From: a virus
Lineage: Duplodnaviria; Caudoviricetes
Length of the DNA: 56,169 nucleotides
Virus record (IMG/VR): IMGVR_UViG_3300037587_000914
Location: 1 to 56,169 of that record
Direction: 5' to 3' (one strand)
Part shown: positions 1-56,169 of the stretch, one piece after another
How the letters are laid out: every line of letters starts with the position of its first letter
Position numbering within the stretch: position 1 is the first letter of the stretch
Notes under the pieces: model-generated
The model's input: the letters and a program-made list of their open reading frames with translations, nothing else
Databases searched by the model: none
Told to the model about the DNA's origin: nothing
Made by a program: the position numbers and the translations under genes

Positions 1-139
1 ACAGTTTAAGCCGCTTAAACGGGTCAAGCGGTTCTTCTGATCATGGCATAAAACATGGACAAAGTCTGTCAGGTGACGCAAAATATTTATAATGTAATAT
101 GGGGATACGGGTTACATGTTGCGCGGGGCGGGTTATGGG
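1..139. repeat. Terminal direct repeat / circular overlap (left copy)
   Basis: 1-139 equals 56031-56169 except g127 vs t56157. Confidence 0.95.
57..84 (-). promoter_or_regulatory. 28-bp conserved motif upstream of terminase small subunit (candidate late-promoter/activator site)
   Basis: ggacaaagtctgtcaggtgacgcaaaat is identical at 50534-50561 (and 56087-56114 in the overlap). Confidence 0.65.
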
Positions 140-160
140 TTACGGATCTGGGGAAATTGT

Positions 161-266
161 TCGTTGGGGCGGATCGTTGGGGCGGATCGTAGGGGCGGAT
201 CGTAGGGGCAGATCGTTAGGGCAGATCGTTAGGGCAGATCGTTGGGGCAGACCTATGTGTCTGCCC
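161..266. repeat. 7 x 13-bp tandem repeat ending in a complete REP-like palindrome
   Basis: Units tcgt(t/a)(g/a)gggc(g/a)ga at 161-251, then cctatgtgtctgccc. Confidence 0.9.
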
Positions 267-521
267 TTGTATGATATTACGTTTACGTATTACGGTTTCG
301 ACAATTTGGGGGTTTTATTGTTGGGGTGAATGTGGGGGCGAACCGTTGGGGCGCGACTGCCTGCCCGACGTGCTGTTTGGCGGGTGTGTTCGCCCTGTTT
401 GTTGGATATGTGTGGGTATTGTTGTTTTGAATAGCTTTAACGCAGTCTAAGCCACAATGAGTATTGAATAATACTGCATCCACTCCGTTTTCACGACCCA
501 GCACATATCTTCCATGCCAGC

Positions 522-776
522 CTAATCTATCATGCGGTTGGATTTGTTTGAAGGTGGCCTTGTCACCGAAACAGCTATTACACATTCCAGCAAATAAGCC
601 AATGTCCATGTTACTGCAATCAGTGTCAGGCATGTATTATGGGCTGCCCAAACCACAATCCATAAAAACACAGTTATGGCAGTTGCCGTAAAGAACGGAT
701 TATCCGTCGCGCAGCGACCAATCTCAGCAAAAGCAGAAGATATATCCCTGGTAAATGTCATAGTTTTAGATTCCAT
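522..776 (-). CDS. Small hypothetical membrane protein
   Basis: ATG with upstream gagg; two hydrophobic stretches. Confidence 0.45.
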   Translation of the reverse strand: MESKTMTFTRDISSAFAEIGRCATDNPFFTATAITVFLWIVVWAAHNTCLTLIAVTWTLAYLLECVIAVSVTRPPSNKSNRMID

Positions 777-821
777 TTTTTTGCCTCGCTTTCTCTCATC
801 TGCGTTCTCCGCGCCTCTGCG

Positions 822-1109
822 TTAAAAAATACAGCCCCTGCATCCAAGCTCTAAGTACTTGCAATCACTATTTAGCAAATCCCACTCACAATGGCGCTTT
901 ATTCCGCTAATTGCATCCATCCTCTTTTCAGCAAAAGGATAATCTTCTTCGCAAGATGGGCGCATGGTGAGGGACCTGCTTGTTGCCATTCTTTCCCTTA
1001 AGAGCTTTGCTGCCCTTTGGAAACCAGCCATCGCCTCGCTGACTGTTGGCGCCATGCTGCCCATTCTTGCGAGGGCCTCCATAAGTTCTTCAGATTCACT
1101 TTCTTTCAT
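822..1109 (-). CDS. Hypothetical protein
   Basis: ATGA overlap with the upstream ORF; same strand as operon. Confidence 0.6.
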   Translation of the reverse strand: MKESESEELMEALARMGSMAPTVSEAMAGFQRAAKLLRERMATSRSLTMRPSCEEDYPFAEKRMDAISGIKRHCEWDLLNSDCKYLELGCRGCIF

Positions 1110-1303
1110 TTTGTTTTAAACTCAGCAGGCAGTTTCATATTCCTGGCTGCGCTATTTATATCCCTCACCGCTTTTCTAAGCACAGGCTCAAGTGCTCTGG
1201 CGAATTCAAGCAAGGATGTACGTGCTAGTTCTACTTGCTTCTTATGTGCGACGACTATGGCCTCAAGGCCTTTCCGGCTTTTTTCAAAATTTTCTTCTTT
1301 CAT
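1106..1303 (-). CDS. Hypothetical protein
   Basis: Tightly packed in operon. Confidence 0.6.
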   Translation of the reverse strand: MKEENFEKSRKGLEAIVVAHKKQVELARTSLLEFARALEPVLRKAVRDINSAARNMKLPAEFKTK

Positions 1304-1305
1304 GG

Positions 1306-1530
1306 TTATAATTCCGCCAATGCCAGGGCTTTATATAGCCGGTCACAATATGTGTTCTCCGGCACAAATGGCACTGTACCGTCTAAAATCTTATACATCT
1401 TATCCATGTCTATCGGACTGATTAACGTCAATATTTCAAGCGCTTCCTCTTCTGTTCTCAGTGGCGTATTTGCCCGTAACAGTTCTAAATTAAAATCGGT
1501 AATTACAGTATCCGAAGCAATATTAAAATT
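1306..1530 (-). CDS. Hypothetical protein (probable start MNFNI; the longer track N-terminus is repeat-derived)
   Basis: Upstream 1540-1595 is a nested repeat; exact start approximate. Confidence 0.45.
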   Translation of the reverse strand, partial: NFNIASDTVITDFNLELLRANTPLRTEEEALEILTLISPIDMDKMYKILDGTVPFVPENTYCDRLYKALALAEL

Positions 1531-1688
1531 CATTTTTTCCTCTGCGCCCTTTACGCCTTCCTGCCCGACGCGTTGTTTGGCGGGTGCGGTGAACCCTGTG
1601 AAATCTCCCGATATTGTACAATCAGCCCACACCCCGTCAACGCCAAAATCCCCTAAATCCCAAATCTAAAAGAGTAAATCTGAAATCT

Positions 1689-1985
1689 TTACTCTTTACT
1701 TTCATGCACCGCCCGATAGACCGTTTTAACTGAAACATCGTGGAGGAGGGCCAACTCTTCATAATTTCCGCCTGAGTCTGTGACGCGGTAGCCCTTCCTG
1801 AGCTGCCGGTCTCTTACCACCCGCTTGTAATATGCGAACGAAATGGTGATACGGTCGTCACCGAGCTCCCGCATGATCGTTTCAAATATTTTTCTGGCAC
1901 ACTCTTCGCCATGATCATCAACGAAACAGCTATATAGTCTATCAAGTTTTTCCCAACATTCAGTCTTTGTCTTGGCATTCTGCAA
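1689..1985 (-). CDS. Mor/C-family transcription activator
   Basis: RELGDDRITI..RDRQLR..GGNYEELALLHDVSVKTVYRAV fits the Mor C-terminal HTH pattern; TTG start at 1985 follows GGAGG. Confidence 0.75.
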   Translation of the reverse strand: MQNAKTKTECWEKLDRLYSCFVDDHGEECARKIFETIMRELGDDRITISFAYYKRVVRDRQLRKGYRVTDSGGNYEELALLHDVSVKTVYRAVHESKE

Positions 1986-2940
1986 TATTTTCCCTCCAAA
2001 GATGGTTGAACTCCTTCCAATAAACAGCAAGGCTCGGATATTCTTTAGGAATCCGGCCGCGAGTGGTAATATATATCTGTACGGTAGAAAGGTTTTCCCA
2101 CCCCATCCTCTCCATAATCGCCACGGGGTCATACCCACGAACATACCTGAGATCTGTTGCGTGCCGGCGGCGGAGCATGTGCATGGACACGACCTTCTTT
2201 TTAATACCCGCTTTTTCCGCGTACTGCTTTAATATCTTGTCTATGCCTGGAGCGGTCAGCCGTGATGTTGTTGCATTGTCGCCTTTTCTGTATCCAACCA
2301 GGAGCGGAGACCCCTTCTCTGCTCCTTGAGACATCCTGAGCGTCAGCAATTGTCTGATAAACAGAGACGGAGATTTCCACAGGTAGACAGTGCGTCGTGA
2401 GTCGAATTTCCCGATAACATTTATATCAACCGCCCCCTCTTCATCATCGATACTATATGGGCCCAGGTTGATAATCTCGCTGATGCGCAGACCGCAAAAC
2501 GCACCGAGAATCAGCATGTTGATGTCACGCAGGCCTTTTTCTGAAGAGGGATCCATAACCGCAAAGAGTTTCAATATCTCCTCCTTTGTGAAGTTTGGCA
2601 GAAGTCCCTTGCGTATCTTTGGGCGGGGGATGCCTGCAGCAAAGTCTGCCTCAATAATCCCCTCATAAACCAGGTACCGGGAAAAGCGTTGAATAGCGAT
2701 CAGTTTTGTAAGTCGTGTCCGGTTTTTATTATCCCTGTAATAACAATACTCCAGATACGCCTCAACGTCCTGCCGCACGATTTCGGACATCTCCACCTGC
2801 GAAACAGACTTGTTTTCTCGATACCACCCAAAAAACTCCTCAACCTTCGCACAATAAGACTTAATAGTTATCGGCGACCTCCCCTCCACACTCCTAAGAA
2901 GCCTCTCAAACCCCGAAATATATTCACCCAATTCAATCAT
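1960..2940 (-). CDS. int: Tyrosine recombinase/integrase (XerC-like)
   Basis: GLRISE (R), HMLRR (HxxR), MGWENLSTVQIY (W, Y); N-terminal core-binding region. Confidence 0.92.
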   Translation of the reverse strand: MIELGEYISGFERLLRSVEGRSPITIKSYCAKVEEFFGWYRENKSVSQVEMSEIVRQDVEAYLEYCYYRDNKNRTRLTKLIAIQRFSRYLVYEGIIEADFAAGIPRPKIRKGLLPNFTKEEILKLFAVMDPSSEKGLRDINMLILGAFCGLRISEIINLGPYSIDDEEGAVDINVIGKFDSRRTVYLWKSPSLFIRQLLTLRMSQGAEKGSPLLVGYRKGDNATTSRLTAPGIDKILKQYAEKAGIKKKVVSMHMLRRRHATDLRYVRGYDPVAIMERMGWENLSTVQIYITTRGRIPKEYPSLAVYWKEFNHLWRENIAECQDKD

Positions 2941-3245
2941 TATTTTCCGTTAAATTCATTATTAATTCTGTTAAATATTTCTTCCCATTCTTTGCAATGT
3001 GCTTTTCCTTTTCCCATCACCACATGTGATAATTCATGTGAAATAACATCAACTACGCCTATCAACGGCATGGAGACGTCTATACTAATAACAGGGCTAG
3101 ACCCATTATCTGGAAAGAATGTTTCTCCATATGCTTGTACTTCTTCATACATACCTTGTACGAAGTTTATAGTTACCTCATTGCTTGGATATAATCTTTC
3201 AAAAATATCCACAACCGTTCTTATTGGATCTTCATATTCAACCAT
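2940..3245 (-). CDS. Small HExxH metallopeptidase-like protein (SprT/ImmA-like)
   Basis: ISHELSHVV followed by a distal His. Confidence 0.55.
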   Translation of the reverse strand: MVEYEDPIRTVVDIFERLYPSNEVTINFVQGMYEEVQAYGETFFPDNGSSPVISIDVSMPLIGVVDVISHELSHVVMGKGKAHCKEWEEIFNRINNEFNGK

Positions 3246-4051
3246 TTTTTGTCTTTCATGTAAGTATTAAACGCCGCTGGTCTCGACCATTTTCGAACCA
3301 ATTGCTTCCATGCCTTGCTGTATGTCCGTTTTTGTTCAGGTTGGTATAATTGTGCAAATGGCCAGAAGCCAAGATTGTATATCTTCTCTAGTCTCTTTTC
3401 TGCCTCCAATGGTGTTTCGTTATCAAATGCAATTAATACATAACAACGCTTTTTATAAGTTTTTATGCCTTCTAAAATTTTAGCGGCTCTTGCCAGTTGG
3501 GTTATTGCGCTTTCAGTATCACATGCCAACCAAATCTCTTTTAGCCTTATGCTGTCTAATAGGCCCCTGTGCCAGTCCTTTAATAACGCCTTATCAATTC
3601 CCCCTTTAAATTCTGCGGCCTTCGGTTGTCTTCTTAACATATCAAATACATTTTTAATGTGCTGATCACTGCATTGTAATAAGTTATTGTCGTTTACTAT
3701 CCATCCATCCTTGATCTGTAGTTCCCTTAAAGACCCTTCCCTTTTTGGCACAAAACACCATTTGCATTTTTTATTACATCCCCTGCTTGTAATAGTTATT
3801 CCTTTTTTTGTGAATAACTCGGGAATAAACTCTCCTCCTTCATCGCCATAAGCCGGTCCGCCTACTTTTACATCATCATAGTACATCGACCACTCTTCTT
3901 TTAGTTTTTCTGCTGTTGGTATATCCCATGTAAATACACACGATATCCGTACTGGTAATTGTTCTTTTGGTCGAAATAATGGAGGTAGCCCCACAAAAGA
4001 CAATTCATCATCCGGCGTAAAGCTTGTTTGTTTTGGAAATACTCTAATCAT
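3221..4051 (-). CDS. Radical SAM protein
   Basis: TSRGCNKKCKWC (CxxxCxxC). Confidence 0.85.
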   Translation of the reverse strand: MIRVFPKQTSFTPDDELSFVGLPPLFRPKEQLPVRISCVFTWDIPTAEKLKEEWSMYYDDVKVGGPAYGDEGGEFIPELFTKKGITITSRGCNKKCKWCFVPKREGSLRELQIKDGWIVNDNNLLQCSDQHIKNVFDMLRRQPKAAEFKGGIDKALLKDWHRGLLDSIRLKEIWLACDTESAITQLARAAKILEGIKTYKKRCYVLIAFDNETPLEAEKRLEKIYNLGFWPFAQLYQPEQKRTYSKAWKQLVRKWSRPAAFNTYMKDKKWLNMKIQ

Positions 4052-4055
4052 GTTA

Positions 4056-4541
4056 TTATTCGCTTAATTCTTTAGCTTTAGCTATCACATCAGCCTGGTT
4101 AAAATTGCCATTTGCAACCTCTTTTGCAAGTCTTCTCAATTCATCTATGTCATTTTTCTGTATATGCGTTGGCCAACCTTCCGGATAAAGGCGCCTAATC
4201 ACTCTGACAGCTAAAATGTCTTGTATTCTATGGATAGCGTCTACAACGTCCCGCATTTCATCAGGATGCTGCCTTTCTGTTTTAGAAAAAGCGTTATAAG
4301 CCGCCACTAAACCATCCATACAATCTTGCTCTAACGGGTCAAGTCCGGTTTTTTGATTAACTTCATTTGTTTCGGTTCTGCTGTTTTCTTTACGGACTTG
4401 CTCCATTACGCGTTCCAATTCTTGAAAATGCCCTGTTTTTCTAAGTGTATACCCTTCATCGGTCCTTACATCACCCATACATTCCACAAAGGTTTCCACC
4501 TTCTCTAACAGTGCCAAGACTGTCTTTGAATTAACATTCAT
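4056..4541 (-). CDS. Hypothetical protein sharing its C-terminal 30 aa with 5017-5400
   Basis: ORF track; ATGA overlap. Confidence 0.7.
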   Translation of the reverse strand: MNVNSKTVLALLEKVETFVECMGDVRTDEGYTLRKTGHFQELERVMEQVRKENSRTETNEVNQKTGLDPLEQDCMDGLVAAYNAFSKTERQHPDEMRDVVDAIHRIQDILAVRVIRRLYPEGWPTHIQKNDIDELRRLAKEVANGNFNQADVIAKAKELSE

Positions 4542-4759
4542 GATATACCATTCCTTTTTTTATTTTTACATCTCTTAATAGCAGATTTAATTGCTTTATT
4601 CAGAATAATAGAGCAATCAGTACACAAATGCTCTGTTTCAAACACCTCTCCAGCTGGTTGTAATGCTTTATATGTTTCTTTATTCCAAAGTTGCGCTCTC
4701 AGCTCAACTCCATTAATCTCCATCTCAACACCACAATAATCACAAAACGTTTTCGTCAT
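4538..4759 (-). CDS. Small Zn-ribbon protein
   Basis: CDYC...CTDC. Confidence 0.65.
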   Translation of the reverse strand: MTKTFCDYCGVEMEINGVELRAQLWNKETYKALQPAGEVFETEHLCTDCSIILNKAIKSAIKRCKNKKRNGIS

Positions 4760-4980
4760 ACCTCTTCCTTCTTATTAGGCGTTAAGATATCGCCACAATC
4801 TGTACATACGAAGACTCTTCTTCTGCCAAAGAATCTAGCCGGTATGGAATGATACCAGCCATTATTATGTTTACATGGAGGCGTTGCCGATATGGTTACT
4901 GCCGTATAACCACTGACTTCAGCCGACTTATAAAGCTCTTGCGCTTTATACAAATCCATAAAATCTTTTTGTGTGAACAT
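4756..4980 (-). CDS. Small Cys-rich hypothetical protein
   Basis: CKH...CTDC; coupled to neighbour. Confidence 0.6.
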   Translation of the reverse strand: MFTQKDFMDLYKAQELYKSAEVSGYTAVTISATPPCKHNNGWYHSIPARFFGRRRVFVCTDCGDILTPNKKEEV

Positions 4981-5016
4981 TCCTTTTTCTCCAATAAAGC
5001 GAGTGAATTTTGACAG

Positions 5017-5400
5017 TTATTCGCTTAATTCTTTAGCTTTAGCTATCACGTCAGCTTGATTAAAATTTCCATTTGCGATCTCTTTTGCAAGGTTTCTCAA
5101 TTCATCTATATAATCAGTTGTTTTACCCTGGACTTGTTTGTCTTTTTTTAGACCATTAATAAGATTTTCTATATCCTTCTTTTTTATAAAGGTCCCAAGG
5201 TTGATCCTGGCTGTTTCAACACCTGAGTGATGGTTTGATAAAATAGCCCAACACCCTTTATTGTGTATCATAAATTCAAGTACCAACCACGATCCGCCTC
5301 CTGCTGGCCAGCCTAGCCCCGGAAGGTTACTACCCGTTATCTCAAAATTCTCATTTAACCAACCATTAGAGACAATGCCTTTATTTTGACTCTCTTCCAT
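5017..5400 (-). CDS. Hypothetical protein
   Basis: C-terminus duplicated with 4056-4541. Confidence 0.65.
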   Translation of the reverse strand: MEESQNKGIVSNGWLNENFEITGSNLPGLGWPAGGGSWLVLEFMIHNKGCWAILSNHHSGVETARINLGTFIKKKDIENLINGLKKDKQVQGKTTDYIDELRNLAKEIANGNFNQADVIAKAKELSE

Positions 5401-5419
5401 TTTTCAATACCCTTCCTGC

Positions 5420-6245
5420 CTTACACAAGCCGGCCAAAAAAATTTCCCCCCTCGACCCCCCTGAACGAAAAAACCAAAAAGACCTTTTCCAAAACTATAC
5501 AATTTATAAATACGTATGGGGTAGGAAAAACCAATTTATCCACTATACCTTTCATAGGGGGTGGGTATGTTGGATAAAATAAACAATAGTCAATAAATAC
5601 AACATATTGTACTCAACAAACACACCTCGTAAACCATTACACCATAAAGACATAACGCGTAGAAGTAACATAAGATTTATTATCAGACGATATAAAAACA
5701 ATCCCATATATAGTACATCTCCCCACTCTTCATACATTTCACATTTCTGCTAAACCAACAGCATTTTAAATTACCCACAATAGATAGACCAAACAGAGAA
5801 AAAACTAAAAGAAGTAAACATAATCTACATAACAAGTTATTAATCATTGTAAACCTTAAATATTAAGAATAATATAAGTATATATAATATATTTTATTTA
5901 AACCTATTTGACGCTTTAAACGCCAAAAACATGAATCAAAAGCTTTTGAAGAGTGCTAATCAGAACTACTAACCGTCAGTATGGCACAATTTTAACTGCT
6001 ACACTGCTACTAATCAACACAAGTGTTTATATTACAAACACTTACACCTTGTAGCAGTCCAAAAAGGCGCGGCGCGACTGCTACCCGACTGCTACCAACT
6101 GCTACCACACTGCAACCACTACTGCTACCATAGATAAATATAAATATAATAATAACTTAAGTTTAAATAGTAGCAGTGTAGCACCGTTCTCAGTAATACG
6201 CCCTCCAACTTTTTCCTGATGGCCAGAAAAAAAGAAGAATTTCAA
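5420..6245. other. Putative replication origin: AT-rich non-coding region with CTGCTAC iterons
   Basis: CTGCTAC at 5996, 6004, 6078, 6089, 6099, 6122; inverted GTAGCAG at 6051, 6170; just downstream of primase-helicase. Confidence 0.65.
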
Positions 6246-6250
6246 AAAAA

Positions 6251-6589
6251 CTATGATTCTAAGTAAGTTACTGGCTTACCAATCTTCTCAGCATAATCTA
6301 TTTCGCGCCTTGTAGACTCTCCGATATAACCATCGACATTGAGTACATATATACTGTCTGACAGATCAATCTTACGCAAATGAAGATTGTCAAAATGCTC
6401 TGCGACACCTTCATGTTCTGCAATATGGCATTCAACAATATCTTTGCCTTTAAAATAACCAGGAGGAAGATAATGCAAGCCCAGTACGATAGCACCTTCT
6501 TTCTCAAGTAAATATGCCATTACAGCAACCGTTTCTATAAATCTTGTTGAACCACAAAGAGTAATTATTTTAGGTTGCTTATCACTCAT
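6251..6589 (-). CDS. Nucleoside 2-deoxyribosyltransferase-like / DUF4406-like Rossmannoid protein
   Basis: IITLCGSTRF...KIDLSDSIYVLNVDGYIGESTRREIDYA; start taken at MSDKQ. Confidence 0.65.
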   Translation of the reverse strand: MSDKQPKIITLCGSTRFIETVAVMAYLLEKEGAIVLGLHYLPPGYFKGKDIVECHIAEHEGVAEHFDNLHLRKIDLSDSIYVLNVDGYIGESTRREIDYAEKIGKPVTYLES

Positions 6590-6674
6590 TTTCCCTCGCA
6601 TCGGTGCTGTGGACCTGTAGTCATCAGGGCTAAAACCTCGTTTTTCAATATCGTCACCCATTTTCCCACACACC

Positions 6675-9600
6675 TCACCTAATTATCGTCTTTCTCAATT
6701 TCCAATATTTCCGTCCATGTATCCTCGTCCAATACGGCTCAAAGTTTGGCCGGCTTACTACATCCCAATTCGCTTTCTTAAGTACACCAATATCATTCCT
6801 CAACCTCGATACCAATATAGCCCCACTCGAATACGGATTCTTAGTCCCCATATTCCGGCTCAGCCTATCAAATGCATGGACGATATCACTCGCGCTGGCC
6901 ACAAACTCAACAGTCGTCCTGGTGTATGGTTCCTCATTTCCGTCAATCTCCTGCACACCTTTAGTCTTTAAGATCTCAATCAAATATTCCGGATGTTTAT
7001 ATCTAAATACCCCTTCAGGATAATCATCGTGATTTTGCGCCTTTTCATCTACATCCTTCATCTGTGCCATGCATTCCCTCACAAGTCCGTCCAACAACTT
7101 AACTATTGAATTCGAACCCGTCTCAGACTCCTTCGCCTTTGCATCCTGCACCTCAATCCACTCCTTCCAGATCTCTTTCGCGCCAGATTCAACCCCACAT
7201 TCCAAATCATCCTCTCCATAATAAGGAATATACTTCACTATCTTATCCAGCATCAACATGAGCAATGCCAGATATTCATCCGTCCTGCTCTTAGAGTGAT
7301 TTTTATACTCCTTCTTCAACACAGTGATATAATCCCTGCGCTTGTCCAGGTTAGGCAGCACGTCCTTATGGATAAACTTGAAAATCGACGACAAAATTAG
7401 ATTGCGCTTTTTAATAAGATTACCCGTTGTCTCATCTTCTACATAATCATCGGCCTTGTATTTACCAAAAAACTCAATATCATAAGTCCTATTTATCGTC
7501 TCCGCTTTCTCAAAAGGTTCGATCGCCGTTATCAACACCAGCGATCGCGGTGATTCCTGGACAGTCTCCGTCTCTGTCCCGCCAGCCCTCTTCTCCTTGC
7601 TTCCCTTTGTGGCAGCCAGTAACAAGAACTTCTCTATAGATTTTGTCATGTCCCTGGCCTCCAGGTTGTCGATCACCAGCAACGGATTCTGGCTGGATAT
7701 TGAGAAAGCGGCCGCAGTGGAAGGATCGCCCAGGTGCTCGTCACCATAGATCAATATAGACAACAGCCTTGCTGCAGTCGTCTTCCCGCAACCGGTCGCT
7801 CCGGAGAACTTCATCAACGCCATATAAGGAGAAAAATCCATTAAGAAAGCGGATATCAACCAGCACAAAATCAAATACTTCTGCTCCTTATCGCACGTAA
7901 GATTTTCAAGGACCAGCTCATTCAACACCTGCATCCCCTCGCTGATGTTACAATCAGGAAGATAATTCATAGGTAAGATCTTCTGTGATGATTTCAGGAA
8001 AACGCCCTCGGTGTTCATGCCGTTCGGGATCTCGCTGATAGATTCTGCAGAAACCCGAAGGATGTTATTCCCGGGCAGATTCAGATTTGCATAAAAAGTG
8101 TCAGTATTCCTATCCGTCTTGATCCACGTGGCAATGTCAATCTGCTTTCCGCAGATATAAGCCTCCGATGCCAGCGACTCCCACACAGATCGCCCCGGTT
8201 CCTTCGTCGGAAGCAACCCCGTCATCTTCTTCATCAAAGCATTAAAAGGCCGGTTCCCCCCGATAATATAAGTCTTGTGCTGGTACAAGAGATAGACGAC
8301 ATCAGATCTATCATAAAAAAACCTTCCGTTCCGGCTGAAATAATTATAAATAGCGGTAACTACAGTATTCGGATCAGCGTCCTTCAAATTCTTCAGATCT
8401 GCAAAATAATCCTTCAAGTCGTTCTTCAACGACTGATTAAGCTCGATCTGCTCCTCAATAGCCGACGGAGTCAACCCGAACTGCACGATCTTCTCCACAA
8501 ACACCAGCTTTTCCGCCTCCACCAACTCCGCCAGCGCCGCGAAAACTCCCCGTTCTTTTAATGCATTTAATCTATTATCCAGCCCGTCCAGCTTCCCAAT
8601 CTCAGCCAATTCCCACGTCAGATAATCAACCGACTCAAGCTGCAGCCGCTTGACCTCCTTCTTTTTATCGCCGTCAAAAACCTTCAAATAATCGTCAGGA
8701 TCATCGCCATCCTTACCATACGTGATAATCCGTATATTCGACACATCTGCCAGCTCAGTGCAAATCTTCCTGATATACCCCTTACCCTTTGCATACAACT
8801 TCTTCTCATCCGCATCATTATCAAGCCATAGATAAATATGCTTATGTGCCGCATTAGTCCTGAGCCACTTAATCTGATAATCCGCTGGCCCTCCTATAAT
8901 CCCCACTACATGATCAACACCGGCAGACATGACACCCAGCAGATCATTCTCCCCCTCTACCACAATAATCTCGCTAAATCTGTCAAACACCGCCTGATTA
9001 TAAAAACGCCACTGCTTTGCCCTGGCACTGGCCGGTAACTGATACTCCAGCTTTCCCTCCGGATCCTTCATAGTAAAATGATCTACCCTGTCGCCATTCA
9101 CATGCGGGAATATAGCCAGCCCCTTGCGGAAAAAGTCTACAAGCACAGTTCTATCATTCTTCTTATCCTCCCAATCCTTCCCGAGATTCGAAGCCTTAAT
9201 AACTGCATCGTCAAAACCCTTACCCCTCAGATGGTCCACCAGACAGCCATCTGCCCAGCCCACCTTCATCGTATTTAGCACGTCCTCGCTATGCTTGCGC
9301 TTCTTGACGAAATAATCCTTACCGCCATTTTCAAGGAAATGCCCGTGATAATACTCCGCCGCCTCAATAAAAATCTTCTCCTTGACCGACAATTTTTGCG
9401 CCGGAAGCTTCTTCCGCTTTTTTGCGTCTTCTATTTCTATATTGGCATACTTCGCCGCCGTCCTCAACTGCTCCCCCTTATCATCTATCGTCAGATACTT
9501 CTCGATGAAGGCAAACACATCCCCCTTCTCAGAGCACTGAAAACACGTGAAAAACTTCTCCTGCAGGCTGAAACAGCTATGGCCGCCACAAAACGGACAC

Positions 9601-9695
9601 TCCTCCAGATGCTTCCCCTTCAACTTCAACCCCGTCTCCTGCATTACAAACCCCGGGAGATCAATCGCCTCTTTTACCGATTCAAAATCATTCAT
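6675..9695 (-). CDS. Primase-helicase (Zn finger + TOPRIM + P-loop)
   Basis: CPFC..CFQC, VVEGEND, WLDND, DPDDY, GATGCGKTT, LLVIDN. Confidence 0.9.
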   Translation of the reverse strand: MNDFESVKEAIDLPGFVMQETGLKLKGKHLEECPFCGGHSCFSLQEKFFTCFQCSEKGDVFAFIEKYLTIDDKGEQLRTAAKYANIEIEDAKKRKKLPAQKLSVKEKIFIEAAEYYHGHFLENGGKDYFVKKRKHSEDVLNTMKVGWADGCLVDHLRGKGFDDAVIKASNLGKDWEDKKNDRTVLVDFFRKGLAIFPHVNGDRVDHFTMKDPEGKLEYQLPASARAKQWRFYNQAVFDRFSEIIVVEGENDLLGVMSAGVDHVVGIIGGPADYQIKWLRTNAAHKHIYLWLDNDADEKKLYAKGKGYIRKICTELADVSNIRIITYGKDGDDPDDYLKVFDGDKKKEVKRLQLESVDYLTWELAEIGKLDGLDNRLNALKERGVFAALAELVEAEKLVFVEKIVQFGLTPSAIEEQIELNQSLKNDLKDYFADLKNLKDADPNTVVTAIYNYFSRNGRFFYDRSDVVYLLYQHKTYIIGGNRPFNALMKKMTGLLPTKEPGRSVWESLASEAYICGKQIDIATWIKTDRNTDTFYANLNLPGNNILRVSAESISEIPNGMNTEGVFLKSSQKILPMNYLPDCNISEGMQVLNELVLENLTCDKEQKYLILCWLISAFLMDFSPYMALMKFSGATGCGKTTAARLLSILIYGDEHLGDPSTAAAFSISSQNPLLVIDNLEARDMTKSIEKFLLLAATKGSKEKRAGGTETETVQESPRSLVLITAIEPFEKAETINRTYDIEFFGKYKADDYVEDETTGNLIKKRNLILSSIFKFIHKDVLPNLDKRRDYITVLKKEYKNHSKSRTDEYLALLMLMLDKIVKYIPYYGEDDLECGVESGAKEIWKEWIEVQDAKAKESETGSNSIVKLLDGLVRECMAQMKDVDEKAQNHDDYPEGVFRYKHPEYLIEILKTKGVQEIDGNEEPYTRTTVEFVASASDIVHAFDRLSRNMGTKNPYSSGAILVSRLRNDIGVLKKANWDVVSRPNFEPYWTRIHGRKYWKLRKTIIR

Positions 9696-9710
9696 AGTTT
9701 ATTTTGTATA

Positions 9711-10712
9711 TTAATTGTTATGGATAGAAGCAAGCACCGTACGGGCTAAAACACTGGCCATCATCGGAGGGATAGCGTTTGCCACTTGCTGCCATCTTTC
9801 CTCATGCAGGCCCAAAAAAACATAATCTTCCGGAAAACTCTGCGCTCTGCATGCCTCCAGAAAAGACACATTCCGTAATACGCCATTGTCCCATACCAAG
9901 GTAGAATGTGACGACGCTCCAGACCCGCGATACATGACTCCTAGTACCGTCATCATCATGTCTTCATCGTCAATTATCTGCACAGAAAAGCCATTGCCTC
10001 TGGCACTATGCCTTCCATACCGCCTAAGCACACCCTTTAGAGCCTTTGCCGTAAGTGGCTTCATCCCCAAACCATCTCTTATTTTGCCAAAACGAACATA
10101 CTCTTCCTTCATATCAAACAAACTACGTTTCTTAGTATGGGTTGGCTCCGGAAAAACAATATTATCCCTTAATGATGCTATCCCCCAAAGCCGTAATCTG
10201 CGTTGTGGTATCCCATAATCCGCCACATTTAAAACTTGCCACTCTGTGCTATAACCACACTCCTGAAGCTTATAATTTAAGTAATCAAAACCATTACTAC
10301 TTTTATACTCACGCACATTCTCAAAGATTATTGTTTCCGGTAATAATTGCATAAGAACATCCGCAACACTTTCTGAAATATCACGCTCATCATTTTCCAA
10401 AAGCCGCTTTCCAATTCTCGTGAAAGGCTGACAAGGAATACCGCAAAACACCAAATCTACCTTATCAAGACCGGCAGTATTCAGCTTCCGGATATCAGTC
10501 CTAAACATATTTACATCACGGTGATTGTACCTGGCAGTCTCAACAGCAGCTTCGTTATAATCTAACGCCCACACTGGACGTATTCCTGCCATCTTTACTC
10601 CTAATATATCCCCCCCAGCACCACAACATATATGCCCCGACCTCACACTACTGTCAGAGTAGCTGCTATTGTCACCACCTATCTCAAATTTTAATCCTAA
10701 TTCTCTGGTCAT
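9711..10712 (-). CDS. DNA (cytosine-5) methyltransferase
   Basis: CGAGG, GIPCQPF, FENV, QRRLR, RAQSFP. Confidence 0.92.
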   Translation of the reverse strand: MTRELGLKFEIGGDNSSYSDSSVRSGHICCGAGGDILGVKMAGIRPVWALDYNEAAVETARYNHRDVNMFRTDIRKLNTAGLDKVDLVFCGIPCQPFTRIGKRLLENDERDISESVADVLMQLLPETIIFENVREYKSSNGFDYLNYKLQECGYSTEWQVLNVADYGIPQRRLRLWGIASLRDNIVFPEPTHTKKRSLFDMKEEYVRFGKIRDGLGMKPLTAKALKGVLRRYGRHSARGNGFSVQIIDDEDMMMTVLGVMYRGSGASSHSTLVWDNGVLRNVSFLEACRAQSFPEDYVFLGLHEERWQQVANAIPPMMASVLARTVLASIHNN

Positions 10713-11158
10713 AAGCTAATTAATTCTTGTATTTGTGCTGTAAATTTAATGAGATAATTAGTTTCTATTCGGCTCAAATCTTGCCACCTTGGCACGTCCG
10801 GAGGAGCCTCTTCATGTGTTGTTTCGTACGCTTTTTTTGCTAAATATTCGGGCGTATAACCAACCGCTTGAGGTTTTTTATACTTCCTATGAGTTATCTG
10901 GTACATTGCAGGAGTCACATGATTTAGTGCCTCTAAAAATTTAATATCATCACCTAATAGCTCACACAACACAATCCTTGCCTCTTCTAGCCGATCAATG
11001 TCGCCCTGTGGCACAACAACCGCTTCATCCGGCTTGCCAGGCTCCTGCGATTCTACAGAATCATTGACATGCGTAACGTCATTGCCAAATTCCCGGATAT
11101 CATCTTCCTCAGAATACCCAATACCTTCAGGATGATCATTTTCACATTTATCTTTCAT
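10709..11158 (-). CDS. Hypothetical protein
   Basis: AAGGAG RBS; shares EPGKP.EA and its leader with 11177-11812. Confidence 0.65.
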   Translation of the reverse strand: MKDKCENDHPEGIGYSEEDDIREFGNDVTHVNDSVESQEPGKPDEAVVVPQGDIDRLEEARIVLCELLGDDIKFLEALNHVTPAMYQITHRKYKKPQAVGYTPEYLAKKAYETTHEEAPPDVPRWQDLSRIETNYLIKFTAQIQELISL

Positions 11159-11176
11159 CTATTCCATTCTCCTTGT

Positions 11177-11812
11177 TTATGTGGATACAATTAGGTGCAA
11201 ACCGTCCTCCTGCCTTTCAATCCGATCTCCCCAATCGACATATACCCTTTTACCACGATAATCTACTAATGGAAGACACCTGGAATTACACGGCTGGCAA
11301 CCACGAGGTCCATTGTCTTCATATTCACCATGGTCCTGACATATTGGACACGGAGGAACATCACCTATAAATTTAGCAACTTCTCGGCAATTATCCGGAG
11401 AACTTGTGTATACGATAAAGTCATCTCGCAATTCACCGTTATCCTGGCATGTCTCAACTCCACCCCACCAATAAATCATGTCACCCTCTTCTACATCCCA
11501 CTGTTCCCTAATATCCATACCATGCTTCTCTTCATTATAAGGAACATGTTCAATCAACTTATGTTTTACCGCCAGATTCGCAAGTTCATAAATAGTTTCG
11601 TCACCCGATCCATCGCCCACTGATTCCTTTATCACACCTAACACCGCTTTGCCAAAAGAGGCACAACCATCCGCTTCACACGGCTTGCCAGGCTCATTAC
11701 TTGACGGTGTCTCTTTTCCGCAACGAGTACATTTCCCGTCCTTAATGACATCGGGATAATATTGAGTCCAGTTGCGTACACCTTTTAAGCGACATATACA
11801 TTTATCTTCCAT
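11177..11812 (-). CDS. Cys-rich mosaic hypothetical protein
   Basis: AAGGAG RBS; several CxxC pairs. Confidence 0.65.
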   Translation of the reverse strand: MEDKCICRLKGVRNWTQYYPDVIKDGKCTRCGKETPSSNEPGKPCEADGCASFGKAVLGVIKESVGDGSGDETIYELANLAVKHKLIEHVPYNEEKHGMDIREQWDVEEGDMIYWWGGVETCQDNGELRDDFIVYTSSPDNCREVAKFIGDVPPCPICQDHGEYEDNGPRGCQPCNSRCLPLVDYRGKRVYVDWGDRIERQEDGLHLIVST

Positions 11813-11839
11813 CTATTCTATTCTCCTTCCTTTGCGTGA

Positions 11840-12142
11840 TTAAAACCCTTTGTTGCCTATAGCATCTTCATCACTTGGAGGCGGAGGTGGAGGCGGTGCA
11901 GCCGGCTTTGGCGGTATATATTTACCAAGCACTGCATACTCATTCGCGACACTTTTAGACGGTGCGCATTTTTGGCAAAGATACCGCCAACGTCCAGCGC
12001 CATTGAAAAACGGCCCTGTCAAAAACCGAAACCCTTTTTCCCTGCGAAAGTCCCTTTTGCAACATGAGCATTTCTGTCAAAAAAACAACCCATAATGCTT
12101 ATAAATTCCATGGTCATATTGCTTAACGTGTTCTCTCTTCAT
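11840..12142 (-). pseudogene. Zn-finger/Pro-rich ORF interrupted by an in-frame TGA at 12077-12079
   Basis: MKREHVKQYDHGIYKHYGLFF*QKCSCCKRDFRREKGFRFLTGP...CQKC reads in one frame. Confidence 0.6.
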
Positions 12143-12187
12143 TTTTATCCTTTCTTTGCGCTCTCTGCGTCTTTGCGGTGAGAAATC

Positions 12188-13039
12188 CTAATTCCCCACA
12201 TCCACAAACGCCATAATCTTCTGCATCTGCATCTCACTGCAGGCCGGATTTAGCCAGACCACCTCAGTTCGTACCGCCGTGCCTCTTCCTGCGCTGATCC
12301 GTGCCGGTGTCGAGTGTCGTGTCCAAGTGCTCAACATATCGTTATAGATGTCACTGTCATAGCCTGACAGCACTACCAACCCGGTAACCCGATTTAGCCG
12401 CTCCAGCAGCTGGATATGATCATCATCCGTTAATTCATGGTTGTAATATCTACTCGAACCAATATTCCTGGTGGAATGTACGTAAGGTGGATCTACATAA
12501 TACAAGGTATTCTCTCGATCGTGATTTTCAATAACCTCTATCGCCGATTTGTTCTCGACGACTACTGATTGCATCCGTTTAGCGAATACAGAGATCTGGC
12601 TTGGATACTTGGCCCAGAGATGCGCTGCCGTTCCATATTTCCGAGCGCTATCGATGCGGAATCCGGTCTTATGCTTGGTAGCACCTGCAGAACCAAAGCC
12701 CTGGTGTGCTCTAATCAATGTACGCCTGGCACGCTCTACTGGATCTTCTGTCAGTTCGTAGCTAATATCAAACTCAGCGCGGGCGTAGGGCGTCACTAAT
12801 AAAAGCCTAAGCAGCTCATCAACTGAGGCTTTGTCCTGCAGCACACGAAAGACATTAACAATATCCCCATCAAGATCGTTATAGACTTCACTCATCGATC
12901 GCGGCTTCTGTAACAAGACCCCAGCTGCACCACCAAACGGCTCAACATAAGTGTAATGCTCCGGAAAAAACGACATGATCCATGGCGCAATCCTGAACTT
13001 ACCTCCGTGATATCTCATTACCGGATGTCGAATCTTCAT
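12188..13039 (-). CDS. DNA adenine methyltransferase (D12/Dam class)
   Basis: RYHGGK, YVEPFGG, YNDLD, YVDPPY. Confidence 0.93.
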   Translation of the reverse strand: MKIRHPVMRYHGGKFRIAPWIMSFFPEHYTYVEPFGGAAGVLLQKPRSMSEVYNDLDGDIVNVFRVLQDKASVDELLRLLLVTPYARAEFDISYELTEDPVERARRTLIRAHQGFGSAGATKHKTGFRIDSARKYGTAAHLWAKYPSQISVFAKRMQSVVVENKSAIEVIENHDRENTLYYVDPPYVHSTRNIGSSRYYNHELTDDDHIQLLERLNRVTGLVVLSGYDSDIYNDMLSTWTRHSTPARISAGRGTAVRTEVVWLNPACSEMQMQKIMAFVDVGN

Positions 13040-13084
13040 AACTTCCCACCAATATAAAGAATAAAATTTTTCATGATTTTCTTT

Positions 13085-13375
13085 TCAAGATTTCACGGTG
13101 CAGTAATTTCCACACACTTGATAAAGCCAATTTTCATATTTAATCCGTAATTTTCTTTCACGCTCGTGATAATGATCAATGTCTCTACTGGAATATTCCT
13201 TCTGCAAAAGCTTAACGCCTGGTGTCTGAAATCGATTTCTTGTGTTTTCACGGTCATATACCACTAACGACATATCCAGTAATTCCCGACTCAGATCGCT
13301 GGTAGATTTCATAATCGGGTGTTGCATTGCCAACACCTTTTTTGTAAATTCTTTTTTTGTTTTTACTGTATCCAT
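13085..13375 (-). CDS. Hypothetical protein
   Basis: ORF track, operon orientation. Confidence 0.55.
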   Translation of the reverse strand: MDTVKTKKEFTKKVLAMQHPIMKSTSDLSRELLDMSLVVYDRENTRNRFQTPGVKLLQKEYSSRDIDHYHERERKLRIKYENWLYQVCGNYCTVKS

Positions 13376-13421
13376 TTGTTTCTTTGCGTTCTCTGCGACT
13401 TTGCGTGATTATTCCATGAAT

Positions 13422-13610
13422 TTATCTTACTTTTATTTCATTAGCACTTGCAGGAAACACAGAAAGAGCGTGATCATCACCCTGCTTACTTATACGGAAA
13501 ACGGAGTCAGGTTCATGAGTGATGACATAACTATTTTCCCCAATCTCAAATTCAATCCTCTCCACATTTTGATGCATGTGCTTACAATTTCCAAGTCGTG
13601 TTATCTTCAT
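13422..13610 (-). CDS. Hypothetical protein
   Basis: AAGGGG RBS. Confidence 0.55.
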   Translation of the reverse strand: MKITRLGNCKHMHQNVERIEFEIGENSYVITHEPDSVFRISKQGDDHALSVFPASANEIKVR

Positions 13611-13622
13611 ATCGCCCCTTTA

Positions 13623-14045
13623 TTAGCCTAATCCATTTCTACCAAAGCCGAATGCTTCAAGCGCGTCTTCCACCGTTAAGTCTTCTGACCGTACTCCCAT
13701 TAAATAATGTCTGCCATTCGACAGGCTTTCGTTCATTTTAGAGGATTTTTCCTCTGAGATCTTAGCGTCTTCCTGTCCTCGGCGCAGTTTGTCCGGGGAG
13801 CGTGATAACCTCTCATTAAAAGCCCTGGCGATTTCATTACCCAAAGCAGTAGCAGCTTCAAACGACTCCTTAGCATCAACCATACTGTCAGTATCAAAAA
13901 GCATAATCTGAGCGAAGGGAATATTCATATTGGCTTTTATACACAGATTCACCGACGAGTATTTATTCTTCGGAACACACACAATCTCCAACTCATCCAA
14001 CGGGATATCACCATCAACACAACTACTGATAAATTTAATATTCAT
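13623..14045 (-). CDS. Hypothetical protein containing an in-frame repeat insertion
   Basis: Start MNIKF after AAGGAG; 13752-13806 is a nested repeat. Confidence 0.6.
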   Translation of the reverse strand: MNIKFISSCVDGDIPLDELEIVCVPKNKYSSVNLCIKANMNIPFAQIMLFDTDSMVDAKESFEAATALGNEIARAFNERLSRSPDKLRRGQEDAKISEEKSSKMNESLSNGRHYLMGVRSEDLTVEDALEAFGFGRNGLG

Positions 14046-14172
14046 TATTTTCTCCTTTTGGGCGAACACATAGGTTAGCCCCTACATTAAAATCCCTTTA
14101 AATCCCAAATCTGAAATCGTAATTCGTAAATCATCTCATCCTTTGCGTTCTTGGCGTAATTATTCTGTTTGC

Positions 14173-14364
14173 TTAAACAAAAAACTTACACCACCCGGCC
14201 GCCTCTACGCTCATACCCAACTTGTTACACCTCGGCACCTTGATATCGACCGAATGTGAACACAGAAGACAATTCTCCCGCAGATTCCCCATCTCAGCGT
14301 CATACTGTGCGGTCTTCCTCGCCTCCACAAACTCCTTTGATTCATCATCATAAGCCATAAACAA
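14173..14364 (-). CDS. Small Cys-rich protein
   Basis: CLLCSH..C..WC. Confidence 0.55.
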   Translation of the reverse strand: MFMAYDDESKEFVEARKTAQYDAEMGNLRENCLLCSHSVDIKVPRCNKLGMSVEAAGWCKFFV

Positions 14365-14370
14365 ATACTC

Positions 14371-14601
14371 CTATACAACCTCAACTGTTTCGTTCCTGGA
14401 AAAAGCTTCTCTTTCATGGTATCGCTTATCACCGTTGTAAACTTCTCCAAGAGTAACACGGTGCAAATTGTGACAGACCGTGTTTACAATCCTTTCGGGA
14501 TCCATACACTCATCGCCACACACCGGGCATGTCCAAGCACCATAAATTTCTCCTTTTATTCTGCTCATTGATTTTTCATTAAACCTCAATCTTTTGTCCA
14601 T
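14371..14601 (-). CDS. Small Zn-ribbon protein
   Basis: WTCPVCG..C..C. Confidence 0.6.
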   Translation of the reverse strand: MDKRLRFNEKSMSRIKGEIYGAWTCPVCGDECMDPERIVNTVCHNLHRVTLGEVYNGDKRYHEREAFSRNETVEVV

Positions 14602-14941
14602 ACTTCCAATTGTCTATATATTCCTGATCTTGTTTTTTTACTTCATCAGGCAATGTTGACGGTGGTCGATATGTCTTGCCTTCATGTTTCGTAGCAACTG
14701 CGATCTTCCTGCCATTTGCAATTAAATAATTTTGACTAACCTTTTTATATGCCGCTTGCCTATCTTCCAACAGTTTACTTGTTGGTGCATCTTCACCTGA
14801 ACCCAGCATTCCACCCGTAAAACCACAATAAGGGTACCAATACTCTGCACCAGAAAATGCAAAAGTCCAAATTAGCGGTACTTGATAATCTTCGTGGCTA
14901 TAATCATTACAGATTTTAATTGTTTTTTTATCCATACTCAT
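14579..14941 (-). CDS. Hypothetical protein
   Basis: GGAGG RBS. Confidence 0.65.
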   Translation of the reverse strand: MSMDKKTIKICNDYSHEDYQVPLIWTFAFSGAEYWYPYCGFTGGMLGSGEDAPTSKLLEDRQAAYKKVSQNYLIANGRKIAVATKHEGKTYRPPSTLPDEVKKQDQEYIDNWKYGQKIEV

Positions 14942-14956
14942 CCCTCCTTTGCGTTC

Positions 14957-15304
14957 TTAGCGGCTCTTGTCCTCGGCGCCTTTTGTCCGGGGAGGCGTGA
15001 TATCCTCTTCACCCTCTAACCGCCGAACACACTGTTCTGCATCAAAAAGCCTTGTTATGCTATAGCCCCGCCCAAAGCGGCCGTCCCACATCCTCATCTC
15101 TCGATAAGCATTCAACAACAACTGATCACGGTCAGGTGCTTCCGGACATTCAGGCCATTTAATACCATCAAATTTATAACTACACCATGGCCGCTTGCAC
15201 CTACTCGGTGTTGTAACGTCATGTTTTTCACCCTCGTATTCCAGATCGTGATAACCAAACCTGCACCTAATCCAGTTAATTACCCGTTTCAAAAAATCTT
15301 TCAT
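14957..15304 (-). CDS. Hypothetical protein (CRFGYHD N-terminal motif)
   Basis: N-terminus paralogous to 15600-16010. Confidence 0.65.
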   Translation of the reverse strand: MKDFLKRVINWIRCRFGYHDLEYEGEKHDVTTPSRCKRPWCSYKFDGIKWPECPEAPDRDQLLLNAYREMRMWDGRFGRGYSITRLFDAEQCVRRLEGEEDITPPRTKGAEDKSR

Positions 15305-15603
15305 GATATAATTGATCTCCTGTATATTGGTTTATACTTATTCCTTCTGTTCCAATTGCTTGTTTGGCTCTTTGAGTTTTTTATTATTAATTCATTATCT
15401 TTGAATACCTCACTGTCCCTCAGTATATTGGAAAATACTACGATTTTCTCCGTTGTACCTCTTGCTGCTGTGCCTATAGACGCACAGGCGTCTGTTAATC
15501 TTTCAATTACTTGTGCCCGTTGAATCGCATAAGCAATTGCTGCATGCTTTAACCCTTCAAGATGGCCAATCAATAACAGGTTAGTATTACTATCATTCCT
15601 CAT
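15301..15603 (-). CDS. Hypothetical protein
   Basis: ATGA overlaps at both ends. Confidence 0.55.
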   Translation of the reverse strand: MRNDSNTNLLLIGHLEGLKHAAIAYAIQRAQVIERLTDACASIGTAARGTTEKIVVFSNILRDSEVFKDNELIIKNSKSQTSNWNRRNKYKPIYRRSIIS

Positions 15604-16010
15604 TTCCCCACCACTTTCTTCTGAAAGTCATCCCACAATTTACATTTGCCCGTATCAGTGATTTCAACCGCAGCCGGCGACGCACACTCTCCGCTTGCAT
15701 ATAGATAACATTGATTGTTTTTGCAATAAAGCCGATACCCATAATCCCTCGACATAAAACTATGGCTGATACCTGGCATCAAACCACTCACACCGTTTTC
15801 CAGATTAGTTTCTTCTTGATCAGGCCATTCAATACAATGCGGAGGAGAAGGATATTTAAGCCCGTGCCATTTATAATTACATCCTTTGCGCACGCAATGA
15901 CGAGGTGTGCGATTCCCACCGGCATAACCCTTCTTTGGCGTATACACCAGATCGTGATAACCGAACCTGCACTTAACCCAGCCTATTATCTTTTTCATTA
16001 ATTCTTTCAT
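15600..16010 (-). CDS. Hypothetical Cys-rich protein (CRFGYHD motif)
   Basis: N-terminus paralogous to 14957-15304. Confidence 0.65.
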   Translation of the reverse strand: MKELMKKIIGWVKCRFGYHDLVYTPKKGYAGGNRTPRHCVRKGCNYKWHGLKYPSPPHCIEWPDQEETNLENGVSGLMPGISHSFMSRDYGYRLYCKNNQCYLYASGECASPAAVEITDTGKCKLWDDFQKKVVGK

Positions 16011-16024
16011 AATTCCCTCTACTG

Positions 16025-16213
16025 TTATCTGTTTTTAGTCATCTTCCTGCTAATCGCCTTCAGTGTTATTGTCTGTTCTTTAATATTCACTTCTTTTACC
16101 CTGAAAGCACAATTTTTAACTGTTACAGTTTCGTCTACGTTCCAATCAACCCAACCCTTCGGAACATCTTTAAGACTTTTAAATTCTTTTATTTCTCCTG
16201 TATCTGGATTCAT
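16025..16213 (-). CDS. Hypothetical protein
   Basis: GAGGGG RBS. Confidence 0.6.
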   Translation of the reverse strand: MNPDTGEIKEFKSLKDVPKGWVDWNVDETVTVKNCAFRVKEVNIKEQTITLKAISRKMTKNR

Positions 16214-16298
16214 TTTCCCCTCTTTTCCTTTCTTTGCGATCTCCTCGTCAAACCATATTTAAACTACTTAAACAGTTCAAACAGTTTAAGCGGTCCTT

Positions 16299-16745
16299 TT
16301 ACGTCGGTGCCTCCAATAACCCTCTAAAACTCTTCTCCTTCAACTTCTCGTAATAAGTCTTGTCCTGTGATGCGTCATATACATAAGCCAAAAATGATTC
16401 CACAATCTCTTCCTGCCCCAATTCAATAAGAGCCATTTTCACTTCGATCCAATCATGTATTATTTTCCATGCCGTGCGTTCTGCCTGTTCTACTACTCTT
16501 TTTTCTGTCTGTGTGGTTGGCCTTTTTACCTTTGCCCTGAGTATTGCCTGACATTTTTCTTTTTTTGCCGGAAGCTTAAAAGGTATCTCTTTGCCGTTAA
16601 CCGGAATGATAAAGAAAATTGCATCAAGTGCATTATCCTCATCGTATTCCTTCATGATCTTCCTCGCACCACACAAAACAAGCTTGTTCTCTATATTTGC
16701 CACTGACTGTTTTGCCGGCACACTTGACGTATAATTTTTAAGCAT
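16299..16745 (-). CDS. Phage hypothetical protein
   Basis: KNYTSSV..AERTAWKIIHDW resembles a recurrent phage family (recollection). Confidence 0.7.
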   Translation of the reverse strand: MLKNYTSSVPAKQSVANIENKLVLCGARKIMKEYDEDNALDAIFFIIPVNGKEIPFKLPAKKEKCQAILRAKVKRPTTQTEKRVVEQAERTAWKIIHDWIEVKMALIELGQEEIVESFLAYVYDASQDKTYYEKLKEKSFRGLLEAPT

Positions 16746-17256
16746 TTTTATTTCCTTCTTTCTTCCGGATTAACAATAACTTCTTCATCTCCTCCAACCG
16801 GCTATGATTCCACTTTTTCAAAAAAGACAATTCCATTAACTTCTTCGCCTTGTCCCAGAACGGGTAAGATCTAATATCCTCTGCCGAAATTTCAGGAAGC
16901 ACTTCTCTTTTAAACTTTTTCTTCATCGCCTCTAAAAACAAATCAACATCCTTAACACCTCTTTTCTTACGTCTTTTAAGAAACTCACGATGTATCTTAC
17001 ATTTGCCCGGAATTTCCTCTTTAGAGCAATTACAAAAAGCAGACTGGTGTCCATAATGCTCGCAATGCGACATTTGGCACCCTGGAGGCTCTAGTGTTTT
17101 TAAGACATTCCATATAACTTCATTCAATTTGCTTTCAGTGATACCACGATTTATGAGCGTATATAGGAATCTATCAATATCGAGACTCTTTGGATCAAGC
17201 CCCCTATACGCAATAGCCTTTCTCAACCGTTCAAATTTCGCATATACATTATTCAT
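16738..17256 (-). CDS. Hypothetical protein
   Basis: ORF track; Cys cluster. Confidence 0.6.
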   Translation of the reverse strand: MNNVYAKFERLRKAIAYRGLDPKSLDIDRFLYTLINRGITESKLNEVIWNVLKTLEPPGCQMSHCEHYGHQSAFCNCSKEEIPGKCKIHREFLKRRKKRGVKDVDLFLEAMKKKFKREVLPEISAEDIRSYPFWDKAKKLMELSFLKKWNHSRLEEMKKLLLIRKKEGNKNA

Positions 17257-17266
17257 TTTTTAACCT

Positions 17267-17572
17267 TCAATTTCTTCCTTTATGTGAGGAATTAGCTTTT
17301 TCCTCTGCGTTCTCTGCGGCTTCGTGTGAGGCATTCTCCTTCTTTTCATTACCAAAAAGCGCCGGGATCCACAACTGCCCGGCATTCCTCCACTTCAACT
17401 TCCGATTAAGACGATCACGTCGTGTACCAGCCATCCGCATGTTTCCAATAATCCTCCTGCTCTTCCTGATACGAAGATCCACAAGGACATGCGCAACGAC
17501 GACATCTACACCCGCCTTCTCATAATCATCACGATGAACGCACATAACACCACTAATCTTCTTAGTTCTCAT
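17267..17572 (-). CDS. Hypothetical basic protein (probable start MRTKK)
   Basis: Overlaps upstream stop; C-terminus contains a CGCAGAG-type repeat. Confidence 0.45.
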   Translation of the reverse strand: MRTKKISGVMCVHRDDYEKAGVDVVVAHVLVDLRIRKSRRIIGNMRMAGTRRDRLNRKLKWRNAGQLWIPALFGNEKKENASHEAAENAEEKANSSHKGRN

Positions 17573-18140
17573 TATCCGTATCCTTAGTTTTTGGAGCATC
17601 CAGCGTTAATATTACGTATGGTGGACGAACACCTGCAGAGAAGCGATGCGCCGCCTCTAAGGACTTTTCTACCTTTGCCTTAATTGGTATTTCAGAGGAT
17701 TTCAATGCCCAGGACACACCCTTGGCGAAAGACTCTCCACACCCGACTGCGTCAAAAGGCTCTACTGGCTTGCCAACCTGAAAATCACTTTCAATTACAT
17801 ACAATTGACCTCTATACCCAACGATAAAACATCCGCCTTCATCAACGCCATTATCTACCTTTGCGTATCCGCCATCCTTTAAACATTTCCTCACGGCATC
17901 GATAAAATCAGTACACATATAATCGTAACTGTCTTGCTTTTCAGTTCTTGATGGAATTTCTAATGAAAATCTTAAAAGTTGACCCATCCGGAAGCTGCTC
18001 GTAAAGCCAAACAACATCTCTCCGTTACGGAAGACCTTCTCGTCCGCTCTTATCGCCATATTCAGCCCGGCCACTCCTGCAGAATCACCCCCGATACAAA
18101 TATTACCCTTACCATCAGTCCACCCAACAATACAAGTCAT
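17562..18140 (-). CDS. Ntn-hydrolase, HslV/proteasome beta-like protein
   Basis: M-T-CIVG N-terminal Thr, GGDSAG, AVGCG. Confidence 0.8.
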   Translation of the reverse strand: MTCIVGWTDGKGNICIGGDSAGVAGLNMAIRADEKVFRNGEMLFGFTSSFRMGQLLRFSLEIPSRTEKQDSYDYMCTDFIDAVRKCLKDGGYAKVDNGVDEGGCFIVGYRGQLYVIESDFQVGKPVEPFDAVGCGESFAKGVSWALKSSEIPIKAKVEKSLEAAHRFSAGVRPPYVILTLDAPKTKDTDNEN

Positions 18141-18272
18141 TCACGTCCCTCCTCTTTAATTAAAAATTAACTGATGCCCCATACCGGCTGAGGAAAGCAG
18201 CACGGCACAGGACACCACATCACCCACTGATGTACCTACCTTCCAGCAGTTACCATAGGTCACCTCCTTCCC

Positions 18273-18674
18273 TTATAAAGTGCTTAGTTTTGCTTTTAAA
18301 TTATTATCATGTATTATCTGACGCTCTTCTTCTTTCTTCCTTAAGTGGAGCGTATTCTTTTTATGAACATCATCAAGGCACCTTTTAATAACAAGCCATT
18401 TCTCTCTTAAGGCAGCCATTAGGAGCTCATAATGCACAGAGTATTCAGTGTTTACGCGGTGCGCCCATAGCATACTTCGTAAGCTTGTCCAATAAATGAA
18501 GCAATGCCTTGTGCTTTCTTTATCCATCTCTATCTCGTCCGTAGTGGCCTGACGAGTATACAATGGTGCTCCTGCCCTACACGACTTGATCAATGCCGCC
18601 CGATTAGTCCAGTCGCCTATAACAGCAACAAATGGTGTTAGGCGGTTTCTTGTTACAAAATATCTAACGATCAC
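18273..18674 (-). CDS. Hypothetical protein
   Basis: ORF track. Confidence 0.45.
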   Translation of the reverse strand: MIVRYFVTRNRLTPFVAVIGDWTNRAALIKSCRAGAPLYTRQATTDEIEMDKESTRHCFIYWTSLRSMLWAHRVNTEYSVHYELLMAALREKWLVIKRCLDDVHKKNTLHLRKKEEERQIIHDNNLKAKLSTL

Positions 18675-18684
18675 TGTAAAGTAC

Positions 18685-19035
18685 CTATTTCAATTCCTCT
18701 TCTATTTTATCACGCCAAGATTTTCCGTATTTTGCATACATCCATAGCATCCAATCTATTACCACTGCCTGTTCATCTTCTGCTGATGTTTCTATTTTAT
18801 GTCCAAGGCTCCTTAATCTCCTTGCTGTTGAAGCTAACACGAAGCATGGTCTTCCGAGTATCCACCTTCTTTCGTCATCGGATATAGTCACATAACCAAC
18901 CGCTTCAGAATCCGACTGGCAATTGCTCGTCCGATCTGGCCCTTCTAAGGCCGGATAATGTCCACAAAAAATACATTTTCCTCTACTGTCAACTTCACAA
19001 TTATCATTGCTGCATTTTAAATCCGGTGATCCCAT
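18685..19035 (-). CDS. Hypothetical protein
   Basis: GGAGAGG RBS. Confidence 0.6.
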   Translation of the reverse strand: MGSPDLKCSNDNCEVDSRGKCIFCGHYPALEGPDRTSNCQSDSEAVGYVTISDDERRWILGRPCFVLASTARRLRSLGHKIETSAEDEQAVVIDWMLWMYAKYGKSWRDKIEEELK

Positions 19036-19077
19036 ACCCTCTCCTTTTTTCAGCCAGCGGCTGATTCCTGAACCGTC

Positions 19078-19344
19078 CTATTTCAATAAACCAGGATACC
19101 TAGAGTCAATAACTTTCGCTGCTGACAGAAAAAGTTTTGCCGTTGTTACTGTCTGCGCATTCTTTGTCGTGCCATCAGTTTGTAGTACTTTGAAAGTAAG
19201 CATAACTGCCGGATTTATTTCTTCAGTCGCACTGTCTTTTGTAATAAGTTGAATCTGTCCGTAATCCGCTAACGTGTTGTTTCTCAAGGCCTCATCAAAT
19301 GCCTTGCCTGTCCCATCATCCAAAGTTATCCCAAAGGCTTCCAT
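19078..19344 (-). CDS. Hypothetical protein
   Basis: AGGA RBS. Confidence 0.6.
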   Translation of the reverse strand: MEAFGITLDDGTGKAFDEALRNNTLADYGQIQLITKDSATEEINPAVMLTFKVLQTDGTTKNAQTVTTAKLFLSAAKVIDSRYPGLLK

Positions 19345-19384
19345 TGTATATCTTCCTTTCTAATAATAAATAATGTCTCAGGAA

Positions 19385-19499
19385 TAGAACAAACGAGTGG
19401 AGCAACCTCACAAAATAGTAGAGGGCTTACGGTCCTCTACTGCCTCTTTGATGATGCAATCATATCGTCCTATCCTGCAAGGTTGCTCACTCAGTTCTA
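19385..19499 (-). ncRNA. Candidate structured RNA (three-way junction)
   Basis: Outer pairing tagaac/gttcta and gagcaacct/aggttgctc; inner hairpin agtagagg..cctctact with a GTAA (GNRA) loop on the minus strand. Confidence 0.45.
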
Positions 19500-19520
19500 A
19501 TGGTGGGCACTGCCCACCAT
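19500..19520. repeat. Palindrome atggtgggcactgcccaccat (REP-like)
   Basis: 10-bp arms around one central base. Confidence 0.7.
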
Positions 19521-19525
19521 ACTGC

Positions 19526-19768
19526 TTAGAATTTTCCATCACCAAAAGCTTCCCATAAATACTTCCTACCTTTGGCTGTTAATTCATATTCCTTATTAAC
19601 AAGTCCATGCTCTTTAATTATCGCACTTGCCGTACTTCCATTCCAAAAACCGCTTGCACATTTCAACACTCCAAGATTAATAACATCGCGCTTATCCATA
19701 CTTCCAAAATTGGCGTTAGCATGTACTTTCTCAATCTCTTCATCACTTATAATTTCTTGTACGCTCAT
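19526..19768 (-). CDS. Small winged-helix-like hypothetical protein
   Basis: HGLV..YELTAKGRKYL. Confidence 0.55.
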   Translation of the reverse strand: MSVQEIISDEEIEKVHANANFGSMDKRDVINLGVLKCASGFWNGSTASAIIKEHGLVNKEYELTAKGRKYLWEAFGDGKF

Positions 19769-19924
19769 TTAAAAAGTCCTTAAATAAAACCTAACAAACA
19801 ATAGTACTGCCAGCCTTTTATTGCTTTGATATATCCACATGCCCACATCTGGATAACTTTCGCTCCCAATCGCAATACACCCTTTGAGACAGCCCTATGT
19901 AGGCATGCGATATATCAAACTTTT

Positions 19925-20218
19925 TCATGCTTCTTTCACCGCCATTACCTCATGGTGTTTTTTGTATATGTTCAGGACAACCCGTCCCCAGTCCATGAGT
20001 TTCTTTTTAAATTCTTCGAAGTCCATCCCGTTCATCCATAGTACATTGATTTTATCATAGAGTTTCTCTTCCTGTTTGCTCAGGCCCGGAGCGTTATCTG
20101 TCGCCCAGGCCAGGCATCCACCCACTACCGTGCTTGCCGGCACCCATTTTTTGTCCAGGACCATTTTGTTAAGCTTGTCACATATTTTAGCGAACTCTAT
20201 TGCGTAGTTGTCTTCCAT
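19925..20218 (-). CDS. Hypothetical protein
   Basis: ORF track. Confidence 0.55.
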   Translation of the reverse strand: MEDNYAIEFAKICDKLNKMVLDKKWVPASTVVGGCLAWATDNAPGLSKQEEKLYDKINVLWMNGMDFEEFKKKLMDWGRVVLNIYKKHHEVMAVKEA

Positions 20219-20222
20219 AAAG

Positions 20223-20326
20223 AAAGTGCCTAAAGTGATCTCCCGCCTAATAAGCTGGCGGACAAGAAAGTTTAAAGTGACTAAAGTTAAAGGAATTAAA
20301 CAGATCCCCGCTTTTGCAAGGATGAC
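20223..20326. repeat. Composite repeat: AAAGTG-type arm with inserted hairpin, plus GGATGACA-type palindrome
   Basis: About 65 bp identical to 24472-24536; related copy at 21385-21464. Confidence 0.85.
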
Positions 20327-20340
20327 AAATGTTGTGCCCT

Positions 20341-20505
20341 CTAAAGAGTAGTTGTTATAATTTCGTCGTAAGTATAAACAGGTATAAAGAAGAACCAGAA
20401 TGTAGTTTTCTTTACGCGCTCATAGTTGTCACTTGCCAGGACTCTTCCTGCCAGTTTTATGTTCGTTCTACGTTTGTATAATTTTTCTGTACGTTTAATT
20501 ATCAT
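20341..20505 (-). CDS. 54-aa ORF missed by the track (MIIKRTEK...TFWFFFIPVY...)
   Basis: Manual translation; AGGA upstream. Confidence 0.55.
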   Translation of the reverse strand: MIIKRTEKLYKRRTNIKLAGRVLASDNYERVKKTTFWFFFIPVYTYDEIITTTL

Positions 20506-20620
20506 TTATATTCCTAAGACTCAAAAAAACATTTAACGCAGAGGCGCGGAGGACGCGAAGAACATAAAGAGGAAACCTAAAGATTTCTGTTTTTTAATTG
20601 TTTTTCTCTGCGCCTCTGCG

Positions 20621-21379
20621 TTATGAAGAAACATTGCTATCCCCAAATTTCTTAAGGTCTGTTTTTATGTAATAGTTCAGATCGTATTTTTTGAATACTT
20701 TTGTTATGTCGGTCAGGAATTTGGCCCAGTCGATGTGTTCGGCCATTGGGGCGTAGTTCCAGCGGCCGACTTTGTATTCGTCTACAAACCCCTTTGTCGT
20801 CTCTACTATCTCGATCGTCTGCGCAGGATCGATGACGGGTTCCAGGGATACCCATGTTGCAATGCCGCGCTTCTTTGCTTTCTTTATCGCCTCTATCCTG
20901 TCGTCCGGCCACGCTGCGCCCGGCTCGTAGGACAGCGAATCTTTTAGGCGGAGGAATGTCAACGTAGTGCCGAATTTACCATTGTTTTCTTTGAGCAGGT
21001 CGAAGTCTCTCACCGCCCTCATGCCGCCTTTGGTCAGCAGGTTTACTCGTATGTCGTTTTTGTGCAGTATCTTTATGGCAGCCCGGGTCAGTTCTGTCTT
21101 AGTATCGATCTTCTGGTATGGGTCGCAGTAGAATGAGAAGAATACCTCTTTGCCACTGTGTTTCGGTGCTTCTTTCTCAAGCTTTGCGATGACGTCTTTC
21201 CGTGGTCCTACATTACTATGGAATTTTCTGCGGACAAAGTCCTCGTTCTCCGGAGAGAATCTGCTTTTGGCCACCGGTACGTAGCAGTAGGTGCAGCGAT
21301 GGCCACAGCCTTCGTACAGGTTGGCTGCAAGTCCGTCGCAGTATTCCAGTGCTTTTCCTTTTGGTTGGTAGATTATCAT
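20621..21379 (-). CDS. Radical SAM protein, SplB/Rv2578c-like
   Basis: YEGCGHRCTYCY, DPYQ, LLTKG, WVSLEPVI. Confidence 0.85.
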   Translation of the reverse strand: MIIYQPKGKALEYCDGLAANLYEGCGHRCTYCYVPVAKSRFSPENEDFVRRKFHSNVGPRKDVIAKLEKEAPKHSGKEVFFSFYCDPYQKIDTKTELTRAAIKILHKNDIRVNLLTKGGMRAVRDFDLLKENNGKFGTTLTFLRLKDSLSYEPGAAWPDDRIEAIKKAKKRGIATWVSLEPVIDPAQTIEIVETTKGFVDEYKVGRWNYAPMAEHIDWAKFLTDITKVFKKYDLNYYIKTDLKKFGDSNVSS

Positions 21380-21468
21380 GGGGAAAGTGCCTAAAGTTTA
21401 AAGTGATCTAAAGTGACTAAAGTTATTGGAATTAAATAGATCCTGAAACGAGTCCAGGATGACAATAG

Positions 21469-21660
21469 TTATTTTTCATATAGCGTTAGTTCGGTTTTTG
21501 GAGCTTCGTATTTGATCTGTAAATTTTCACAATCACCGTTGAGGCATGTGTGTATTCGTCGGCTTGGGCGCGAAGAGGATAATACTATTACCATTACCCA
21601 CCCGCACTCAGGGCAAATAAATTGCTGGTTAATATGTACTTTTATTGTTTTATCGGGCAT
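21469..21660 (-). CDS. Small Zn-ribbon protein (start MPDKT)
   Basis: CPECG..C....C; the track's N-terminal extension is a repeat. Confidence 0.6.
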   Translation of the reverse strand: MPDKTIKVHINQQFICPECGWVMVIVLSSSRPSRRIHTCLNGDCENLQIKYEAPKTELTLYEK

Positions 21661-21668
21661 ATGTTTAT

Positions 21669-21706
21669 CCCCCCTCACCTCAATCCTCTCCCCAAATGGG
21701 AGAGGG
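21669..21706. repeat. CCCCTCACC..CCTCTCCC..GGGAGAGGG REP-like palindrome
   Basis: ccccctcacctcaatcctctccccaaatgggagaggg. Confidence 0.75.
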
Positions 21707-21953
21707 AAAAACAGCGTTATTGGAGCCAGATTTTTATAGTTATAAATGCCAGAAAGCTGAAGCATATTGCTGCCCCTGCGATGGCGGCGTATAGTTTTAG
21801 TTTTTCTTTCTTTGTCATTTTTTCAGATCTCTAAGCCGCAAAGGAAGCAGATAAAAAGTACCATTAAAATAATAAGAACACAAAATGTCGTCGGAAAGTA
21901 TTTAATACATACGGCGAATATAATATCATCTAGAAAATCGTTTAATTTATCTA

Positions 21954-22322
21954 TCATCTCTCTTCCCTCAGATTCTCAACGTCCGCATCAAACAGCCCGG
22001 GCATTCCTCTGTATGGTGTAAAAGGTAACTCCCTCGCGTTCTTCAGGGCAAAGCCGTATTTGCCAGTAAACCATCTGGAGCTACTCGCCTCAACACAATC
22101 AGTGATAAATACTATTCCAGCAATACCCCCACGTGGAAGGTCTTCAGGGATGGATATCCCCAGTATGTCTACTATGTGCCTGTGCCCTTCATGGTCGTAA
22201 GTTTTGCTTGCATGTATGAGAACAGGCCCCCGGTGTTTCGTCCGCCAGTTGCGGTTTTCTATATCTTTGCCGCCGTGGATTATTGCCCACGCCCAGGGTT
22301 GTTGTATGCTGATTGCTTTCAT
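21954..22322 (-). CDS. ASCH domain protein
   Basis: KAISIQQPWAWAI..GKDIENR.W...RGPVLIHA. Confidence 0.9.
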   Translation of the reverse strand: MKAISIQQPWAWAIIHGGKDIENRNWRTKHRGPVLIHASKTYDHEGHRHIVDILGISIPEDLPRGGIAGIVFITDCVEASSSRWFTGKYGFALKNARELPFTPYRGMPGLFDADVENLREER

Positions 22323-22516
22323 TTATTTAGTTCAGAATGGGGGCAAACACATAGGCTCGCCCCTACGTCTATCACTGCTATTTCGGTTTTATATTTAGTG
22401 AGCAGCTCTTCGTACTTTTTACAGTTTGTGCTCTTTGCTTTTTCCTTGTCTTCATCGGTAGCCATTTCGTACCAGAGAAGGAAGTTCTTTTTTTCACGAT
22501 CGTCTGTTTCTGTCAT
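22319..22516 (-). CDS. Hypothetical protein; C-terminus read through a REP
   Basis: VGASLCVCP is encoded by the REP at 22341-22366. Confidence 0.5.
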   Translation of the reverse strand: MTETDDREKKNFLLWYEMATDEDKEKAKSTNCKKYEELLTKYKTEIAVIDVGASLCVCPHSELNK

Positions 22517-22562
22517 ATTTTTTTATCCTCACGCAAAGACGCTAAGTCACAAAGGAAAGATA

Positions 22563-23150
22563 TTAGTTTTTTGCCAGGGCAAAAACTTTACACTCCAGTT
22601 TCGCTACTGCAATCATAGAGGCCCTGAGCTCCGGAGGCAATTCTTTGTAATCATGCTGATTCAGGTACAGAAGTACTTGCCGGCTGACTTGTTCAAGGTT
22701 TTCCGACTCACAATTAAGACAATTGCCATCTTTAAAAATCACTGCCATGCCACATGGAATTTTCCCGTTAGCGGCCTCCCATATAATAATATGTTTAAAT
22801 TTCCATATATTTGGTTCTGCAATTTTAACCTTGATATAGCCATCGAAAGTGACTCTCTCAGTACCGACAGGTGTCCAATTCTCTGGCCTGTTTCCTGTTT
22901 TAAAGCTGCCTTTATTTGCCTTGCACACACCCATGCCCTTGGTGCCGGCGGTCCACGGTCTGTTGCCTTTTTCGAAACGCCCTGTTCTGCCTGTCCGCCA
23001 ACCGTTGCGTTTACGAAGTGCCGCTAGTTGTATCGGCGTTCTCTTCTCTCTAAACTTCTTATTAAAAGCCGCTGCGAGTTCGGTACGTATCAAGGTCCTG
23101 TTATCAGAAATAAATTTAAGCTGCTTCTTTGTATAATTATATGGCTTCAT
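22563..23150 (-). CDS. HNH endonuclease-family protein
   Basis: TGRFEKG/FKTG repeats, GYIKVKI, KHIIIWE, DGNCLNCESENL. Confidence 0.8.
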   Translation of the reverse strand: MKPYNYTKKQLKFISDNRTLIRTELAAAFNKKFREKRTPIQLAALRKRNGWRTGRTGRFEKGNRPWTAGTKGMGVCKANKGSFKTGNRPENWTPVGTERVTFDGYIKVKIAEPNIWKFKHIIIWEAANGKIPCGMAVIFKDGNCLNCESENLEQVSRQVLLYLNQHDYKELPPELRASMIAVAKLECKVFALAKN

Positions 23151-23410
23151 GTTTTCTTTTTGGTTTCTTTTCCGTTTTCACCTTCTAACATTGACGGCAT
23201 ATTCCCAGGAAGACCTTCATACTCTGCCCTTAATTTTATAGAGTCAAATACCAGCCTTCCGTTTTCAATAATACGCTTGGTGACATCGGTAACGGCTCTT
23301 GCTCTTTGAATCTCTTCCTTTAATTCATCACCCTTAGTGCTCTCTTTAGACAGTCTTGTTAATTGACTAAAAAGAATATCATTTACATCAGTTAATTTAT
23401 TCTTCTGCAT
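23147..23410 (-). CDS. Phage protein of the type that precedes this HNH family
   Basis: KNKLTDVNDILFSQLTRL; ATGA overlap with HNH. Confidence 0.7.
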   Translation of the reverse strand: MQKNKLTDVNDILFSQLTRLSKESTKGDELKEEIQRARAVTDVTKRIIENGRLVFDSIKLRAEYEGLPGNMPSMLEGENGKETKKKT

Positions 23411-23415
23411 AATAT

Positions 23416-23610
23416 TTACCTCTTCGCAGTGAGCTTTCGCAGCCTGCGCTCTGCGGCTAAACGGACAGTCTTTTGCGTGTCCGGCCACTTGATCATTGCT
23501 TTAAGTTTCTTGGCGTTGGCCTCTTTGACACGCCTCATTCGATTTTCAGCGTCTACCCATGCAACCTTAACTCCACCACAAACAGCTCCTGTTTCCCACG
23601 GGTTTTTCAT
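23416..23610 (-). CDS. Hypothetical protein (start MKNPW)
   Basis: AGGA RBS. Confidence 0.5.
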   Translation of the reverse strand: MKNPWETGAVCGGVKVAWVDAENRMRRVKEANAKKLKAMIKWPDTQKTVRLAAERRLRKLTAKR

Positions 23611-23896
23611 TATTCCTATTTTTTCTATCTCAACGCAGAGGCGCGGAGGACGCAAAGTTTAAATTACAATTCGGAATTCTTTACCTTTCAATGGGCACTC
23701 GCATTTATCATTAGAAGGATGCGTAATACATCTATTTTCTTCATTAGTAAAAGTTCTTTCATGGAGTTTAACAGCACAAAGATTTATGCCTCCCCACTTA
23801 GAATCAGTTGTATGAAAAATACATTTTTCAATTGATGTTTTTATTTTAATAGTATTTGGCATTTTTTTCTTTGCGTCCTCTGCGTTAAAAAAGGTG

Positions 23897-24466
23897 CTAC
23901 CCAAACCTCAGTTCTTTTACTACCGGGCGCTGAGTTCCTGTGGCTTCTCCGAATTCGTCTTCCAGGTGCATTATGTAGCCTTTTACGCTTATTGTCTGCC
24001 CGGGTTCGGGTGTTTTTTCTGCTTCCAGCAGGACGTCATCCGGCACGTGTACTTTGTACTCCGCTTCCTTTGCCTCGTAATTTTCGCTCTTAGGGATTTT
24101 TACAAGTATTATCAGGTTTTCGTCTTTAAGTGATATCACTTCTCCGACTATGATGAATGTTGTTTTGCGTTCTTTGACCTCTCCGGACTTGATAACGTAG
24201 ACGTTGAACGTGGTCCTTGTCTCTTTGTTCCTGCCTTCGTATTGCTGGAAGTTGCCGCTCAGGCGCACGTCAGCACCACGTTTAAATTGTGAGGTAAAGT
24301 ACTCACAGTTATCCTTGCCCCATATGAAGGCGAGGGAGCGAACGCTGCCGTATACGTCGTGCTGACAGTCTATGATTACTTCCAGGTATGGGCTATTACC
24401 ACCTGTCCTTTTCGGTTCGCATTTATCGAGTACGCCGTGTATGTGTATTTTGTTACAGTGTTTCAT
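23897..24466 (-). CDS. Tandem OB-fold, SSB-like protein
   Basis: WGK...KRGADVRLSG and PGQTISVKGY OB-like strands. Confidence 0.55.
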   Translation of the reverse strand: MKHCNKIHIHGVLDKCEPKRTGGNSPYLEVIIDCQHDVYGSVRSLAFIWGKDNCEYFTSQFKRGADVRLSGNFQQYEGRNKETRTTFNVYVIKSGEVKERKTTFIIVGEVISLKDENLIILVKIPKSENYEAKEAEYKVHVPDDVLLEAEKTPEPGQTISVKGYIMHLEDEFGEATGTQRPVVKELRFG

Positions 24467-24578
24467 AAAGGAAGTGCCTAAAGTGATCTCCCGCCTAATA
24501 AGCTGGCGGACAAGAAAGTTTAAAGTGACTAAAGTTATAAAAACAGCTTCCCGATCAAGTCGAGAATGACAGATTCAA

Positions 24579-24893
24579 CTAATCCTGCGATTTCTTTCTC
24601 TGTGTCTTCGTGCCTTCGGATGATGACTTTTTTTCTGCCTTTTCCTGTACAGGCATGTCGGCCATTTTCTTTTCCGGCCACTCTCTCATTTTGTCAGCGT
24701 GTTTGAGTAGCTGCTCACCCATTTCGTCAGTACCACCATCTTTGAAATAGGCCTCTTTTCTCAGCTTTATGTAGTACTCTAATGCTTTCCACGCTAATTC
24801 GTCCTGTGCGCGGAGCAATACTACCGGTTCGTCTGCCGGGATCCTTTTGTCCAGTTCTTTGATGTCGTTGTACTCATCTCTTGCATGTTTCAT
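24579..24893 (-). CDS. Phage hypothetical protein
   Basis: IPADEPVVLLRAQD motif; GGAG RBS. Confidence 0.7.
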   Translation of the reverse strand: MKHARDEYNDIKELDKRIPADEPVVLLRAQDELAWKALEYYIKLRKEAYFKDGGTDEMGEQLLKHADKMREWPEKKMADMPVQEKAEKKSSSEGTKTQRKKSQD

Positions 24894-24959
24894 TGTTATT
24901 TATCTCCTAAAAAAGGTCCTCATAAAGAGGGCGAACACATCGGTGCGCCCCTACGGGAT

Positions 24960-25226
24960 TTAATAAATTACTTTCGGTAGTTTTTTCATGTGCAGGGCTT
25001 TTGCGTAGCCGGACCGGAAGGCGATGTCTTTGTCGTCACTGACCTTCTTGAAGTGCAGCACTATACAGATGAACGCTATAACTAGCAAACAGGCCAGTAT
25101 ACGTGGAAGCCATAACGTTCTATTGCTGTACGCCCATTCGACTCTGTTGTGTATTACGTTGCTGTTTGAATAGTGTATTTTTTTCAACGATTCAGGTCTC
25201 CTTTGTCGGGTTAAAGGGGCGAACAC
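24960..25226 (-). CDS. Small membrane protein (start uncertain)
   Basis: One hydrophobic helix. Confidence 0.45.
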   Translation of the reverse strand: MFAPLTRQRRPESLKKIHYSNSNVIHNRVEWAYSNRTLWLPRILACLLVIAFICIVLHFKKVSDDKDIAFRSGYAKALHMKKLPKVIY

Positions 25227-25238
25227 ATAGGTTAGCCC

Positions 25239-25535
25239 CTACACATAAATGACCATGATAATTATCATTATTACGAGTAATGCAATGCAACCGGCGATCT
25301 GCCACTTGTCTGACGTGGAAAGATTACTGCCGATTTCTCTCCGTTCCGGACAGACAGGATGGTTGTCACCGGGGCTATCGTCGCGTTGGTCAGAGTTAAT
25401 ATTTTGCATTTTCTTTTTCATATTTCTCAGTATGTATGGCGGATCGGGTAGATTATTGTTTTCCGCTTCGTGCACTTTAATAATATTCTCCATCTCTTCA
25501 TCGTAGATTTCAAACAAATATGCACCTTTCAACAA
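25239..25535 (-). CDS. Protein with C-terminal TM helix; stop supplied by REP
   Basis: TAG at 25239-25241 is part of cccctac. Confidence 0.5.
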   Translation of the reverse strand: MLKGAYLFEIYDEEMENIIKVHEAENNNLPDPPYILRNMKKKMQNINSDQRDDSPGDNHPVCPERREIGSNLSTSDKWQIAGCIALLVIMIIIMVIYV

Positions 25536-25592
25536 TCAGGAAATAGATTAATACGCTCATGGCAGTAGCAGCCGCTTCAAACAGATATTTTT

Positions 25593-26384
25593 TCATGGTT
25601 TGTTTCTCTTTAGAGCAATGTTTTTGAGCTTTTTTCTGTAGTTTTTAATTGCGTGATCAGTGCCAGTGGATTTGGGCCTCCGTAGGAAATTGGCTGTGAA
25701 CCGCCCGAATCGCCTGATCGTGTTCGGATTGCGGAGTAGATCTCCTTTGCGCGTGAGATAGCGCAGATCCCCCACGTGTATGCGACCCATAACGAAGAAC
25801 GGTACGCGAGCTACGCCATCAGCCGCATTTACTACGCGATACACAGGCGCCTTGACAGAGCGGTCAAACTCGGCATTGCCCACACGTGGACATCCGAATG
25901 TATAGCACGCTGCAAGGTTGACACCGTCGAGGTCCTGGGTTGCAATCACGGCTATGGCTGCGCCGAGTGAATGCCCTGTAATATAGAGAGGACAATAACC
26001 CTGGTAAGGCTTGCCTAATACGTATTCCCTTACCTCTTCGGCCACGTTTTCATATGCCTGGGCAAAGCCCCTGTGCTTACCATCCTTCAGGCGGAACTTG
26101 AGGTCCGAGAGAATATCCTTTATATTCCCTTCTGTGCCCCTGAAGGACAGCACAGCATAATCTTTGCAACAGGCCATGAATGCCTGGGATTCGTTGTTAT
26201 TTAATGTAGCCTTGAGGCTGAACCCACCAGATTCAAGGCTGTCTACAAGTCTGCCCCGTTCACCGTCCTCGTGTTTGAGATAAGCGAGTTCCGACATCGA
26301 TGCCATTATGTATGCCATCCTGTCGGAATATGCTGCACGGTTTGTCGGCACCTTCCGTATTAAGTTGTCATCGAAATATTCCAT
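25593..26384 (-). CDS. Class 3 lipase (alpha/beta hydrolase)
   Basis: SFRGT, YITGHSLG, YTFGCPRVG, VNAADGVARVP, C-terminal DH. Confidence 0.9.
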   Translation of the reverse strand: MEYFDDNLIRKVPTNRAAYSDRMAYIMASMSELAYLKHEDGERGRLVDSLESGGFSLKATLNNNESQAFMACCKDYAVLSFRGTEGNIKDILSDLKFRLKDGKHRGFAQAYENVAEEVREYVLGKPYQGYCPLYITGHSLGAAIAVIATQDLDGVNLAACYTFGCPRVGNAEFDRSVKAPVYRVVNAADGVARVPFFVMGRIHVGDLRYLTRKGDLLRNPNTIRRFGRFTANFLRRPKSTGTDHAIKNYRKKLKNIALKRNKP

Positions 26385-26407
26385 AATTTTTGCTCCTTAA
26401 GCTACAA

Positions 26408-26776
26408 TCATGAAGTAGAAACTACCTTGCAAAAATGAAAAGGAAATAACTTCAACATCCCAGGTATCACTTTGAGCTTCTCCGCTTCCAGCGTCCTCTC
26501 TGCCTCCCCTTCGATCTTATATCCAAGCGCAAGTACCATATTCCCACAAGGAATTGGTCTTGCAGACACGCGCGGCGTCAGGACAAACTTGTAATCAAAG
26601 TCCTTGTGTAAGGCAGCCACCCGATCCTCTTCCTTGTTTGCCTCAGTCCAGAACCGTCTCTTTTTCTCCTCGCTCGACAAGGCACCGGCCATATCAGCCA
26701 TAATCGCCACATCAAGATGATCTAAAAACTGTTCAAGTGATAATTTCATAGTTTTTATTCTCACGCCAAGCCGCAA
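26408..26776 (-). CDS. Hypothetical protein (likely start MKLSL)
   Basis: ORF track. Confidence 0.55.
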   Translation of the reverse strand: MRLGVRIKTMKLSLEQFLDHLDVAIMADMAGALSSEEKKRRFWTEANKEEDRVAALHKDFDYKFVLTPRVSARPIPCGNMVLALGYKIEGEAERTLEAEKLKVIPGMLKLFPFHFCKVVSTS

Positions 26777-26809
26777 AGTACGCAGAGAAAAGCGTATTCC
26801 TTTTGTTAT

Positions 26810-27085
26810 CTACCGATATCTTTGATTGTCCGTGATGGCCTTGTAACACCACCATAGGCACAGACAGGCAACAAGTGCGCTGGCTATTCCAAACGCAAAA
26901 TCATATTCTTTATTTCTACACAGGGCCGTAATAGATGAAGTACACCATAGAAAAAAGCAAGTTATTGAGCCTATCAGATCCGCTAATTTCAACTTCTTGC
27001 TATGGGCAGATATCTCCCTGCCAGAGACAAAGCCTTTGCCTTCTCGGTTTCCATATTCCCTTTTTATTGATTCTCGTCCTACCAT
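26810..27085 (-). CDS. Two-TM membrane protein
   Basis: Two hydrophobic segments. Confidence 0.5.
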   Translation of the reverse strand: MVGRESIKREYGNREGKGFVSGREISAHSKKLKLADLIGSITCFFLWCTSSITALCRNKEYDFAFGIASALVACLCLWWCYKAITDNQRYR

Positions 27086-27426
27086 TATCTTTTTACCTTT
27101 GCGTCCTCCGCGGCTTTGCGGTGAACTGTTTTTTTATTTACCCGGGTGGGGCTGGGAGGCAACAATTCAATCAGGTTTTTAATTGGTCCTTCCGCTAGTA
27201 CACGATTTGTTTCAGTTTCTATTATTTTGTACATTTCGTCATCAGAGTGATTTTTTACGGCATCGAACGCCTCCGGTGCGGTGTCGTAGTGGTTCTGGAA
27301 GATGCCGCAGTCGTCAGTGTTGTATCCGGTAAATAGCATGTATTTTTTCATGATTGTAATCGGGCAGACACACCCGCCAAAAAACACGTCGGGCAGACAG
27401 GACAAACACACAGGTTTGCCCCTACG

Positions 27427-27867
27427 TTATGTATTTTCTTTTATTGTTACTTCCTTAACTTCTTTAGATTCCTGCGGTTCTTCAGGAGGTTTTTTATCAG
27501 ATGCTTTTGTCTCTGTCTGTTCTGCAGGTACCTTCTCATTTTTTGTCTCTTTTGTTTTCTTCGGTTCCGGTTTCTTTGTTTCTTTGACTTTCTTCTTCAC
27601 ATACCTACCGGTTTTTTGATTAAAATTATAAGCGTTAGCATCGGTATAGGAAATATTGTGTTCCCACAGGTCCAGGACTTTTATCAGTCTCTTCCTGTCC
27701 TGTGCCCTCTTATATTTTTCTTCTAATAACGCTGCTTCCAGGTCGGCTATCTGTAGCTTCAGTATATTTATACCGTGCATTTTCAGGTCTTTATCTCCTG
27801 CAGATGCCTTTTCAAAAACGCCAAAGATAGATACGGCTATAAAGAGTGATATAAGAATTCTTTTCAT
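27427..27867 (-). CDS. Exported protein with signal peptide and Lys/Glu-rich tail
   Basis: MKRILISLFIAVSIFGVFEKASA. Confidence 0.65.
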   Translation of the reverse strand: MKRILISLFIAVSIFGVFEKASAGDKDLKMHGINILKLQIADLEAALLEEKYKRAQDRKRLIKVLDLWEHNISYTDANAYNFNQKTGRYVKKKVKETKKPEPKKTKETKNEKVPAEQTETKASDKKPPEEPQESKEVKEVTIKENT

Positions 27868-27962
27868 AATGATCTCCGTTATTAAGGTTTAAATTATAGG
27901 CAAACACACCCGCCAAAAAACACGTCGGACAGGCAGGGCAAACACACAGGTTTGCCCCTACG

Positions 27963-28460
27963 TTATGTATTATTATTTATTGTGATTATGTTTACTTTTT
28001 CGGCCATTTTTTCAACACGAGTACGCACGTCTTCCGCCTCTTTAATAATCATATTGATATGTTTATTTATCACAAGGCTTTCGCTGTAGCTTATTTTTTC
28101 TCCGCCTTCCGGTGTTTTCTTCTGTGCTTTTTGTACCGATTCCGCAAGATGTCCGAAGGCAGTAGCAACGTCCAGGGTCTCTTCCGTTATGCTCTTCTCG
28201 CCTTTGCCTCTGTGCCGGTCTATCAGCACCTTATCAGTGTCGCCGATTGTGAAGTTGAGAAAGTCTATGTCGCCGGTTGCGTTGTATATCAGGGCTTGAA
28301 ACTCTACAGGCACTGCAAGGGTGCCCTCGCAGTATTCACGTATTGTTGGTGCCGGTGTGCTGGTCCTCCTGGCGATAGATTCGACGGTGTAGCGTTTTTC
28401 AATTATGAGTATTTGGTTTAGAAGTTTTGCGAATTTGACGTGTTCTTGTTCGATATTCAT
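27963..28460 (-). CDS. CII-like phage regulatory protein (HTH + helical C-terminus)
   Basis: TVESIARRTSTPAPTIREY HTH; ETLDVATAFGHL; follows the Cro-like gene. Confidence 0.6.
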   Translation of the reverse strand: MNIEQEHVKFAKLLNQILIIEKRYTVESIARRTSTPAPTIREYCEGTLAVPVEFQALIYNATGDIDFLNFTIGDTDKVLIDRHRGKGEKSITEETLDVATAFGHLAESVQKAQKKTPEGGEKISYSESLVINKHINMIIKEAEDVRTRVEKMAEKVNIITINNNT

Positions 28461-28500
28461 AGGTAAAATTTCCTCCCTTGATTATCTTTCTAAAAATCGA

Positions 28501-28794
28501 TTAACAATTTACACTTGCTGGCATGTCAGATGGCTTACAATTCTTAATATTAAAATCAGGGTGCTTTCCCGGGTACCTCAGTACCTCTTCCGGAATATTC
28601 GTATGCCTATGCAGTTTTGTGATTGTTGGTTCCTGCGCTTTGCCGGTGTTCCATACTGCCCTTACACAGCTAGAAGACATACCAATCGCCTGCCCAATCG
28701 ACTTAGAGGTTCTCTTAAAATGCCTCTTCCATTTGTATAGCGGATGGTTTTTGCCCAGGTACGGTATAAGTGTCTTTGATTTCTCATTTGTCAT
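28501..28794 (-). CDS. Cro/XRE-like HTH regulator, first early gene
   Basis: SKSIGQAIGMSSSCVRAVW; start taken at MTNEK. Confidence 0.6.
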   Translation of the reverse strand: MTNEKSKTLIPYLGKNHPLYKWKRHFKRTSKSIGQAIGMSSSCVRAVWNTGKAQEPTITKLHRHTNIPEEVLRYPGKHPDFNIKNCKPSDMPASVNC

Positions 28795-28803
28795 TATGCT
28801 CAG

Positions 28804-28833
28804 AGGATATACGAGCACCGTATGTTTTGTCAA
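28804..28833 (-). promoter_or_regulatory. sigma70-type early promoter
   Basis: TTGACA (28833-28828) then 16-18 nt to TATATC/TATCCT; AT-rich upstream. Confidence 0.6.
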
Positions 28834-29020
28834 CTTTAAATTTTGTAAATTATTATAATTATTATTGGAATAGATCCTATGTTTTTAAAATATAATGAGT
28901 TATGTTGAGTAACTTTTTAAAAAAAAGTTTATTAATTGAGGCGTGATCTATGCGGATCTTTCAATCGTAAGCGTAAATGCTGAAAGAAATTCGAGGTAGA
29001 AGGGATGACGATAAAGGATT

Positions 29021-29245
29021 AAGAAGTTCAAAGTTTCAAAGTGTCTAAAGTGATCTAAAGTTATGGCAAAAGATAAATCTTTTATTATTTTAATAGAAGA
29101 AAAACACCATAACTTTCCTCCTAACAAGCCGGCGGGCAGGGACGGATTAGGGTTGAAGGGAAATAGCTGTTTAAACTGTTTAAGCCGCTTCATCTGTTTA
29201 AGCTGTTCTGTTATGCCCACCCTACGTTACTGTTTAAACTGTTCT
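29021..29245. repeat. Cluster of AAAGTG-type element, inserted hairpin and AAACxGTTT 9-bp periodic repeats
   Basis: Core ttatggcaaaagataaatcttttatt also near 33890, 46100 and 50412. Confidence 0.85.
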
Positions 29246-29246
29246 G

Positions 29247-30824
29247 TTATGTTACCGTGATGTAATTGCTACTGGTACATGTATCAACCGGAAATGTAGG
29301 AGTATGTACTATTGCTCTTGCGTCCGATATTTGCCAACCATTTTTTCCTCCGAGTCCAGGGCTTGTTAGCAATGGGAACGAAAGATCTGATATTGTTGTT
29401 GTAAATATTGTTCCCAGCGAACTGGTTATATCAGCAACGAATTCCCATGCGTTATCGCCCGGTGCGGCTTTTTCTCCTGTCCCTAATAATACTGTGCCTT
29501 CTGTAAGGCCGACATTCTGATACAATAATTCAAGTACGGCTATTTTTGGTGCAGAGTATGAAGTTAAATTTATATTCTCTATGGTCACTCTTGTAGCATT
29601 GTATTGAAAATCTGCAGACGAGCCTTGTTGTACATGGTATCGACCGATTGACGTGCCTATAAATGGTATCCATGATGCCGCGTTGAAGGCTGCCCATGCT
29701 GCTGCGTTTGAACCGTGGCCAGCCCCGCTTTTTCTGTTTTCAAATGCGTCAGTAAAGCCATTAACTGTCACGCTTGACGATGTAAATGTAGTGAGCGTCA
29801 CTGAGTAAGAACCAGCGTCCGTATATATATGGACAGGGTTTTGTTCATTTGACTGGAACCCATCGCCAAAATCCCATAGCCAATTTGTCGGAGAGCCAGT
29901 TGATGTCTCCGTAAATTGAACGATTAAAGGCGCGCTACCCGAAAGGATATCCGCTGTAAATGGACAACCGCACCCCTTCGGATTTTTCTCAAACCCGATC
30001 ACGCTCGGGGTGTATGGTGTGCCGGGGCCGCTGCCGGTGTATTTGATTACTACCCTGTCTCCCACTTCAAAGGCCGCGCCGTCGCAGGTAAGGTATGTTA
30101 TCGGTACGTTGGTCAGCGTAGTCGTCGGATTAACGTCGAGGCCCTGCAGGCTGCTTACGGCAGCATCAAGTGTGATGTCACACAGGTTTGCGTTCAGATT
30201 TGTAATCTCGCCAAGCCGGTACGTAGGCTGGTACTTCTGCCAGCCAGTCATTATGGCAAGATTGTAAAAGTTTTCTGAAGGTGACAGTCCAAGTACCGGC
30301 ACGATCTGGCCATCTGCAGCAGCATTATAAACCGCATCGTTACCGCTCTCCCCTCCGGGCCGTATTATCACCGGCGCCGTCCTTTCGCCCGGTACCTCTA
30401 TCGTACCCACTTCTCCGGAAAGGCTTTCGTTCAGGTCAGCACACCAGGCGGATATCTCTTCGTCCGGAGGAAGATTGTCCGTAAGGAATTTCTTCTCCTG
30501 AGTAAGCGAACCGAGCTTCATCTTACTGGAGTTGAGCCTGTTCGTCGCCGCGTTGAGCTCCGAGAGGGCAATACTGAGCGACCTGGTTATCTCTGTTGTA
30601 TCGTTTCCCAGGTTGATCGCCGAGTTGAGCTGTACAAGCAAGGTAGTGTGTGTCGTCTGTTTCGTGGCGGCTTCCGCCTCGGCCGCAGGTATATCTACCT
30701 CGGTCAGCACCACTATCGCGTTGACAAGCGCATCGATCTTTGCCTGGATCCGGGTCTTGTCCACCTCATAATCGATCTGGTACAGACCGTCTGTACCGCC
30801 TGATACAATTATTCCTTTTCCCAT
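29247..30824 (-). CDS. Tail protein with coiled coil and split PKD domain
   Basis: NWLWDFGDG..NPVHIY..GSYSVTLT; terminal NYITVT. Confidence 0.75.
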   Translation of the reverse strand: MGKGIIVSGGTDGLYQIDYEVDKTRIQAKIDALVNAIVVLTEVDIPAAEAEAATKQTTHTTLLVQLNSAINLGNDTTEITRSLSIALSELNAATNRLNSSKMKLGSLTQEKKFLTDNLPPDEEISAWCADLNESLSGEVGTIEVPGERTAPVIIRPGGESGNDAVYNAAADGQIVPVLGLSPSENFYNLAIMTGWQKYQPTYRLGEITNLNANLCDITLDAAVSSLQGLDVNPTTTLTNVPITYLTCDGAAFEVGDRVVIKYTGSGPGTPYTPSVIGFEKNPKGCGCPFTADILSGSAPLIVQFTETSTGSPTNWLWDFGDGFQSNEQNPVHIYTDAGSYSVTLTTFTSSSVTVNGFTDAFENRKSGAGHGSNAAAWAAFNAASWIPFIGTSIGRYHVQQGSSADFQYNATRVTIENINLTSYSAPKIAVLELLYQNVGLTEGTVLLGTGEKAAPGDNAWEFVADITSSLGTIFTTTISDLSFPLLTSPGLGGKNGWQISDARAIVHTPTFPVDTCTSSNYITVT

Positions 30825-30832
30825 GTTTAAAT

Positions 30833-30975
30833 AAGTGCCTAAAGTGAACTAAAGTTTGAAGTGCCTAAAGTTATGGAGTTTTTTTTATTATATAACGTTC
30901 GGTCACTCGCCGAAGGCGATAACTAAAGAACACCTTAACTTTAGGCACTTTAGCTCACTTTAAACTTTGCAACTT
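30833..30975. repeat. AAAGTG/CACTTT inverted-arm element
   Basis: Arms aagtgcctaaagt.. and ..actttaggcacttt. Confidence 0.85.
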
Positions 30976-30982
30976 TTTTTCC

Positions 30983-32506
30983 TTAAGCTTCAGTTATCCT
31001 CATTTTCGTAAACCTCGGGTTGACCGCTATGAAGACTTCTCCTACGGTAAACACCTGCGAATCATGCTCAGCCTGGTCACCAGATACAATGCTGCTGTCC
31101 ATCTTCGACTCAATGTGTATCTTACCGCTATAGACAGATTTAAGGCTGGCCAGTTCCAGGGATATCCCTTTCGGCGTTCCGACAGACGTCGTCTTATGCC
31201 CTGCCAGGGTCGCGCTGCTTTTAAATGACCCCTCATCCGTCCTGATCGTCTCAAGCTCAACCCGTGCTCTCTCAATACTCTCCGGAGTTCCATCCGCCTT
31301 GATCCCGTTCCTCGTTATTACCAGCTCACCGTTCGGCCTTGCGTTAATGCTGTCGGCATTCTGCCTGCTGTTAGGTGATATTACACTGAGCCACGACGGA
31401 TCCCCGTCCTTCAGCCGAGTCTGGAAGCTGGTCATGGGTAATACGACATCATCCACGCTGTCCGGCGCGCCGGTAAGTGTCAGCGTATATGTAACAGCGT
31501 GATAGACCGTAGCAGGTATATGAAACCCGTTGAGTATATATCGTTGGTTCAGGAACAGAGAGAAAGGCCCCGTCGGTACGATAAGCGCGTATCGTTGGTT
31601 TAATAACTCAGTGTACAGTGTCGGTGCATTGAGGGCATAACGCTGGTTGAGAAAAGTGGTCGTCAATACCGCGCCTGCAAGAGCATACCGCTGATTCAAT
31701 ACTTCCTTGTATAGTGTCGGAGCACCGAGAGCATACCGCTGATTAAGTGAGGATGTTATCAGCGTTGCTCCCGTTAGGGAATATCTCTGGTTCAGCGACG
31801 CTTCGTTCAGGACAGGTGCAGTCAAAGCATATCTCTGTCCAAGAAAAATAGTCGGCAGAGTATATTCTTGTGTTGGCGGTGTAAACCCGCCTGCCCATCC
31901 TCTGTCAGTACCATTTGAAATACGAGGCTCATCTATCCATCCATCATGAGGATTGGTAGTGTTTCTCGGATCGACCCCTATTTTCAAAGCGGCAGTATTG
32001 TCTGATATTGCGCCTGAATCCGTAAGCGTTGAACCTGACTGTACTCCATCAATAAATATTCTCCAGCTATTCACACTCCGGGTTATAGCTAAATGGTACC
32101 ATTGCCCTGTATTTGGGGTCCACGTTGCGCTACTAACCGTTATAACAGGAGAGCCGGACGCCCATTGCTCAAAACCAAGGCCGCCTCCATGGTTCCTGAT
32201 AAACCGCCACATCTCATTCGTATTTGCTCCTTTTCCTATAAAAACATGGTTTGCGGAAACAGTCGCAAATCTCACCCAGAAATCAATAACAAAGTCATTA
32301 GTTCCAAAATTGTAATCTGTATGGTCCGGGTATGAAACATATTGAGAGGATGCGGCCACAAATTTACCGGAACCTGCTCCAAGCTTCTTTATACCGGTAT
32401 CAATCGTTGCGCCGTTTACCGTAGGCGTATGACCTGTAACACTCGAATCACTGAAGTCCGAGTTCATATGCAGTATTAACTTTGTGAAGCTGTCTATTCC
32501 AGGCAT
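30983..32506 (-). CDS. LamG/ConA-like domain tail protein with LNQRY repeats
   Basis: DFVIDFW, WYHLAITR, IFIDG, GWIDEPRIS; 7 repeats of about 16 aa. Confidence 0.8.
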   Translation of the reverse strand: MPGIDSFTKLILHMNSDFSDSSVTGHTPTVNGATIDTGIKKLGAGSGKFVAASSQYVSYPDHTDYNFGTNDFVIDFWVRFATVSANHVFIGKGANTNEMWRFIRNHGGGLGFEQWASGSPVITVSSATWTPNTGQWYHLAITRSVNSWRIFIDGVQSGSTLTDSGAISDNTAALKIGVDPRNTTNPHDGWIDEPRISNGTDRGWAGGFTPPTQEYTLPTIFLGQRYALTAPVLNEASLNQRYSLTGATLITSSLNQRYALGAPTLYKEVLNQRYALAGAVLTTTFLNQRYALNAPTLYTELLNQRYALIVPTGPFSLFLNQRYILNGFHIPATVYHAVTYTLTLTGAPDSVDDVVLPMTSFQTRLKDGDPSWLSVISPNSRQNADSINARPNGELVITRNGIKADGTPESIERARVELETIRTDEGSFKSSATLAGHKTTSVGTPKGISLELASLKSVYSGKIHIESKMDSSIVSGDQAEHDSQVFTVGEVFIAVNPRFTKMRITEA

Positions 32507-32622
32507 TTGGATTTACGATTTTAGATTGACGATTAAAAAAAAGAGCAAAAACGGTTGATGATTGCCGACTGAACGATTGATATTTCCACAATCAACAATC
32601 GACAATCATCAATATTCAATCC

Positions 32623-33411
32623 TTAAAGATACGCGCTCAGGCCGATTTCGCTCAGGTTGATCGGGGTTGATGTTGTTGTGGCTGCCGGCACGGTCCTTTC
32701 GATCCAGAACGCTGCCGATTCACCCGCGGCTAGTGTTCCCAGGTTGATACCGGTACCCTGAGTTGTCGGCGCGGTGAACGTAACACCACCCGGGGCTGTG
32801 TCCTCATCGCCAATAGTTGTGGCCACGCCAGTCGTAGATCCGTCACCCACGCCTGCGGGATCTGCGCCTATCTTCAAGCTGTCCGCTCCGGAGGCGTCCG
32901 ACTCTCGCCAGATCGTTACGTTCAGCATGCTGTCTGTTCCGTGTGTATTCTTGACGTATACACAGCGGTGTTCCGTATCGCCGTCGAGGGAATCCAGCTT
33001 GGCAATATCATCGAACACTTCATTTGCTATATTGGCTATGGTGATATCCGCATCATTCTGGTCGGATCCCGGCAATGATGCGGCCGTTACGGTTATGTGT
33101 ATCTGGGCGTCACCTGTGGAATCTGCTATTACATACTTACCGTCTACGGAGACGTCTACCGCCGTGCCTATAGACCCGCCGTTAGGTGTCCATGTGAGTT
33201 CATCCGTCGAGTTGGTATAAGCCAGCGTGCCATTTCCTGTAGCGTTGCCGGCCGCGTAGTCTATGACTACACCGGTTACGTTGGTAGGTGCCGCTGCGGA
33301 TTGCGACAGCACCCGTTCGGTGGACAATATTCCGCCCAGGGATGCGTCCGGGTCGGTATTTGATGCCCCCCCGGAAAGCCTTACTTCCAGCTCTGCCATG
33401 TTAATTGCCAT
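32623..33411 (-). CDS. Virion structural protein
   Basis: T/A/G-rich; position in tail module. Confidence 0.7.
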   Translation of the reverse strand: MAINMAELEVRLSGGASNTDPDASLGGILSTERVLSQSAAAPTNVTGVVIDYAAGNATGNGTLAYTNSTDELTWTPNGGSIGTAVDVSVDGKYVIADSTGDAQIHITVTAASLPGSDQNDADITIANIANEVFDDIAKLDSLDGDTEHRCVYVKNTHGTDSMLNVTIWRESDASGADSLKIGADPAGVGDGSTTGVATTIGDEDTAPGGVTFTAPTTQGTGINLGTLAAGESAAFWIERTVPAATTTSTPINLSEIGLSAYL

Positions 33412-33501
33412 AGTTTTATTCTCCTATAAATAACCGTTTGAACCGTTTAAACAGTTTAATCCGTTTAAACCATTCGTAGGAGCGAACCTATGTGTTCGCC
33501 C

Positions 33502-33852
33502 CTACGATAGTTTTCTATTTATCAGTACCTTCAAAATCGTCACTCCGTTGGTGTTCCTTATCGTATCAGGCGCGCCTTCGAAAGCGCCTTCGGCTGTGGT
33601 GATCACCAGCAGTGGGTATAGCTCTACCATGAGTGCCAGCTTGTCGTAATCGTCCTTCGACAGATCTCTTGCCCGTATGGTAAACGTCCTGTCTGCATGC
33701 GACATGCCCATGTCCTCGATCTCTGCATTGCCGTCCAGCGTAGCCTTCCTCGTTACCCTGCGTGATATCTGCCGCACGTCCGTACCCTCCTCTGCGTCCG
33801 CAAGGAGCATCGATCCGTTTACATCAAAAGTAGTTGTTGATATTCCGATCAT
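33502..33852 (-). CDS. Distal-tail-like protein; stop supplied by REP
   Basis: Directly downstream of tape measure; RRVTRKATLDG. Confidence 0.65.
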   Translation of the reverse strand: MIGISTTTFDVNGSMLLADAEEGTDVRQISRRVTRKATLDGNAEIEDMGMSHADRTFTIRARDLSKDDYDKLALMVELYPLLVITTAEGAFEGAPDTIRNTNGVTILKVLINRKLS

Positions 33853-33855
33853 GAT

Positions 33856-33980
33856 AAGTTTGAAGTTAAAAGTTGAAAATGCCTAAAGTTATGGCAAAAG
33901 ATAAATCTTTTATTTTTTTAATAGAAGAAAAACACCTTAACTTTAGCTCACTTCACACTTTAGTTCACTTTAAGCACTTT
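33856..33980. repeat. AAAGTG/CACTTT inverted-arm element
   Basis: Closely similar to 50383-50500. Confidence 0.85.
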
Positions 33981-34018
33981 TTTCATAACAGTTTAAACCG
34001 TTTAAGCAGTTCAAACTG

Positions 34019-36634
34019 TTACGATACTCCTAATAAATACTCCGCACCCTCTGCGTTCGCCCGTATCTGCACACGTTCCAGTATCGCAAACATAAATGCT
34101 TCCAGTTCCGGCTCAAGTCCGTCACCGGTTATATTGATTATTGCCTCGCCTTCCGTCAGGCGGTTAAGTTGTGCGTCGGCAATCCTGTTTTGTTTCTCAA
34201 TAAATGTCTTTTGTTCCGGACTTATCTCGCCTTTTCGTTTAGCCTCTCTCTCTAATGCCTCTATCGAGGATACTGGCCTGCCAAAGATTGTTGATAATGG
34301 CAACGGTATGTCTCTTAACGCATCCGGTATCGCAGTTTTAGTATTTCTAATCTCAATACCGAACTCCTCCATCGCCTTCCGGCTTTTAAGTATAGCGTTC
34401 AAGGATCTTTGTTCTTCCTCGGTCTGTGCACCAGGAAGTGCCTGGGCGGCCAGGAGTTTTCTCTCGGTTTCTGTTTGCGCTCTAAGGGCAAACATATCAA
34501 CGCCGTCAATCATGGCCTTTGTAATTCTATTCGTATTTATCCTGCTTGTAAGATCCACGCCGTCTATTACTGCCTTTGCAACCTGGTCTCCACCTACCCT
34601 GCTACTGAAATCTATTCCGTCAATCACAGCCTTTGTTATTCTGTCCGCATTTATCCTGCTACTGAAGTCAATACCATCAATTACGGCCCTTGAGGCAACA
34701 GGTACTTCTTTTCGTGCGGCCCTTGCCTTCGTTTCAAACTCCAGCTGCTCTGCCTTCGTGGGAGCAGGTAATTTAACATCCTTGACACGGAATAATTTAT
34801 TTAAACCAGTAAACTTTTCAATAAGCTTCCCCGCTTCAAACGATGCCAGGCCGATTGCCGCCACGAGGCCCGCTTTGCCGAGTGCTTTAGTGATAGAGCC
34901 TATTCCCTTAGTTGCCTTAGAAGATGTAAAAAGTGCATCGAATTTCGCTTGTGCAGTCGTCGCCTGGACTCCGGCTGTTGTGGCAGCCGCTCCTAGTCCG
35001 GCTGCCCCGGTCAATGCAGTAATCACCGCGCCCACTCCCCTTGCACCTGCCATAGTGGCAAATTTCAGGCTCAGACCGGTCATTGCAATACCCAAAAGCC
35101 CCAGAGCCGGGAGTAGCAGTGTTGTAATTGCGACAGACACCCCGCCAACACTGCCTATTGTCTTCTGCATCTTAGGGTCAAGGTCCGAGAACCATCTAAT
35201 CGTTTTGATTATGATCCCTCCGACTTCCCCAAATACCTTTACTATTCCCGCAGTAACGTCTATCATCGAACCTCCAACCTCGATAATGCGGTTAAACAGT
35301 ATTGCAAGGTCCTCCGGCTTTGTCAGATCAAGACCGGTAAACAGATCATCAAAAGTCTCATCTATCCTTCCAAGCGCATCAAGAATTGGTGTAAAGTCTG
35401 TTTTTTCAAACGCCTCCGGCAGTGCCACGGCAATCTTACCGATCACTTCCTCCCACTCCTTCAGCTGTGGTCTGATCTTCTCCAGGAGGGTCTCAAATCC
35501 GCCTCCGGTAACTATGCCCTGCAGTGCTATCTCAAAATCTGTTATGCTTCCAATTACTCCGGTAAGCTCTGGCCTGAACTGGTCACCGATAGACCTGGCC
35601 ATGTTATCAAATGCGACTTTTGCCCGGTCTACCTGCTTCTCTGATGCCTCCAGTCTTGTGTTTACCTCTTTTGCTACGGATCCTGCGGAATTATATGCTA
35701 GCCTTGTAATCTTCAATGACTTAGAAAGACCGTCAAATACCTTTACCATCTTTCCTGCCTGTCTAATGCCTACCAGCTCCCCTGTGATAAACAGTTTCTG
35801 GTTCTTGTCAAGGGTCTTAAACGCTTTTGCAACATCAAAGAGGATATCCTTCCCTGACCTAAGCTTACCATTATAGTCCTTCTGGCTGACGCCTATCGCT
35901 TTCAGTGCGGCCTGCACAGGCTTCTGGTCGCTGATAAGTCTCAAGAGTCCGGTCTTCAGGGCGACTGCAGCCTCTCCGCCCGATCTGAATACTTCGATGA
36001 TTGGTGTCAGCACGCCCGCAGTCTCTTCAAAGTTGAAGCCCATCAACTTTGCAATCGGCGAAAGTTCTGCCATGCCGATACCCAACTGCTTCAGGTTTGT
36101 CGCGTATTTATTGGAAACTTCGTTGAGTATATCGGTAAGACGTGCGGCTTCTGAGGCAGGGGCTTCAAATCCTTTCAGTGTAGACACCAATAATTCCGAT
36201 GCTTCCGCCGCCTCCAGGTCACCCGCAACAACGAGGTCGAGGGCAGCCTTCTGCAATTCAAAACTTTCTTTGACTGTGAATCCCGCCTGTTTGAAGTTAG
36301 CTGCACCTTGTAATATATCTGTTGATGCTTCACCATATTTATTTGACAGAATATCAACAGCACCGGTAAACTGGCTTGCTGCCCCTTCCGAATCGCTCAT
36401 GACCTTCTGCAAGTCGAGCAAAGCTCCCTCGAATTTGCTTGACTCCTTGAACGCCTTTACGGCAAGTGCCACACCGACTGCCACTATCGCACCCTCAAGG
36501 ATAAGGAATTTCTTGGTAAGGTCTGCAACCGGGCTGGCGATTTTGCCTATATTGTTTGACACGCCGGATATGACATTACCCGTCTTATCAGTAGCGCCGA
36601 AAATGATTTGAACTGTTTTGTTTAGGTCAGCCAT
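34019..36634 (-). CDS. Tail tape measure protein (TP901 family)
   Basis: Ala/Gly-rich helical protein after the tail chaperone; PhageMin_Tail-like region. Confidence 0.9.
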   Translation of the reverse strand: MADLNKTVQIIFGATDKTGNVISGVSNNIGKIASPVADLTKKFLILEGAIVAVGVALAVKAFKESSKFEGALLDLQKVMSDSEGAASQFTGAVDILSNKYGEASTDILQGAANFKQAGFTVKESFELQKAALDLVVAGDLEAAEASELLVSTLKGFEAPASEAARLTDILNEVSNKYATNLKQLGIGMAELSPIAKLMGFNFEETAGVLTPIIEVFRSGGEAAVALKTGLLRLISDQKPVQAALKAIGVSQKDYNGKLRSGKDILFDVAKAFKTLDKNQKLFITGELVGIRQAGKMVKVFDGLSKSLKITRLAYNSAGSVAKEVNTRLEASEKQVDRAKVAFDNMARSIGDQFRPELTGVIGSITDFEIALQGIVTGGGFETLLEKIRPQLKEWEEVIGKIAVALPEAFEKTDFTPILDALGRIDETFDDLFTGLDLTKPEDLAILFNRIIEVGGSMIDVTAGIVKVFGEVGGIIIKTIRWFSDLDPKMQKTIGSVGGVSVAITTLLLPALGLLGIAMTGLSLKFATMAGARGVGAVITALTGAAGLGAAATTAGVQATTAQAKFDALFTSSKATKGIGSITKALGKAGLVAAIGLASFEAGKLIEKFTGLNKLFRVKDVKLPAPTKAEQLEFETKARAARKEVPVASRAVIDGIDFSSRINADRITKAVIDGIDFSSRVGGDQVAKAVIDGVDLTSRINTNRITKAMIDGVDMFALRAQTETERKLLAAQALPGAQTEEEQRSLNAILKSRKAMEEFGIEIRNTKTAIPDALRDIPLPLSTIFGRPVSSIEALEREAKRKGEISPEQKTFIEKQNRIADAQLNRLTEGEAIINITGDGLEPELEAFMFAILERVQIRANAEGAEYLLGVS

Positions 36635-36659
36635 TTCAATTTACAATTTATTTATTCCC

Positions 36660-36724
36660 GTAGGGGCCGACCTATGTGTCTGCCCCTTAACAGATAAAAG
36701 GCGAACACACAGGTTCGCCCCTAC
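36660..36724. repeat. REPIN-like inverted pair of GTAG REPs
   Basis: gtaggggccgacctatgtgtctgcccc ... ggcgaacacacaggttcgcccctac. Confidence 0.85.
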
Positions 36725-36897
36725 GAATCTTTTGTTTTCTGTTCATAATATCTGGACCACAGGCCGCGTTCTACATCTGTCTCATAGCCCTCCGGAAAGA
36801 GGTCTGGGCGGGTAACAAAAAGATAACTCTTCTTTATGTCTGCGAGGATCAGGCTGTTTTGGACGTCTGCTCTTTTCCAGAGGGCTTCGATTTTCCC
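36721..36897 (-). CDS. -1 frameshift extension of tail assembly chaperone (gpT-like)
   Basis: G GGA AAA at 36897-36891; the -1 frame is open to TAG at 36721. Confidence 0.8.
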   Translation of the reverse strand, partial: GKIEALWKRADVQNSLILADIKKSYLFVTRPDLFPEGYETDVERGLWSRYYEQKTKDS

Positions 36898-37370
36898 GCG
36901 ATTTGCCCCAGGCCGGTAAGTTCGAGGATCTTATTCGTGATAGCAAAAAACTCTACAGGGGCAACTTCTGCAATCCTGACCGCCATCGGCTTTGTGATCT
37001 TGGGCGAGACAGATCCGTATATTAAATGCTCCTGTCTCCTTACCACTTCGGTGTGTACGTCAGTACCTGTTCCTAATATCTTTTGAATAGCTTCGGTAAT
37101 CTTCGCCGCATTATCGCCAGCCAGCCCTTTAGCTACAGCCGCTACCTTCTCGTATGTCTCAGCTGCAGAATCACACCTGGCGAGCTCATCAGCCGTCAAC
37201 CCCTGTATCTTCCAGACTGCTTTCTTACCTTCCGGGAAGAATTCCAGAAGAGTAGAGTCCTTTATCTCCACTTCGTCTTCACGCCTGGCAAACTTCTGCG
37301 TCATAAACGCACTGGTATTGAACGTACCGCTTGCTGCCGGTTTCGATTCCTTCTCTTTTTTATCAGGCAT
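36849..37370 (-). CDS. Tail assembly chaperone (gpG-like)
   Basis: Between major tail and tape measure; slippery site near 3' end. Confidence 0.8.
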   Translation of the reverse strand: MPDKKEKESKPAASGTFNTSAFMTQKFARREDEVEIKDSTLLEFFPEGKKAVWKIQGLTADELARCDSAAETYEKVAAVAKGLAGDNAAKITEAIQKILGTGTDVHTEVVRRQEHLIYGSVSPKITKPMAVRIAEVAPVEFFAITNKILELTGLGQIAGKSKPSGKEQTSKTA

Positions 37371-37472
37371 TTTTCTCCATATTTAAAAAACGTGATTAAG
37401 GGCGCACACACAGGTGCGCCCCTACGTTTAAATCCTTATATTCCGCAATCCGCAATCAGAAATCCGCAATTG

Positions 37473-38474
37473 TTAAGTTGCTTTATTAGTCGCTTTGCTA
37501 CGAGCGGAGATAGTACAGTCTGCGCCAATACTAGCGCCCCCCACGGGGAACGACCGCGTCATGCCAAGCTTGCCCTGGGCCAGTATGTAAGGCGACTTAT
37601 TCCTGTCGGGAAAGAACTTGAACCACAGCCTTTCACTCTCCTGCGTTACTACCGAATCTGTAACGCCGTCTTTGAACTTCACTTTGAACGAACCCTGTCC
37701 CAGTGTCTTGCTTGAGGTACCTACCGTCGCGTTATACACCTCTTCCGAGTTAACGCTATAGCTGTTTTCCGGCGGTACAAATTCACTCGAAAGGGACACT
37801 TCTGTGAATATCGGCTCATATACCTTTCCATACACACCCTTGGCAACTACCCCGGTATGGATCAAAGGCAAAGCTGAGAGAAATTTAATATCACCATCTT
37901 CAGGTACATTGTCCCAGAGAGGGAAATCCCATTTCTCTTTGTGCAGACCAACCGCATCGAATATCTCATCAGCGGTTATCACTCCTGCGCTTATACTTGT
38001 AGTCCTGACCTGTGCTATCTCAAATGAACCAACCGGTATCAGAGGCGGGCCGCCTGTGGCAGCGCGTGTCTCGCTGAATGCCGTGCTCTCTGTACCCGCA
38101 ATCACAGCAATCGCTCCTCCGCTATTAACGGTTATACTGTTTATCCTGTAGCCGTCGGAGACGCCTCTTGTGATCGATTCCCCTCCAGCGGCACTTACTG
38201 ACGTAAGCACACCTGCCAGATAACCGGTGAGTGCGGCGACATCTACCTGGTCATTCACCGTATCCGGTGTTACCTTTCCGCCGGTTGCAATACCGTCCGG
38301 GAATATCTGCGCTGAATAGTCGACATCATCATTTGATACCCTGCCGCTAAACAGGGCTGCCGCTGTTGTAAACAGCTCGTGGTCGCCCGTATCGGTCAGG
38401 GCGGCCATTGCGAAAAGTGTCTCATTAGTTTCCATCTCCAACAGTCCGAATTCCGCATCATTACTTTCTGGCAT
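37473..38474 (-). CDS. Major tail (tube) protein
   Basis: Synteny; strong GGAGG RBS; beta-rich composition. Confidence 0.7.
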   Translation of the reverse strand: MPESNDAEFGLLEMETNETLFAMAALTDTGDHELFTTAAALFSGRVSNDDVDYSAQIFPDGIATGGKVTPDTVNDQVDVAALTGYLAGVLTSVSAAGGESITRGVSDGYRINSITVNSGGAIAVIAGTESTAFSETRAATGGPPLIPVGSFEIAQVRTTSISAGVITADEIFDAVGLHKEKWDFPLWDNVPEDGDIKFLSALPLIHTGVVAKGVYGKVYEPIFTEVSLSSEFVPPENSYSVNSEEVYNATVGTSSKTLGQGSFKVKFKDGVTDSVVTQESERLWFKFFPDRNKSPYILAQGKLGMTRSFPVGGASIGADCTISARSKATNKAT

Positions 38475-38506
38475 TGTATTACCTCCTTTTTCTATAATTT
38501 AAAATC

Positions 38507-38926
38507 TCAAATCGTTATTGTTTGTTCATGTCTCGCGTTGAAACCAAAAGATATCCCGTAATGCCACTCCATTTTTTCCTTCAGGTAAAAACGCAACCCG
38601 TCTTCTATCGGGAACATCCGGCCTTCTCCTTCTATCACAAAGCCGGTCAATGCTTTTTTTACAGCTTCCAGATACTCATATGCACCGTGGTGTGTTCTCA
38701 GGTTTTTGGTTATTATGGTTACATCGAATCCAGGCTTCTGTTTTACAGATACAAAGAAAGTTTCCGGTTCTGTGTAAAGTGACCCCAGGTACTGCACAAG
38801 AAGGGCCCCTTTCGCACTCTTCAATATATAATTTACCGGATCATCCGGAAAACCTTCTACTACAGGCCCTGCCACCTCTGCCTTAAGCTGTACAATAACC
38901 GCCATCTCTGATGTTAATATATCCAT
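38507..38926 (-). CDS. Mu gp37-like tail terminator
   Basis: VEGFPDDP..GALLVQYLGS..GAYEYLEAVKKALTGF. Confidence 0.75.
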   Translation of the reverse strand: MDILTSEMAVIVQLKAEVAGPVVEGFPDDPVNYILKSAKGALLVQYLGSLYTEPETFFVSVKQKPGFDVTIITKNLRTHHGAYEYLEAVKKALTGFVIEGEGRMFPIEDGLRFYLKEKMEWHYGISFGFNARHEQTITI

Positions 38927-38963
38927 AACAATCCGTTTGAACTGTTTAAACCGTTTAAGCAGA

Positions 38964-39422
38964 TTAAACTAAATCTTTTGACATCTCTTCATCCAATACC
39001 CTTATCATCTTGCCACCCTGGTCATACTTTAAGACAGCATCGCTTATATACGCCCTTTTGCCGTATTTCCTTGACGATCCTCTTCCTTCGTGGATCACAC
39101 GCGAATACTCGGCGGAGTTATAGACGATACCGCCGAAACGTCCCGCACTGAATGATAGTCCGTTGGACGTCTTCGTCTTTCCCGGCAGAACGAAATTCTC
39201 AGACCTTCTCAAATGCCCAATTCTTACCGGCACCGGATATCCTCCGGCGGCCGTCTTCGACTTCTTCGCTCCCGGGCCTGAGAGGTTTTTAACCGCCTCG
39301 CCGTGCACCCCGACGATAATCCTGGATATCCCGCGTACCATCGCATCGGGATAATTCCGGGCAATCCTGTCGGTATCCTCAATTACAGCCCGATCACCTA
39401 CAATTTTTACGGTCCCTAACAT
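38964..39422 (-). CDS. Neck/tail completion protein (HK97 gp10 / Mu gpG-like)
   Basis: PVRIGHLRRS..NSAEYSRVIHEG. Confidence 0.7.
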   Translation of the reverse strand: MLGTVKIVGDRAVIEDTDRIARNYPDAMVRGISRIIVGVHGEAVKNLSGPGAKKSKTAAGGYPVPVRIGHLRRSENFVLPGKTKTSNGLSFSAGRFGGIVYNSAEYSRVIHEGRGSSRKYGKRAYISDAVLKYDQGGKMIRVLDEEMSKDLV

Positions 39423-39461
39423 TTTTATGTCTGTAGGGGCAAACCTATGTGTTTGCCCTGC

Positions 39462-39896
39462 CTATCGTGTTTCCAGCCCGCCAATCGTTGACGTTGAACC
39501 AAAATGAGACGTCACCAGCACTCCCGACGCAAACGATGCTGCAGGATCCACGTCCGCAATCGGCAGCGGCATTTTCCCGTCCCTTATCTCTTTCAAGAGT
39601 TTGACAGCATCTCTGTAAGAGGTCTCTCTCGTTTCCGGAACCTCCTCCAGCCTACGCTTATAGATTTTATATATTGTAATATCACAGGATATCCCTCGTA
39701 TTATGGCTGGCACAGGCGCAGTAAGCGGTACGGGGTATTTGACGCCCACATAAGTATCTATCTCACCGTCTGCCAGGGCAATAGCTTCGTCTACCTTTGC
39801 CTCGTCTACCGAGTTTGCCGCAACGTCATCCGTAAGCTGGATGACTGTCACCTCGGGTATAACCTTCAGTATGTCTGTTAGTGTGCTATATGCCAT
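39462..39896 (-). CDS. Mu gp36-like (DUF1320) head-tail adaptor
   Basis: MAYST..QLTDD..ADGEIDTY..YPVPL..YRDAVKLLKEI. Confidence 0.85.
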   Translation of the reverse strand: MAYSTLTDILKVIPEVTVIQLTDDVAANSVDEAKVDEAIALADGEIDTYVGVKYPVPLTAPVPAIIRGISCDITIYKIYKRRLEEVPETRETSYRDAVKLLKEIRDGKMPLPIADVDPAASFASGVLVTSHFGSTSTIGGLETR

Positions 39897-40013
39897 TTTG
39901 ATTTACTATTTTAGATTTACGATTTTTTTTCTCAACGCAGAGGCGCGGAGAACGCAGAGAAAGGCGTTTTTTTTTAAACTTTGCGATCTTCGCGGCTTGG
40001 CGTGAGATCTTCT

Positions 40014-40361
40014 TTAATGAATTATGGATAGCCTTATTATCCAGCCCGCTGAAGCTATAAGGGCCGTGACTAACAGGCCGATGATCCACATTGTCTTTGT
40101 TATTCTGAACTGTTTTCTTGTCGCATATTTTGCACTCAATTTTTCTTTTGTTTTGTCTTCAACTACGATTGTATTTAATGTAAGAGCATGAGCATCTCTA
40201 CTGGAAAATAACTCTTTTATATCCTCTTCATGGCGCTCGATGTCTTCACCGTGGCCGTGTACCTTCTCTTCTGTCCTGATAGCCGATTCTTTAGTTTTAG
40301 TGACATCACCTTGAATATTGTCAAGCTTTTTAACAATTCGACTTATATCTTCTCCGGACAC
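40014..40361 (-). CDS. Coiled-coil protein with C-terminal TM helix (lysis-associated candidate)
   Basis: Hydrophobic C-terminus. Confidence 0.55.
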   Translation of the reverse strand: MSGEDISRIVKKLDNIQGDVTKTKESAIRTEEKVHGHGEDIERHEEDIKELFSSRDAHALTLNTIVVEDKTKEKLSAKYATRKQFRITKTMWIIGLLVTALIASAGWIIRLSIIH

Positions 40362-40380
40362 GTTCGCTCCAATTAAGCTG

Positions 40381-40632
40381 TTATCTGTCCTCAGATGCAG
40401 ACAGTTTGGTATATTCTATTTCAAGCTTTAAAAGCTCGACTTCCTTCTTCTTTTTACTGATATCATAATCCAGCTTATTGAGAACGCGCTCTTTCTTTGA
40501 GGAGACAAGACTTGTAATACCGGTGGCAAGTATGCCGATACCCCCGACCGATTCACCTGCCTTGAGTCCAAAGCAGCCACTGGAAGCCATTGCAATCATC
40601 GATATTAAGGCAATTAGAATATGCTTTTTCAT
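40381..40632 (-). CDS. Putative lipoprotein
   Basis: MKKHILIALISMIAMASSGC lipobox-like. Confidence 0.55.
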   Translation of the reverse strand: MKKHILIALISMIAMASSGCFGLKAGESVGGIGILATGITSLVSSKKERVLNKLDYDISKKKKEVELLKLEIEYTKLSASEDR

Positions 40633-40636
40633 ATCA

Positions 40637-40879
40637 CTATGATCCTTTAGGATTTATTACTTTTTCCTTAGCCTTCTGCAGCAACTTCAGGCCACCGGTA
40701 CCTAATACAGCGCCCAGATCTGTTAATGTGGGCATTGGAGCCTCGGGATTAAAACTATGGTTCAACCAGGCCACACAATAAACAATTGCAAACACGATCT
40801 GAATCGCCCTCATAGAGCTGAATTGCCCCTGTTCATCCTTCAAAAACTCCAGGAATTTATTGTCGGCTTTGTTTGCCAT
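40637..40879 (-). CDS. Holin-like small membrane protein
   Basis: FSSMR + TM + second hydrophobic segment; start MANKA. Confidence 0.55.
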   Translation of the reverse strand: MANKADNKFLEFLKDEQGQFSSMRAIQIVFAIVYCVAWLNHSFNPEAPMPTLTDLGAVLGTGGLKLLQKAKEKVINPKGS

Positions 40880-41016
40880 CTTTTTTACCCCCTCTGTGCC
40901 TTTTTTCCTTTGCGCCCTCTGCGCCTTTGCGGTGAACTTTTTTCCTTTTTGGGACGGACACATAGGTCATGCCCCTACATAAAATTCATTTAAATCTGAA
41001 ATCGTAATTCGTAAAT

Positions 41017-41169
41017 CTAAAATCCTTTTAACACCTCTACGGGATTAACAGTGTCCATATTGAGGATCATAATGGAGATTACTGCAGAAACGAGGAGGAC
41101 GGCCATTAATATCCCAATCCTTCCGATCTTCTTTGTGTCTTGTGCCAGGGTTTTTAATAATTCACCCAT
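41017..41169 (-). CDS. 50-aa single-TM ORF missed by the track
   Basis: MGELLKTLAQDTKKIGRIGILMAVLLVSAVISIMILNMD... Confidence 0.55.
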   Translation of the reverse strand: MGELLKTLAQDTKKIGRIGILMAVLLVSAVISIMILNMDTVNPVEVLKGF

Positions 41170-41180
41170 TTTAGTTTCCC

Positions 41181-41495
41181 TTAATCTATTGTTCCTGGAT
41201 ACAATGTAATGATCTTTGCCAGTGCGGATGCTTTCATATTTGCTAATTTGGATTCAAGGCTTGATCCTGGCTGCACATTAATATGCACAGTTTCACGTTT
41301 TACAGCAATGGAAACACCTGCATCTTGGTATACATGTGAAAAACTTACAGATGCAGTATTATTATCGTAATTTATATTGATTTCGTTTAATTCAATACCA
41401 TCTATACTTTCAGGCGCGGCCAATGTAATATCTTTCGCAAAGATAGCAGACGACGTAAACAATAAAGCAAATACACTGATCAATAATAACCGCAT
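41181..41495 (-). CDS. Exported protein with signal peptide
   Basis: MRLLLISVFALLFTSSAIFA. Confidence 0.65.
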   Translation of the reverse strand: MRLLLISVFALLFTSSAIFAKDITLAAPESIDGIELNEININYDNNTASVSFSHVYQDAGVSIAVKRETVHINVQPGSSLESKLANMKASALAKIITLYPGTID

Positions 41496-41496
41496 G

Positions 41497-44400
41497 TTAT
41501 TCTCCTAAAAAGTTAGCTAAATTTTTCCATTGTTTAGCCGTAATTCTTACTCCATTAAATTCAATAAATTTATTTGTTACGGCAAAGACAGGAACACGTT
41601 TCATAAGACGCTTTCCTTCCCCAACTAAATCGCCACCAACAAGATTACCAGTTCTCCAGTCTAGATCATTATCAATAGCAATGCCACTCGGATACCCAAT
41701 GTAATCTTGAAGCTCAAGAGTCCTCCACTGAGAATCTCCCTTCCTTGCCTGATAACAATAGTCGGCTCCATTTGACAATGTAAAATGATGATCGTTCCAT
41801 GTAAGTGCTGCCGTACCACAAGAACCTGTATTATCAACATCAGGAGTGACATCACCAGCCGCAGTAAAATTGCCTCCTGCAAAGAACCGAAACATATTGG
41901 TTCCGGAGTTGTCCCTAAGTCTTAAAATCTCCTCCGAATTACTATCTCCTGCTGAAACTAGAAAACCAAGTCCTCCAGTTGTGTGGAGATTGTTAATTTC
42001 CATCACGAATGATGCCACAGTATCTTGAACATCAAGCTTATAAGTCGGGGTTAGAGTTCCGATACCGACTTTGCCAGTATCGCCTCTAACGGCGAACGTA
42101 GAACTATCAATACTAAAAGTATCACCCGCAACATTTCCCATATCAATATCAAGGCCACCACCTGTCTCAACGGTTATTTGCCTTGATGCAAATAGTGTTG
42201 TGCCGCCTAGATCAAGGGATGTACCAGTAGCTATTCCTATCACTGGCGTGATAAGTGTTGGAGTATTATCAACAACAAAAGTTGAACCTGTACCAGTCTG
42301 TGAAGCAATTGATGTGGCATTACCTATTGATGTTATTGGCCCAGTCAAATTTGCATTTGTCGTTACTGTGGACGCATTACCTGTTATAGAGCCAGCTATG
42401 CTATTAGTTACTTCCAGATCAACAAACCAGCCTTTAGTAATTCTCGCACCCGTGGCCCCTATATCACCTGATGGCATCTGTAGAGTAGTTATTCCATCCA
42501 GCGTACCACCATCTATATTGACATTGGTAAGTGCCTGGCTTCCCATATCCCATGGGCCAGCCAAAGGTCTAGTGCCGCCTGTCAAGAGATAATTAGCTTC
42601 TGTGTATTCAGTAGCTGCCCCCGCTCCGTCAAATCCCGCAAATGTGGAAACCGCCCCCGTATGTCCGGATGAAGTAAAGACCAAACCGGTGAGATTGGGG
42701 TGTGCAGAAACAAGCCCCCCCACAAAAGTTGTAGTAAATGCCGAACTTATACTGGCTGCGGTTCCTGCTGATTTCTGAAAAGTAAGCCTGGCGGCTAAAG
42801 TTCCAGAAGCGGTTATTCTTGGAGGCAGAGACCCTGTTGGTGCCGTTTCTTCATCAGCTTCTGATTCTGAATTATATTGATTGCGACCGTACACCATTAA
42901 AACATGACCGTCTAATTCAATATAAAACCATAAAACCGCCCACCTGTTATTTGCCATTGTGGTCAGTGTTCCTGCATTGTCATATTGTGCATTCGGCCAT
43001 TGAGTGGCACCTGTAGCCTCTTGACCACCTATAGAATACGTATCAAACCCGCCTGAGATAGAAGTGTCTAATGCTGTGATCGTATTATCTGAGCGGCCCC
43101 ACCATAAATGACCAGCAGTTAAGGTTATATTCCTCGTTCCTGTTTCCCCGAAAATGAGACCTCCCTGTCTTTCATCTCTTATTATGCCATGGGCACGTCT
43201 CATAAACCTGCCTGCCTGCCCTATTGATTCATCTAATCTTACTCCAAGATTAAAAACAGTTTCAATAGCACCGCCTTCGTCAACGATTACGCCGATTAAT
43301 ATATTATCTTCTGCTTCAAGAAATTCATTTGTACTTAAGGTAATAGCGCCAGTATCATCAACATAGACATATTGCGCTGTATCATCTGGCACAGCAATAC
43401 CTGAAGAAGCACTCGCTTTAAACGAAACCAAAGGAGCATTACTATCTGCCGTTGTCCGTATAAGCCCTGAACCCGCAGCAACATCAAGCGTGCCTGCCCC
43501 ACCATCGGATAATGTGAAGCCTAAGAAAAATCCTGAAGAACCGGTATTATCTAAATACTCCTGAACTTGATCTATGGTTGGAGATCCCACACCAGTAGCC
43601 ACAGACACATTAGCCGCCGAAATTCCCGTTATATTAGCACCATCGAATGTGGGTGATGTACCTGATTTAACCGACTGATCAAACCAGTCATCCAGAGTTG
43701 GATTTCCGCTTAAAGTTATAGTTCTGTCGGAATCGCCTGTGGTAAGTGTAAGAGTTCTATCTGCTGTTATATCTGATCCTGGTGCGATGATTAAATCATG
43801 CGAGCCATTGGTATCAAGTATATGGAGTCCCAGGTTAGGTAGATTAATAAGTGTAGTGAAAGTCGGAGAATCGCTGAATACAGACTGAAGAGTACCGGTT
43901 TCATTACTTAATGTCCCTGCTAATTGTGCTGATGTGGTAGTCGAAAAGAAACCTAAGTTATCACTGGCATCAGCTATGGCATTACCGCCGATTGAGGTTG
44001 AAGCATTGAGGTCAAATGTTGGATCATTATTAGCGGTCAATGTAGCAAAGGGGATATACGAAGCACCATCCACATCATAAGCTGCTAATATTGCAATATC
44101 AGCAGCAGAAGTTCCTGTTCGGAAAGCTCCTGCATTGACCATAGTCAGGTTATTAGGTATATCATTTGTCCTGCCAGCACCCTGTACTAATATTCTGCCA
44201 AGTGTTGCATGGGAGCGAGTAACTGTAGCTATAAACTGAACTAAATCACCATTAGTTGTCGGTCTTACATTGGTTAAGGTTCCTACCGTAGTAGATATAT
44301 AAAGCATATCACCTACTGACCATGATTCACTGACAGGGGTTCCGGTTGTGTTTATATTCTCTACAACACCAATCTCAATAACATGCCCATTAGTATTATT

Positions 44401-45099
44401 AGCTATATCTTCCTCAACTATTCCCATTGCTGGCATAGAAGCTGCAACATTAGCATCTGCAGGCTCTATCTCCGTTCTATCTTGTCCCGCATTATAACCT
44501 GATGCATAAACAGGAGTTCCTGCAGTCAGGGGGCTACCCGAAACATTTCTTACTTTTTCATAAGTACTATCGGCATGTACCACATTGGTATCATCATCAA
44601 TTATCTTATTTGTAAGTGTTTCCGTGCCAGCAGGGGTTAAATAATCCGTTCCCGCAACCGCCTGATCTATTACGCCAGAAACATGTTTTAACAGGCAATC
44701 GGGCAAAGCGTTTAATGGTTGTTCGTTTGTTAATATTGCATCTGGGATTTGCGTAATATAAGTAGCAGTTATGGGGCCACCACCTCCGGTAGTCTCTATC
44801 CACGCCGCAGCGCCTGTTGATGAATCTACACAGACGTATTCCTTGTCGTTTGTAGTGTCTATCCATCTGGATCCAACCTCGTAACCGGATGTACCGTCAT
44901 CGTTAACTGTAGGAGTGGCTGTCTTTGAAAACTCCGCTTTTTTAGACGACAACGTGGCAGGATCCATGTTGGCTGCGGTTATCGTGTCATCCTTTATCTG
45001 CGTACCCCTTATCTTCTTTGCCGCATAAGAGGTATGGCATATACCTGCAATCATAAAGACCGTAAACATCAGCCAGGTAATCAAAGACAATCTTTTCAT
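41497..45099 (-). CDS. Large fibre/adhesin-like protein with N-terminal signal peptide
   Basis: T/G/S-rich; GKVGIGTLTP and TLTNK fibre motifs; MKRLSLITWLMFTVFMIAGICHTSYA. Confidence 0.75.
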   Translation of the reverse strand: MKRLSLITWLMFTVFMIAGICHTSYAAKKIRGTQIKDDTITAANMDPATLSSKKAEFSKTATPTVNDDGTSGYEVGSRWIDTTNDKEYVCVDSSTGAAAWIETTGGGGPITATYITQIPDAILTNEQPLNALPDCLLKHVSGVIDQAVAGTDYLTPAGTETLTNKIIDDDTNVVHADSTYEKVRNVSGSPLTAGTPVYASGYNAGQDRTEIEPADANVAASMPAMGIVEEDIANNTNGHVIEIGVVENINTTGTPVSESWSVGDMLYISTTVGTLTNVRPTTNGDLVQFIATVTRSHATLGRILVQGAGRTNDIPNNLTMVNAGAFRTGTSAADIAILAAYDVDGASYIPFATLTANNDPTFDLNASTSIGGNAIADASDNLGFFSTTTSAQLAGTLSNETGTLQSVFSDSPTFTTLINLPNLGLHILDTNGSHDLIIAPGSDITADRTLTLTTGDSDRTITLSGNPTLDDWFDQSVKSGTSPTFDGANITGISAANVSVATGVGSPTIDQVQEYLDNTGSSGFFLGFTLSDGGAGTLDVAAGSGLIRTTADSNAPLVSFKASASSGIAVPDDTAQYVYVDDTGAITLSTNEFLEAEDNILIGVIVDEGGAIETVFNLGVRLDESIGQAGRFMRRAHGIIRDERQGGLIFGETGTRNITLTAGHLWWGRSDNTITALDTSISGGFDTYSIGGQEATGATQWPNAQYDNAGTLTTMANNRWAVLWFYIELDGHVLMVYGRNQYNSESEADEETAPTGSLPPRITASGTLAARLTFQKSAGTAASISSAFTTTFVGGLVSAHPNLTGLVFTSSGHTGAVSTFAGFDGAGAATEYTEANYLLTGGTRPLAGPWDMGSQALTNVNIDGGTLDGITTLQMPSGDIGATGARITKGWFVDLEVTNSIAGSITGNASTVTTNANLTGPITSIGNATSIASQTGTGSTFVVDNTPTLITPVIGIATGTSLDLGGTTLFASRQITVETGGGLDIDMGNVAGDTFSIDSSTFAVRGDTGKVGIGTLTPTYKLDVQDTVASFVMEINNLHTTGGLGFLVSAGDSNSEEILRLRDNSGTNMFRFFAGGNFTAAGDVTPDVDNTGSCGTAALTWNDHHFTLSNGADYCYQARKGDSQWRTLELQDYIGYPSGIAIDNDLDWRTGNLVGGDLVGEGKRLMKRVPVFAVTNKFIEFNGVRITAKQWKNLANFLGE

Positions 45100-45185
45100 A
45101 TTTATTCTCATTTGATTAAGGGCGAACACATAGGTACGCCCCTACGTTAAAATCCTTAAATCCTTAAATCCCTCAATTCCTAAAT

Positions 45186-45494
45186 CTATAGATACTTTGC
45201 CCTTAGAACATCAGGATCTGCACCGCCTATGGGTGCCTCTATCATTGTTATCTGATTTGTAGACAGCGTATAATCATCACCCTCCCACAGAAGCAACCCG
45301 TTAAGGTAAAGGTCTAGTGAGTCGGTTATCGGCGTTTGAGTTAAAGTAAACACCAGATTGACCCCGTTAATAGCGCCGGATGGCGTTTCTTTAAAAAACG
45401 TAACCGCATGAGCTTCGTTCCAATTACTGGGGCGCACGATAGTATCGTCAGGGCCATCTGCTTTTGGATTGTTAAACGCATGTATAATTCCCAT
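45186..45494 (-). CDS. Small virion/fibre-associated beta protein
   Basis: ETPSGAINGVNLVFTL..LYLNGL..GDDYT. Confidence 0.65.
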   Translation of the reverse strand: MGIIHAFNNPKADGPDDTIVRPSNWNEAHAVTFFKETPSGAINGVNLVFTLTQTPITDSLDLYLNGLLLWEGDDYTLSTNQITMIEAPIGGADPDVLRAKYL

Positions 45495-45497
45495 AAA

Positions 45498-45839
45498 TCA
45501 AAACTTCCTCGCGTTTACGATGACCTCGTAGTTTTCCGGATAAGCTGAAATAATCCCCAATGCGCTAGACACATAGAACACCGCTTTATACGGCGAATTG
45601 GTTGAGACAAAAGTAGCTGCTACACGTGAAAATTTGACCCTGCCGTTGGCCGCATCTTCTATGGCAAGAAGCGGACTGGCGTCATTGGTCTTGTGGCTGA
45701 CAATAGCATCGTCTTTCCCCTTTATCCTGATCTCTACATACGTAACACCAACTAACGACACAAAAGAGCTATTCAGCAATAATTCAAAGCTTATGGGGTC
45801 ATCTGTACCATCCCTTACTATTACGGTTGTATTGGCCAT
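45498..45839 (-). CDS. BppU N-terminal-like Ig domain protein
   Basis: RDGTDDPISFEL..IEDAANGRVKF. Confidence 0.55.
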   Translation of the reverse strand: MANTTVIVRDGTDDPISFELLLNSSFVSLVGVTYVEIRIKGKDDAIVSHKTNDASPLLAIEDAANGRVKFSRVAATFVSTNSPYKAVFYVSSALGIISAYPENYEVIVNARKF

Positions 45840-45844
45840 TTAAT

Positions 45845-45997
45845 TTATTCTCGAACATACTCTCTGACATTTGTATCTCTACCCACCACAATAATGTCCT
45901 TATTAGCAAGGACAATGTTCACATCCCTGATATCTTTGTACGTTAAAGGTCCAACCTGGAAAGCATCTACCTGAAAAGCATCTGTCTGGAATGCCAT
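45845..45997 (-). CDS. 50-aa ORF missed by the track, with AFQxD repeats
   Basis: MAFQTDAFQVDAFQVG... Confidence 0.6.
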   Translation of the reverse strand: MAFQTDAFQVDAFQVGPLTYKDIRDVNIVLANKDIIVVGRDTNVREYVRE

Positions 45998-46030
45998 GTT
46001 TATTTAATCCCTTATTCCATACTTACTTTT

Positions 46031-46170
46031 GTCATTCCCGTAGTCTGTTGAGCGGGAATCTAAGTGACTAAAGTGAACTAAAGTTTAAAGTGCCTAAAGT
46101 TATGGCAAAAGATAAATCTTTTATTCTTTTAACTTTAGGCACTTTAGATCACTTCAAAGCTTCACACTTC
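46031..46170. repeat. GTCATTCCCG..CGGGAATCT palindrome followed by AAAGTG inverted-arm element
   Basis: Directly after the capsid stop; could act as a terminator. Confidence 0.8.
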
Positions 46171-46172
46171 TT

Positions 46173-47132
46173 TTACGACAATGCGCATTTCCTGAACTGC
46201 TTCTTCTGGCCGATTATGCCGTTGTATCCACCTGTTGATACGTGAGCGGCACCAAGGACCAACTCATTACGCTGAGGAGGTCTCAGGTTCAGATCTTCCC
46301 ACTCGCCACGCTGATTCTTATCGCCTGGCAGGACTACCCAGTAGTGTGTATTTGCCATCTTCGTCGTGCTGATCACCGTGTCGATGTTGTACACAATCTG
46401 ATTGCTATTGGCATTCGGGCTCACAAAAGAGGAGGCTATCGCCTGAAATATCCTGCCCCTTAATATGGGATTGCAGACGATGGCAAATGTTGAGTTCTCG
46501 TCTACGTCATGCCCCACTGCTTCGAGGTCGATTAGTATGTTCGCACATGCCTTATTTATTGTGTTAACGTCAGATGTGTCAAATGCCTGGTCTATGCTTG
46601 TCAAAGCTGTAATCAGCGCGTAGAATATAGTTGCTTTCTTGTCCCACCATCTACGGACGGTTGCAGAAGCAAGCGCGTCTATTTTGTAATACTGGTTAAA
46701 CCTGATCCAGTCATCCAGCACGTTGAACCCGCCTGTAAACCTTAGCATGGCAACGTTAGTCTTCGCTGATGTCGGCAGTTTGGAGAGCTTCGCCTCTTCG
46801 CCCTCAAGCTGCTGGTAGAAGGTTACACCGCCGCTTACATCAAGCACATCGAATGTGTTGTTCGTGCTCGTGCGCATGTCCACCTCGTCAAAGAGGAATT
46901 CATATCCTCTGTCAGGTGATTTAATGGTATTCGCCTGAACAAGCGAAACAGGTATAGTACCCATGAGATTCGAATCAGAACCCACAAACTTGTCGCCGCT
47001 TACTCTCGTAACAGGACCGTCGTGAACCTCCTTCATGAAGTGGTTCAGGGCGCCGATAATGGCATCCTTCCTATCCTCCACTGGGATCTCTTCGATCCTT
47101 TTCCAGTCAAAAATTTTCTTTCCGTATAACAT
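46173..47132 (-). CDS. Major capsid protein
   Basis: Synteny after protease and cement; 319 aa; GGAGG RBS. Confidence 0.7.
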   Translation of the reverse strand: MLYGKKIFDWKRIEEIPVEDRKDAIIGALNHFMKEVHDGPVTRVSGDKFVGSDSNLMGTIPVSLVQANTIKSPDRGYEFLFDEVDMRTSTNNTFDVLDVSGGVTFYQQLEGEEAKLSKLPTSAKTNVAMLRFTGGFNVLDDWIRFNQYYKIDALASATVRRWWDKKATIFYALITALTSIDQAFDTSDVNTINKACANILIDLEAVGHDVDENSTFAIVCNPILRGRIFQAIASSFVSPNANSNQIVYNIDTVISTTKMANTHYWVVLPGDKNQRGEWEDLNLRPPQRNELVLGAAHVSTGGYNGIIGQKKQFRKCALS

Positions 47133-47241
47133 TCTACGTTCCCTCCTTTTTATAATTGCGTTGTAGGGGCGAACCTATGTGTTCGCCCTGTTTGTTAATA
47201 TGTGTTTGCCCTGTTTGTTAGGATGTATTCACCGTTTTAGT

Positions 47242-47853
47242 TTATGTCACAGCTCTGACTAATGTGTAGTCCAGAATATGGTCAGTACTTGGATCCGCAC
47301 TCATCACAACGTCGATCTGTCCTGATGCGGCCTGCGCATCTAATATCGTCACCGGAGTAGCGCCCCTGTCGTTCAATGTTACATGACAGACGTCTGTCGC
47401 CAGTGCACCGGCAATAGTGATAGTCTCGTTCGCATCGCCGCCTGCAGTTGTGAATGAAGCGGCTGCTATAATTATGTGCGTCTGTACAACTCCGGCGGCA
47501 GATATAACGTCCAGCTTCGGTTCCAGCCACATGACGACGTGAGTATCTGCACTGGCAGCATCCTCAAGGCAGTAACCGCACTGCGTGTTGCCGGCGGCTG
47601 ACTTATTGATTTCGTCGTCTGCCACATCAAAATAAACTTTATCGTGCGCGTTGATAGCCAACGATGTATTCTTGGGCATCGAAACCTTACCCTTGTATAC
47701 ATAAGCGTTGTCTGCCGCTGCGTCAGCGGCATTGACTGCAATCAATATCGCACCGTTATTCAAAATTATCTGGCCCAGCGTAACGGCGGAACTATCATCG
47801 TGTTTAATAGTCCTTAAGTTGGGTATAACGTCCATAGGTATTCCGATTGCCAT
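47242..47853 (-). CDS. DUF2190-like capsid cement/decoration protein with C-terminal extension
   Basis: AINAHDKVYFD..GNTQCGYCLEDA. Confidence 0.7.
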   Translation of the reverse strand: MAIGIPMDVIPNLRTIKHDDSSAVTLGQIILNNGAILIAVNAADAAADNAYVYKGKVSMPKNTSLAINAHDKVYFDVADDEINKSAAGNTQCGYCLEDAASADTHVVMWLEPKLDVISAAGVVQTHIIIAAASFTTAGGDANETITIAGALATDVCHVTLNDRGATPVTILDAQAASGQIDVVMSADPSTDHILDYTLVRAVT

Positions 47854-48007
47854 GATCTTGCCTCCTTTTTGTTATTTGGTTAATTGGTTCTTTGCCGGCT
47901 CAATCTTTTAGATTGAGCCGAAACATTTTATCTTGTGTTCTTGTATAATTAAGGGCAAACACACAGGATTGCCACCTTGTCCTCGGCGCCTTTTGTCCGG
48001 GGAACAT

Positions 48008-49264
48008 TTATTTCTTGCTATCTGTATTGGGGATCAATACGTTCTCTTTCTCCCCATCCTTAGACTTGTCCCTGCTATCATCACCTTCTGTCTGCGATTT
48101 GTTAGGGAATGCAACTTCCATCCTCTTCTGAAGACTCTTATTCTCATTCTTCAGATAGTCAATAGGATGATTCTCCACGACAGCCTTTACACCCTTCTGA
48201 TCTTCTTCTGACTCGCCGATATCTTTAAGCGCGGCCTTCATCCTGATGTTGTCCTTAACCAGCTCCTGCCTGAAAGCCTTGCCGTCAGCAGCAAGCGGGT
48301 CGAGTTCGGATATCTTCGTTTCGAGTTCCGTTATTTTGGTTTCCTTCACCTTGATCTGCGTATCGGCTTTTGTGCCGGCAGCACCAATCAACGCCTTAAT
48401 CTCGTCAGCAATGCCATCCTCTGTGAAGAGAGTTTTAAACTCCTTAGACAATTTTTCTAAAAACGCTTTTAAGTCCATGCTGTCCTTACCTCCTTTTTCG
48501 TTGTTAACATTATTTTCTATATCTTTTACCTGCTGCTCATCACTACCGGTCTCATCCTTATGGGAAGTGAGCCAGGAATTTAAATTCTGTGCCTTTTCGC
48601 CGTCATGTAGATATGACTGCGCAACCTTATAAGCCACCCTGTCAATATCCTTCTGCGAAGTTGCCCCCTGCTGTGCTCCGAGATAAACGATAGAGCCTTC
48701 CCTCGCCTCACCTGGAGCAACATATTCAAAATACAATACCTGGTCGAATTCACCTTTAACCGCTTTAAAATCGGTAGCAGTAAAGCCGATTGACCTGTGG
48801 CGATAAATGCCCCCGGAAAGGTTATCTATCAGCTTCTGGTTCCACTCCTTCCTGAGTGTGTAGATCCACGCAAAAATAACTTTCGCCTTATCAATCTCGT
48901 CAGGAAGCCGTATCTCCTCTCCCGTGATCTCTTTAAACTGCTCCTTTGATATCTCTTCCGTTTTAGCATCGAAATAGAGACCGATAGGAAGCCGGCTCCT
49001 GTCATGTACCTCAAGGAATGATTTCCCCGGCAGCGTCCGGGCGTAATCATCTAACAGATCTTCAGGAAAGCGTTCCCTGTCGCGGTCTATACCGTTATGT
49101 GCCAACAGCTCTTTTTGTACGTATATATCGCCTGCCGCAAGAGTCTCCTGCGCATATTTACTATTAATGATATCCAGCATATCCGGCGTAACATCAGCAC
49201 CCTTAATGGACACAAGCCCGGTCTGCTTGTAATATGTTTTGTTTTTATCTTTATTCTTTTTCAT
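48008..49264 (-). CDS. Prohead protease fused to scaffold
   Basis: DRDRERF, GKSFLEVHD, SIGF, EGSIVYLGAQ; coiled-coil C-terminus. Confidence 0.75.
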   Translation of the reverse strand: MKKNKDKNKTYYKQTGLVSIKGADVTPDMLDIINSKYAQETLAAGDIYVQKELLAHNGIDRDRERFPEDLLDDYARTLPGKSFLEVHDRSRLPIGLYFDAKTEEISKEQFKEITGEEIRLPDEIDKAKVIFAWIYTLRKEWNQKLIDNLSGGIYRHRSIGFTATDFKAVKGEFDQVLYFEYVAPGEAREGSIVYLGAQQGATSQKDIDRVAYKVAQSYLHDGEKAQNLNSWLTSHKDETGSDEQQVKDIENNVNNEKGGKDSMDLKAFLEKLSKEFKTLFTEDGIADEIKALIGAAGTKADTQIKVKETKITELETKISELDPLAADGKAFRQELVKDNIRMKAALKDIGESEEDQKGVKAVVENHPIDYLKNENKSLQKRMEVAFPNKSQTEGDDSRDKSKDGEKENVLIPNTDSKK

Positions 49265-49353
49265 ATCTGATTGTATTTGTACGGACGAACCTCGCGTCCT
49301 CGGCGCTTTTCAGTCCGGGGAATGTGTTCGCCCTTGTCCGGATGCCCTACGGA

Positions 49354-49824
49354 TTATTCTTCCTTAGCTTTCTTGTCCACCGCTTTTTCTGCCGCTTTCT
49401 GATCTCTTTCCGCTATCAGCTTGAGCGCATCTTCACCGGTAACGTAGCTTTTTTCCTTTACCTCTTCTGCCTTCTCTTCCGTGGCGTTAGTTATGAGTTC
49501 GGCGTTTGCAGTTTCAAGCTTTGCGTTTATGTCTTTCAGTTCGGCGTTGCCAGCCGTCAACGTGGAATTCGCTTTAACATAGAGATCTCTTTCCTTCTTA
49601 TGCTCAGCTTCTTCTTCGTCTATATAAGTTTTTAATTCTGTGTTTTCAGTAGTCAGCTTTTCGATTTCTTCCTTGTGTTTGTCGTTCTCCTCTTCAGCGC
49701 CCTTCGTCCCTTCAACACCAGAACCCTTGAAATCCTTCTTACCATCATCATCCTTGGACGTCTTCGTTATCTTTTCCTCTTTACCCTGCTTGTTACTTTG
49801 ATTCTGATTTTGTTTATCATGCAT
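49354..49824 (-). CDS. Acidic coiled-coil protein
   Basis: E/K-rich heptads; AAGGAG RBS. Confidence 0.6.
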   Translation of the reverse strand: MHDKQNQNQSNKQGKEEKITKTSKDDDGKKDFKGSGVEGTKGAEEENDKHKEEIEKLTTENTELKTYIDEEEAEHKKERDLYVKANSTLTAGNAELKDINAKLETANAELITNATEEKAEEVKEKSYVTGEDALKLIAERDQKAAEKAVDKKAKEE

Positions 49825-49908
49825 GGTTTTTTTCTCCTTAAACGGGCGGATACACAGGTCACGCCCCTACATTAAATCCCAAATCTAAAATCGTAATTCG
49901 TAAATTGT

Positions 49909-50355
49909 TTATAACGAATTTATTGCTTTTAACCTGTCATTCTGGAAATTCGCATTTTGCCCTGTCAGTCCATAGCTCCCCTTAGCCCTGTCCCTCAACT
50001 CACCCACCTTAGATTTGTTCCAGTTATTCACCCTGGAGTAATAGCCGACTATTCTGGTGATGCCGTTCAATACGATAGATGCGCGTTTGTTCTGAATGAC
50101 ACTGATAAATTCCTTTGCCTTGTCATATTCAGTAACCTTATTAACAATCTCACTGATAGCCACTTCCACGAATGCACCTTCAATGCCTTCCTGCTTGCTG
50201 TAATCACGGATTGTGAATACTTCTTCGGATTCCGGAGTCGCGGTTCCGATTATTTCCAGATCACTTGAAAGCTCGACCGCCTCCACAAACAACAGAAGTG
50301 CCTTTTCTATTTTTTCGTGAACGGCTGTTTTTGCTTCTAATGTCGCAGTTATCAT
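49909..50355 (-). CDS. Stand-alone NrdD-type glycyl-radical domain protein
   Basis: ITRIVGYYSRVNNWNKSKVGELRDR matches the class III RNR C-terminal motif. Confidence 0.8.
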   Translation of the reverse strand: MITATLEAKTAVHEKIEKALLLFVEAVELSSDLEIIGTATPESEEVFTIRDYSKQEGIEGAFVEVAISEIVNKVTEYDKAKEFISVIQNKRASIVLNGITRIVGYYSRVNNWNKSKVGELRDRAKGSYGLTGQNANFQNDRLKAINSL

Positions 50356-50382
50356 TCAATTTCTCCTTATTAATTAAGCGTG

Positions 50383-50500
50383 AAGTGAACTAAAGTTTGA
50401 AGTGCCTAAAGTTGTGGCAAAAGATAAATCTTTTATTCTTTTAATAGAAAAAAACACCATAACTTTAGGCACTTTAGATCACTTTTAACTTTGAAACTTT
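50383..50500. repeat. AAAGTG/CACTTT inverted-arm element
   Basis: Similar to copies at 33856, 46062, 29021. Confidence 0.85.
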
Positions 50501-50533
50501 TTACTTTATTGTATGCCTTCTAACAGAAATCCA

Positions 50534-50561
50534 GGACAAAGTCTGTCAGGTGACGCAAAAT
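50534..50561 (-). promoter_or_regulatory. Second copy of the 28-bp late motif
   Basis: Identical to 57-84; upstream of the head operon. Confidence 0.65.
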
Positions 50562-50746
50562 CTTTTTATTAATATTTTTGACGGGATTAACAAGATGTAC
50601 TGGATTTTTAAAAATATCTTATTTCTCCTTTTCCCTTTGCGATCTCTGCATTAAATTTGTTTCGTGTCTCTGTTCCTTAGTGTGAGGAATTAGTTTCTCT
50701 CTAAATATCTTGTTTATCCTGTTATCCTGTCTAGCCTTTTATATTT

Positions 50747-53098
50747 TTAGTTCGCAGCCGCCAAACATATCGGGCATGCATCCGGAGCTGGAACGAATAC
50801 CACCACAAACTTCCCACTCCTCTCCTCTACCGTATTCGAGCACCTGCAGCGGGGATGCGTATCGATACCGGCTATCACAGCGTTACTGGTATCAATGTCC
50901 CACTGCTTCCACTCATCCAGCTTTGCACGTTCTGCCGCGACAGTCATCTCCGTCCGCGCCAGACGTTCCCAGTCGCTATTCGCCTCCCCGAACCTTGCCT
51001 TCAGGCGCGCTGCAACATGGCGAGGATTCGTGCCGGCAAGCACCTGCGCTTCCATCTCAGGAATAATCTTGGTGATTATCCCCTTTGTGGCGTTATCCTT
51101 TACCAGCTCGAACCCTTCTTTTGAAAGCTTATCGTAAGCTTCCGAGTTTTTTATTATGTCGAGTATCGGCCTGTCCTTACCTATCAGGGTTGCCGCCTGT
51201 ATCAGTCCCAGACTATACGACTGCCCGTAATACCAGCGCACGGCTGAATCCGTATCGCGCCAATCATATTTCCCGTTAAACTCCTCCAGCGACTTCATAA
51301 TCGCCGCCTGCTGCTCAACAGAGAAAGTGAACGCCTCAATCTCCGGAATATCACCGGGCGCTTTCCCTTGCATACTGCCAACTGCCAACTGTCTACTGCC
51401 CGTCGTCAGTTGTTCTTCCCGCGGTGTTGGCTTCGGTACGGCTACCAGTCCGTCCGTGGGCATCTGTAAGATGGCAAATACCTGTTCTTCCAGTACGCTC
51501 CATTCATATTTGAGATCCTTCTCGTAATTATCTTCAACCTCATCCAGATCCGGCCACGGAGTGGAACGGAAAAGTTCTTTGAGTCCAAAAGTGTCAAATT
51601 CCTGTTCCAGCTTTATTAACTCATTAGAATCATTTCGTAATTTCGCACTCTTTACCTCCTCTTGCCATTCTAATAGCACCTTCTGATCCATTTCGGATTT
51701 CTGATTTCGATTTTCTGATTTGCCACACCCGCATGTACACTGCGAAGGCCCGGAGATACGGCTATCCGCTATATGGGATTTCTGGTTGTTCCGATCGTAC
51801 CGGATCCCCGCAGTATTTTCGGATTTCGGATTTCGGGTTTCGGATTTCCCTGCTTCAGCAGGAAGCATCATCTCGGCCTGAGAGTTCAGGAAGTTGGCCT
51901 TTGCTGTTTTTTCTATGTCATGGAGATTTACCTGTGCCCACTCAAGATCCCAATCATCTTCTTTCCACGTCCTGCCCCTAAGCAACAGCAAATTCTTGAC
52001 AAGGTTACGGTAGGTCGGCATCTTGGCTGCCTGGCGAGTCTTTACGGCTGCCATTATCATATTGACCTCGGCATCACTCAACCTCTCTGAAGTTGACCAG
52101 TGCAGACCCAGCATCCACGGCGGAAGGCCGGTCTTGGCAACTATCTGCTCCAATGCGCCCCTCATGGGCTCCTTGAATTCAAGCACCTGTTTATTATCTG
52201 CGCCGAGAACGGTTATATCTATAGACGATTTTGCGTCGATAGCGTATACAAAATCGGCGGAGCTGCCAGCACGCTTCGCGTTTATAGCGGTCGTAAGATC
52301 GGCTTTCATCTCCGCAACCCTCGTCTTGTGATTGGTCCCGTCTTTTTTGGATGTCTTGTATATAAGCTTATATGACGGGTCGCCAAAACGTTCGAAAGTG
52401 TTGAGGACGGTATTCTGTATAGTGACAATAATCTTTGACACGAATTCGCACGAGCGCATCATGGCCGTGCCGTATGGGTTCTGGTTTTCGTTGTTGATGC
52501 TGAAGTACATCAGGTTGCCGGGTTTAAGGGCACGGTATTCAGTATCATCATTTGCTTTCTGAGAGATCTCAAGGCCGGAGGATATTCGTCTGAATTGGAT
52601 AAATTTTGAATCTGCAACCCGCAGGCCGACTATATCGTTACGCTTTTTATTTGTCACGAATTCGCTGATACTAAATCCCTGTTCGTGCGCCTCGCTTGTG
52701 TGGTTCTGATCAAATGCGAGTATGCCCTTCTGGATATCATTTACCGTAATGTTATCCATCCACTCCTGTATCTCTTTTGTCAGGGCGTCACTGTTGCCCG
52801 TAACTATCAGGTGTCCGTCGAGCTCGGTGCTGCGCTGAATGGCGGCATCAATGATCGGGATTGCCTCACGAAGGAATTCATAAAAGTTCGGGTCTACCTT
52901 GCGCGGAACGTAAGTCTTGAAATATGATGTATATAACCCCTGCCCGTCATTAGGCCGTATCTGCCATCCGGATGTCGATTGTTGAGCTACTGGGGCCTTT
53001 TCAGTACCGCTTGAACTATTTGAACTGCTTAATCGGTTTAAACGGTTTTTTTTCTGCGCCGCTAACATCTTTGCCTTCTTCTTTTTCTTTGTTGACAT
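50747..53098 (-). CDS. Portal protein fused to MuF-like minor head domain
   Basis: NPYGTAMMR, RFGDP, GLPPWMLG (portal); ERLARTE, HPRCRC (MuF). Confidence 0.8.
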   Translation of the reverse strand: MSTKKKKKAKMLAAQKKNRLNRLSSSNSSSGTEKAPVAQQSTSGWQIRPNDGQGLYTSYFKTYVPRKVDPNFYEFLREAIPIIDAAIQRSTELDGHLIVTGNSDALTKEIQEWMDNITVNDIQKGILAFDQNHTSEAHEQGFSISEFVTNKKRNDIVGLRVADSKFIQFRRISSGLEISQKANDDTEYRALKPGNLMYFSINNENQNPYGTAMMRSCEFVSKIIVTIQNTVLNTFERFGDPSYKLIYKTSKKDGTNHKTRVAEMKADLTTAINAKRAGSSADFVYAIDAKSSIDITVLGADNKQVLEFKEPMRGALEQIVAKTGLPPWMLGLHWSTSERLSDAEVNMIMAAVKTRQAAKMPTYRNLVKNLLLLRGRTWKEDDWDLEWAQVNLHDIEKTAKANFLNSQAEMMLPAEAGKSETRNPKSENTAGIRYDRNNQKSHIADSRISGPSQCTCGCGKSENRNQKSEMDQKVLLEWQEEVKSAKLRNDSNELIKLEQEFDTFGLKELFRSTPWPDLDEVEDNYEKDLKYEWSVLEEQVFAILQMPTDGLVAVPKPTPREEQLTTGSRQLAVGSMQGKAPGDIPEIEAFTFSVEQQAAIMKSLEEFNGKYDWRDTDSAVRWYYGQSYSLGLIQAATLIGKDRPILDIIKNSEAYDKLSKEGFELVKDNATKGIITKIIPEMEAQVLAGTNPRHVAARLKARFGEANSDWERLARTEMTVAAERAKLDEWKQWDIDTSNAVIAGIDTHPRCRCSNTVEERSGKFVVVFVPAPDACPICLAAAN

Positions 53099-53153
53099 TT
53101 TTTATCCTTGAACTGTTTAAACTGCTTAATCGATTGAAACGGCTTAAACCGCT

Positions 53154-55064
53154 TTAATTCCCACTCCCTACAAATATATCCTCTACCACATTATTAAAAA
53201 GCCCACCCAGCGTTTCACCTCTCTCGGCATCGATAAGATGATCGTCTGTGTTCTTATAAATCCGATGCTTGCCCTGCCTTTGTGTATGGTTCGGGTAAAA
53301 GAAGGCGAAATCCGGATCTGCCGGGTATTCTGTCTCAAGGCGTTGTATTTTTTTCGTCATATGGTCAGTTGCGAGTTCTTTCATCGTTATCTTTGCCGCT
53401 TTGCCTGACTTGGCCTCTACAATCGCCTCTCCGTCCTCGTCAATATTGTCCGTAGTAGATTCAAAGCTGAAGCCCTTGAGGCGGTCGTCATAGTTTTTAT
53501 GCGCATATTGAGGTAATCCCAGCAGGTCATGGACTATTGCCGAACCGGCATTGCCGAAATCCAGGCCCCATCCCATTGTAAGTGCTCCCGAATCGTATAT
53601 ATCATCGAGAGCATCAAGCGCCTGGCATTGCTGATCGTAAGTAACGCTCTTGAGCTGGAGTCGGGCTACATAGCGGCCCTTCTTGCCGATTATGTTTTTT
53701 ACGATTAACTCCGTAGGATCTGGGCTGAATCCAAAATCTCCCCCGCCGCTTTTCAGACCGGGAACGGAATTGAAAAAACTTTTTATCAGTATTCTGAATT
53801 CTGACTCATGATGCTCGTCGTAGTTAAAGAATCCTGATTTAACGTATACCTTGTCCAACAGGCACACAGGCACTGATACAGGGCCGTTATCACCCGGGAC
53901 CTGTTCGTACTTGTACCCGGATACCGTCACCTCATCATTTGCCGAATCGACCAGCACTTTCATAAATCTGTACTCCTGTATTTCCCTGATACACGGCTTC
54001 AGCTGTTCCCAGGGGAAGACAGAATATTCCGGATCGCCGTCTGTGCCGAGAACGTTATGTTTGTATTCCGGAGAATCTTCTCCGCCGAATTGTTCGATGA
54101 AGAACTTTTTACGCTCTGGTGACCAGAAAGGAGCCGGCATAAGGGTTTTTGGCCAGTTGAAGAGTCTGAATTTAATATCTTTAATATGTTTTGCTGCACC
54201 TTTAAAGGAACCATCGGTAACCTCCTGTTCTTTCGGATTTCGGATTTCGGATTTCGGATTTTCTGTGGGAGCTACGCCCTTGGTTGCTCTCTCCCCTAAT
54301 TTGTAAAACTCGCATGACCTGTCACCGTCAGGTACGGAATAAATCTTTGCCACACAGCCCGGCTTCATTGCACGCCAGAACTCAGACCACTGCTTTTTAT
54401 TCTTCTTCTTCGCCGCTTCGTCTACGATTGCGAATGTCGTGGCGTGTATACCTCTATACGCTTCGCCGTCATGGCCTGCGGGCCTGAAATCGATCTTGAA
54501 CCTGTGCGGTTTACCATAAAAATAAAACGCATGGTGCGGGTGCTTCTTCCAGCCGCCTTTTATGCGGGGATGGCAGCGCGTCCTGGCAATATCAGGATTC
54601 CACGTAAACTGATCTTCCATCGCCTCGATTATTTCGTCGAGATGAGTCTGCTGCGGCGCCGCGATCAGCGCAGAACCGTTTGGCGTTGTAATCGCCGCAT
54701 GCAGCGCAAAAACCACTATCTCGCGTGTCTTACCAGTCTCCGCACCGTCTTTGTGGACAGTGTGTCCGTCATACCTGATCGACTCTTCCTGATAATCAAA
54801 AAAGTTATACGGATCCTGATGGTCCGGGTCTTCCGGTTCACGCAAAAAACACTGGGCCCACAGGACGCGATCGGCCTTGATAATAGCGTGTTGAAACTGA
54901 TCTAAGGATGTAAAAGGCTCCGGAAACTCATTACGCGCCAGCTGGTGATGCGTCCAGTCATAAAGTGCCAACGCATTCTCAAAATGCTCCTGTGGCACCA
55001 GAATACCCTTCTTCAAATCTGCTATCGCTATCGGTTCCGCTTTTTCAAGTGTCGCTGTATCCAT
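53154..55064 (-). CDS. terL: Terminase large subunit
   Basis: YQ motif, GAETGKT Walker A, AIVDEAA Walker B, GGDFG and DDHLIDA nuclease residues. Confidence 0.88.
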   Translation of the reverse strand: MDTATLEKAEPIAIADLKKGILVPQEHFENALALYDWTHHQLARNEFPEPFTSLDQFQHAIIKADRVLWAQCFLREPEDPDHQDPYNFFDYQEESIRYDGHTVHKDGAETGKTREIVVFALHAAITTPNGSALIAAPQQTHLDEIIEAMEDQFTWNPDIARTRCHPRIKGGWKKHPHHAFYFYGKPHRFKIDFRPAGHDGEAYRGIHATTFAIVDEAAKKKNKKQWSEFWRAMKPGCVAKIYSVPDGDRSCEFYKLGERATKGVAPTENPKSEIRNPKEQEVTDGSFKGAAKHIKDIKFRLFNWPKTLMPAPFWSPERKKFFIEQFGGEDSPEYKHNVLGTDGDPEYSVFPWEQLKPCIREIQEYRFMKVLVDSANDEVTVSGYKYEQVPGDNGPVSVPVCLLDKVYVKSGFFNYDEHHESEFRILIKSFFNSVPGLKSGGGDFGFSPDPTELIVKNIIGKKGRYVARLQLKSVTYDQQCQALDALDDIYDSGALTMGWGLDFGNAGSAIVHDLLGLPQYAHKNYDDRLKGFSFESTTDNIDEDGEAIVEAKSGKAAKITMKELATDHMTKKIQRLETEYPADPDFAFFYPNHTQRQGKHRIYKNTDDHLIDAERGETLGGLFNNVVEDIFVGSGN

Positions 55065-55100
55065 TTATGTCAGTTTTTTCCCTCTCTCAACTATACAACC

Positions 55101-55128
55101 TGTCATCCTGAGCGGAGTCGAAGGATCT
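55101..55128. repeat. TGTCATCCTGAGC..GAAGGATCT REP-like palindrome
   Basis: Related halves at 20302, 21438, 24548, 46031. Confidence 0.75.
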
Positions 55129-55179
55129 AATTCCTTTAAATCGTAATTCGTAAATCCCAAATCCCAAATCGTAAATCTA

Positions 55180-56013
55180 TTACGCTTTCTTCAAATCCGG
55201 TACACTACAAAGCAAATCGGCAAGTGTCTTTGGCAGCTCCTTCTCGTTACCATCCTTTGCAATCTGCCTTGCCGTAATCATCGATTCCTGCGGTGTCATG
55301 CCGAGTTCTGCTATCAATTTTGGCACCACTAATAGGGACGGATGCGGCTTGTAGTCGTAGCCAATCACCCTGCCGAAACCGTCGAATTTCTCTACCTTGA
55401 TCATCGGGCCGTCTCTGATGATATCCTCCTGGCACATGCGCAGTATCTCCACCGACTGCGAAATACTGAAGGCTGCTATCTCATTAAATTCATCGTAATC
55501 CTTTTTCTTTATCGCCTTGTTAATTGCCTTGAAAGTCTGAAGAACAAAAACCATATCCAGGCACGTCTCGCCCGGCTTAACCTTGTTTTCTGCGATCAAC
55601 TCACACGGATACTTCTTACAGGTAGTCTTGCACGGCTTTGTTGCTGTAACTGAAGAAGTTGCGTACGTGCCATGCCTCCAGTTCGGAGTCGGACATTTCT
55701 TCGCCCGCGCTTTCCCTCCCTTAGACCGCCTATCCTTCCTCTGTTTAATCGCCGCTTCTGACATGTGATAAGGACGTTTGATGCGCAGACGTTCCGGGAT
55801 CCCAATTTCATCCTCTGTCTCCGTATCCTCCGCAAGGGCTTTTTCGGGATCTTCGTCTTCCCGTTCCTGCTCCCGCTCAATCTCTATGAGCTGTGCGATC
55901 TCACTGGAGATATTTTTAGTCTCTCCGGATTTAATCTTCTCTGACAGCTTCGCCCTATAATCCTTAATCAGATCATCTGTGGAAATACCGTCTGTTTTTT
56001 CGTCTTTTGCCAT
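55180..56013 (-). CDS. Terminase small subunit (putative)
   Basis: Directly upstream of terL; NWRHG motif; HPSL..ELGMTP C-terminus. Confidence 0.6.
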   Translation of the reverse strand: MAKDEKTDGISTDDLIKDYRAKLSEKIKSGETKNISSEIAQLIEIEREQEREDEDPEKALAEDTETEDEIGIPERLRIKRPYHMSEAAIKQRKDRRSKGGKARAKKCPTPNWRHGTYATSSVTATKPCKTTCKKYPCELIAENKVKPGETCLDMVFVLQTFKAINKAIKKKDYDEFNEIAAFSISQSVEILRMCQEDIIRDGPMIKVEKFDGFGRVIGYDYKPHPSLLVVPKLIAELGMTPQESMITARQIAKDGNEKELPKTLADLLCSVPDLKKA

Positions 56014-56030
56014 TATTTTTTTCTATTTAA

Positions 56031-56169
56031 ACAGTTTAAGCCGCTTAAACGGGTCAAGCGGTTCTTCTGATCATGGCATAAAACATGGACAAAGTCTGTC
56101 AGGTGACGCAAAATATTTATAATGTAATATGGGGATACGGGTTACATGTTGCGCGGTGCGGGTTATGGG
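56031..56169. repeat. Terminal direct repeat / circular overlap (right copy)
   Basis: Matches 1-139 with one mismatch. Confidence 0.95.

Follow-up and report, generated by a model that had tools for sequence, protein, structure and literature searches.

The marine-sediment phage described here, analysed as a single window (the whole stretch of DNA, 56,169 nt), is tiled with several families of short repeats, denoted A and D to I. These are, on balance, host-type repeats acquired as DNA, and the inverted ones are probable intercistronic RNA signals. The phage offers a rare natural case for studying the spread and the role of short repeat elements.

The window is identified as phage DNA by a tyrosine integrase, a primase, two methyltransferases, a tape-measure protein, a Mu-like portal and adaptor, and a large terminase. 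Essentially all phage genes are carried on the minus strand, in a coherent one-strand map that runs from the small terminase region to the integrase. Positions 56031-56169 repeat bases 1-139 with one mismatch, forming a terminal overlap of 139 bp, and the IMG/VR record is classed as linear with an estimated completeness of 87%. A sequencing run from a second study covers 84% of sampled words of the window, with long collinear pieces spanning the junction elements. Pfam profiling of the 90 ORFs of the window gave a weak Mor-family match at 1689-2144 (24.6 bits; cut-off 24.9), and none of Y1_Tnp, 23S_rRNA_IVP, PDDEXK_3, GIY-YIG or DUF559, the last three being searched on called ORFs only; six-frame searches of the window with PF01797 and PF05635 were likewise negative. 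The preliminary description was therefore right that no cognate enzyme is on board. Over the whole window no curated Rfam covariance model matches at E ≤ 1. A CRISPR array was considered and rejected: scans for tandem and direct repeats gave no spaced identical repeats, and the 90 ORFs include no Cas family. A search of 281 genomes from the candidate phylum gave no terminase homologue at E ≤ 1e-40, and one of 22 repeat-rich genomes gave no capsid homologue, so the host of the phage is inferred from the repeats alone; no single genome among those examined has all the repeat families.

Word counts were compared with 200 dinucleotide shuffles of the window. Families A, D, E, F and G exceed the shuffles 15- to 2000-fold, and most repeat matches fall in intergenic DNA, which makes up 12% of the genome. 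The A hairpin, as a loose regular expression, matches 11 times (0.00 in shuffles; 10 of the 11 intergenic), the strict 26-nt pattern 9 times (none in 100 shuffles), and the pattern with up to two mismatches 14 times, with none for a reversed control. Two consecutive D units occur 26 times (1.40 expected; 24 intergenic), E 20 times (0.24; 18 intergenic), F 29 times (1.27; 21 intergenic, 22 on the sense strand) and two G units 20 times (0.01; 14 intergenic). As bare words, H and I are not enriched over the dinucleotide shuffles of the window (11 vs 6.1 and 3 vs 1.5, respectively); H is in excess as the hairpin GTCATYCY..RGRATC (4 matches, 0.08 expected), and I is present as one complete hairpin only. 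Of the 53 junctions at least 15 bp long, 33 carry one or more repeat families, and three loops within genes, two in the portal and one in the terminase, also hold arrays. The earlier picture of a phage tiled with repeats thus stands, with H real as a hairpin and I limited to a single one. The repeats had been called palindromic or periodic; those of E and F form direct arrays and are not palindromic hairpins. Sixteen of the 17 positions given for A align as hairpin copies; the exception, 49279, is a degenerate fragment. An additional degenerate copy was located at 47952. The positions given for D, E, F and G all contain their motifs, 1540 as a single G unit.

In the 17 aligned copies of A in the window, an unpaired 5' GTAG tag precedes a stem of 8 bp with a loop of 6 nt. 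The stem covaries, with 92.6% of cells paired and 10 double changes, a level reached by none of 500 shuffles; T tails are missing from most of the hairpins. Simple A hairpins lie at 22336-22367, 24924-24955 and 25212-25243 on the minus strand and at 39423-39461 on the plus strand, and one is combined with an E array at 33412-33501. Other copies are elaborated. At 161-265, seven tandem 13-mers (TCGTTGGGGCAGA), equivalent to the left half of the hairpin, lead up to a complete A hairpin (241-265), and the hairpin at 47133-47241 has a tandem 23-nt half-hairpin duplication. Two 102-nt composites of an A hairpin and a second hairpin (27363-27464 and 27899-28000, both minus strand) are 86% identical, and the A-related composite at 329-395 is an inverted copy of 27362-27428 and 27899-27964. 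The degenerate copy at 47947-47998 (minus strand) adjoins a GGCGCCGAGGACAAG motif family. The only doublet among the 17 copies, 36660/36700, forms a REPIN-like element at 36635-36740 (−49.5 kcal/mol, z −7.8).

F arrays of 3-6 units each are found at nine junctions, for example the GATTTnn array at 1645-1687 (minus strand). A module of F array, A hairpin and Shine-Dalgarno sequence recurs at five junctions, and the five F+A modules are alike over 59-85 nt, a likeness that would also fit a leader cassette selected by the phage. On the minus strand, the combination is seen with its Shine-Dalgarno sequence and start codon at 14046-14140, with a GATTGCG/GATTTCT heptamer array at 37371-37472, with additional G units at 40899-41025, and at 45113-45185 and 49825-49908. 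F repeats also follow a GATTGnn inverted-arm hairpin (32507-32622, z −4.2), accompany a G inverted-arm hairpin (39897-40013, z −3.7), and, at 55065-55179, stand with an H hairpin (55102-55127) 5' of the terminase gene. E 9-mers sit directly before start codons. On the minus strand, E arrays occupy 1-40, with 9-bp units nCnGTTTAA, upstream of the gene 55180-56013 across the circular junction (the array is repeated at 56014-56059), as well as 16214-16298, 38927-38963 and 53099-53153, the last filling the terminase-portal junction. Within coding sequence, heptamer arrays are located in the portal gene at 51690-51721 and 51817-51848, and in the terminase gene at 54231-54261, where a perfect array of AAATCCG (4.4 units, sense strand) encodes ENPKSEIRNPKE; all three are on the minus strand.

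At 20219-20620, D units flanking a small GC hairpin (20223-20292) are combined with an H hairpin (20303-20326) and a G inverted-arm hairpin (20520-20620), and a near-copy of the D portion recurs with an H-like hairpin at 24467-24578. A D array stands with an H hairpin (21439-21463) at 21380-21468; the lone I-type hairpin, CCCTCTCCC..GGGGAGAGG..GGTGAGGGG, lies at 21665-21712. A D element with a conserved AT-rich centre is joined by an E array at 29012-29207, within a weak ORF call. Inverted-arm D elements occupy 30825-30982 (predicted RNA stem −52 kcal/mol, z −6.8), 50373-50502 (−36.9 kcal/mol, z −5.5) and, with an H hairpin at 46031-46060, the region directly 3' of the major capsid gene (46031-46172; −36.8 kcal/mol, z −5.5). 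The D element at 33853-34018, beside an E array, folds weakly (z −1.1). G units are found at 789-829 (CGCAGAG/CGCGGAG, period 8-9 bp), 23621-23657, 23860-23884 and 26751-26809, and at 27084-27134 in inverted orientation relative to 23630-23670; on the minus strand, one G array lies immediately 5' of a start codon (12145-12175) and another fills its junction (13376-13421).

In predicted folding, z scores range from −3.7 to −7.8 for the D, G, GATTG and A-doublet elements, and none of 200 shuffles is as stable; the E arrays, the F arrays and one D element fold no better than shuffles. Terminator-like sites number 25 in the window (17 ± 3.6 expected), and sigma-70-like promoter sites are not in excess there (30 vs 34 expected).

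Family A is a pan-bacterial GTAG-tagged REP/REPIN hairpin that accompanies a RAYT-like HUH (Y1) enzyme in bacteria. Its 26-nt pattern occurs across many phyla, in at least 124 genome contig stretches, and all 50 bacterial genomes checked contain it, with 1-193 copies each and no control matches. An inverted partner lies within 130 nt of 45 out of 150 bacterial copies. RAYT-like ORFs (PNHIH..WFKTMTTNEY..WQRNYYEHIIR) with A inside or adjoining were found in two (G039, G002) of five A-holding genomes, namely four A-rich ones and G415, in agreement with the earlier assignment of A to the GTAG REPs of RAYT-type enzymes; PNH.H frames adjoin A at 3 of the at least 124 matched loci. With 9 strict copies in 56 kb, A is about two times as dense in the phage as in the most A-rich of the 50 genomes. 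By a hand count from the triplet table, however, the middle positions are fully paired in only 4 of 9 phage copies vs 141 of 150 bacterial ones, and this greater degeneracy argues against ongoing copying.

Family D was surveyed in the phylum of a Desulfobacteraceae MAG, where 40 of 401 genomes match, 18 of them with 10-71 matches (controls, 0-1). In a control phylum 27 of 401 genomes match, nearly all singly, and matches are clustered in two genomes only. A is present in just 2 of the 18 D-rich genomes, in which E is scarce. D also occurs at six or more junctions of another phage that has only three proteins in common with this one, and in a relative with 64% capsid identity. The families other than A had been said to resemble repeats flanking four kinds of small gene, and this was assessed in five D-rich Desulfobacterota genomes. 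These hold 5-13 PF05635 genes per genome; a periodic run adjoins 19 of 25 such genes (3 of 45 shifted controls), and exact inverted flank matches of at least 11 nt are found at 16 of 25 (1 of 45), the arms containing F units at L277 and D units at L295 and L299. Inverted flanks also occur at 7 of 12 PF13366 genes (0 of 23 controls), with G units at L323 and L321. The proposed association is thus borne out between four-helix-bundle genes and heptamer arms (F, D and others), and between GxxExxY genes and arms of G type; it is thin for DUF559, with periodic arms at one of two small genes, and for GIY-YIG, with H-type hairpins flanking one of three.

In the favoured reading, D, F and G are gene-less versions of small cassettes, in which inverted arrays of 7-10 bp units surround a gene of about 120 amino acids; E, H and I are probably gene-less versions likewise. 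The cassette genes are of the four-helix-bundle S23p/Avd-like and GxxExxY PD-(D/E)xK types and, on thin support, to a lesser extent of the DUF559 or GIY-YIG types. The cassettes share their layout with the 23S rRNA intervening sequence. No small ORF lies between the phage arms (PF05635 was negative in six frames and PF13366 among the ORFs), and the loops of the inverted-arm elements contain AT-rich sequence and a small hairpin only.

Comparison with related phages (45-74% protein identity) shows the same sites to be empty, or to contain ordinary hairpins or other families. At the terminase-portal junction, 12 relatives have less than 26 bp in eight cases, 121 bp without repeats in one and other families in three. 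The position of ENPKSEIRNPKE is a gap in relatives (for example in 4 of 12 aligned: L140, L145, L139, L149) or holds other inserts, so the terminase array is an in-frame insertion; the second portal array is an 11-aa insertion missing from five relatives. Fixation at orthologous sites in all relatives, together with absence from the host, had been named as evidence against the earlier interpretation; since the repeats vary among relatives and are present in bacterial genomes, that interpretation survives this comparison. Junctions with their own repeats or hairpins occur in no fewer than 10 of 21 loci from related phages, and the repeat density, once regarded as very unusual, is not unique. 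Directly 3' of the capsid gene a hairpin is present in all eight assessable relatives (two periodic-arm, two I-type, four ordinary), which suggests that the hairpin itself is kept, whatever its family. Variants about 90% and more than 99% identical hold elements at the same sites and so give no sign of recent movement.

In four runs from three studies, summed contig depth rises at D, at F+A and at the terminase array, to 140-580 compared with 30 or less in most other bins, and many contigs diverge into unlike sequence at element edges. Contig graphs link copies that lie far apart, such as 45155 with 49872 and 46085 with 50461. The joints in these graphs have short sides of 18-34 nt, often arise from repeats or other organisms, and may be assembly effects of the repeats.

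The following course of events would account for these observations. The repeats would not be phage inventions but members of families that are dispersed and multi-copy in bacterial chromosomes, and the phage would have gained them in the form of DNA, both at gene junctions and within protein loops that tolerate insertion. Since the phage encodes none of the cassette or RAYT proteins, the repeats would have to reach it through host functions that act in trans or through recombination with the copies of the host, with lysogeny as the most plausible occasion. The phage genes would be read one way as long transcripts, in which the inverted-arm elements and A doublets should form duplexes of 20-35 bp. 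By analogy with intervening-sequence stems, such duplexes would most likely be intercistronic processing or stabilising signals, substrates of RNase III type, standing where relatives have ordinary hairpins; this role is proposed from predicted folds and the junction comparison only. The unstructured E and F direct arrays just upstream of start codons may be leader elements or unpaired half-cassettes.

The same host-type origin could be granted and any use to the phage denied, the repeats being tolerated parasites that pile up at junctions and loops because insertions elsewhere are lethal. We regard this as possible but rather unlikely. The family at a given junction does vary freely among relatives, many of whose junctions are empty; coding loops hold arrays too, the A copies are decayed, and no structure is predicted for the arrays of E and F. 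However, such parasites would not be expected to leave a hairpin 3' of the capsid gene in every assessable relative, to persist in variants only about 90% identical, or to keep compensatory changes in their stems. A purely phage-evolved set of promoters, operators, leaders or terminators, for example sites of a Mor-like activator, with bacterial copies as prophage remnants, is improbable. It draws on the elements immediately 5' of start codons, the recurrent F+A+Shine-Dalgarno module, the sense-strand bias of F and the sub-threshold Mor match, but the families occur 10-190 times per bacterial genome, beside small non-phage genes and across phyla, relatives lack the elements or have replacements, D is present in an unrelated phage, and sigma-70-like sites show no excess.

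A role at the level of DNA, as recombination hot spots shuffling modules between co-infecting phages or prophages, or as replication or packaging sites, appears quite improbable. Module boundaries coincide exactly with elements and unrelated phages share identical families, and the graph links between distant copies could be read in the same way were they not possibly assembly effects with short-sided joints; the compensatory stem changes point instead to selection on folding. A chimeric assembly, with phage and bacterial DNA joined through repeats, is very hard to credit: contigs in the runs do break at repeats and the record is linear and incomplete by estimate, but the one-strand map is coherent, the ends overlap, and the collinear pieces from the second study pass through the junction elements. 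The host-type repeats, with the inverted ones as intercistronic signals, thus remain our preferred reading.

Known systems share parts of this arrangement. RAYT (TnpA-REP) mobilises REPs by cleavage and ligation of single-stranded hairpins. Like REPs and REPINs, A is a palindrome of about 26 nt with a 5' GTAG tag, dispersed and extragenic, and in bacteria RAYT-like genes are set among its copies, some of which form inverted doublets; unlike REPs and REPINs, it is essentially one sequence family across many phyla, and the phage carries no RAYT. In these traits A agrees with the GTAG super-family of REPs (Di Nocera 2013, PMC3733652). In Coxiella, the intervening sequence contains an S23p ORF with variable tandem heptamers 5' of it, and its terminal stem of 28 bp is cleaved by RNase III (PMC4990558). 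Most PF05635 genes inspected resemble it, as small ORFs framed by periodic inverted arms that include F and D, whereas the phage copies have no ORF and lie between protein genes, not in rRNA; RNase III cuts the stem of the intervening sequence, while the phage stems are known as predicted folds only.

Direct repeats of the heptamer TAACTGA are intergenic in Beggiatoaceae, Cyanobacteria and Bacteroidetes (MacGregor 2015, PMC4679880). Like the phage arrays they are tandem heptamers (2-6 or more) a few nucleotides 5' of start codons, some inside ORFs, with a patchy cross-phylum distribution; the abstract of that paper draws no link to small cassette genes (PMC4679880). The phage differs in its units (GATTTnn, GATTGnn and AAATCCG, none of them TAACTGA), in its several coexisting families and many inverted-arm pairs, and in being a phage carrier. 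In the cyanobacterial STRR/SDR repeats, small hairpin elements are nested in heptamer arrays. The start-associated sequences and stoperators of mycobacteriophages are short repeats at many junctions, lineage-specific sites of phage proteins, unlike the present families, which are common to bacterial chromosomes and unrelated phages. In phage T7, intercistronic RNase III hairpins in long one-direction transcripts are cut to give stable individual mRNAs. The inverted-arm elements are proposed to function in the same manner, with the difference that the T7 sites are unique phage sequences and the elements described here are members of host repeat families.

The repeat tiling of this phage genome, proposed earlier from inspection of the sequence, is real. 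Against a background of 200 dinucleotide-preserving shuffles of the window, a loose regular expression for family A, the GTAG REP hairpin, gave 11 matches with 0.00 expected, and the periodic unit arrays gave 26 against 1.40 (D, two units), 20 against 0.24 (E), 29 against 1.27 (F) and 20 against 0.01 (G, two units). Between 70 and 92% of the family matches are intergenic, intergenic DNA making up 12% of the genome, and 33 of the 53 junctions of at least 15 bp carry one or more families. The typical element starts a few bases past the upstream stop codon and runs to the next gene's ribosome-binding site. The two further hairpin types of the preliminary description fared less evenly: H is not enriched as a bare word, while as a hairpin it has 4 matches against 0.08 expected (three of the four copies abut D elements), and I is represented by one complete hairpin in the window.

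The families have distinct architectures. On the sense strand, A reads GTAGGGGC-NNN-CCTRTGTGT-NNN-CCC, an 8-bp stem closing on a conserved 6-nt loop; the strict 26-nt pattern has 9 matches against 0 expected, and 17 copies can be aligned. In the stem of these window copies 92.6% of cells are paired and ten cells, at two stem positions, carry two-sided changes, a result equalled by none of 500 shuffles. Tandem half-hairpins of A lie at 161-251 (a 13-mer repeated seven times) and 47176-47230, and likewise next to bacterial copies (loci L046, L091, L100 and L126). F consists, on the sense (minus) strand, of three to six heptamers GATTTnn in tandem, and E of tandem 9-mers whose core, GTTTAAAC, is self-complementary. 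Units are 9–10 bp in D and 8–9 bp in G, mostly arranged as two inverted arms flanking an AT-rich centre. RNA of D, G, GATTG and A-doublet elements is predicted to form stems of 20–35 bp (-27 to -52 kcal/mol, z -3.7 to -7.8); for the E arrays, the F arrays and one D element, predicted folding is no better than that of shuffles. Two other identities were considered and rejected. The conserved centre of the D elements, which begins ATGGCAAAAGAT, is not the remnant of a four-helix-bundle ORF: symmetry continues along the arms (CTAAAGTTATGG/CCATAACTTTAG), and what they enclose is an AT-rich loop containing a small hairpin, as in gene-less bacterial D elements; and a CRISPR-like array is contradicted by the absence of regular spacers and of cas genes.

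The window is a temperate tailed phage with essentially one-way transcription, nearly all long ORFs lying on the minus strand. Gene names, assigned with PHROGs and Pfam, include a tyrosine integrase (1960-2940), a primase-helicase (6675-9695), C5 and N6 DNA methyltransferases, an HNH endonuclease, two radical-SAM proteins, a tape-measure protein (34019-36634), Mu-type gp36/gp37-like proteins, a capsid protein (46173-47132), a cement protein, the portal (50747-53098) and the large terminase (53154-55064). The assembly probably closes on itself, since bases 1-139 are present again, with one mismatch, as a direct overlap at 56031-56169; despite this overlap, the record is listed in its source database as linear and 87% complete by estimate. 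The phage has no near relative among GenBank phages, against which megablast of 8 kb of the window returned zero matches. The sole match in a terminase protein search was a Microcystis phage, 35% identical and uninformative on the host. The phage was found in two runs labelled marine sediment metagenome. Rfam gave 0 matches over the window and no tRNAs were found in it, which leaves no att or tRNA clue.

Several other features of the genome were recorded. An identical 23-nt motif, GCGTCACCTGACAGACTTTGTCC, occurs on the minus strand at 57-79 (equal to 56087-56109) and 50534-50556, upstream of the first structural gene and of the gene at 49909-50355 (3 matches including the terminal duplicate, 0 expected), and relatives have a similar CTGCCAGAC..TTTCTGnTATA motif heading their structural operons; the motif could be a late promoter or an activator site. 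The 513-bp non-coding stretch at 5738-6250, adjoining the primase gene region, contains 11/21-bp repeats of the GGTAGCAGT type at 6075-6130 and looks like an iteron-type replication origin; the equivalent gap has GGTAGCAGT repeats in the closest relative, L140, and other repeats of their own in L139 and L142. Two adjacent small genes have 3' ends (4056-4153 and 5017-5114) that are 90% identical across 98 nt, pointing to duplication of a C-terminal domain whose PHROG label, 'DNA ligase', is weak. The tape-measure gene contains three and a half 57-bp tandem repeats (34496-34692), ordinary for such genes. A small ORF beside the HNH endonuclease (23147-23488) matches the PHROG 'RNA polymerase beta subunit' at E 1e-23, with no Pfam match.

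Relatives were read junction by junction, 12 loci found through the portal (40–63% identity) and nine through the capsid protein (54–74%). At orthologous sites the repeats are not fixed: some sites are empty and others are differently filled. The A pattern is missing from all 12 portal-derived loci and occurs in one of the nine capsid-derived loci, L159, as two loose-pattern matches at a single A-like variant hairpin. At least 10 of the 21 relatives have periodic-arm, I-type or H-type hairpins of their own, with F-type units in L146, D in L152 and G in L148, L156, L158 and L159. The terminase–portal junction, occupied in the window by an E array, is shorter than 26 bp in eight of 12 relatives, measures 121 bp without repeats in one and holds other families in three. 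Immediately 3' of the capsid gene, where the window has a D element, a hairpin is found in all eight assessable relatives: two are periodic-arm, two I-type and four ordinary, one of these with a T tail. In a phage with only three proteins in common with the window, six or more junctions hold D elements. The provirus-class relative G456 has in its early region (L363, 5681-7204) a gene for a TnpB-family RNA-guided endonuclease and a second tyrosine recombinase; the flanks examined around it carry phage genes only and give no host clue.

Arrays are also found within essential genes. A perfect heptamer array at 54231-54261 in the terminase gene encodes ENPKSEIRNPKE; this site is a gap in L140, L145, L139 and L149 and holds unrelated inserts in other relatives. 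The portal array at 51817-51848 is missing from five relatives, and at the second, 51690-51721, relatives have periodic inserts of their own. These in-gene arrays, set against gaps or other inserts in relatives, are direct sequence evidence that arrays arise by insertion or expansion of DNA and not solely as selected intergenic signals. At this second portal array, aligned to aa 455-470 of the window, L141 and L157 have 7-aa-periodic inserts (for example ARNDKHxE twice, and GKGLKGQGLKG), suggesting a permissive loop that has received arrays repeatedly and independently.

The distribution of the repeats in the community was followed by aligning contigs from four runs of three studies to 36000-55999; run X1 is possibly the source sample. 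Summed contig depth is 140–580 in bins with D, F+A or the terminase array and at most 30 in most other bins, and many contigs diverge to unlike sequence exactly at element edges (25 at 46062 in run X3, 14 at 54231 in X1). From these depth jumps and run-off points we conclude that the same repeats occupy many other genomic contexts in these sediments. Joints between distant copies in some contigs were set aside as evidence of deletion variants, as their sides are short and they are probably repeat effects. The junction elements are in place in long pieces of a near-identical variant (X2, record 10; 8 differences, no gaps) and of an approximately 90% identical one (X3, records 19 and 22), with small indels inside A. 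Across this range of divergence the aligned elements are stable, and no recent movement was seen among the variants compared.

Judged by its distribution, A is a pan-bacterial REP. The pattern was found in at least 124 stretches of genome contigs; the titles listed include Desulfobacterota-type MAGs, Nitrospirota, Chloroflexota, Bacteroidota, Oscillospiraceae, Acidobacteriota, Chlorobium and Gammaproteobacteria. Each of the 50 genomes checked contains 1 to 193 copies, with 0 for the reversed control. An inverted partner lies within 130 nt of 45 of 150 bacterial copies, and the middle of the stem covaries among bacterial variants (GAA/TCG, AGA/CTG, GGA/CCG, GCA/GCG). RAYT-like HUH ORFs with A inside or adjoining were found in two of five genomes with A (four rich in it, and G415, where D and A are both present); the remaining Y1 matches in these five belong to a different subfamily without A nearby, and one genome has none. 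Among the loci listed, a PNH.H frame runs into an A hairpin in 3 of 124. The RAYT-like ORFs of L319 (G002:C203) and L316 (G022:C48) continue straight through several REP copies, with the translated hairpin A (VGADLCVCP or GRTHRFAPT) separating the HUH motif from the remaining enzyme; a different REP occupies the same spot in the RAYT-like enzyme of another genome. With 9 strict copies in 56 kb, the phage has about double the A density of the richest among the bacterial genomes checked (193 copies in 2.6 Mb), and the phage copies are more degenerate: by hand count, the variable stem positions are fully paired in 4 of 9, against 141 of 150 bacterial copies.

The periodic families have a different range. 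In the 50 A-holding genomes D gave three single matches, the chance level, and its 86 stretches in viral contigs are also near chance except for two multi-match contigs. In the phylum of a Desulfobacteraceae MAG, taken as Desulfobacterota, 40 of 401 genomes have D matches, 18 of them with 10–71 dispersed matches (controls 0–1); in a control phylum, just two of 401 genomes exceed two matches, all clustered at one locus. Five D-rich genomes hold 5–33 copies of G (controls 0), often as inverted pairs, and two of the five hold F, including the window's own GATTTAC unit; A is present in two of the 18. E is scarce in those five and multi-copy elsewhere in the phylum (18, 17 and 13 matches), one bacterial example lying immediately ahead of a start codon. 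The D and G elements of bacteria are intergenic, begin just past stop codons and contain other small hairpins.

The preliminary description had likened the families other than A to repeats that flank four kinds of small gene. In bacterial genomes this link holds for two kinds and, thinly, for two more. Genes of PF05635, the four-helix-bundle (S23p) family, number 5–13 in each of five D-rich genomes and are present in one of 14 control genomes. They are flanked by inverted arrays of 7–10 bp units that vary from copy to copy: CGTAAAT, equal to F, at L277; D units at L295 and L299; GGTTCAC at three copies; and GGATTCA at four, a unit also present in the phage relative L141. By strict automatic tests, with frame-shifted controls within the same loci, a periodic run adjoins 19 of 25 PF05635 genes (controls 3 of 45), and the flanks share an exact inverted match of at least 11 nt in 16 of 25 (controls 1 of 45). 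Inverted flanks are likewise found at 7 of 12 PF13366 (GxxExxY) genes and 0 of 23 controls, with family G at L323 and L321. Among small DUF559 genes one of two has GGTTCAC arms, and among small GIY-YIG genes one of three has H-type hairpin flanks. The phage itself lacks the associated genes, as had been noted: a six-frame search of the window found no RAYT/Y1 gene, and PF05635 is absent from it, from the unrelated D-bearing phage and from three relatives.

The families are thus common to bacterial chromosomes and unrelated phages, and differ among relatives at orthologous sites. We propose that the phage acquired its elements through host functions acting in trans or by recombination with host copies, most plausibly while it was a prophage. 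A broader reading would join these observations, and we hold it tentatively, as possible though doubtful as a whole: periodic-arm cassettes would make up a class of selfish elements that is widespread and has largely escaped description, with inverted arrays of 7–10 bp units around a small gene for a nucleic-acid-binding protein or nuclease (S23p/Avd-like four-helix bundle, GxxExxY, DUF559, GIY-YIG), with the rRNA intervening sequence as the best-known member. Acting in trans, the encoded proteins would spread single arrays and arm pairs devoid of a gene, even into phages and coding loops; the phage would use them as RNase III-type punctuation of polycistronic mRNAs, and phages would be both victims and vehicles between bacterial lineages.

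Several observations count against the reading of the elements as host-derived DNA with a probable role in RNA. No single genome holding all families was found. No prophage relative was found with the terminase in 281 genomes or with the capsid in 22 repeat-rich genomes, empty outcomes that show nothing. The phage A copies are decayed, recent movement was not seen, and the E and F arrays are unstructured. Five F arrays each lead into an A hairpin, then a Shine-Dalgarno sequence and the start codon, with mutual likeness over 59–85 nt, and this module could be a leader selected by the phage. Consensus scans for promoters and terminators gave no clear signal at the elements, with no promoter excess and a mild terminator excess only.

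REPs and intervening-sequence stems have hitherto been viewed as chromosomal curiosities, and their mode of spread is unsettled. Here at least seven such families occur in a compact sequenced genome without any candidate enzyme. Relatives whose sites are empty or differently filled, together with in-frame arrays in essential genes, make three questions testable: whether the elements are mobilised in trans, and by which proteins; whether phages ferry them between hosts; and whether they are co-opted as RNA processing signals. On the practical side, metagenome assemblies break at repeats of this kind, which could also be used as markers to link uncultured phages with their hosts. In the limited literature searched, we found no description of periodic-arm cassettes as a class or of these families in a phage.

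The finding brings heptamer arrays, REPs and four-helix-bundle/GxxExxY genes into one picture. The intervening sequence is described as an S23p ORF with a 28-bp stem cut by RNase III and with variable heptamers (PMC4990558). By analogy with this precedent, and given that a hairpin of one kind or another is retained there in relatives of the phage at a shared junction, the stems of inverted elements in long sense transcripts are probably RNase III-type processing or stabilising sites. PF05635 in turn resembles Avd, the accessory protein of DGRs (PMC10053308), a likeness that hints at nucleic-acid binding.

Follow-up and report, generated by a model that had tools for sequence, protein, structure and literature searches.

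How very small non-coding repeats without transposon ends spread has been a question since REPs and small dispersed repeats (SDRs) were described. The DNA analysed here (56,169 nt, its whole length being called the window) raises this question again. It is the complete 56-kb genome of a phage of a marine anammox bacterium, and a first-pass annotation described hairpins of about 25 bp inserted inside its other repeats, proposing that they are mobile and target repeats. The hairpins are here interpreted, with a probability of roughly 0.6, as non-autonomous, SDR-like, very small mobile elements of Candidatus Scalindua, moved in trans by a host enzyme.

Hairpin units and their places in the phage genome

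Three families are present in the window, H1 (four copies), H2 (four copies) and H3 (two copies), together with one degenerate relative (11 copies), and all hairpins cited in the first-pass annotation were recovered at their places. H1 has the sequence CCTGCCCGACG..TTTGGCGGG and H2 the sequence TGTCCTCGGCGC..GTCCGGGGA. The copies and the uninterrupted repeats used for comparison are:

360-384, plus strand: H1 occupying a GTAG-type REP loop (arms about 341-359 and 385-395)
1560-1584, plus strand: H1 interrupting a G repeat at the junction of GCCTT and TGCGGTGAAC (25-nt gap against 40899-40940)
27373-27397, minus strand: H1 with a complete REP (about 27398-27426) on one side and a half REP (about 27362-27372) on the other
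27909-27933, minus strand: H1, paralogous copy of the 27373 composite (REP about 27934-27962)
13774-13799, plus strand: H2 inside a G repeat (27-nt gap against 39975-40012)
14968-14993, plus strand: H2 inside a G repeat (27-nt gap against 39975-40012)
47978-48003, plus strand: H2 directly beside a REP (47952-47973)
49295-49321, plus strand: H2 with a loop one nt longer, in a REP loop (arms about 49281-49294 and 49322-49350)
49334-49343, plus strand: 11-nt H2-like remnant (head and 3' arm only) in the right arm of the REP holding 49295-49321
20242-20266, minus strand: H3, CTTG-first on this strand, between 8-9-nt D-arm units
24490-24514, minus strand: H3 with the sequence of the 20242 copy, within a composite of about 75 nt shared with it
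29116-29140, minus strand: degenerate H1/H3 relative replacing the right arm of the D element 29032-29115
40899-40940, plus strand: uninterrupted G repeat (CTTTGCG/CTCTGCG units ending TGCGGTGAAC), empty comparison for 1560
39975-40012, plus strand: uninterrupted G repeat, empty comparison for 13774 and 14968
21385-21425, plus strand: D arm without hairpin, same units in another order, family-level empty comparison

Units of all three families are 25-26 nt long and have sharp ends, information falling from 1.8-1.9 bits in the unit to 0.5 or less within 1-2 nt outside it; three variable H2 head positions (0.6-0.8 bits) are the exception to the high values within. A short head (CCTG, CTTG or AAAG) is followed by an imperfect 6-7-bp G+C-rich stem-loop, and by their sequence (17/25 positions identical) H1 and H3 appear to be sub-families of one 25-nt design. 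Pattern searches of the window (three mismatches or fewer, 100 dinucleotide-preserving shuffles each) found the four H1 and two H3 copies, and two of the four H2 copies, since the H2 pattern has fixed spacing and the H2 loop varies in length; the shuffles gave 0 matches.

As RNA, the CYTG-first strand is predicted to fold better than the other because of G.U pairs (-12.3 vs. -8.0 kcal/mol for H1, -10.8 vs. -6.4 kcal/mol for H2). Predicted stability on the better strand is modest (z -1.0 to -2.8), and the degenerate relative at 29116-29140 folds no better than shuffles. The only inverted repeat of a unit is the hairpin itself, with no terminal inverted repeats, and left flanks often, not uniformly, end in CTT or CC. 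No T run was seen after the units and intrinsic terminators were rejected for this reason; some units occupy the loops of terminator-like hairpins.

Nearly every copy had been said to lie in or beside another repeat, and this holds. By a motif classifier for G, REP and D repeats, 10/11 window copies lie within or adjoin a G repeat, GTAG-REP or D arm, against 32.2% of 2000 random non-coding window positions (binomial tail 9e-5). The copies at 20242/24490 and at 27373/27909 share composites, the latter one of 102 nt with its second copy at 27899-28000, and the independent contexts are therefore about nine (tail 7e-4).

Some copies lie close to genes. H1 at 1560-1584 falls in the 5' leader of a minus-strand gene starting near 1534, H2 at 47978-48003 is 4 nt from the stop of gene 48008-49264 (minus strand), and G repeats in the phage sit directly upstream of start codons. 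ORF 14957-15304 (minus strand) reads with its 3' end through the G repeat and H2 at 14968-14993; this ORF was the sole protein searched for homologues, and none were found.

Repeats common to abundant community members may cause chimeric joins, in which case the hairpins would not truly belong to the phage. Contigs of both runs do break at hairpins (e.g., 14965/14993 and 24501/24508), but second-sample contigs bridge 13774-13799 and 27909-27933 with no differences, the genome ends join through a 139-nt overlap and the gene order is that of a coherent phage. An assembly artefact is thus barely credible.

Filled and empty carrier repeats

Filled and empty forms were compared by gapped pairwise alignment. 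The segment 1531-1596 differs from the intact G repeat at 40899-40940 by a single gap with 35/41 columns identical, i.e., the hairpin at 1560 splits the repeat as a clean insertion, as annotated. For H2 at 13774 and 14968, the segments 13748-13815 and 14945-15010 each align to 39975-40012 with a single gap (26/33 and 29/36 identical). In G repeats H1 and H2 both use the spot just before (T)GCGGTGAA.

For REPs, the segment 341-397 aligns to intact copies with a single 25-28-nt gap located in the REP loop. H1 had been placed within GTAG-REP arms also at 27373 and 27909; this is correct for 360, but the other two follow a complete REP and precede a half REP. H2 splits the REP at 49295-49321 and adjoins the one at 47978-48003, as described. 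The REP at 49275-49350 holds H2 in its loop and the H2-like remnant in one arm, and this short head-plus-3'-arm form recurs in host loci.

In D elements, the hairpins at 20242 and 24490 do lie between D-arm units, but the arm at 21385 is not their exact empty site: 20215-20295 needs a 32-nt gap against 21380-21430 and the order of the 8-9-nt units differs, which makes the comparison a family-level one. The relative near 29117 does truncate its D element, as had been noted.

A MITE-like unit of host genomes shows a single 27-nt gap between filled and empty forms (73/85 identical), and the alignment for H2 inside H2 inside a REP has a single 30-nt gap (50/59 identical); H3 is likewise nested in H2. 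The alignment of filled to empty repeats suggested by the annotation thus gave single clean gaps (25, 27 and 30 nt) and no target duplication.

H2 carries an internal direct repeat, TTGTCC..TTGTCC, shortened forms exist without the segment between the repeats, and tandem arrays occur, all of which would fit repeated birth in place by replication slippage or template switching in G+C-rich repeats. Such a local origin is highly improbable, as identical 23-nt cores are shared by dozens of unrelated contexts and by 19 or more genomes, and independent slippage would not recreate one sequence.

Units in Candidatus Scalindua genomes and the evidence for mobility

Five Candidatus Scalindua genomes contain 54, 79, 14, 11 and 26 matches to the H2 pattern, and the reversed control pattern has 0 matches in the same five. 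H1-like units are present in 5/5 of these genomes and H3 in 2/5. H2 was found in 19/61 genomes sampled from the order of Candidatus Scalindua, and 16/19 low-GC H2 matches are titled Candidatus Scalindua among the 80 matches listed in the genome scan. The distribution of the hairpins is restricted to one lineage. Every H2 loop variant of the phage and one of its H1 loop variants have exact matches in host genomes, and the phage intergenic regions are packed with host repeat classes. Capsid relatives (42-67% identity, higher-GC contigs) carry none of these repeats, and no transposase, HUH protein or reverse transcriptase was found among the 77 phage ORFs scanned. The hairpin system is chromosomal in Candidatus Scalindua and not the phage's own. 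The phage encodes an integrase and is therefore probably temperate.

H2 is denser in the phage (4 per 56 kb) than in the hosts, 3-17 times as computed from the host counts. This density counts for the mobile-element reading but is also one point in favour of a functional module, i.e., putative binding sites (for a nucleoid, regulatory or RNA-processing factor) or RNA structures, which selection would maintain in 5' leaders and in the loops of terminators or REPs. Units would then be carried by the phage since it uses host expression signals, and abundance would reflect the putative function, however the units were inserted. The conserved stems and variable loops of H1 sub-families and the fixed position before (T)GCGGTGAA in G repeats directly upstream of phage start codons also fit. 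Nevertheless, the window had 0 matches to Rfam families at gathering score, six copies are antisense and five sense to phage genes and thus give no consistent transcript polarity, and several copies lie within other hairpins or degenerate tandem arrays, which looks selfish. A functional module is quite improbable.

Host copies are found in REP loops, other palindrome loops, heptamer arrays, the MITE-like unit and other hairpins. H3 occurs in heptamer arrays, and mixed arrays also occur (host locus L259). Where units are close together they form direct tandems (period 27-32 nt), and inverted pairs 0.5-3.6 kb apart enclose housekeeping genes. Recognised repeats or palindromes hold 46/69 H2, 17/30 H1 and 17/35 H3 copies, compared with 11.7% of 6000 random non-coding host positions.

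Different carriers may also have been filled only rarely. According to this explanation, a few ancient insertions or accidents were followed by amplification and recombination or conversion of the carriers, the 25-nt unit is now immobile, and the phage imported filled carriers. At one fixed internal site of the MITE-like carrier, three Scalindua genomes show 80-89 filled and 34-193 empty junctions. A large proportion of their H2 copies lies at this site, which amplification of a sub-family after a single insertion explains no less well than repeated insertion. The largest H2 flank cluster comprises 31/99 copies, the window pairs 20242/24490 and 27373/27909 are duplicated composites, and the G-repeat-plus-H1 composite of window 1560 is found also in host genomes (L149). 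Much of the copy number is passive hitch-hiking on carrier repeats. As the whole explanation, hitch-hiking is nonetheless unlikely: in the collected DNA 29 H1 copies fall into 24 flank clusters, 33 H3 copies into 21 and 99 H2 copies into 45, unrelated flanks meet the units at the same sharp boundaries, the units occupy each other as well as six or more different classes of carrier, and conversion by homology is not expected between unrelated carriers.

The phage relatives, second-sample contigs and host loci compared yielded no orthologous site at which a unit is present in one and absent from another. Contigs from the two samples have the same filled state wherever they bridge a hairpin, no close phage relatives were found among the sequences compared, and cross-species host loci are too diverged to give exact empty sites. 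Paralogues, rather than orthologous sites, suggest that the units are mobile. Of the proposal of mobile, repeat-targeting hairpins, the directly observed part stands, namely discrete boundaries, many unrelated flanks, filled and empty paralogous carriers and nesting; it is tempered by the lack of orthologous polymorphism and by the passive share of the copy number.

The five Scalindua genomes have 1-18 Y1_Tnp matches each, at least 10 in four of them. H1 or H2 flanked the gene in 0/20 Y1_Tnp loci fetched; in one of these loci a REP with H2 lies at a distance of 735 nt. Nearby H2 pairs enclose ordinary housekeeping genes, no candidate enzyme is linked to the hairpins, and no REPtron-like arrangement was found in either set. 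Along the closed genome G036 the H2 strands are 23 plus/15 minus and then 13 plus/14 minus among the matches listed, with origin and terminus unmapped; without a clear strand bias, an IS200/IS605-like lagging-strand mechanism is not favoured.

In the preferred reading of trans-mobilised elements, a host activity would insert the 25-26-nt unit without target duplication into places that are readily single-stranded or slipping. Palindromes would offer such places in their apical loops (REPs, terminator-like hairpins and the MITE-like unit at its centre) and short tandem units at their junctions (G octamers, heptamer arrays, D-arm octamers), and further copies of the hairpins would serve as well. 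A unit within a carrier would be multiplied passively as the carrier spreads, and the approximately 10 hairpins of the phage may have inserted in situ, during infection or lysogeny, or have arrived in carriers that were filled beforehand. Actual transposition, a single-stranded (RNA or ssDNA) intermediate and the enzyme are the parts that we infer.

A more specific version, possible though doubtful, is that the units are active 25-nt 'nano-transposons' of an undescribed mechanism. A host activity, perhaps RNA-templated or HUH, would copy the hairpin with its 4-nt head into single-stranded loops of structured repeats or between tandem short repeats, and the temperate phage would be both target and vehicle between Scalindua lineages. 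If so, this would be the second case after Nostoc SDRs, phylogenetically unrelated, and the first in a virus, and a general yet overlooked class of elements would be implied. The higher density in the phage than in the host chromosome raises the question of viruses as movers. The repeat ecosystem of a host can thus extend into the intergenic regions of its phage, a point of relevance to host prediction and to the assembly of such genomes.

Comparison with known systems

No description of these repeats in anammox bacteria was found in literature searches on Scalindua or anammox repeats (REP, MITE, phage). REPs and REPINs are short extragenic imperfect palindromes of high copy number with a conserved end tetranucleotide, thought to be mobilised by RAYT in trans (PMC3116915, PMC3733652), and REPs inserted within other palindromes are also mentioned (PMC3733652). 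The hairpin units are likewise short, extragenic, imperfectly palindromic, of high copy number and provided with an end tetranucleotide. They differ in having CCTG, CTTG or AAAG heads instead of GTAG or CGTC, and direct tandems as close pairs instead of short-spaced inverted doublets, and the GTAG REPs are here targets and not invaders. Membership in REP/REPIN-RAYT was rejected, as the units have no GTAG/CGTC tag, flank no Y1 (RAYT) gene in the 20 loci fetched and form no inverted doublets at short spacing.

Insertion sequences that target REP loops were reportedly described by Tobes and Pareja in 2006, and insertion into palindromic units of BIMEs is said to have been the subject of a 1999 J Bacteriol paper. 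REP-targeting IS elements are full-size, protein-coding and make target duplications. The hairpin units share the insertion into REPs or palindromic units, but are 25 nt long, non-coding and without duplication. With MITEs and IS200/IS605-derived elements they share a non-autonomous, structured nature, and with IS200/IS605 a short conserved sequence beside the hairpin and insertion that leaves no target duplication. In contrast to these elements, the units are 4-10 times shorter, lack terminal inverted repeats and have a single hairpin where distinct left and right ends would be expected; nor was the replication-strand bias of IS200/IS605 seen among the matches listed for G036 (origin and terminus unmapped). 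MITE membership was rejected, as terminal inverted repeats and target-site duplications are lacking. The units look like being among the smallest mobile DNA elements known.

The closest likeness is to SDR1-8 of Nostoc punctiforme and relatives, reportedly described by Elhai et al. in 2008. These are said to be 21-27-nt units with a predicted stem-loop and many dispersed copies, found in tandem heptamers, in mini-transposons and nested in their own copies, confined to heterocystous cyanobacteria and reportedly suggested to have an RNA intermediate. We know of no enzyme for them. SDR5 and HIP1 are among the subjects covered in PMC5861425. The Scalindua units are similarly 25-26-nt stem-loops with sharp ends and many dispersed copies, H3 lies in heptamer arrays, H2 lies in the MITE-like unit and in another H2, and an RNA intermediate is suggested. 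They differ in their hosts, which are anammox Planctomycetota (Candidatus Scalindua MAGs) and not Nostocaceae, and in occurring also in REP loops and in a phage genome. Likened by described properties and not by sequence, they would be the same kind of element as SDRs and not the same families. Common to both lineages are sharp-ended 25-nt units that make no target duplication, are nested and prefer heptamer arrays and palindrome loops. A second, unrelated lineage with this SDR-type syndrome suggests a general mechanism, not a cyanobacterial oddity. For the enzyme hunt, 19 or more element-bearing genomes can be compared with 42 related ones that lack the elements.

Hairpin units and their carriers in the phage genome

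The last 139 nt of the window (56031-56169) repeat the first 139 nt (1-139) at 99% identity, and the record is therefore a complete phage genome of ~56,030 nt, circular or terminally redundant. The minus strand holds almost all of the long ORFs, and the cumulative GC skew falls monotonically. Pfam matches include a tyrosine integrase, a primase-like protein, two DNA methyltransferases, a radical-SAM protein and an HNH endonuclease, together with a tape-measure protein, Mu-type portal, Mu Gp36, Mu Gp37, capsid and cement proteins. A scan of 77 phage ORFs gave no transposase, HUH protein or reverse transcriptase, and the window has no tRNA and no Rfam match. In a tail-region protein (30983-32506, minus strand), a concanavalin-like lectin domain (Laminin_G_3) is accompanied by a weak match to the N-terminal receptor-binding fold, lectin-like, of clostridial neurotoxins; this protein is probably a phage receptor-binding protein. 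The tape-measure gene contains three tandem repeats of 57 nt (19 codons; 34496-34692). A 98-nt stretch at 4056-4153 recurs at 5017-5114 (90% identity); each copy lies at the 3' end of one of two small ORFs that neighbour each other and are likely paralogous genes.

Repeats are densely packed in the intergenic regions:

Repeats of the phage intergenic regions
GTAG-type REPs
G repeats: CTTTGCG/CTCTGCG-like units, read on the gene strand as ..TTCACCGCAAAGGCGCAGAGG.. and ending immediately before a start codon
Tandem arrays of 7-nt and 9-nt units
D element: MITE-like inverted repeat of ~100 nt, AAAGTGNCT units around a conserved centre; five copies, at 29032-29093, 30842-30978, 33860-33921, 46071-46172 and 50383-50502

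The 9-nt-unit arrays (CNGTTTAAA) lie between genes in about a dozen places, including 16255, 29167, 33434, 33980, 38933, 53007, 53104 and 56023, and one such stretch matched a chromosome of Candidatus Scalindua, a marine anammox bacterium. Scalindua genomes contain the D element too, and many other contigs from two marine-sediment runs fall on it. Eight 13-nt units (TCGTTGGGGCGGA-like) at 161-264 resemble serial REP half-sites and continue into a full REP; they lie close to the integrase region and the end of the genome.

Three families of 25-26-nt hairpin units, H1, H2 and H3, are found mostly in or beside these carriers, and every copy named in the first-pass annotation is present:

Hairpin copies in the phage
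360-384 (+), H1
1560-1584 (+), H1
27373-27397 (-), H1
27909-27933 (-), H1
13774-13799 (+), H2
14968-14993 (+), H2
47978-48003 (+), H2
49295-49321 (+), H2
20242-20266, H3
24490-24514, H3
29116-29140, degenerate relative

Shuffled window sequence gave 0 matches for each family. H1 reads CCTGCCCGAC-(loop)-GGCGGG, H3 reads CCTG(T/C)CCGCC-(loop)-GGCGGG, and H2 reads G-TCCTCGGCGC-(loop)-GTCCGGGG-A behind a variable three-letter head, mostly CTT or AAA. H1 and H3, as read from their sequences, are of equal length and identical at 17/25 positions, and are therefore sub-families of one design. In H1 and H2 the CYTG-first strand folds better as RNA than its complement, owing to G.U pairs at one or two stem positions; in H3 the two strands fold equally, and the relative at 29116 does not fold better than shuffles. 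The z values, -1.0 to -2.8, denote modest stability.

The hairpins had been proposed to split other repeats, with uninterrupted forms in the same genome. Filled and empty copies were compared with a pairwise aligner with cheap gap extension (MAFFT opened no long gaps), and the proposal held for the G repeats: H1 at 1560 opens one 25-nt gap against the intact copy at 40899-40940 (35/41 columns identical), and the two H2-bearing copies each open one 27-nt gap against 39975-40012. Likewise, the REP at 341-397 differs from intact REPs by a single gap located in the loop, and that at 49275-49350 bears H2 in the loop and, in one arm, an H2-like remnant. The D-arm comparison is looser, because the units stand in a different order. 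By a motif classifier, 10/11 window copies lie at a G, REP or D repeat, as do 32.2% of random non-coding window positions (binomial tail 9e-5), which bears out the claim that the hairpins lie in or beside other repeats; two pairs, 20242/24490 and 27373/27909, are duplicated composites, and counting each once gives a tail of 7e-4. An earlier, cruder classifier, based on a 7-bp palindrome with many offsets and a strict tandem test, was set aside because it failed to tell hairpins from controls.

Before reaching their stops, ORFs 283-633 and 14957-15304 (both minus strand) run through a REP carrying H1 and a G repeat carrying H2, respectively, and their C-termini may therefore have been rewritten by repeat insertion. 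No homologue of ORF 14957-15304 was found in the protein collection searched.

Assembly artefact, in which the filled carriers would be products of contig joining at repeats, is hardly credible: contigs of a second sample bridge 13774-13799 and 27909-27933 and agree with the window, which argues against it and displays no polymorphism.

Distribution and contexts in Scalindua genomes

A scan for H2 in one genome per species gave many chance hits in high-GC genomes; among the 80 matches listed, 16 of the 19 low-GC hits belonged to MAGs with the title Candidatus Scalindua. A stricter H2 pattern found 54, 79, 14, 11 and 26 copies in five Scalindua genomes (reversed control 0), and H2 occurs in 19/61 sampled genomes of the order containing them. 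H1-like units are present in all five (2-16 copies each; control 0) and H3 in two (10 and 19 copies). The phage H2 loop variants and one H1 loop variant have exact counterparts in these five genomes, whose chromosomes also hold the phage's D, G, 9-mer and heptamer repeats. These common repeats, and only these, point to a Scalindua near two of the genomes, G002 and G003, as the putative host. CRISPR-spacer-like matches of phage coding DNA to the five genomes were not found; all listed hits lie in phage repeats.

Other viral contigs gave 11 H2 loci, mostly in G repeats, and the five H2-bearing viral records searched have only repeats, no genes, in common with the phage. Among the matches listed in the viral-contig scans, low-GC loci number 1/119 for H1 and 2/119 for H3, the rest being chance hits in high-GC contigs; one low-GC viral locus (L348) has an H1-like unit inside a heptamer array.

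Host copies lie in a recognised repeat or palindrome in 46/69 cases for H2, 17/30 for H1 and 17/35 for H3 by a conservative classifier that assigns 11.7% of random non-coding host positions to this class; many remaining copies are visibly within degenerate versions of those repeats. In host G repeats, H1 and H2 occupy the identical spot, directly before (T)GCGGTGAA. Further contexts are loops of GTAG REPs and of other palindromes (e.g., CCTTGC-GAAA-GCAAGG followed by T's), D arms, and heptamer arrays, often with H3. Hairpin copies also form tandem arrays and nest in one another: an H2 within an H2 within a REP opens a single 30-nt gap, and at host locus L249 a palindrome loop holds an H2 whose 3' arm in turn contains an H3. 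A fourth family (CCCGTCCGAACGG..GGCCGGGCGGG, ~27 nt) occurs in host G repeats beside H2 and H3 (L509 2660-2690; also loci L120, L241, L247 and L162) and is absent from the phage.

A selected functional motif, maintained for a role at such positions, would accord with the single fixed spot in G repeats; it is judged distinctly improbable. Repeated local origin, by which each unit would arise anew within its carrier, is very improbable; information content over the collected copies is high within the unit and falls to background 1-2 positions outside.

Proposed mobilisation and carrier amplification

The hairpins are considered, with a probability of about 60%, to be trans-mobilised, non-autonomous, SDR-like elements (SDR, small dispersed repeat). 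Insertion would take place without duplication in DNA that is single-stranded or prone to slippage, the targets being palindrome loops and junctions of short tandem units, and the units would then multiply along with their carriers. The clean filled/empty pairs aligned have no target duplication, and flank clustering resolves 45 contexts among 99 H2 copies, 24 among 29 for H1 and 21 among 33 for H3. The intermediate may be RNA or single-stranded DNA of fixed polarity, which the G.U strand asymmetry would fit. Among the H2 matches listed for a closed genome, our own count found no clear strand bias.

Pure hitch-hiking with recombination, in which the units would spread only as part of other repeats, is unlikely. 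What weighs against the mobile-element reading, however, is a MITE-like carrier of ~118 nt with the hairpin at its middle, whose empty copies differ by exactly 27 nt (73/85 identical). Most H2 copies of genomes G001, G005 and G036 lie within this unit (exact filled junctions 89, 88 and 80; exact empty 34, 61 and 193), and carrier sub-families that were amplified account for most of the H2 copy number there. The unit (L509 465-582) has hundreds of copies in these genomes, in sub-families with or without H2 at one fixed central site, some with an H1-like unit in addition.

No mobilising enzyme came to light. Y1_Tnp matches number 10-18 in each of four Scalindua genomes (G001, G002, G003 and G005) and 1 in the fifth, and many are intact ORFs of ~330 aa (e.g., L214, L217, L218 and L221-L223). 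The ORF flanks of 20 such loci had no H1, H2 or GTAG REPs, and REPtron-like linkage to Y1 transposases was not found at these 20. The genes between nearby H2 pairs are housekeeping genes.

The phage probably gained its hairpins either during lysogeny, a route considered because it has an integrase, or by importing carriers already filled; the data fit both routes.

An orthologous site differing by a hairpin alone was not found among the phage relatives, sample contigs and host loci compared. The contigs of the two sediment runs mostly break at repeats and cover several parts little or not at all, and none listed skips only a hairpin. Viral contigs gave no relatives of the protein at 48008-49264, and GenBank phages no match; capsid relatives (42-67% identical, contigs of 48-62% GC) are devoid of all these repeats, and the identity of radical-SAM relatives from metagenome contigs is 40-49%. 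Two of 92 genomes of the order have a capsid match (62% and 41% identity), neither H2-bearing, and both are too remote for sites to be compared. A cross-species host comparison around one G001 locus showed the carrier repeat in two genomes and did not find it there in two; no exact hairpin-only empty site was seen, the flanks being too diverged. The closer capsid gene, prophage-like, lies at L507 (G037:C5:42711-46697) in a genome of the same order without H2; several anammox lineages are therefore infected by such phages.

Comparison with described repeats

Insertion sequences targeting REPs are known. REPs inside palindromes are reported in one paper (PMC3733652). A literature search returned no paper describing repeats of this kind in anammox bacteria, and identification of the hairpins as GTAG or CGTC REPs, REPINs, MITEs or terminators was rejected by the features tested. 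The SDRs of Nostoc are the closest described elements; they are reportedly small, form a hairpin, lie in heptamer contexts and nest in one another. The lineages differ; the Scalindua units match the SDRs, as these are described, in each of those four respects.
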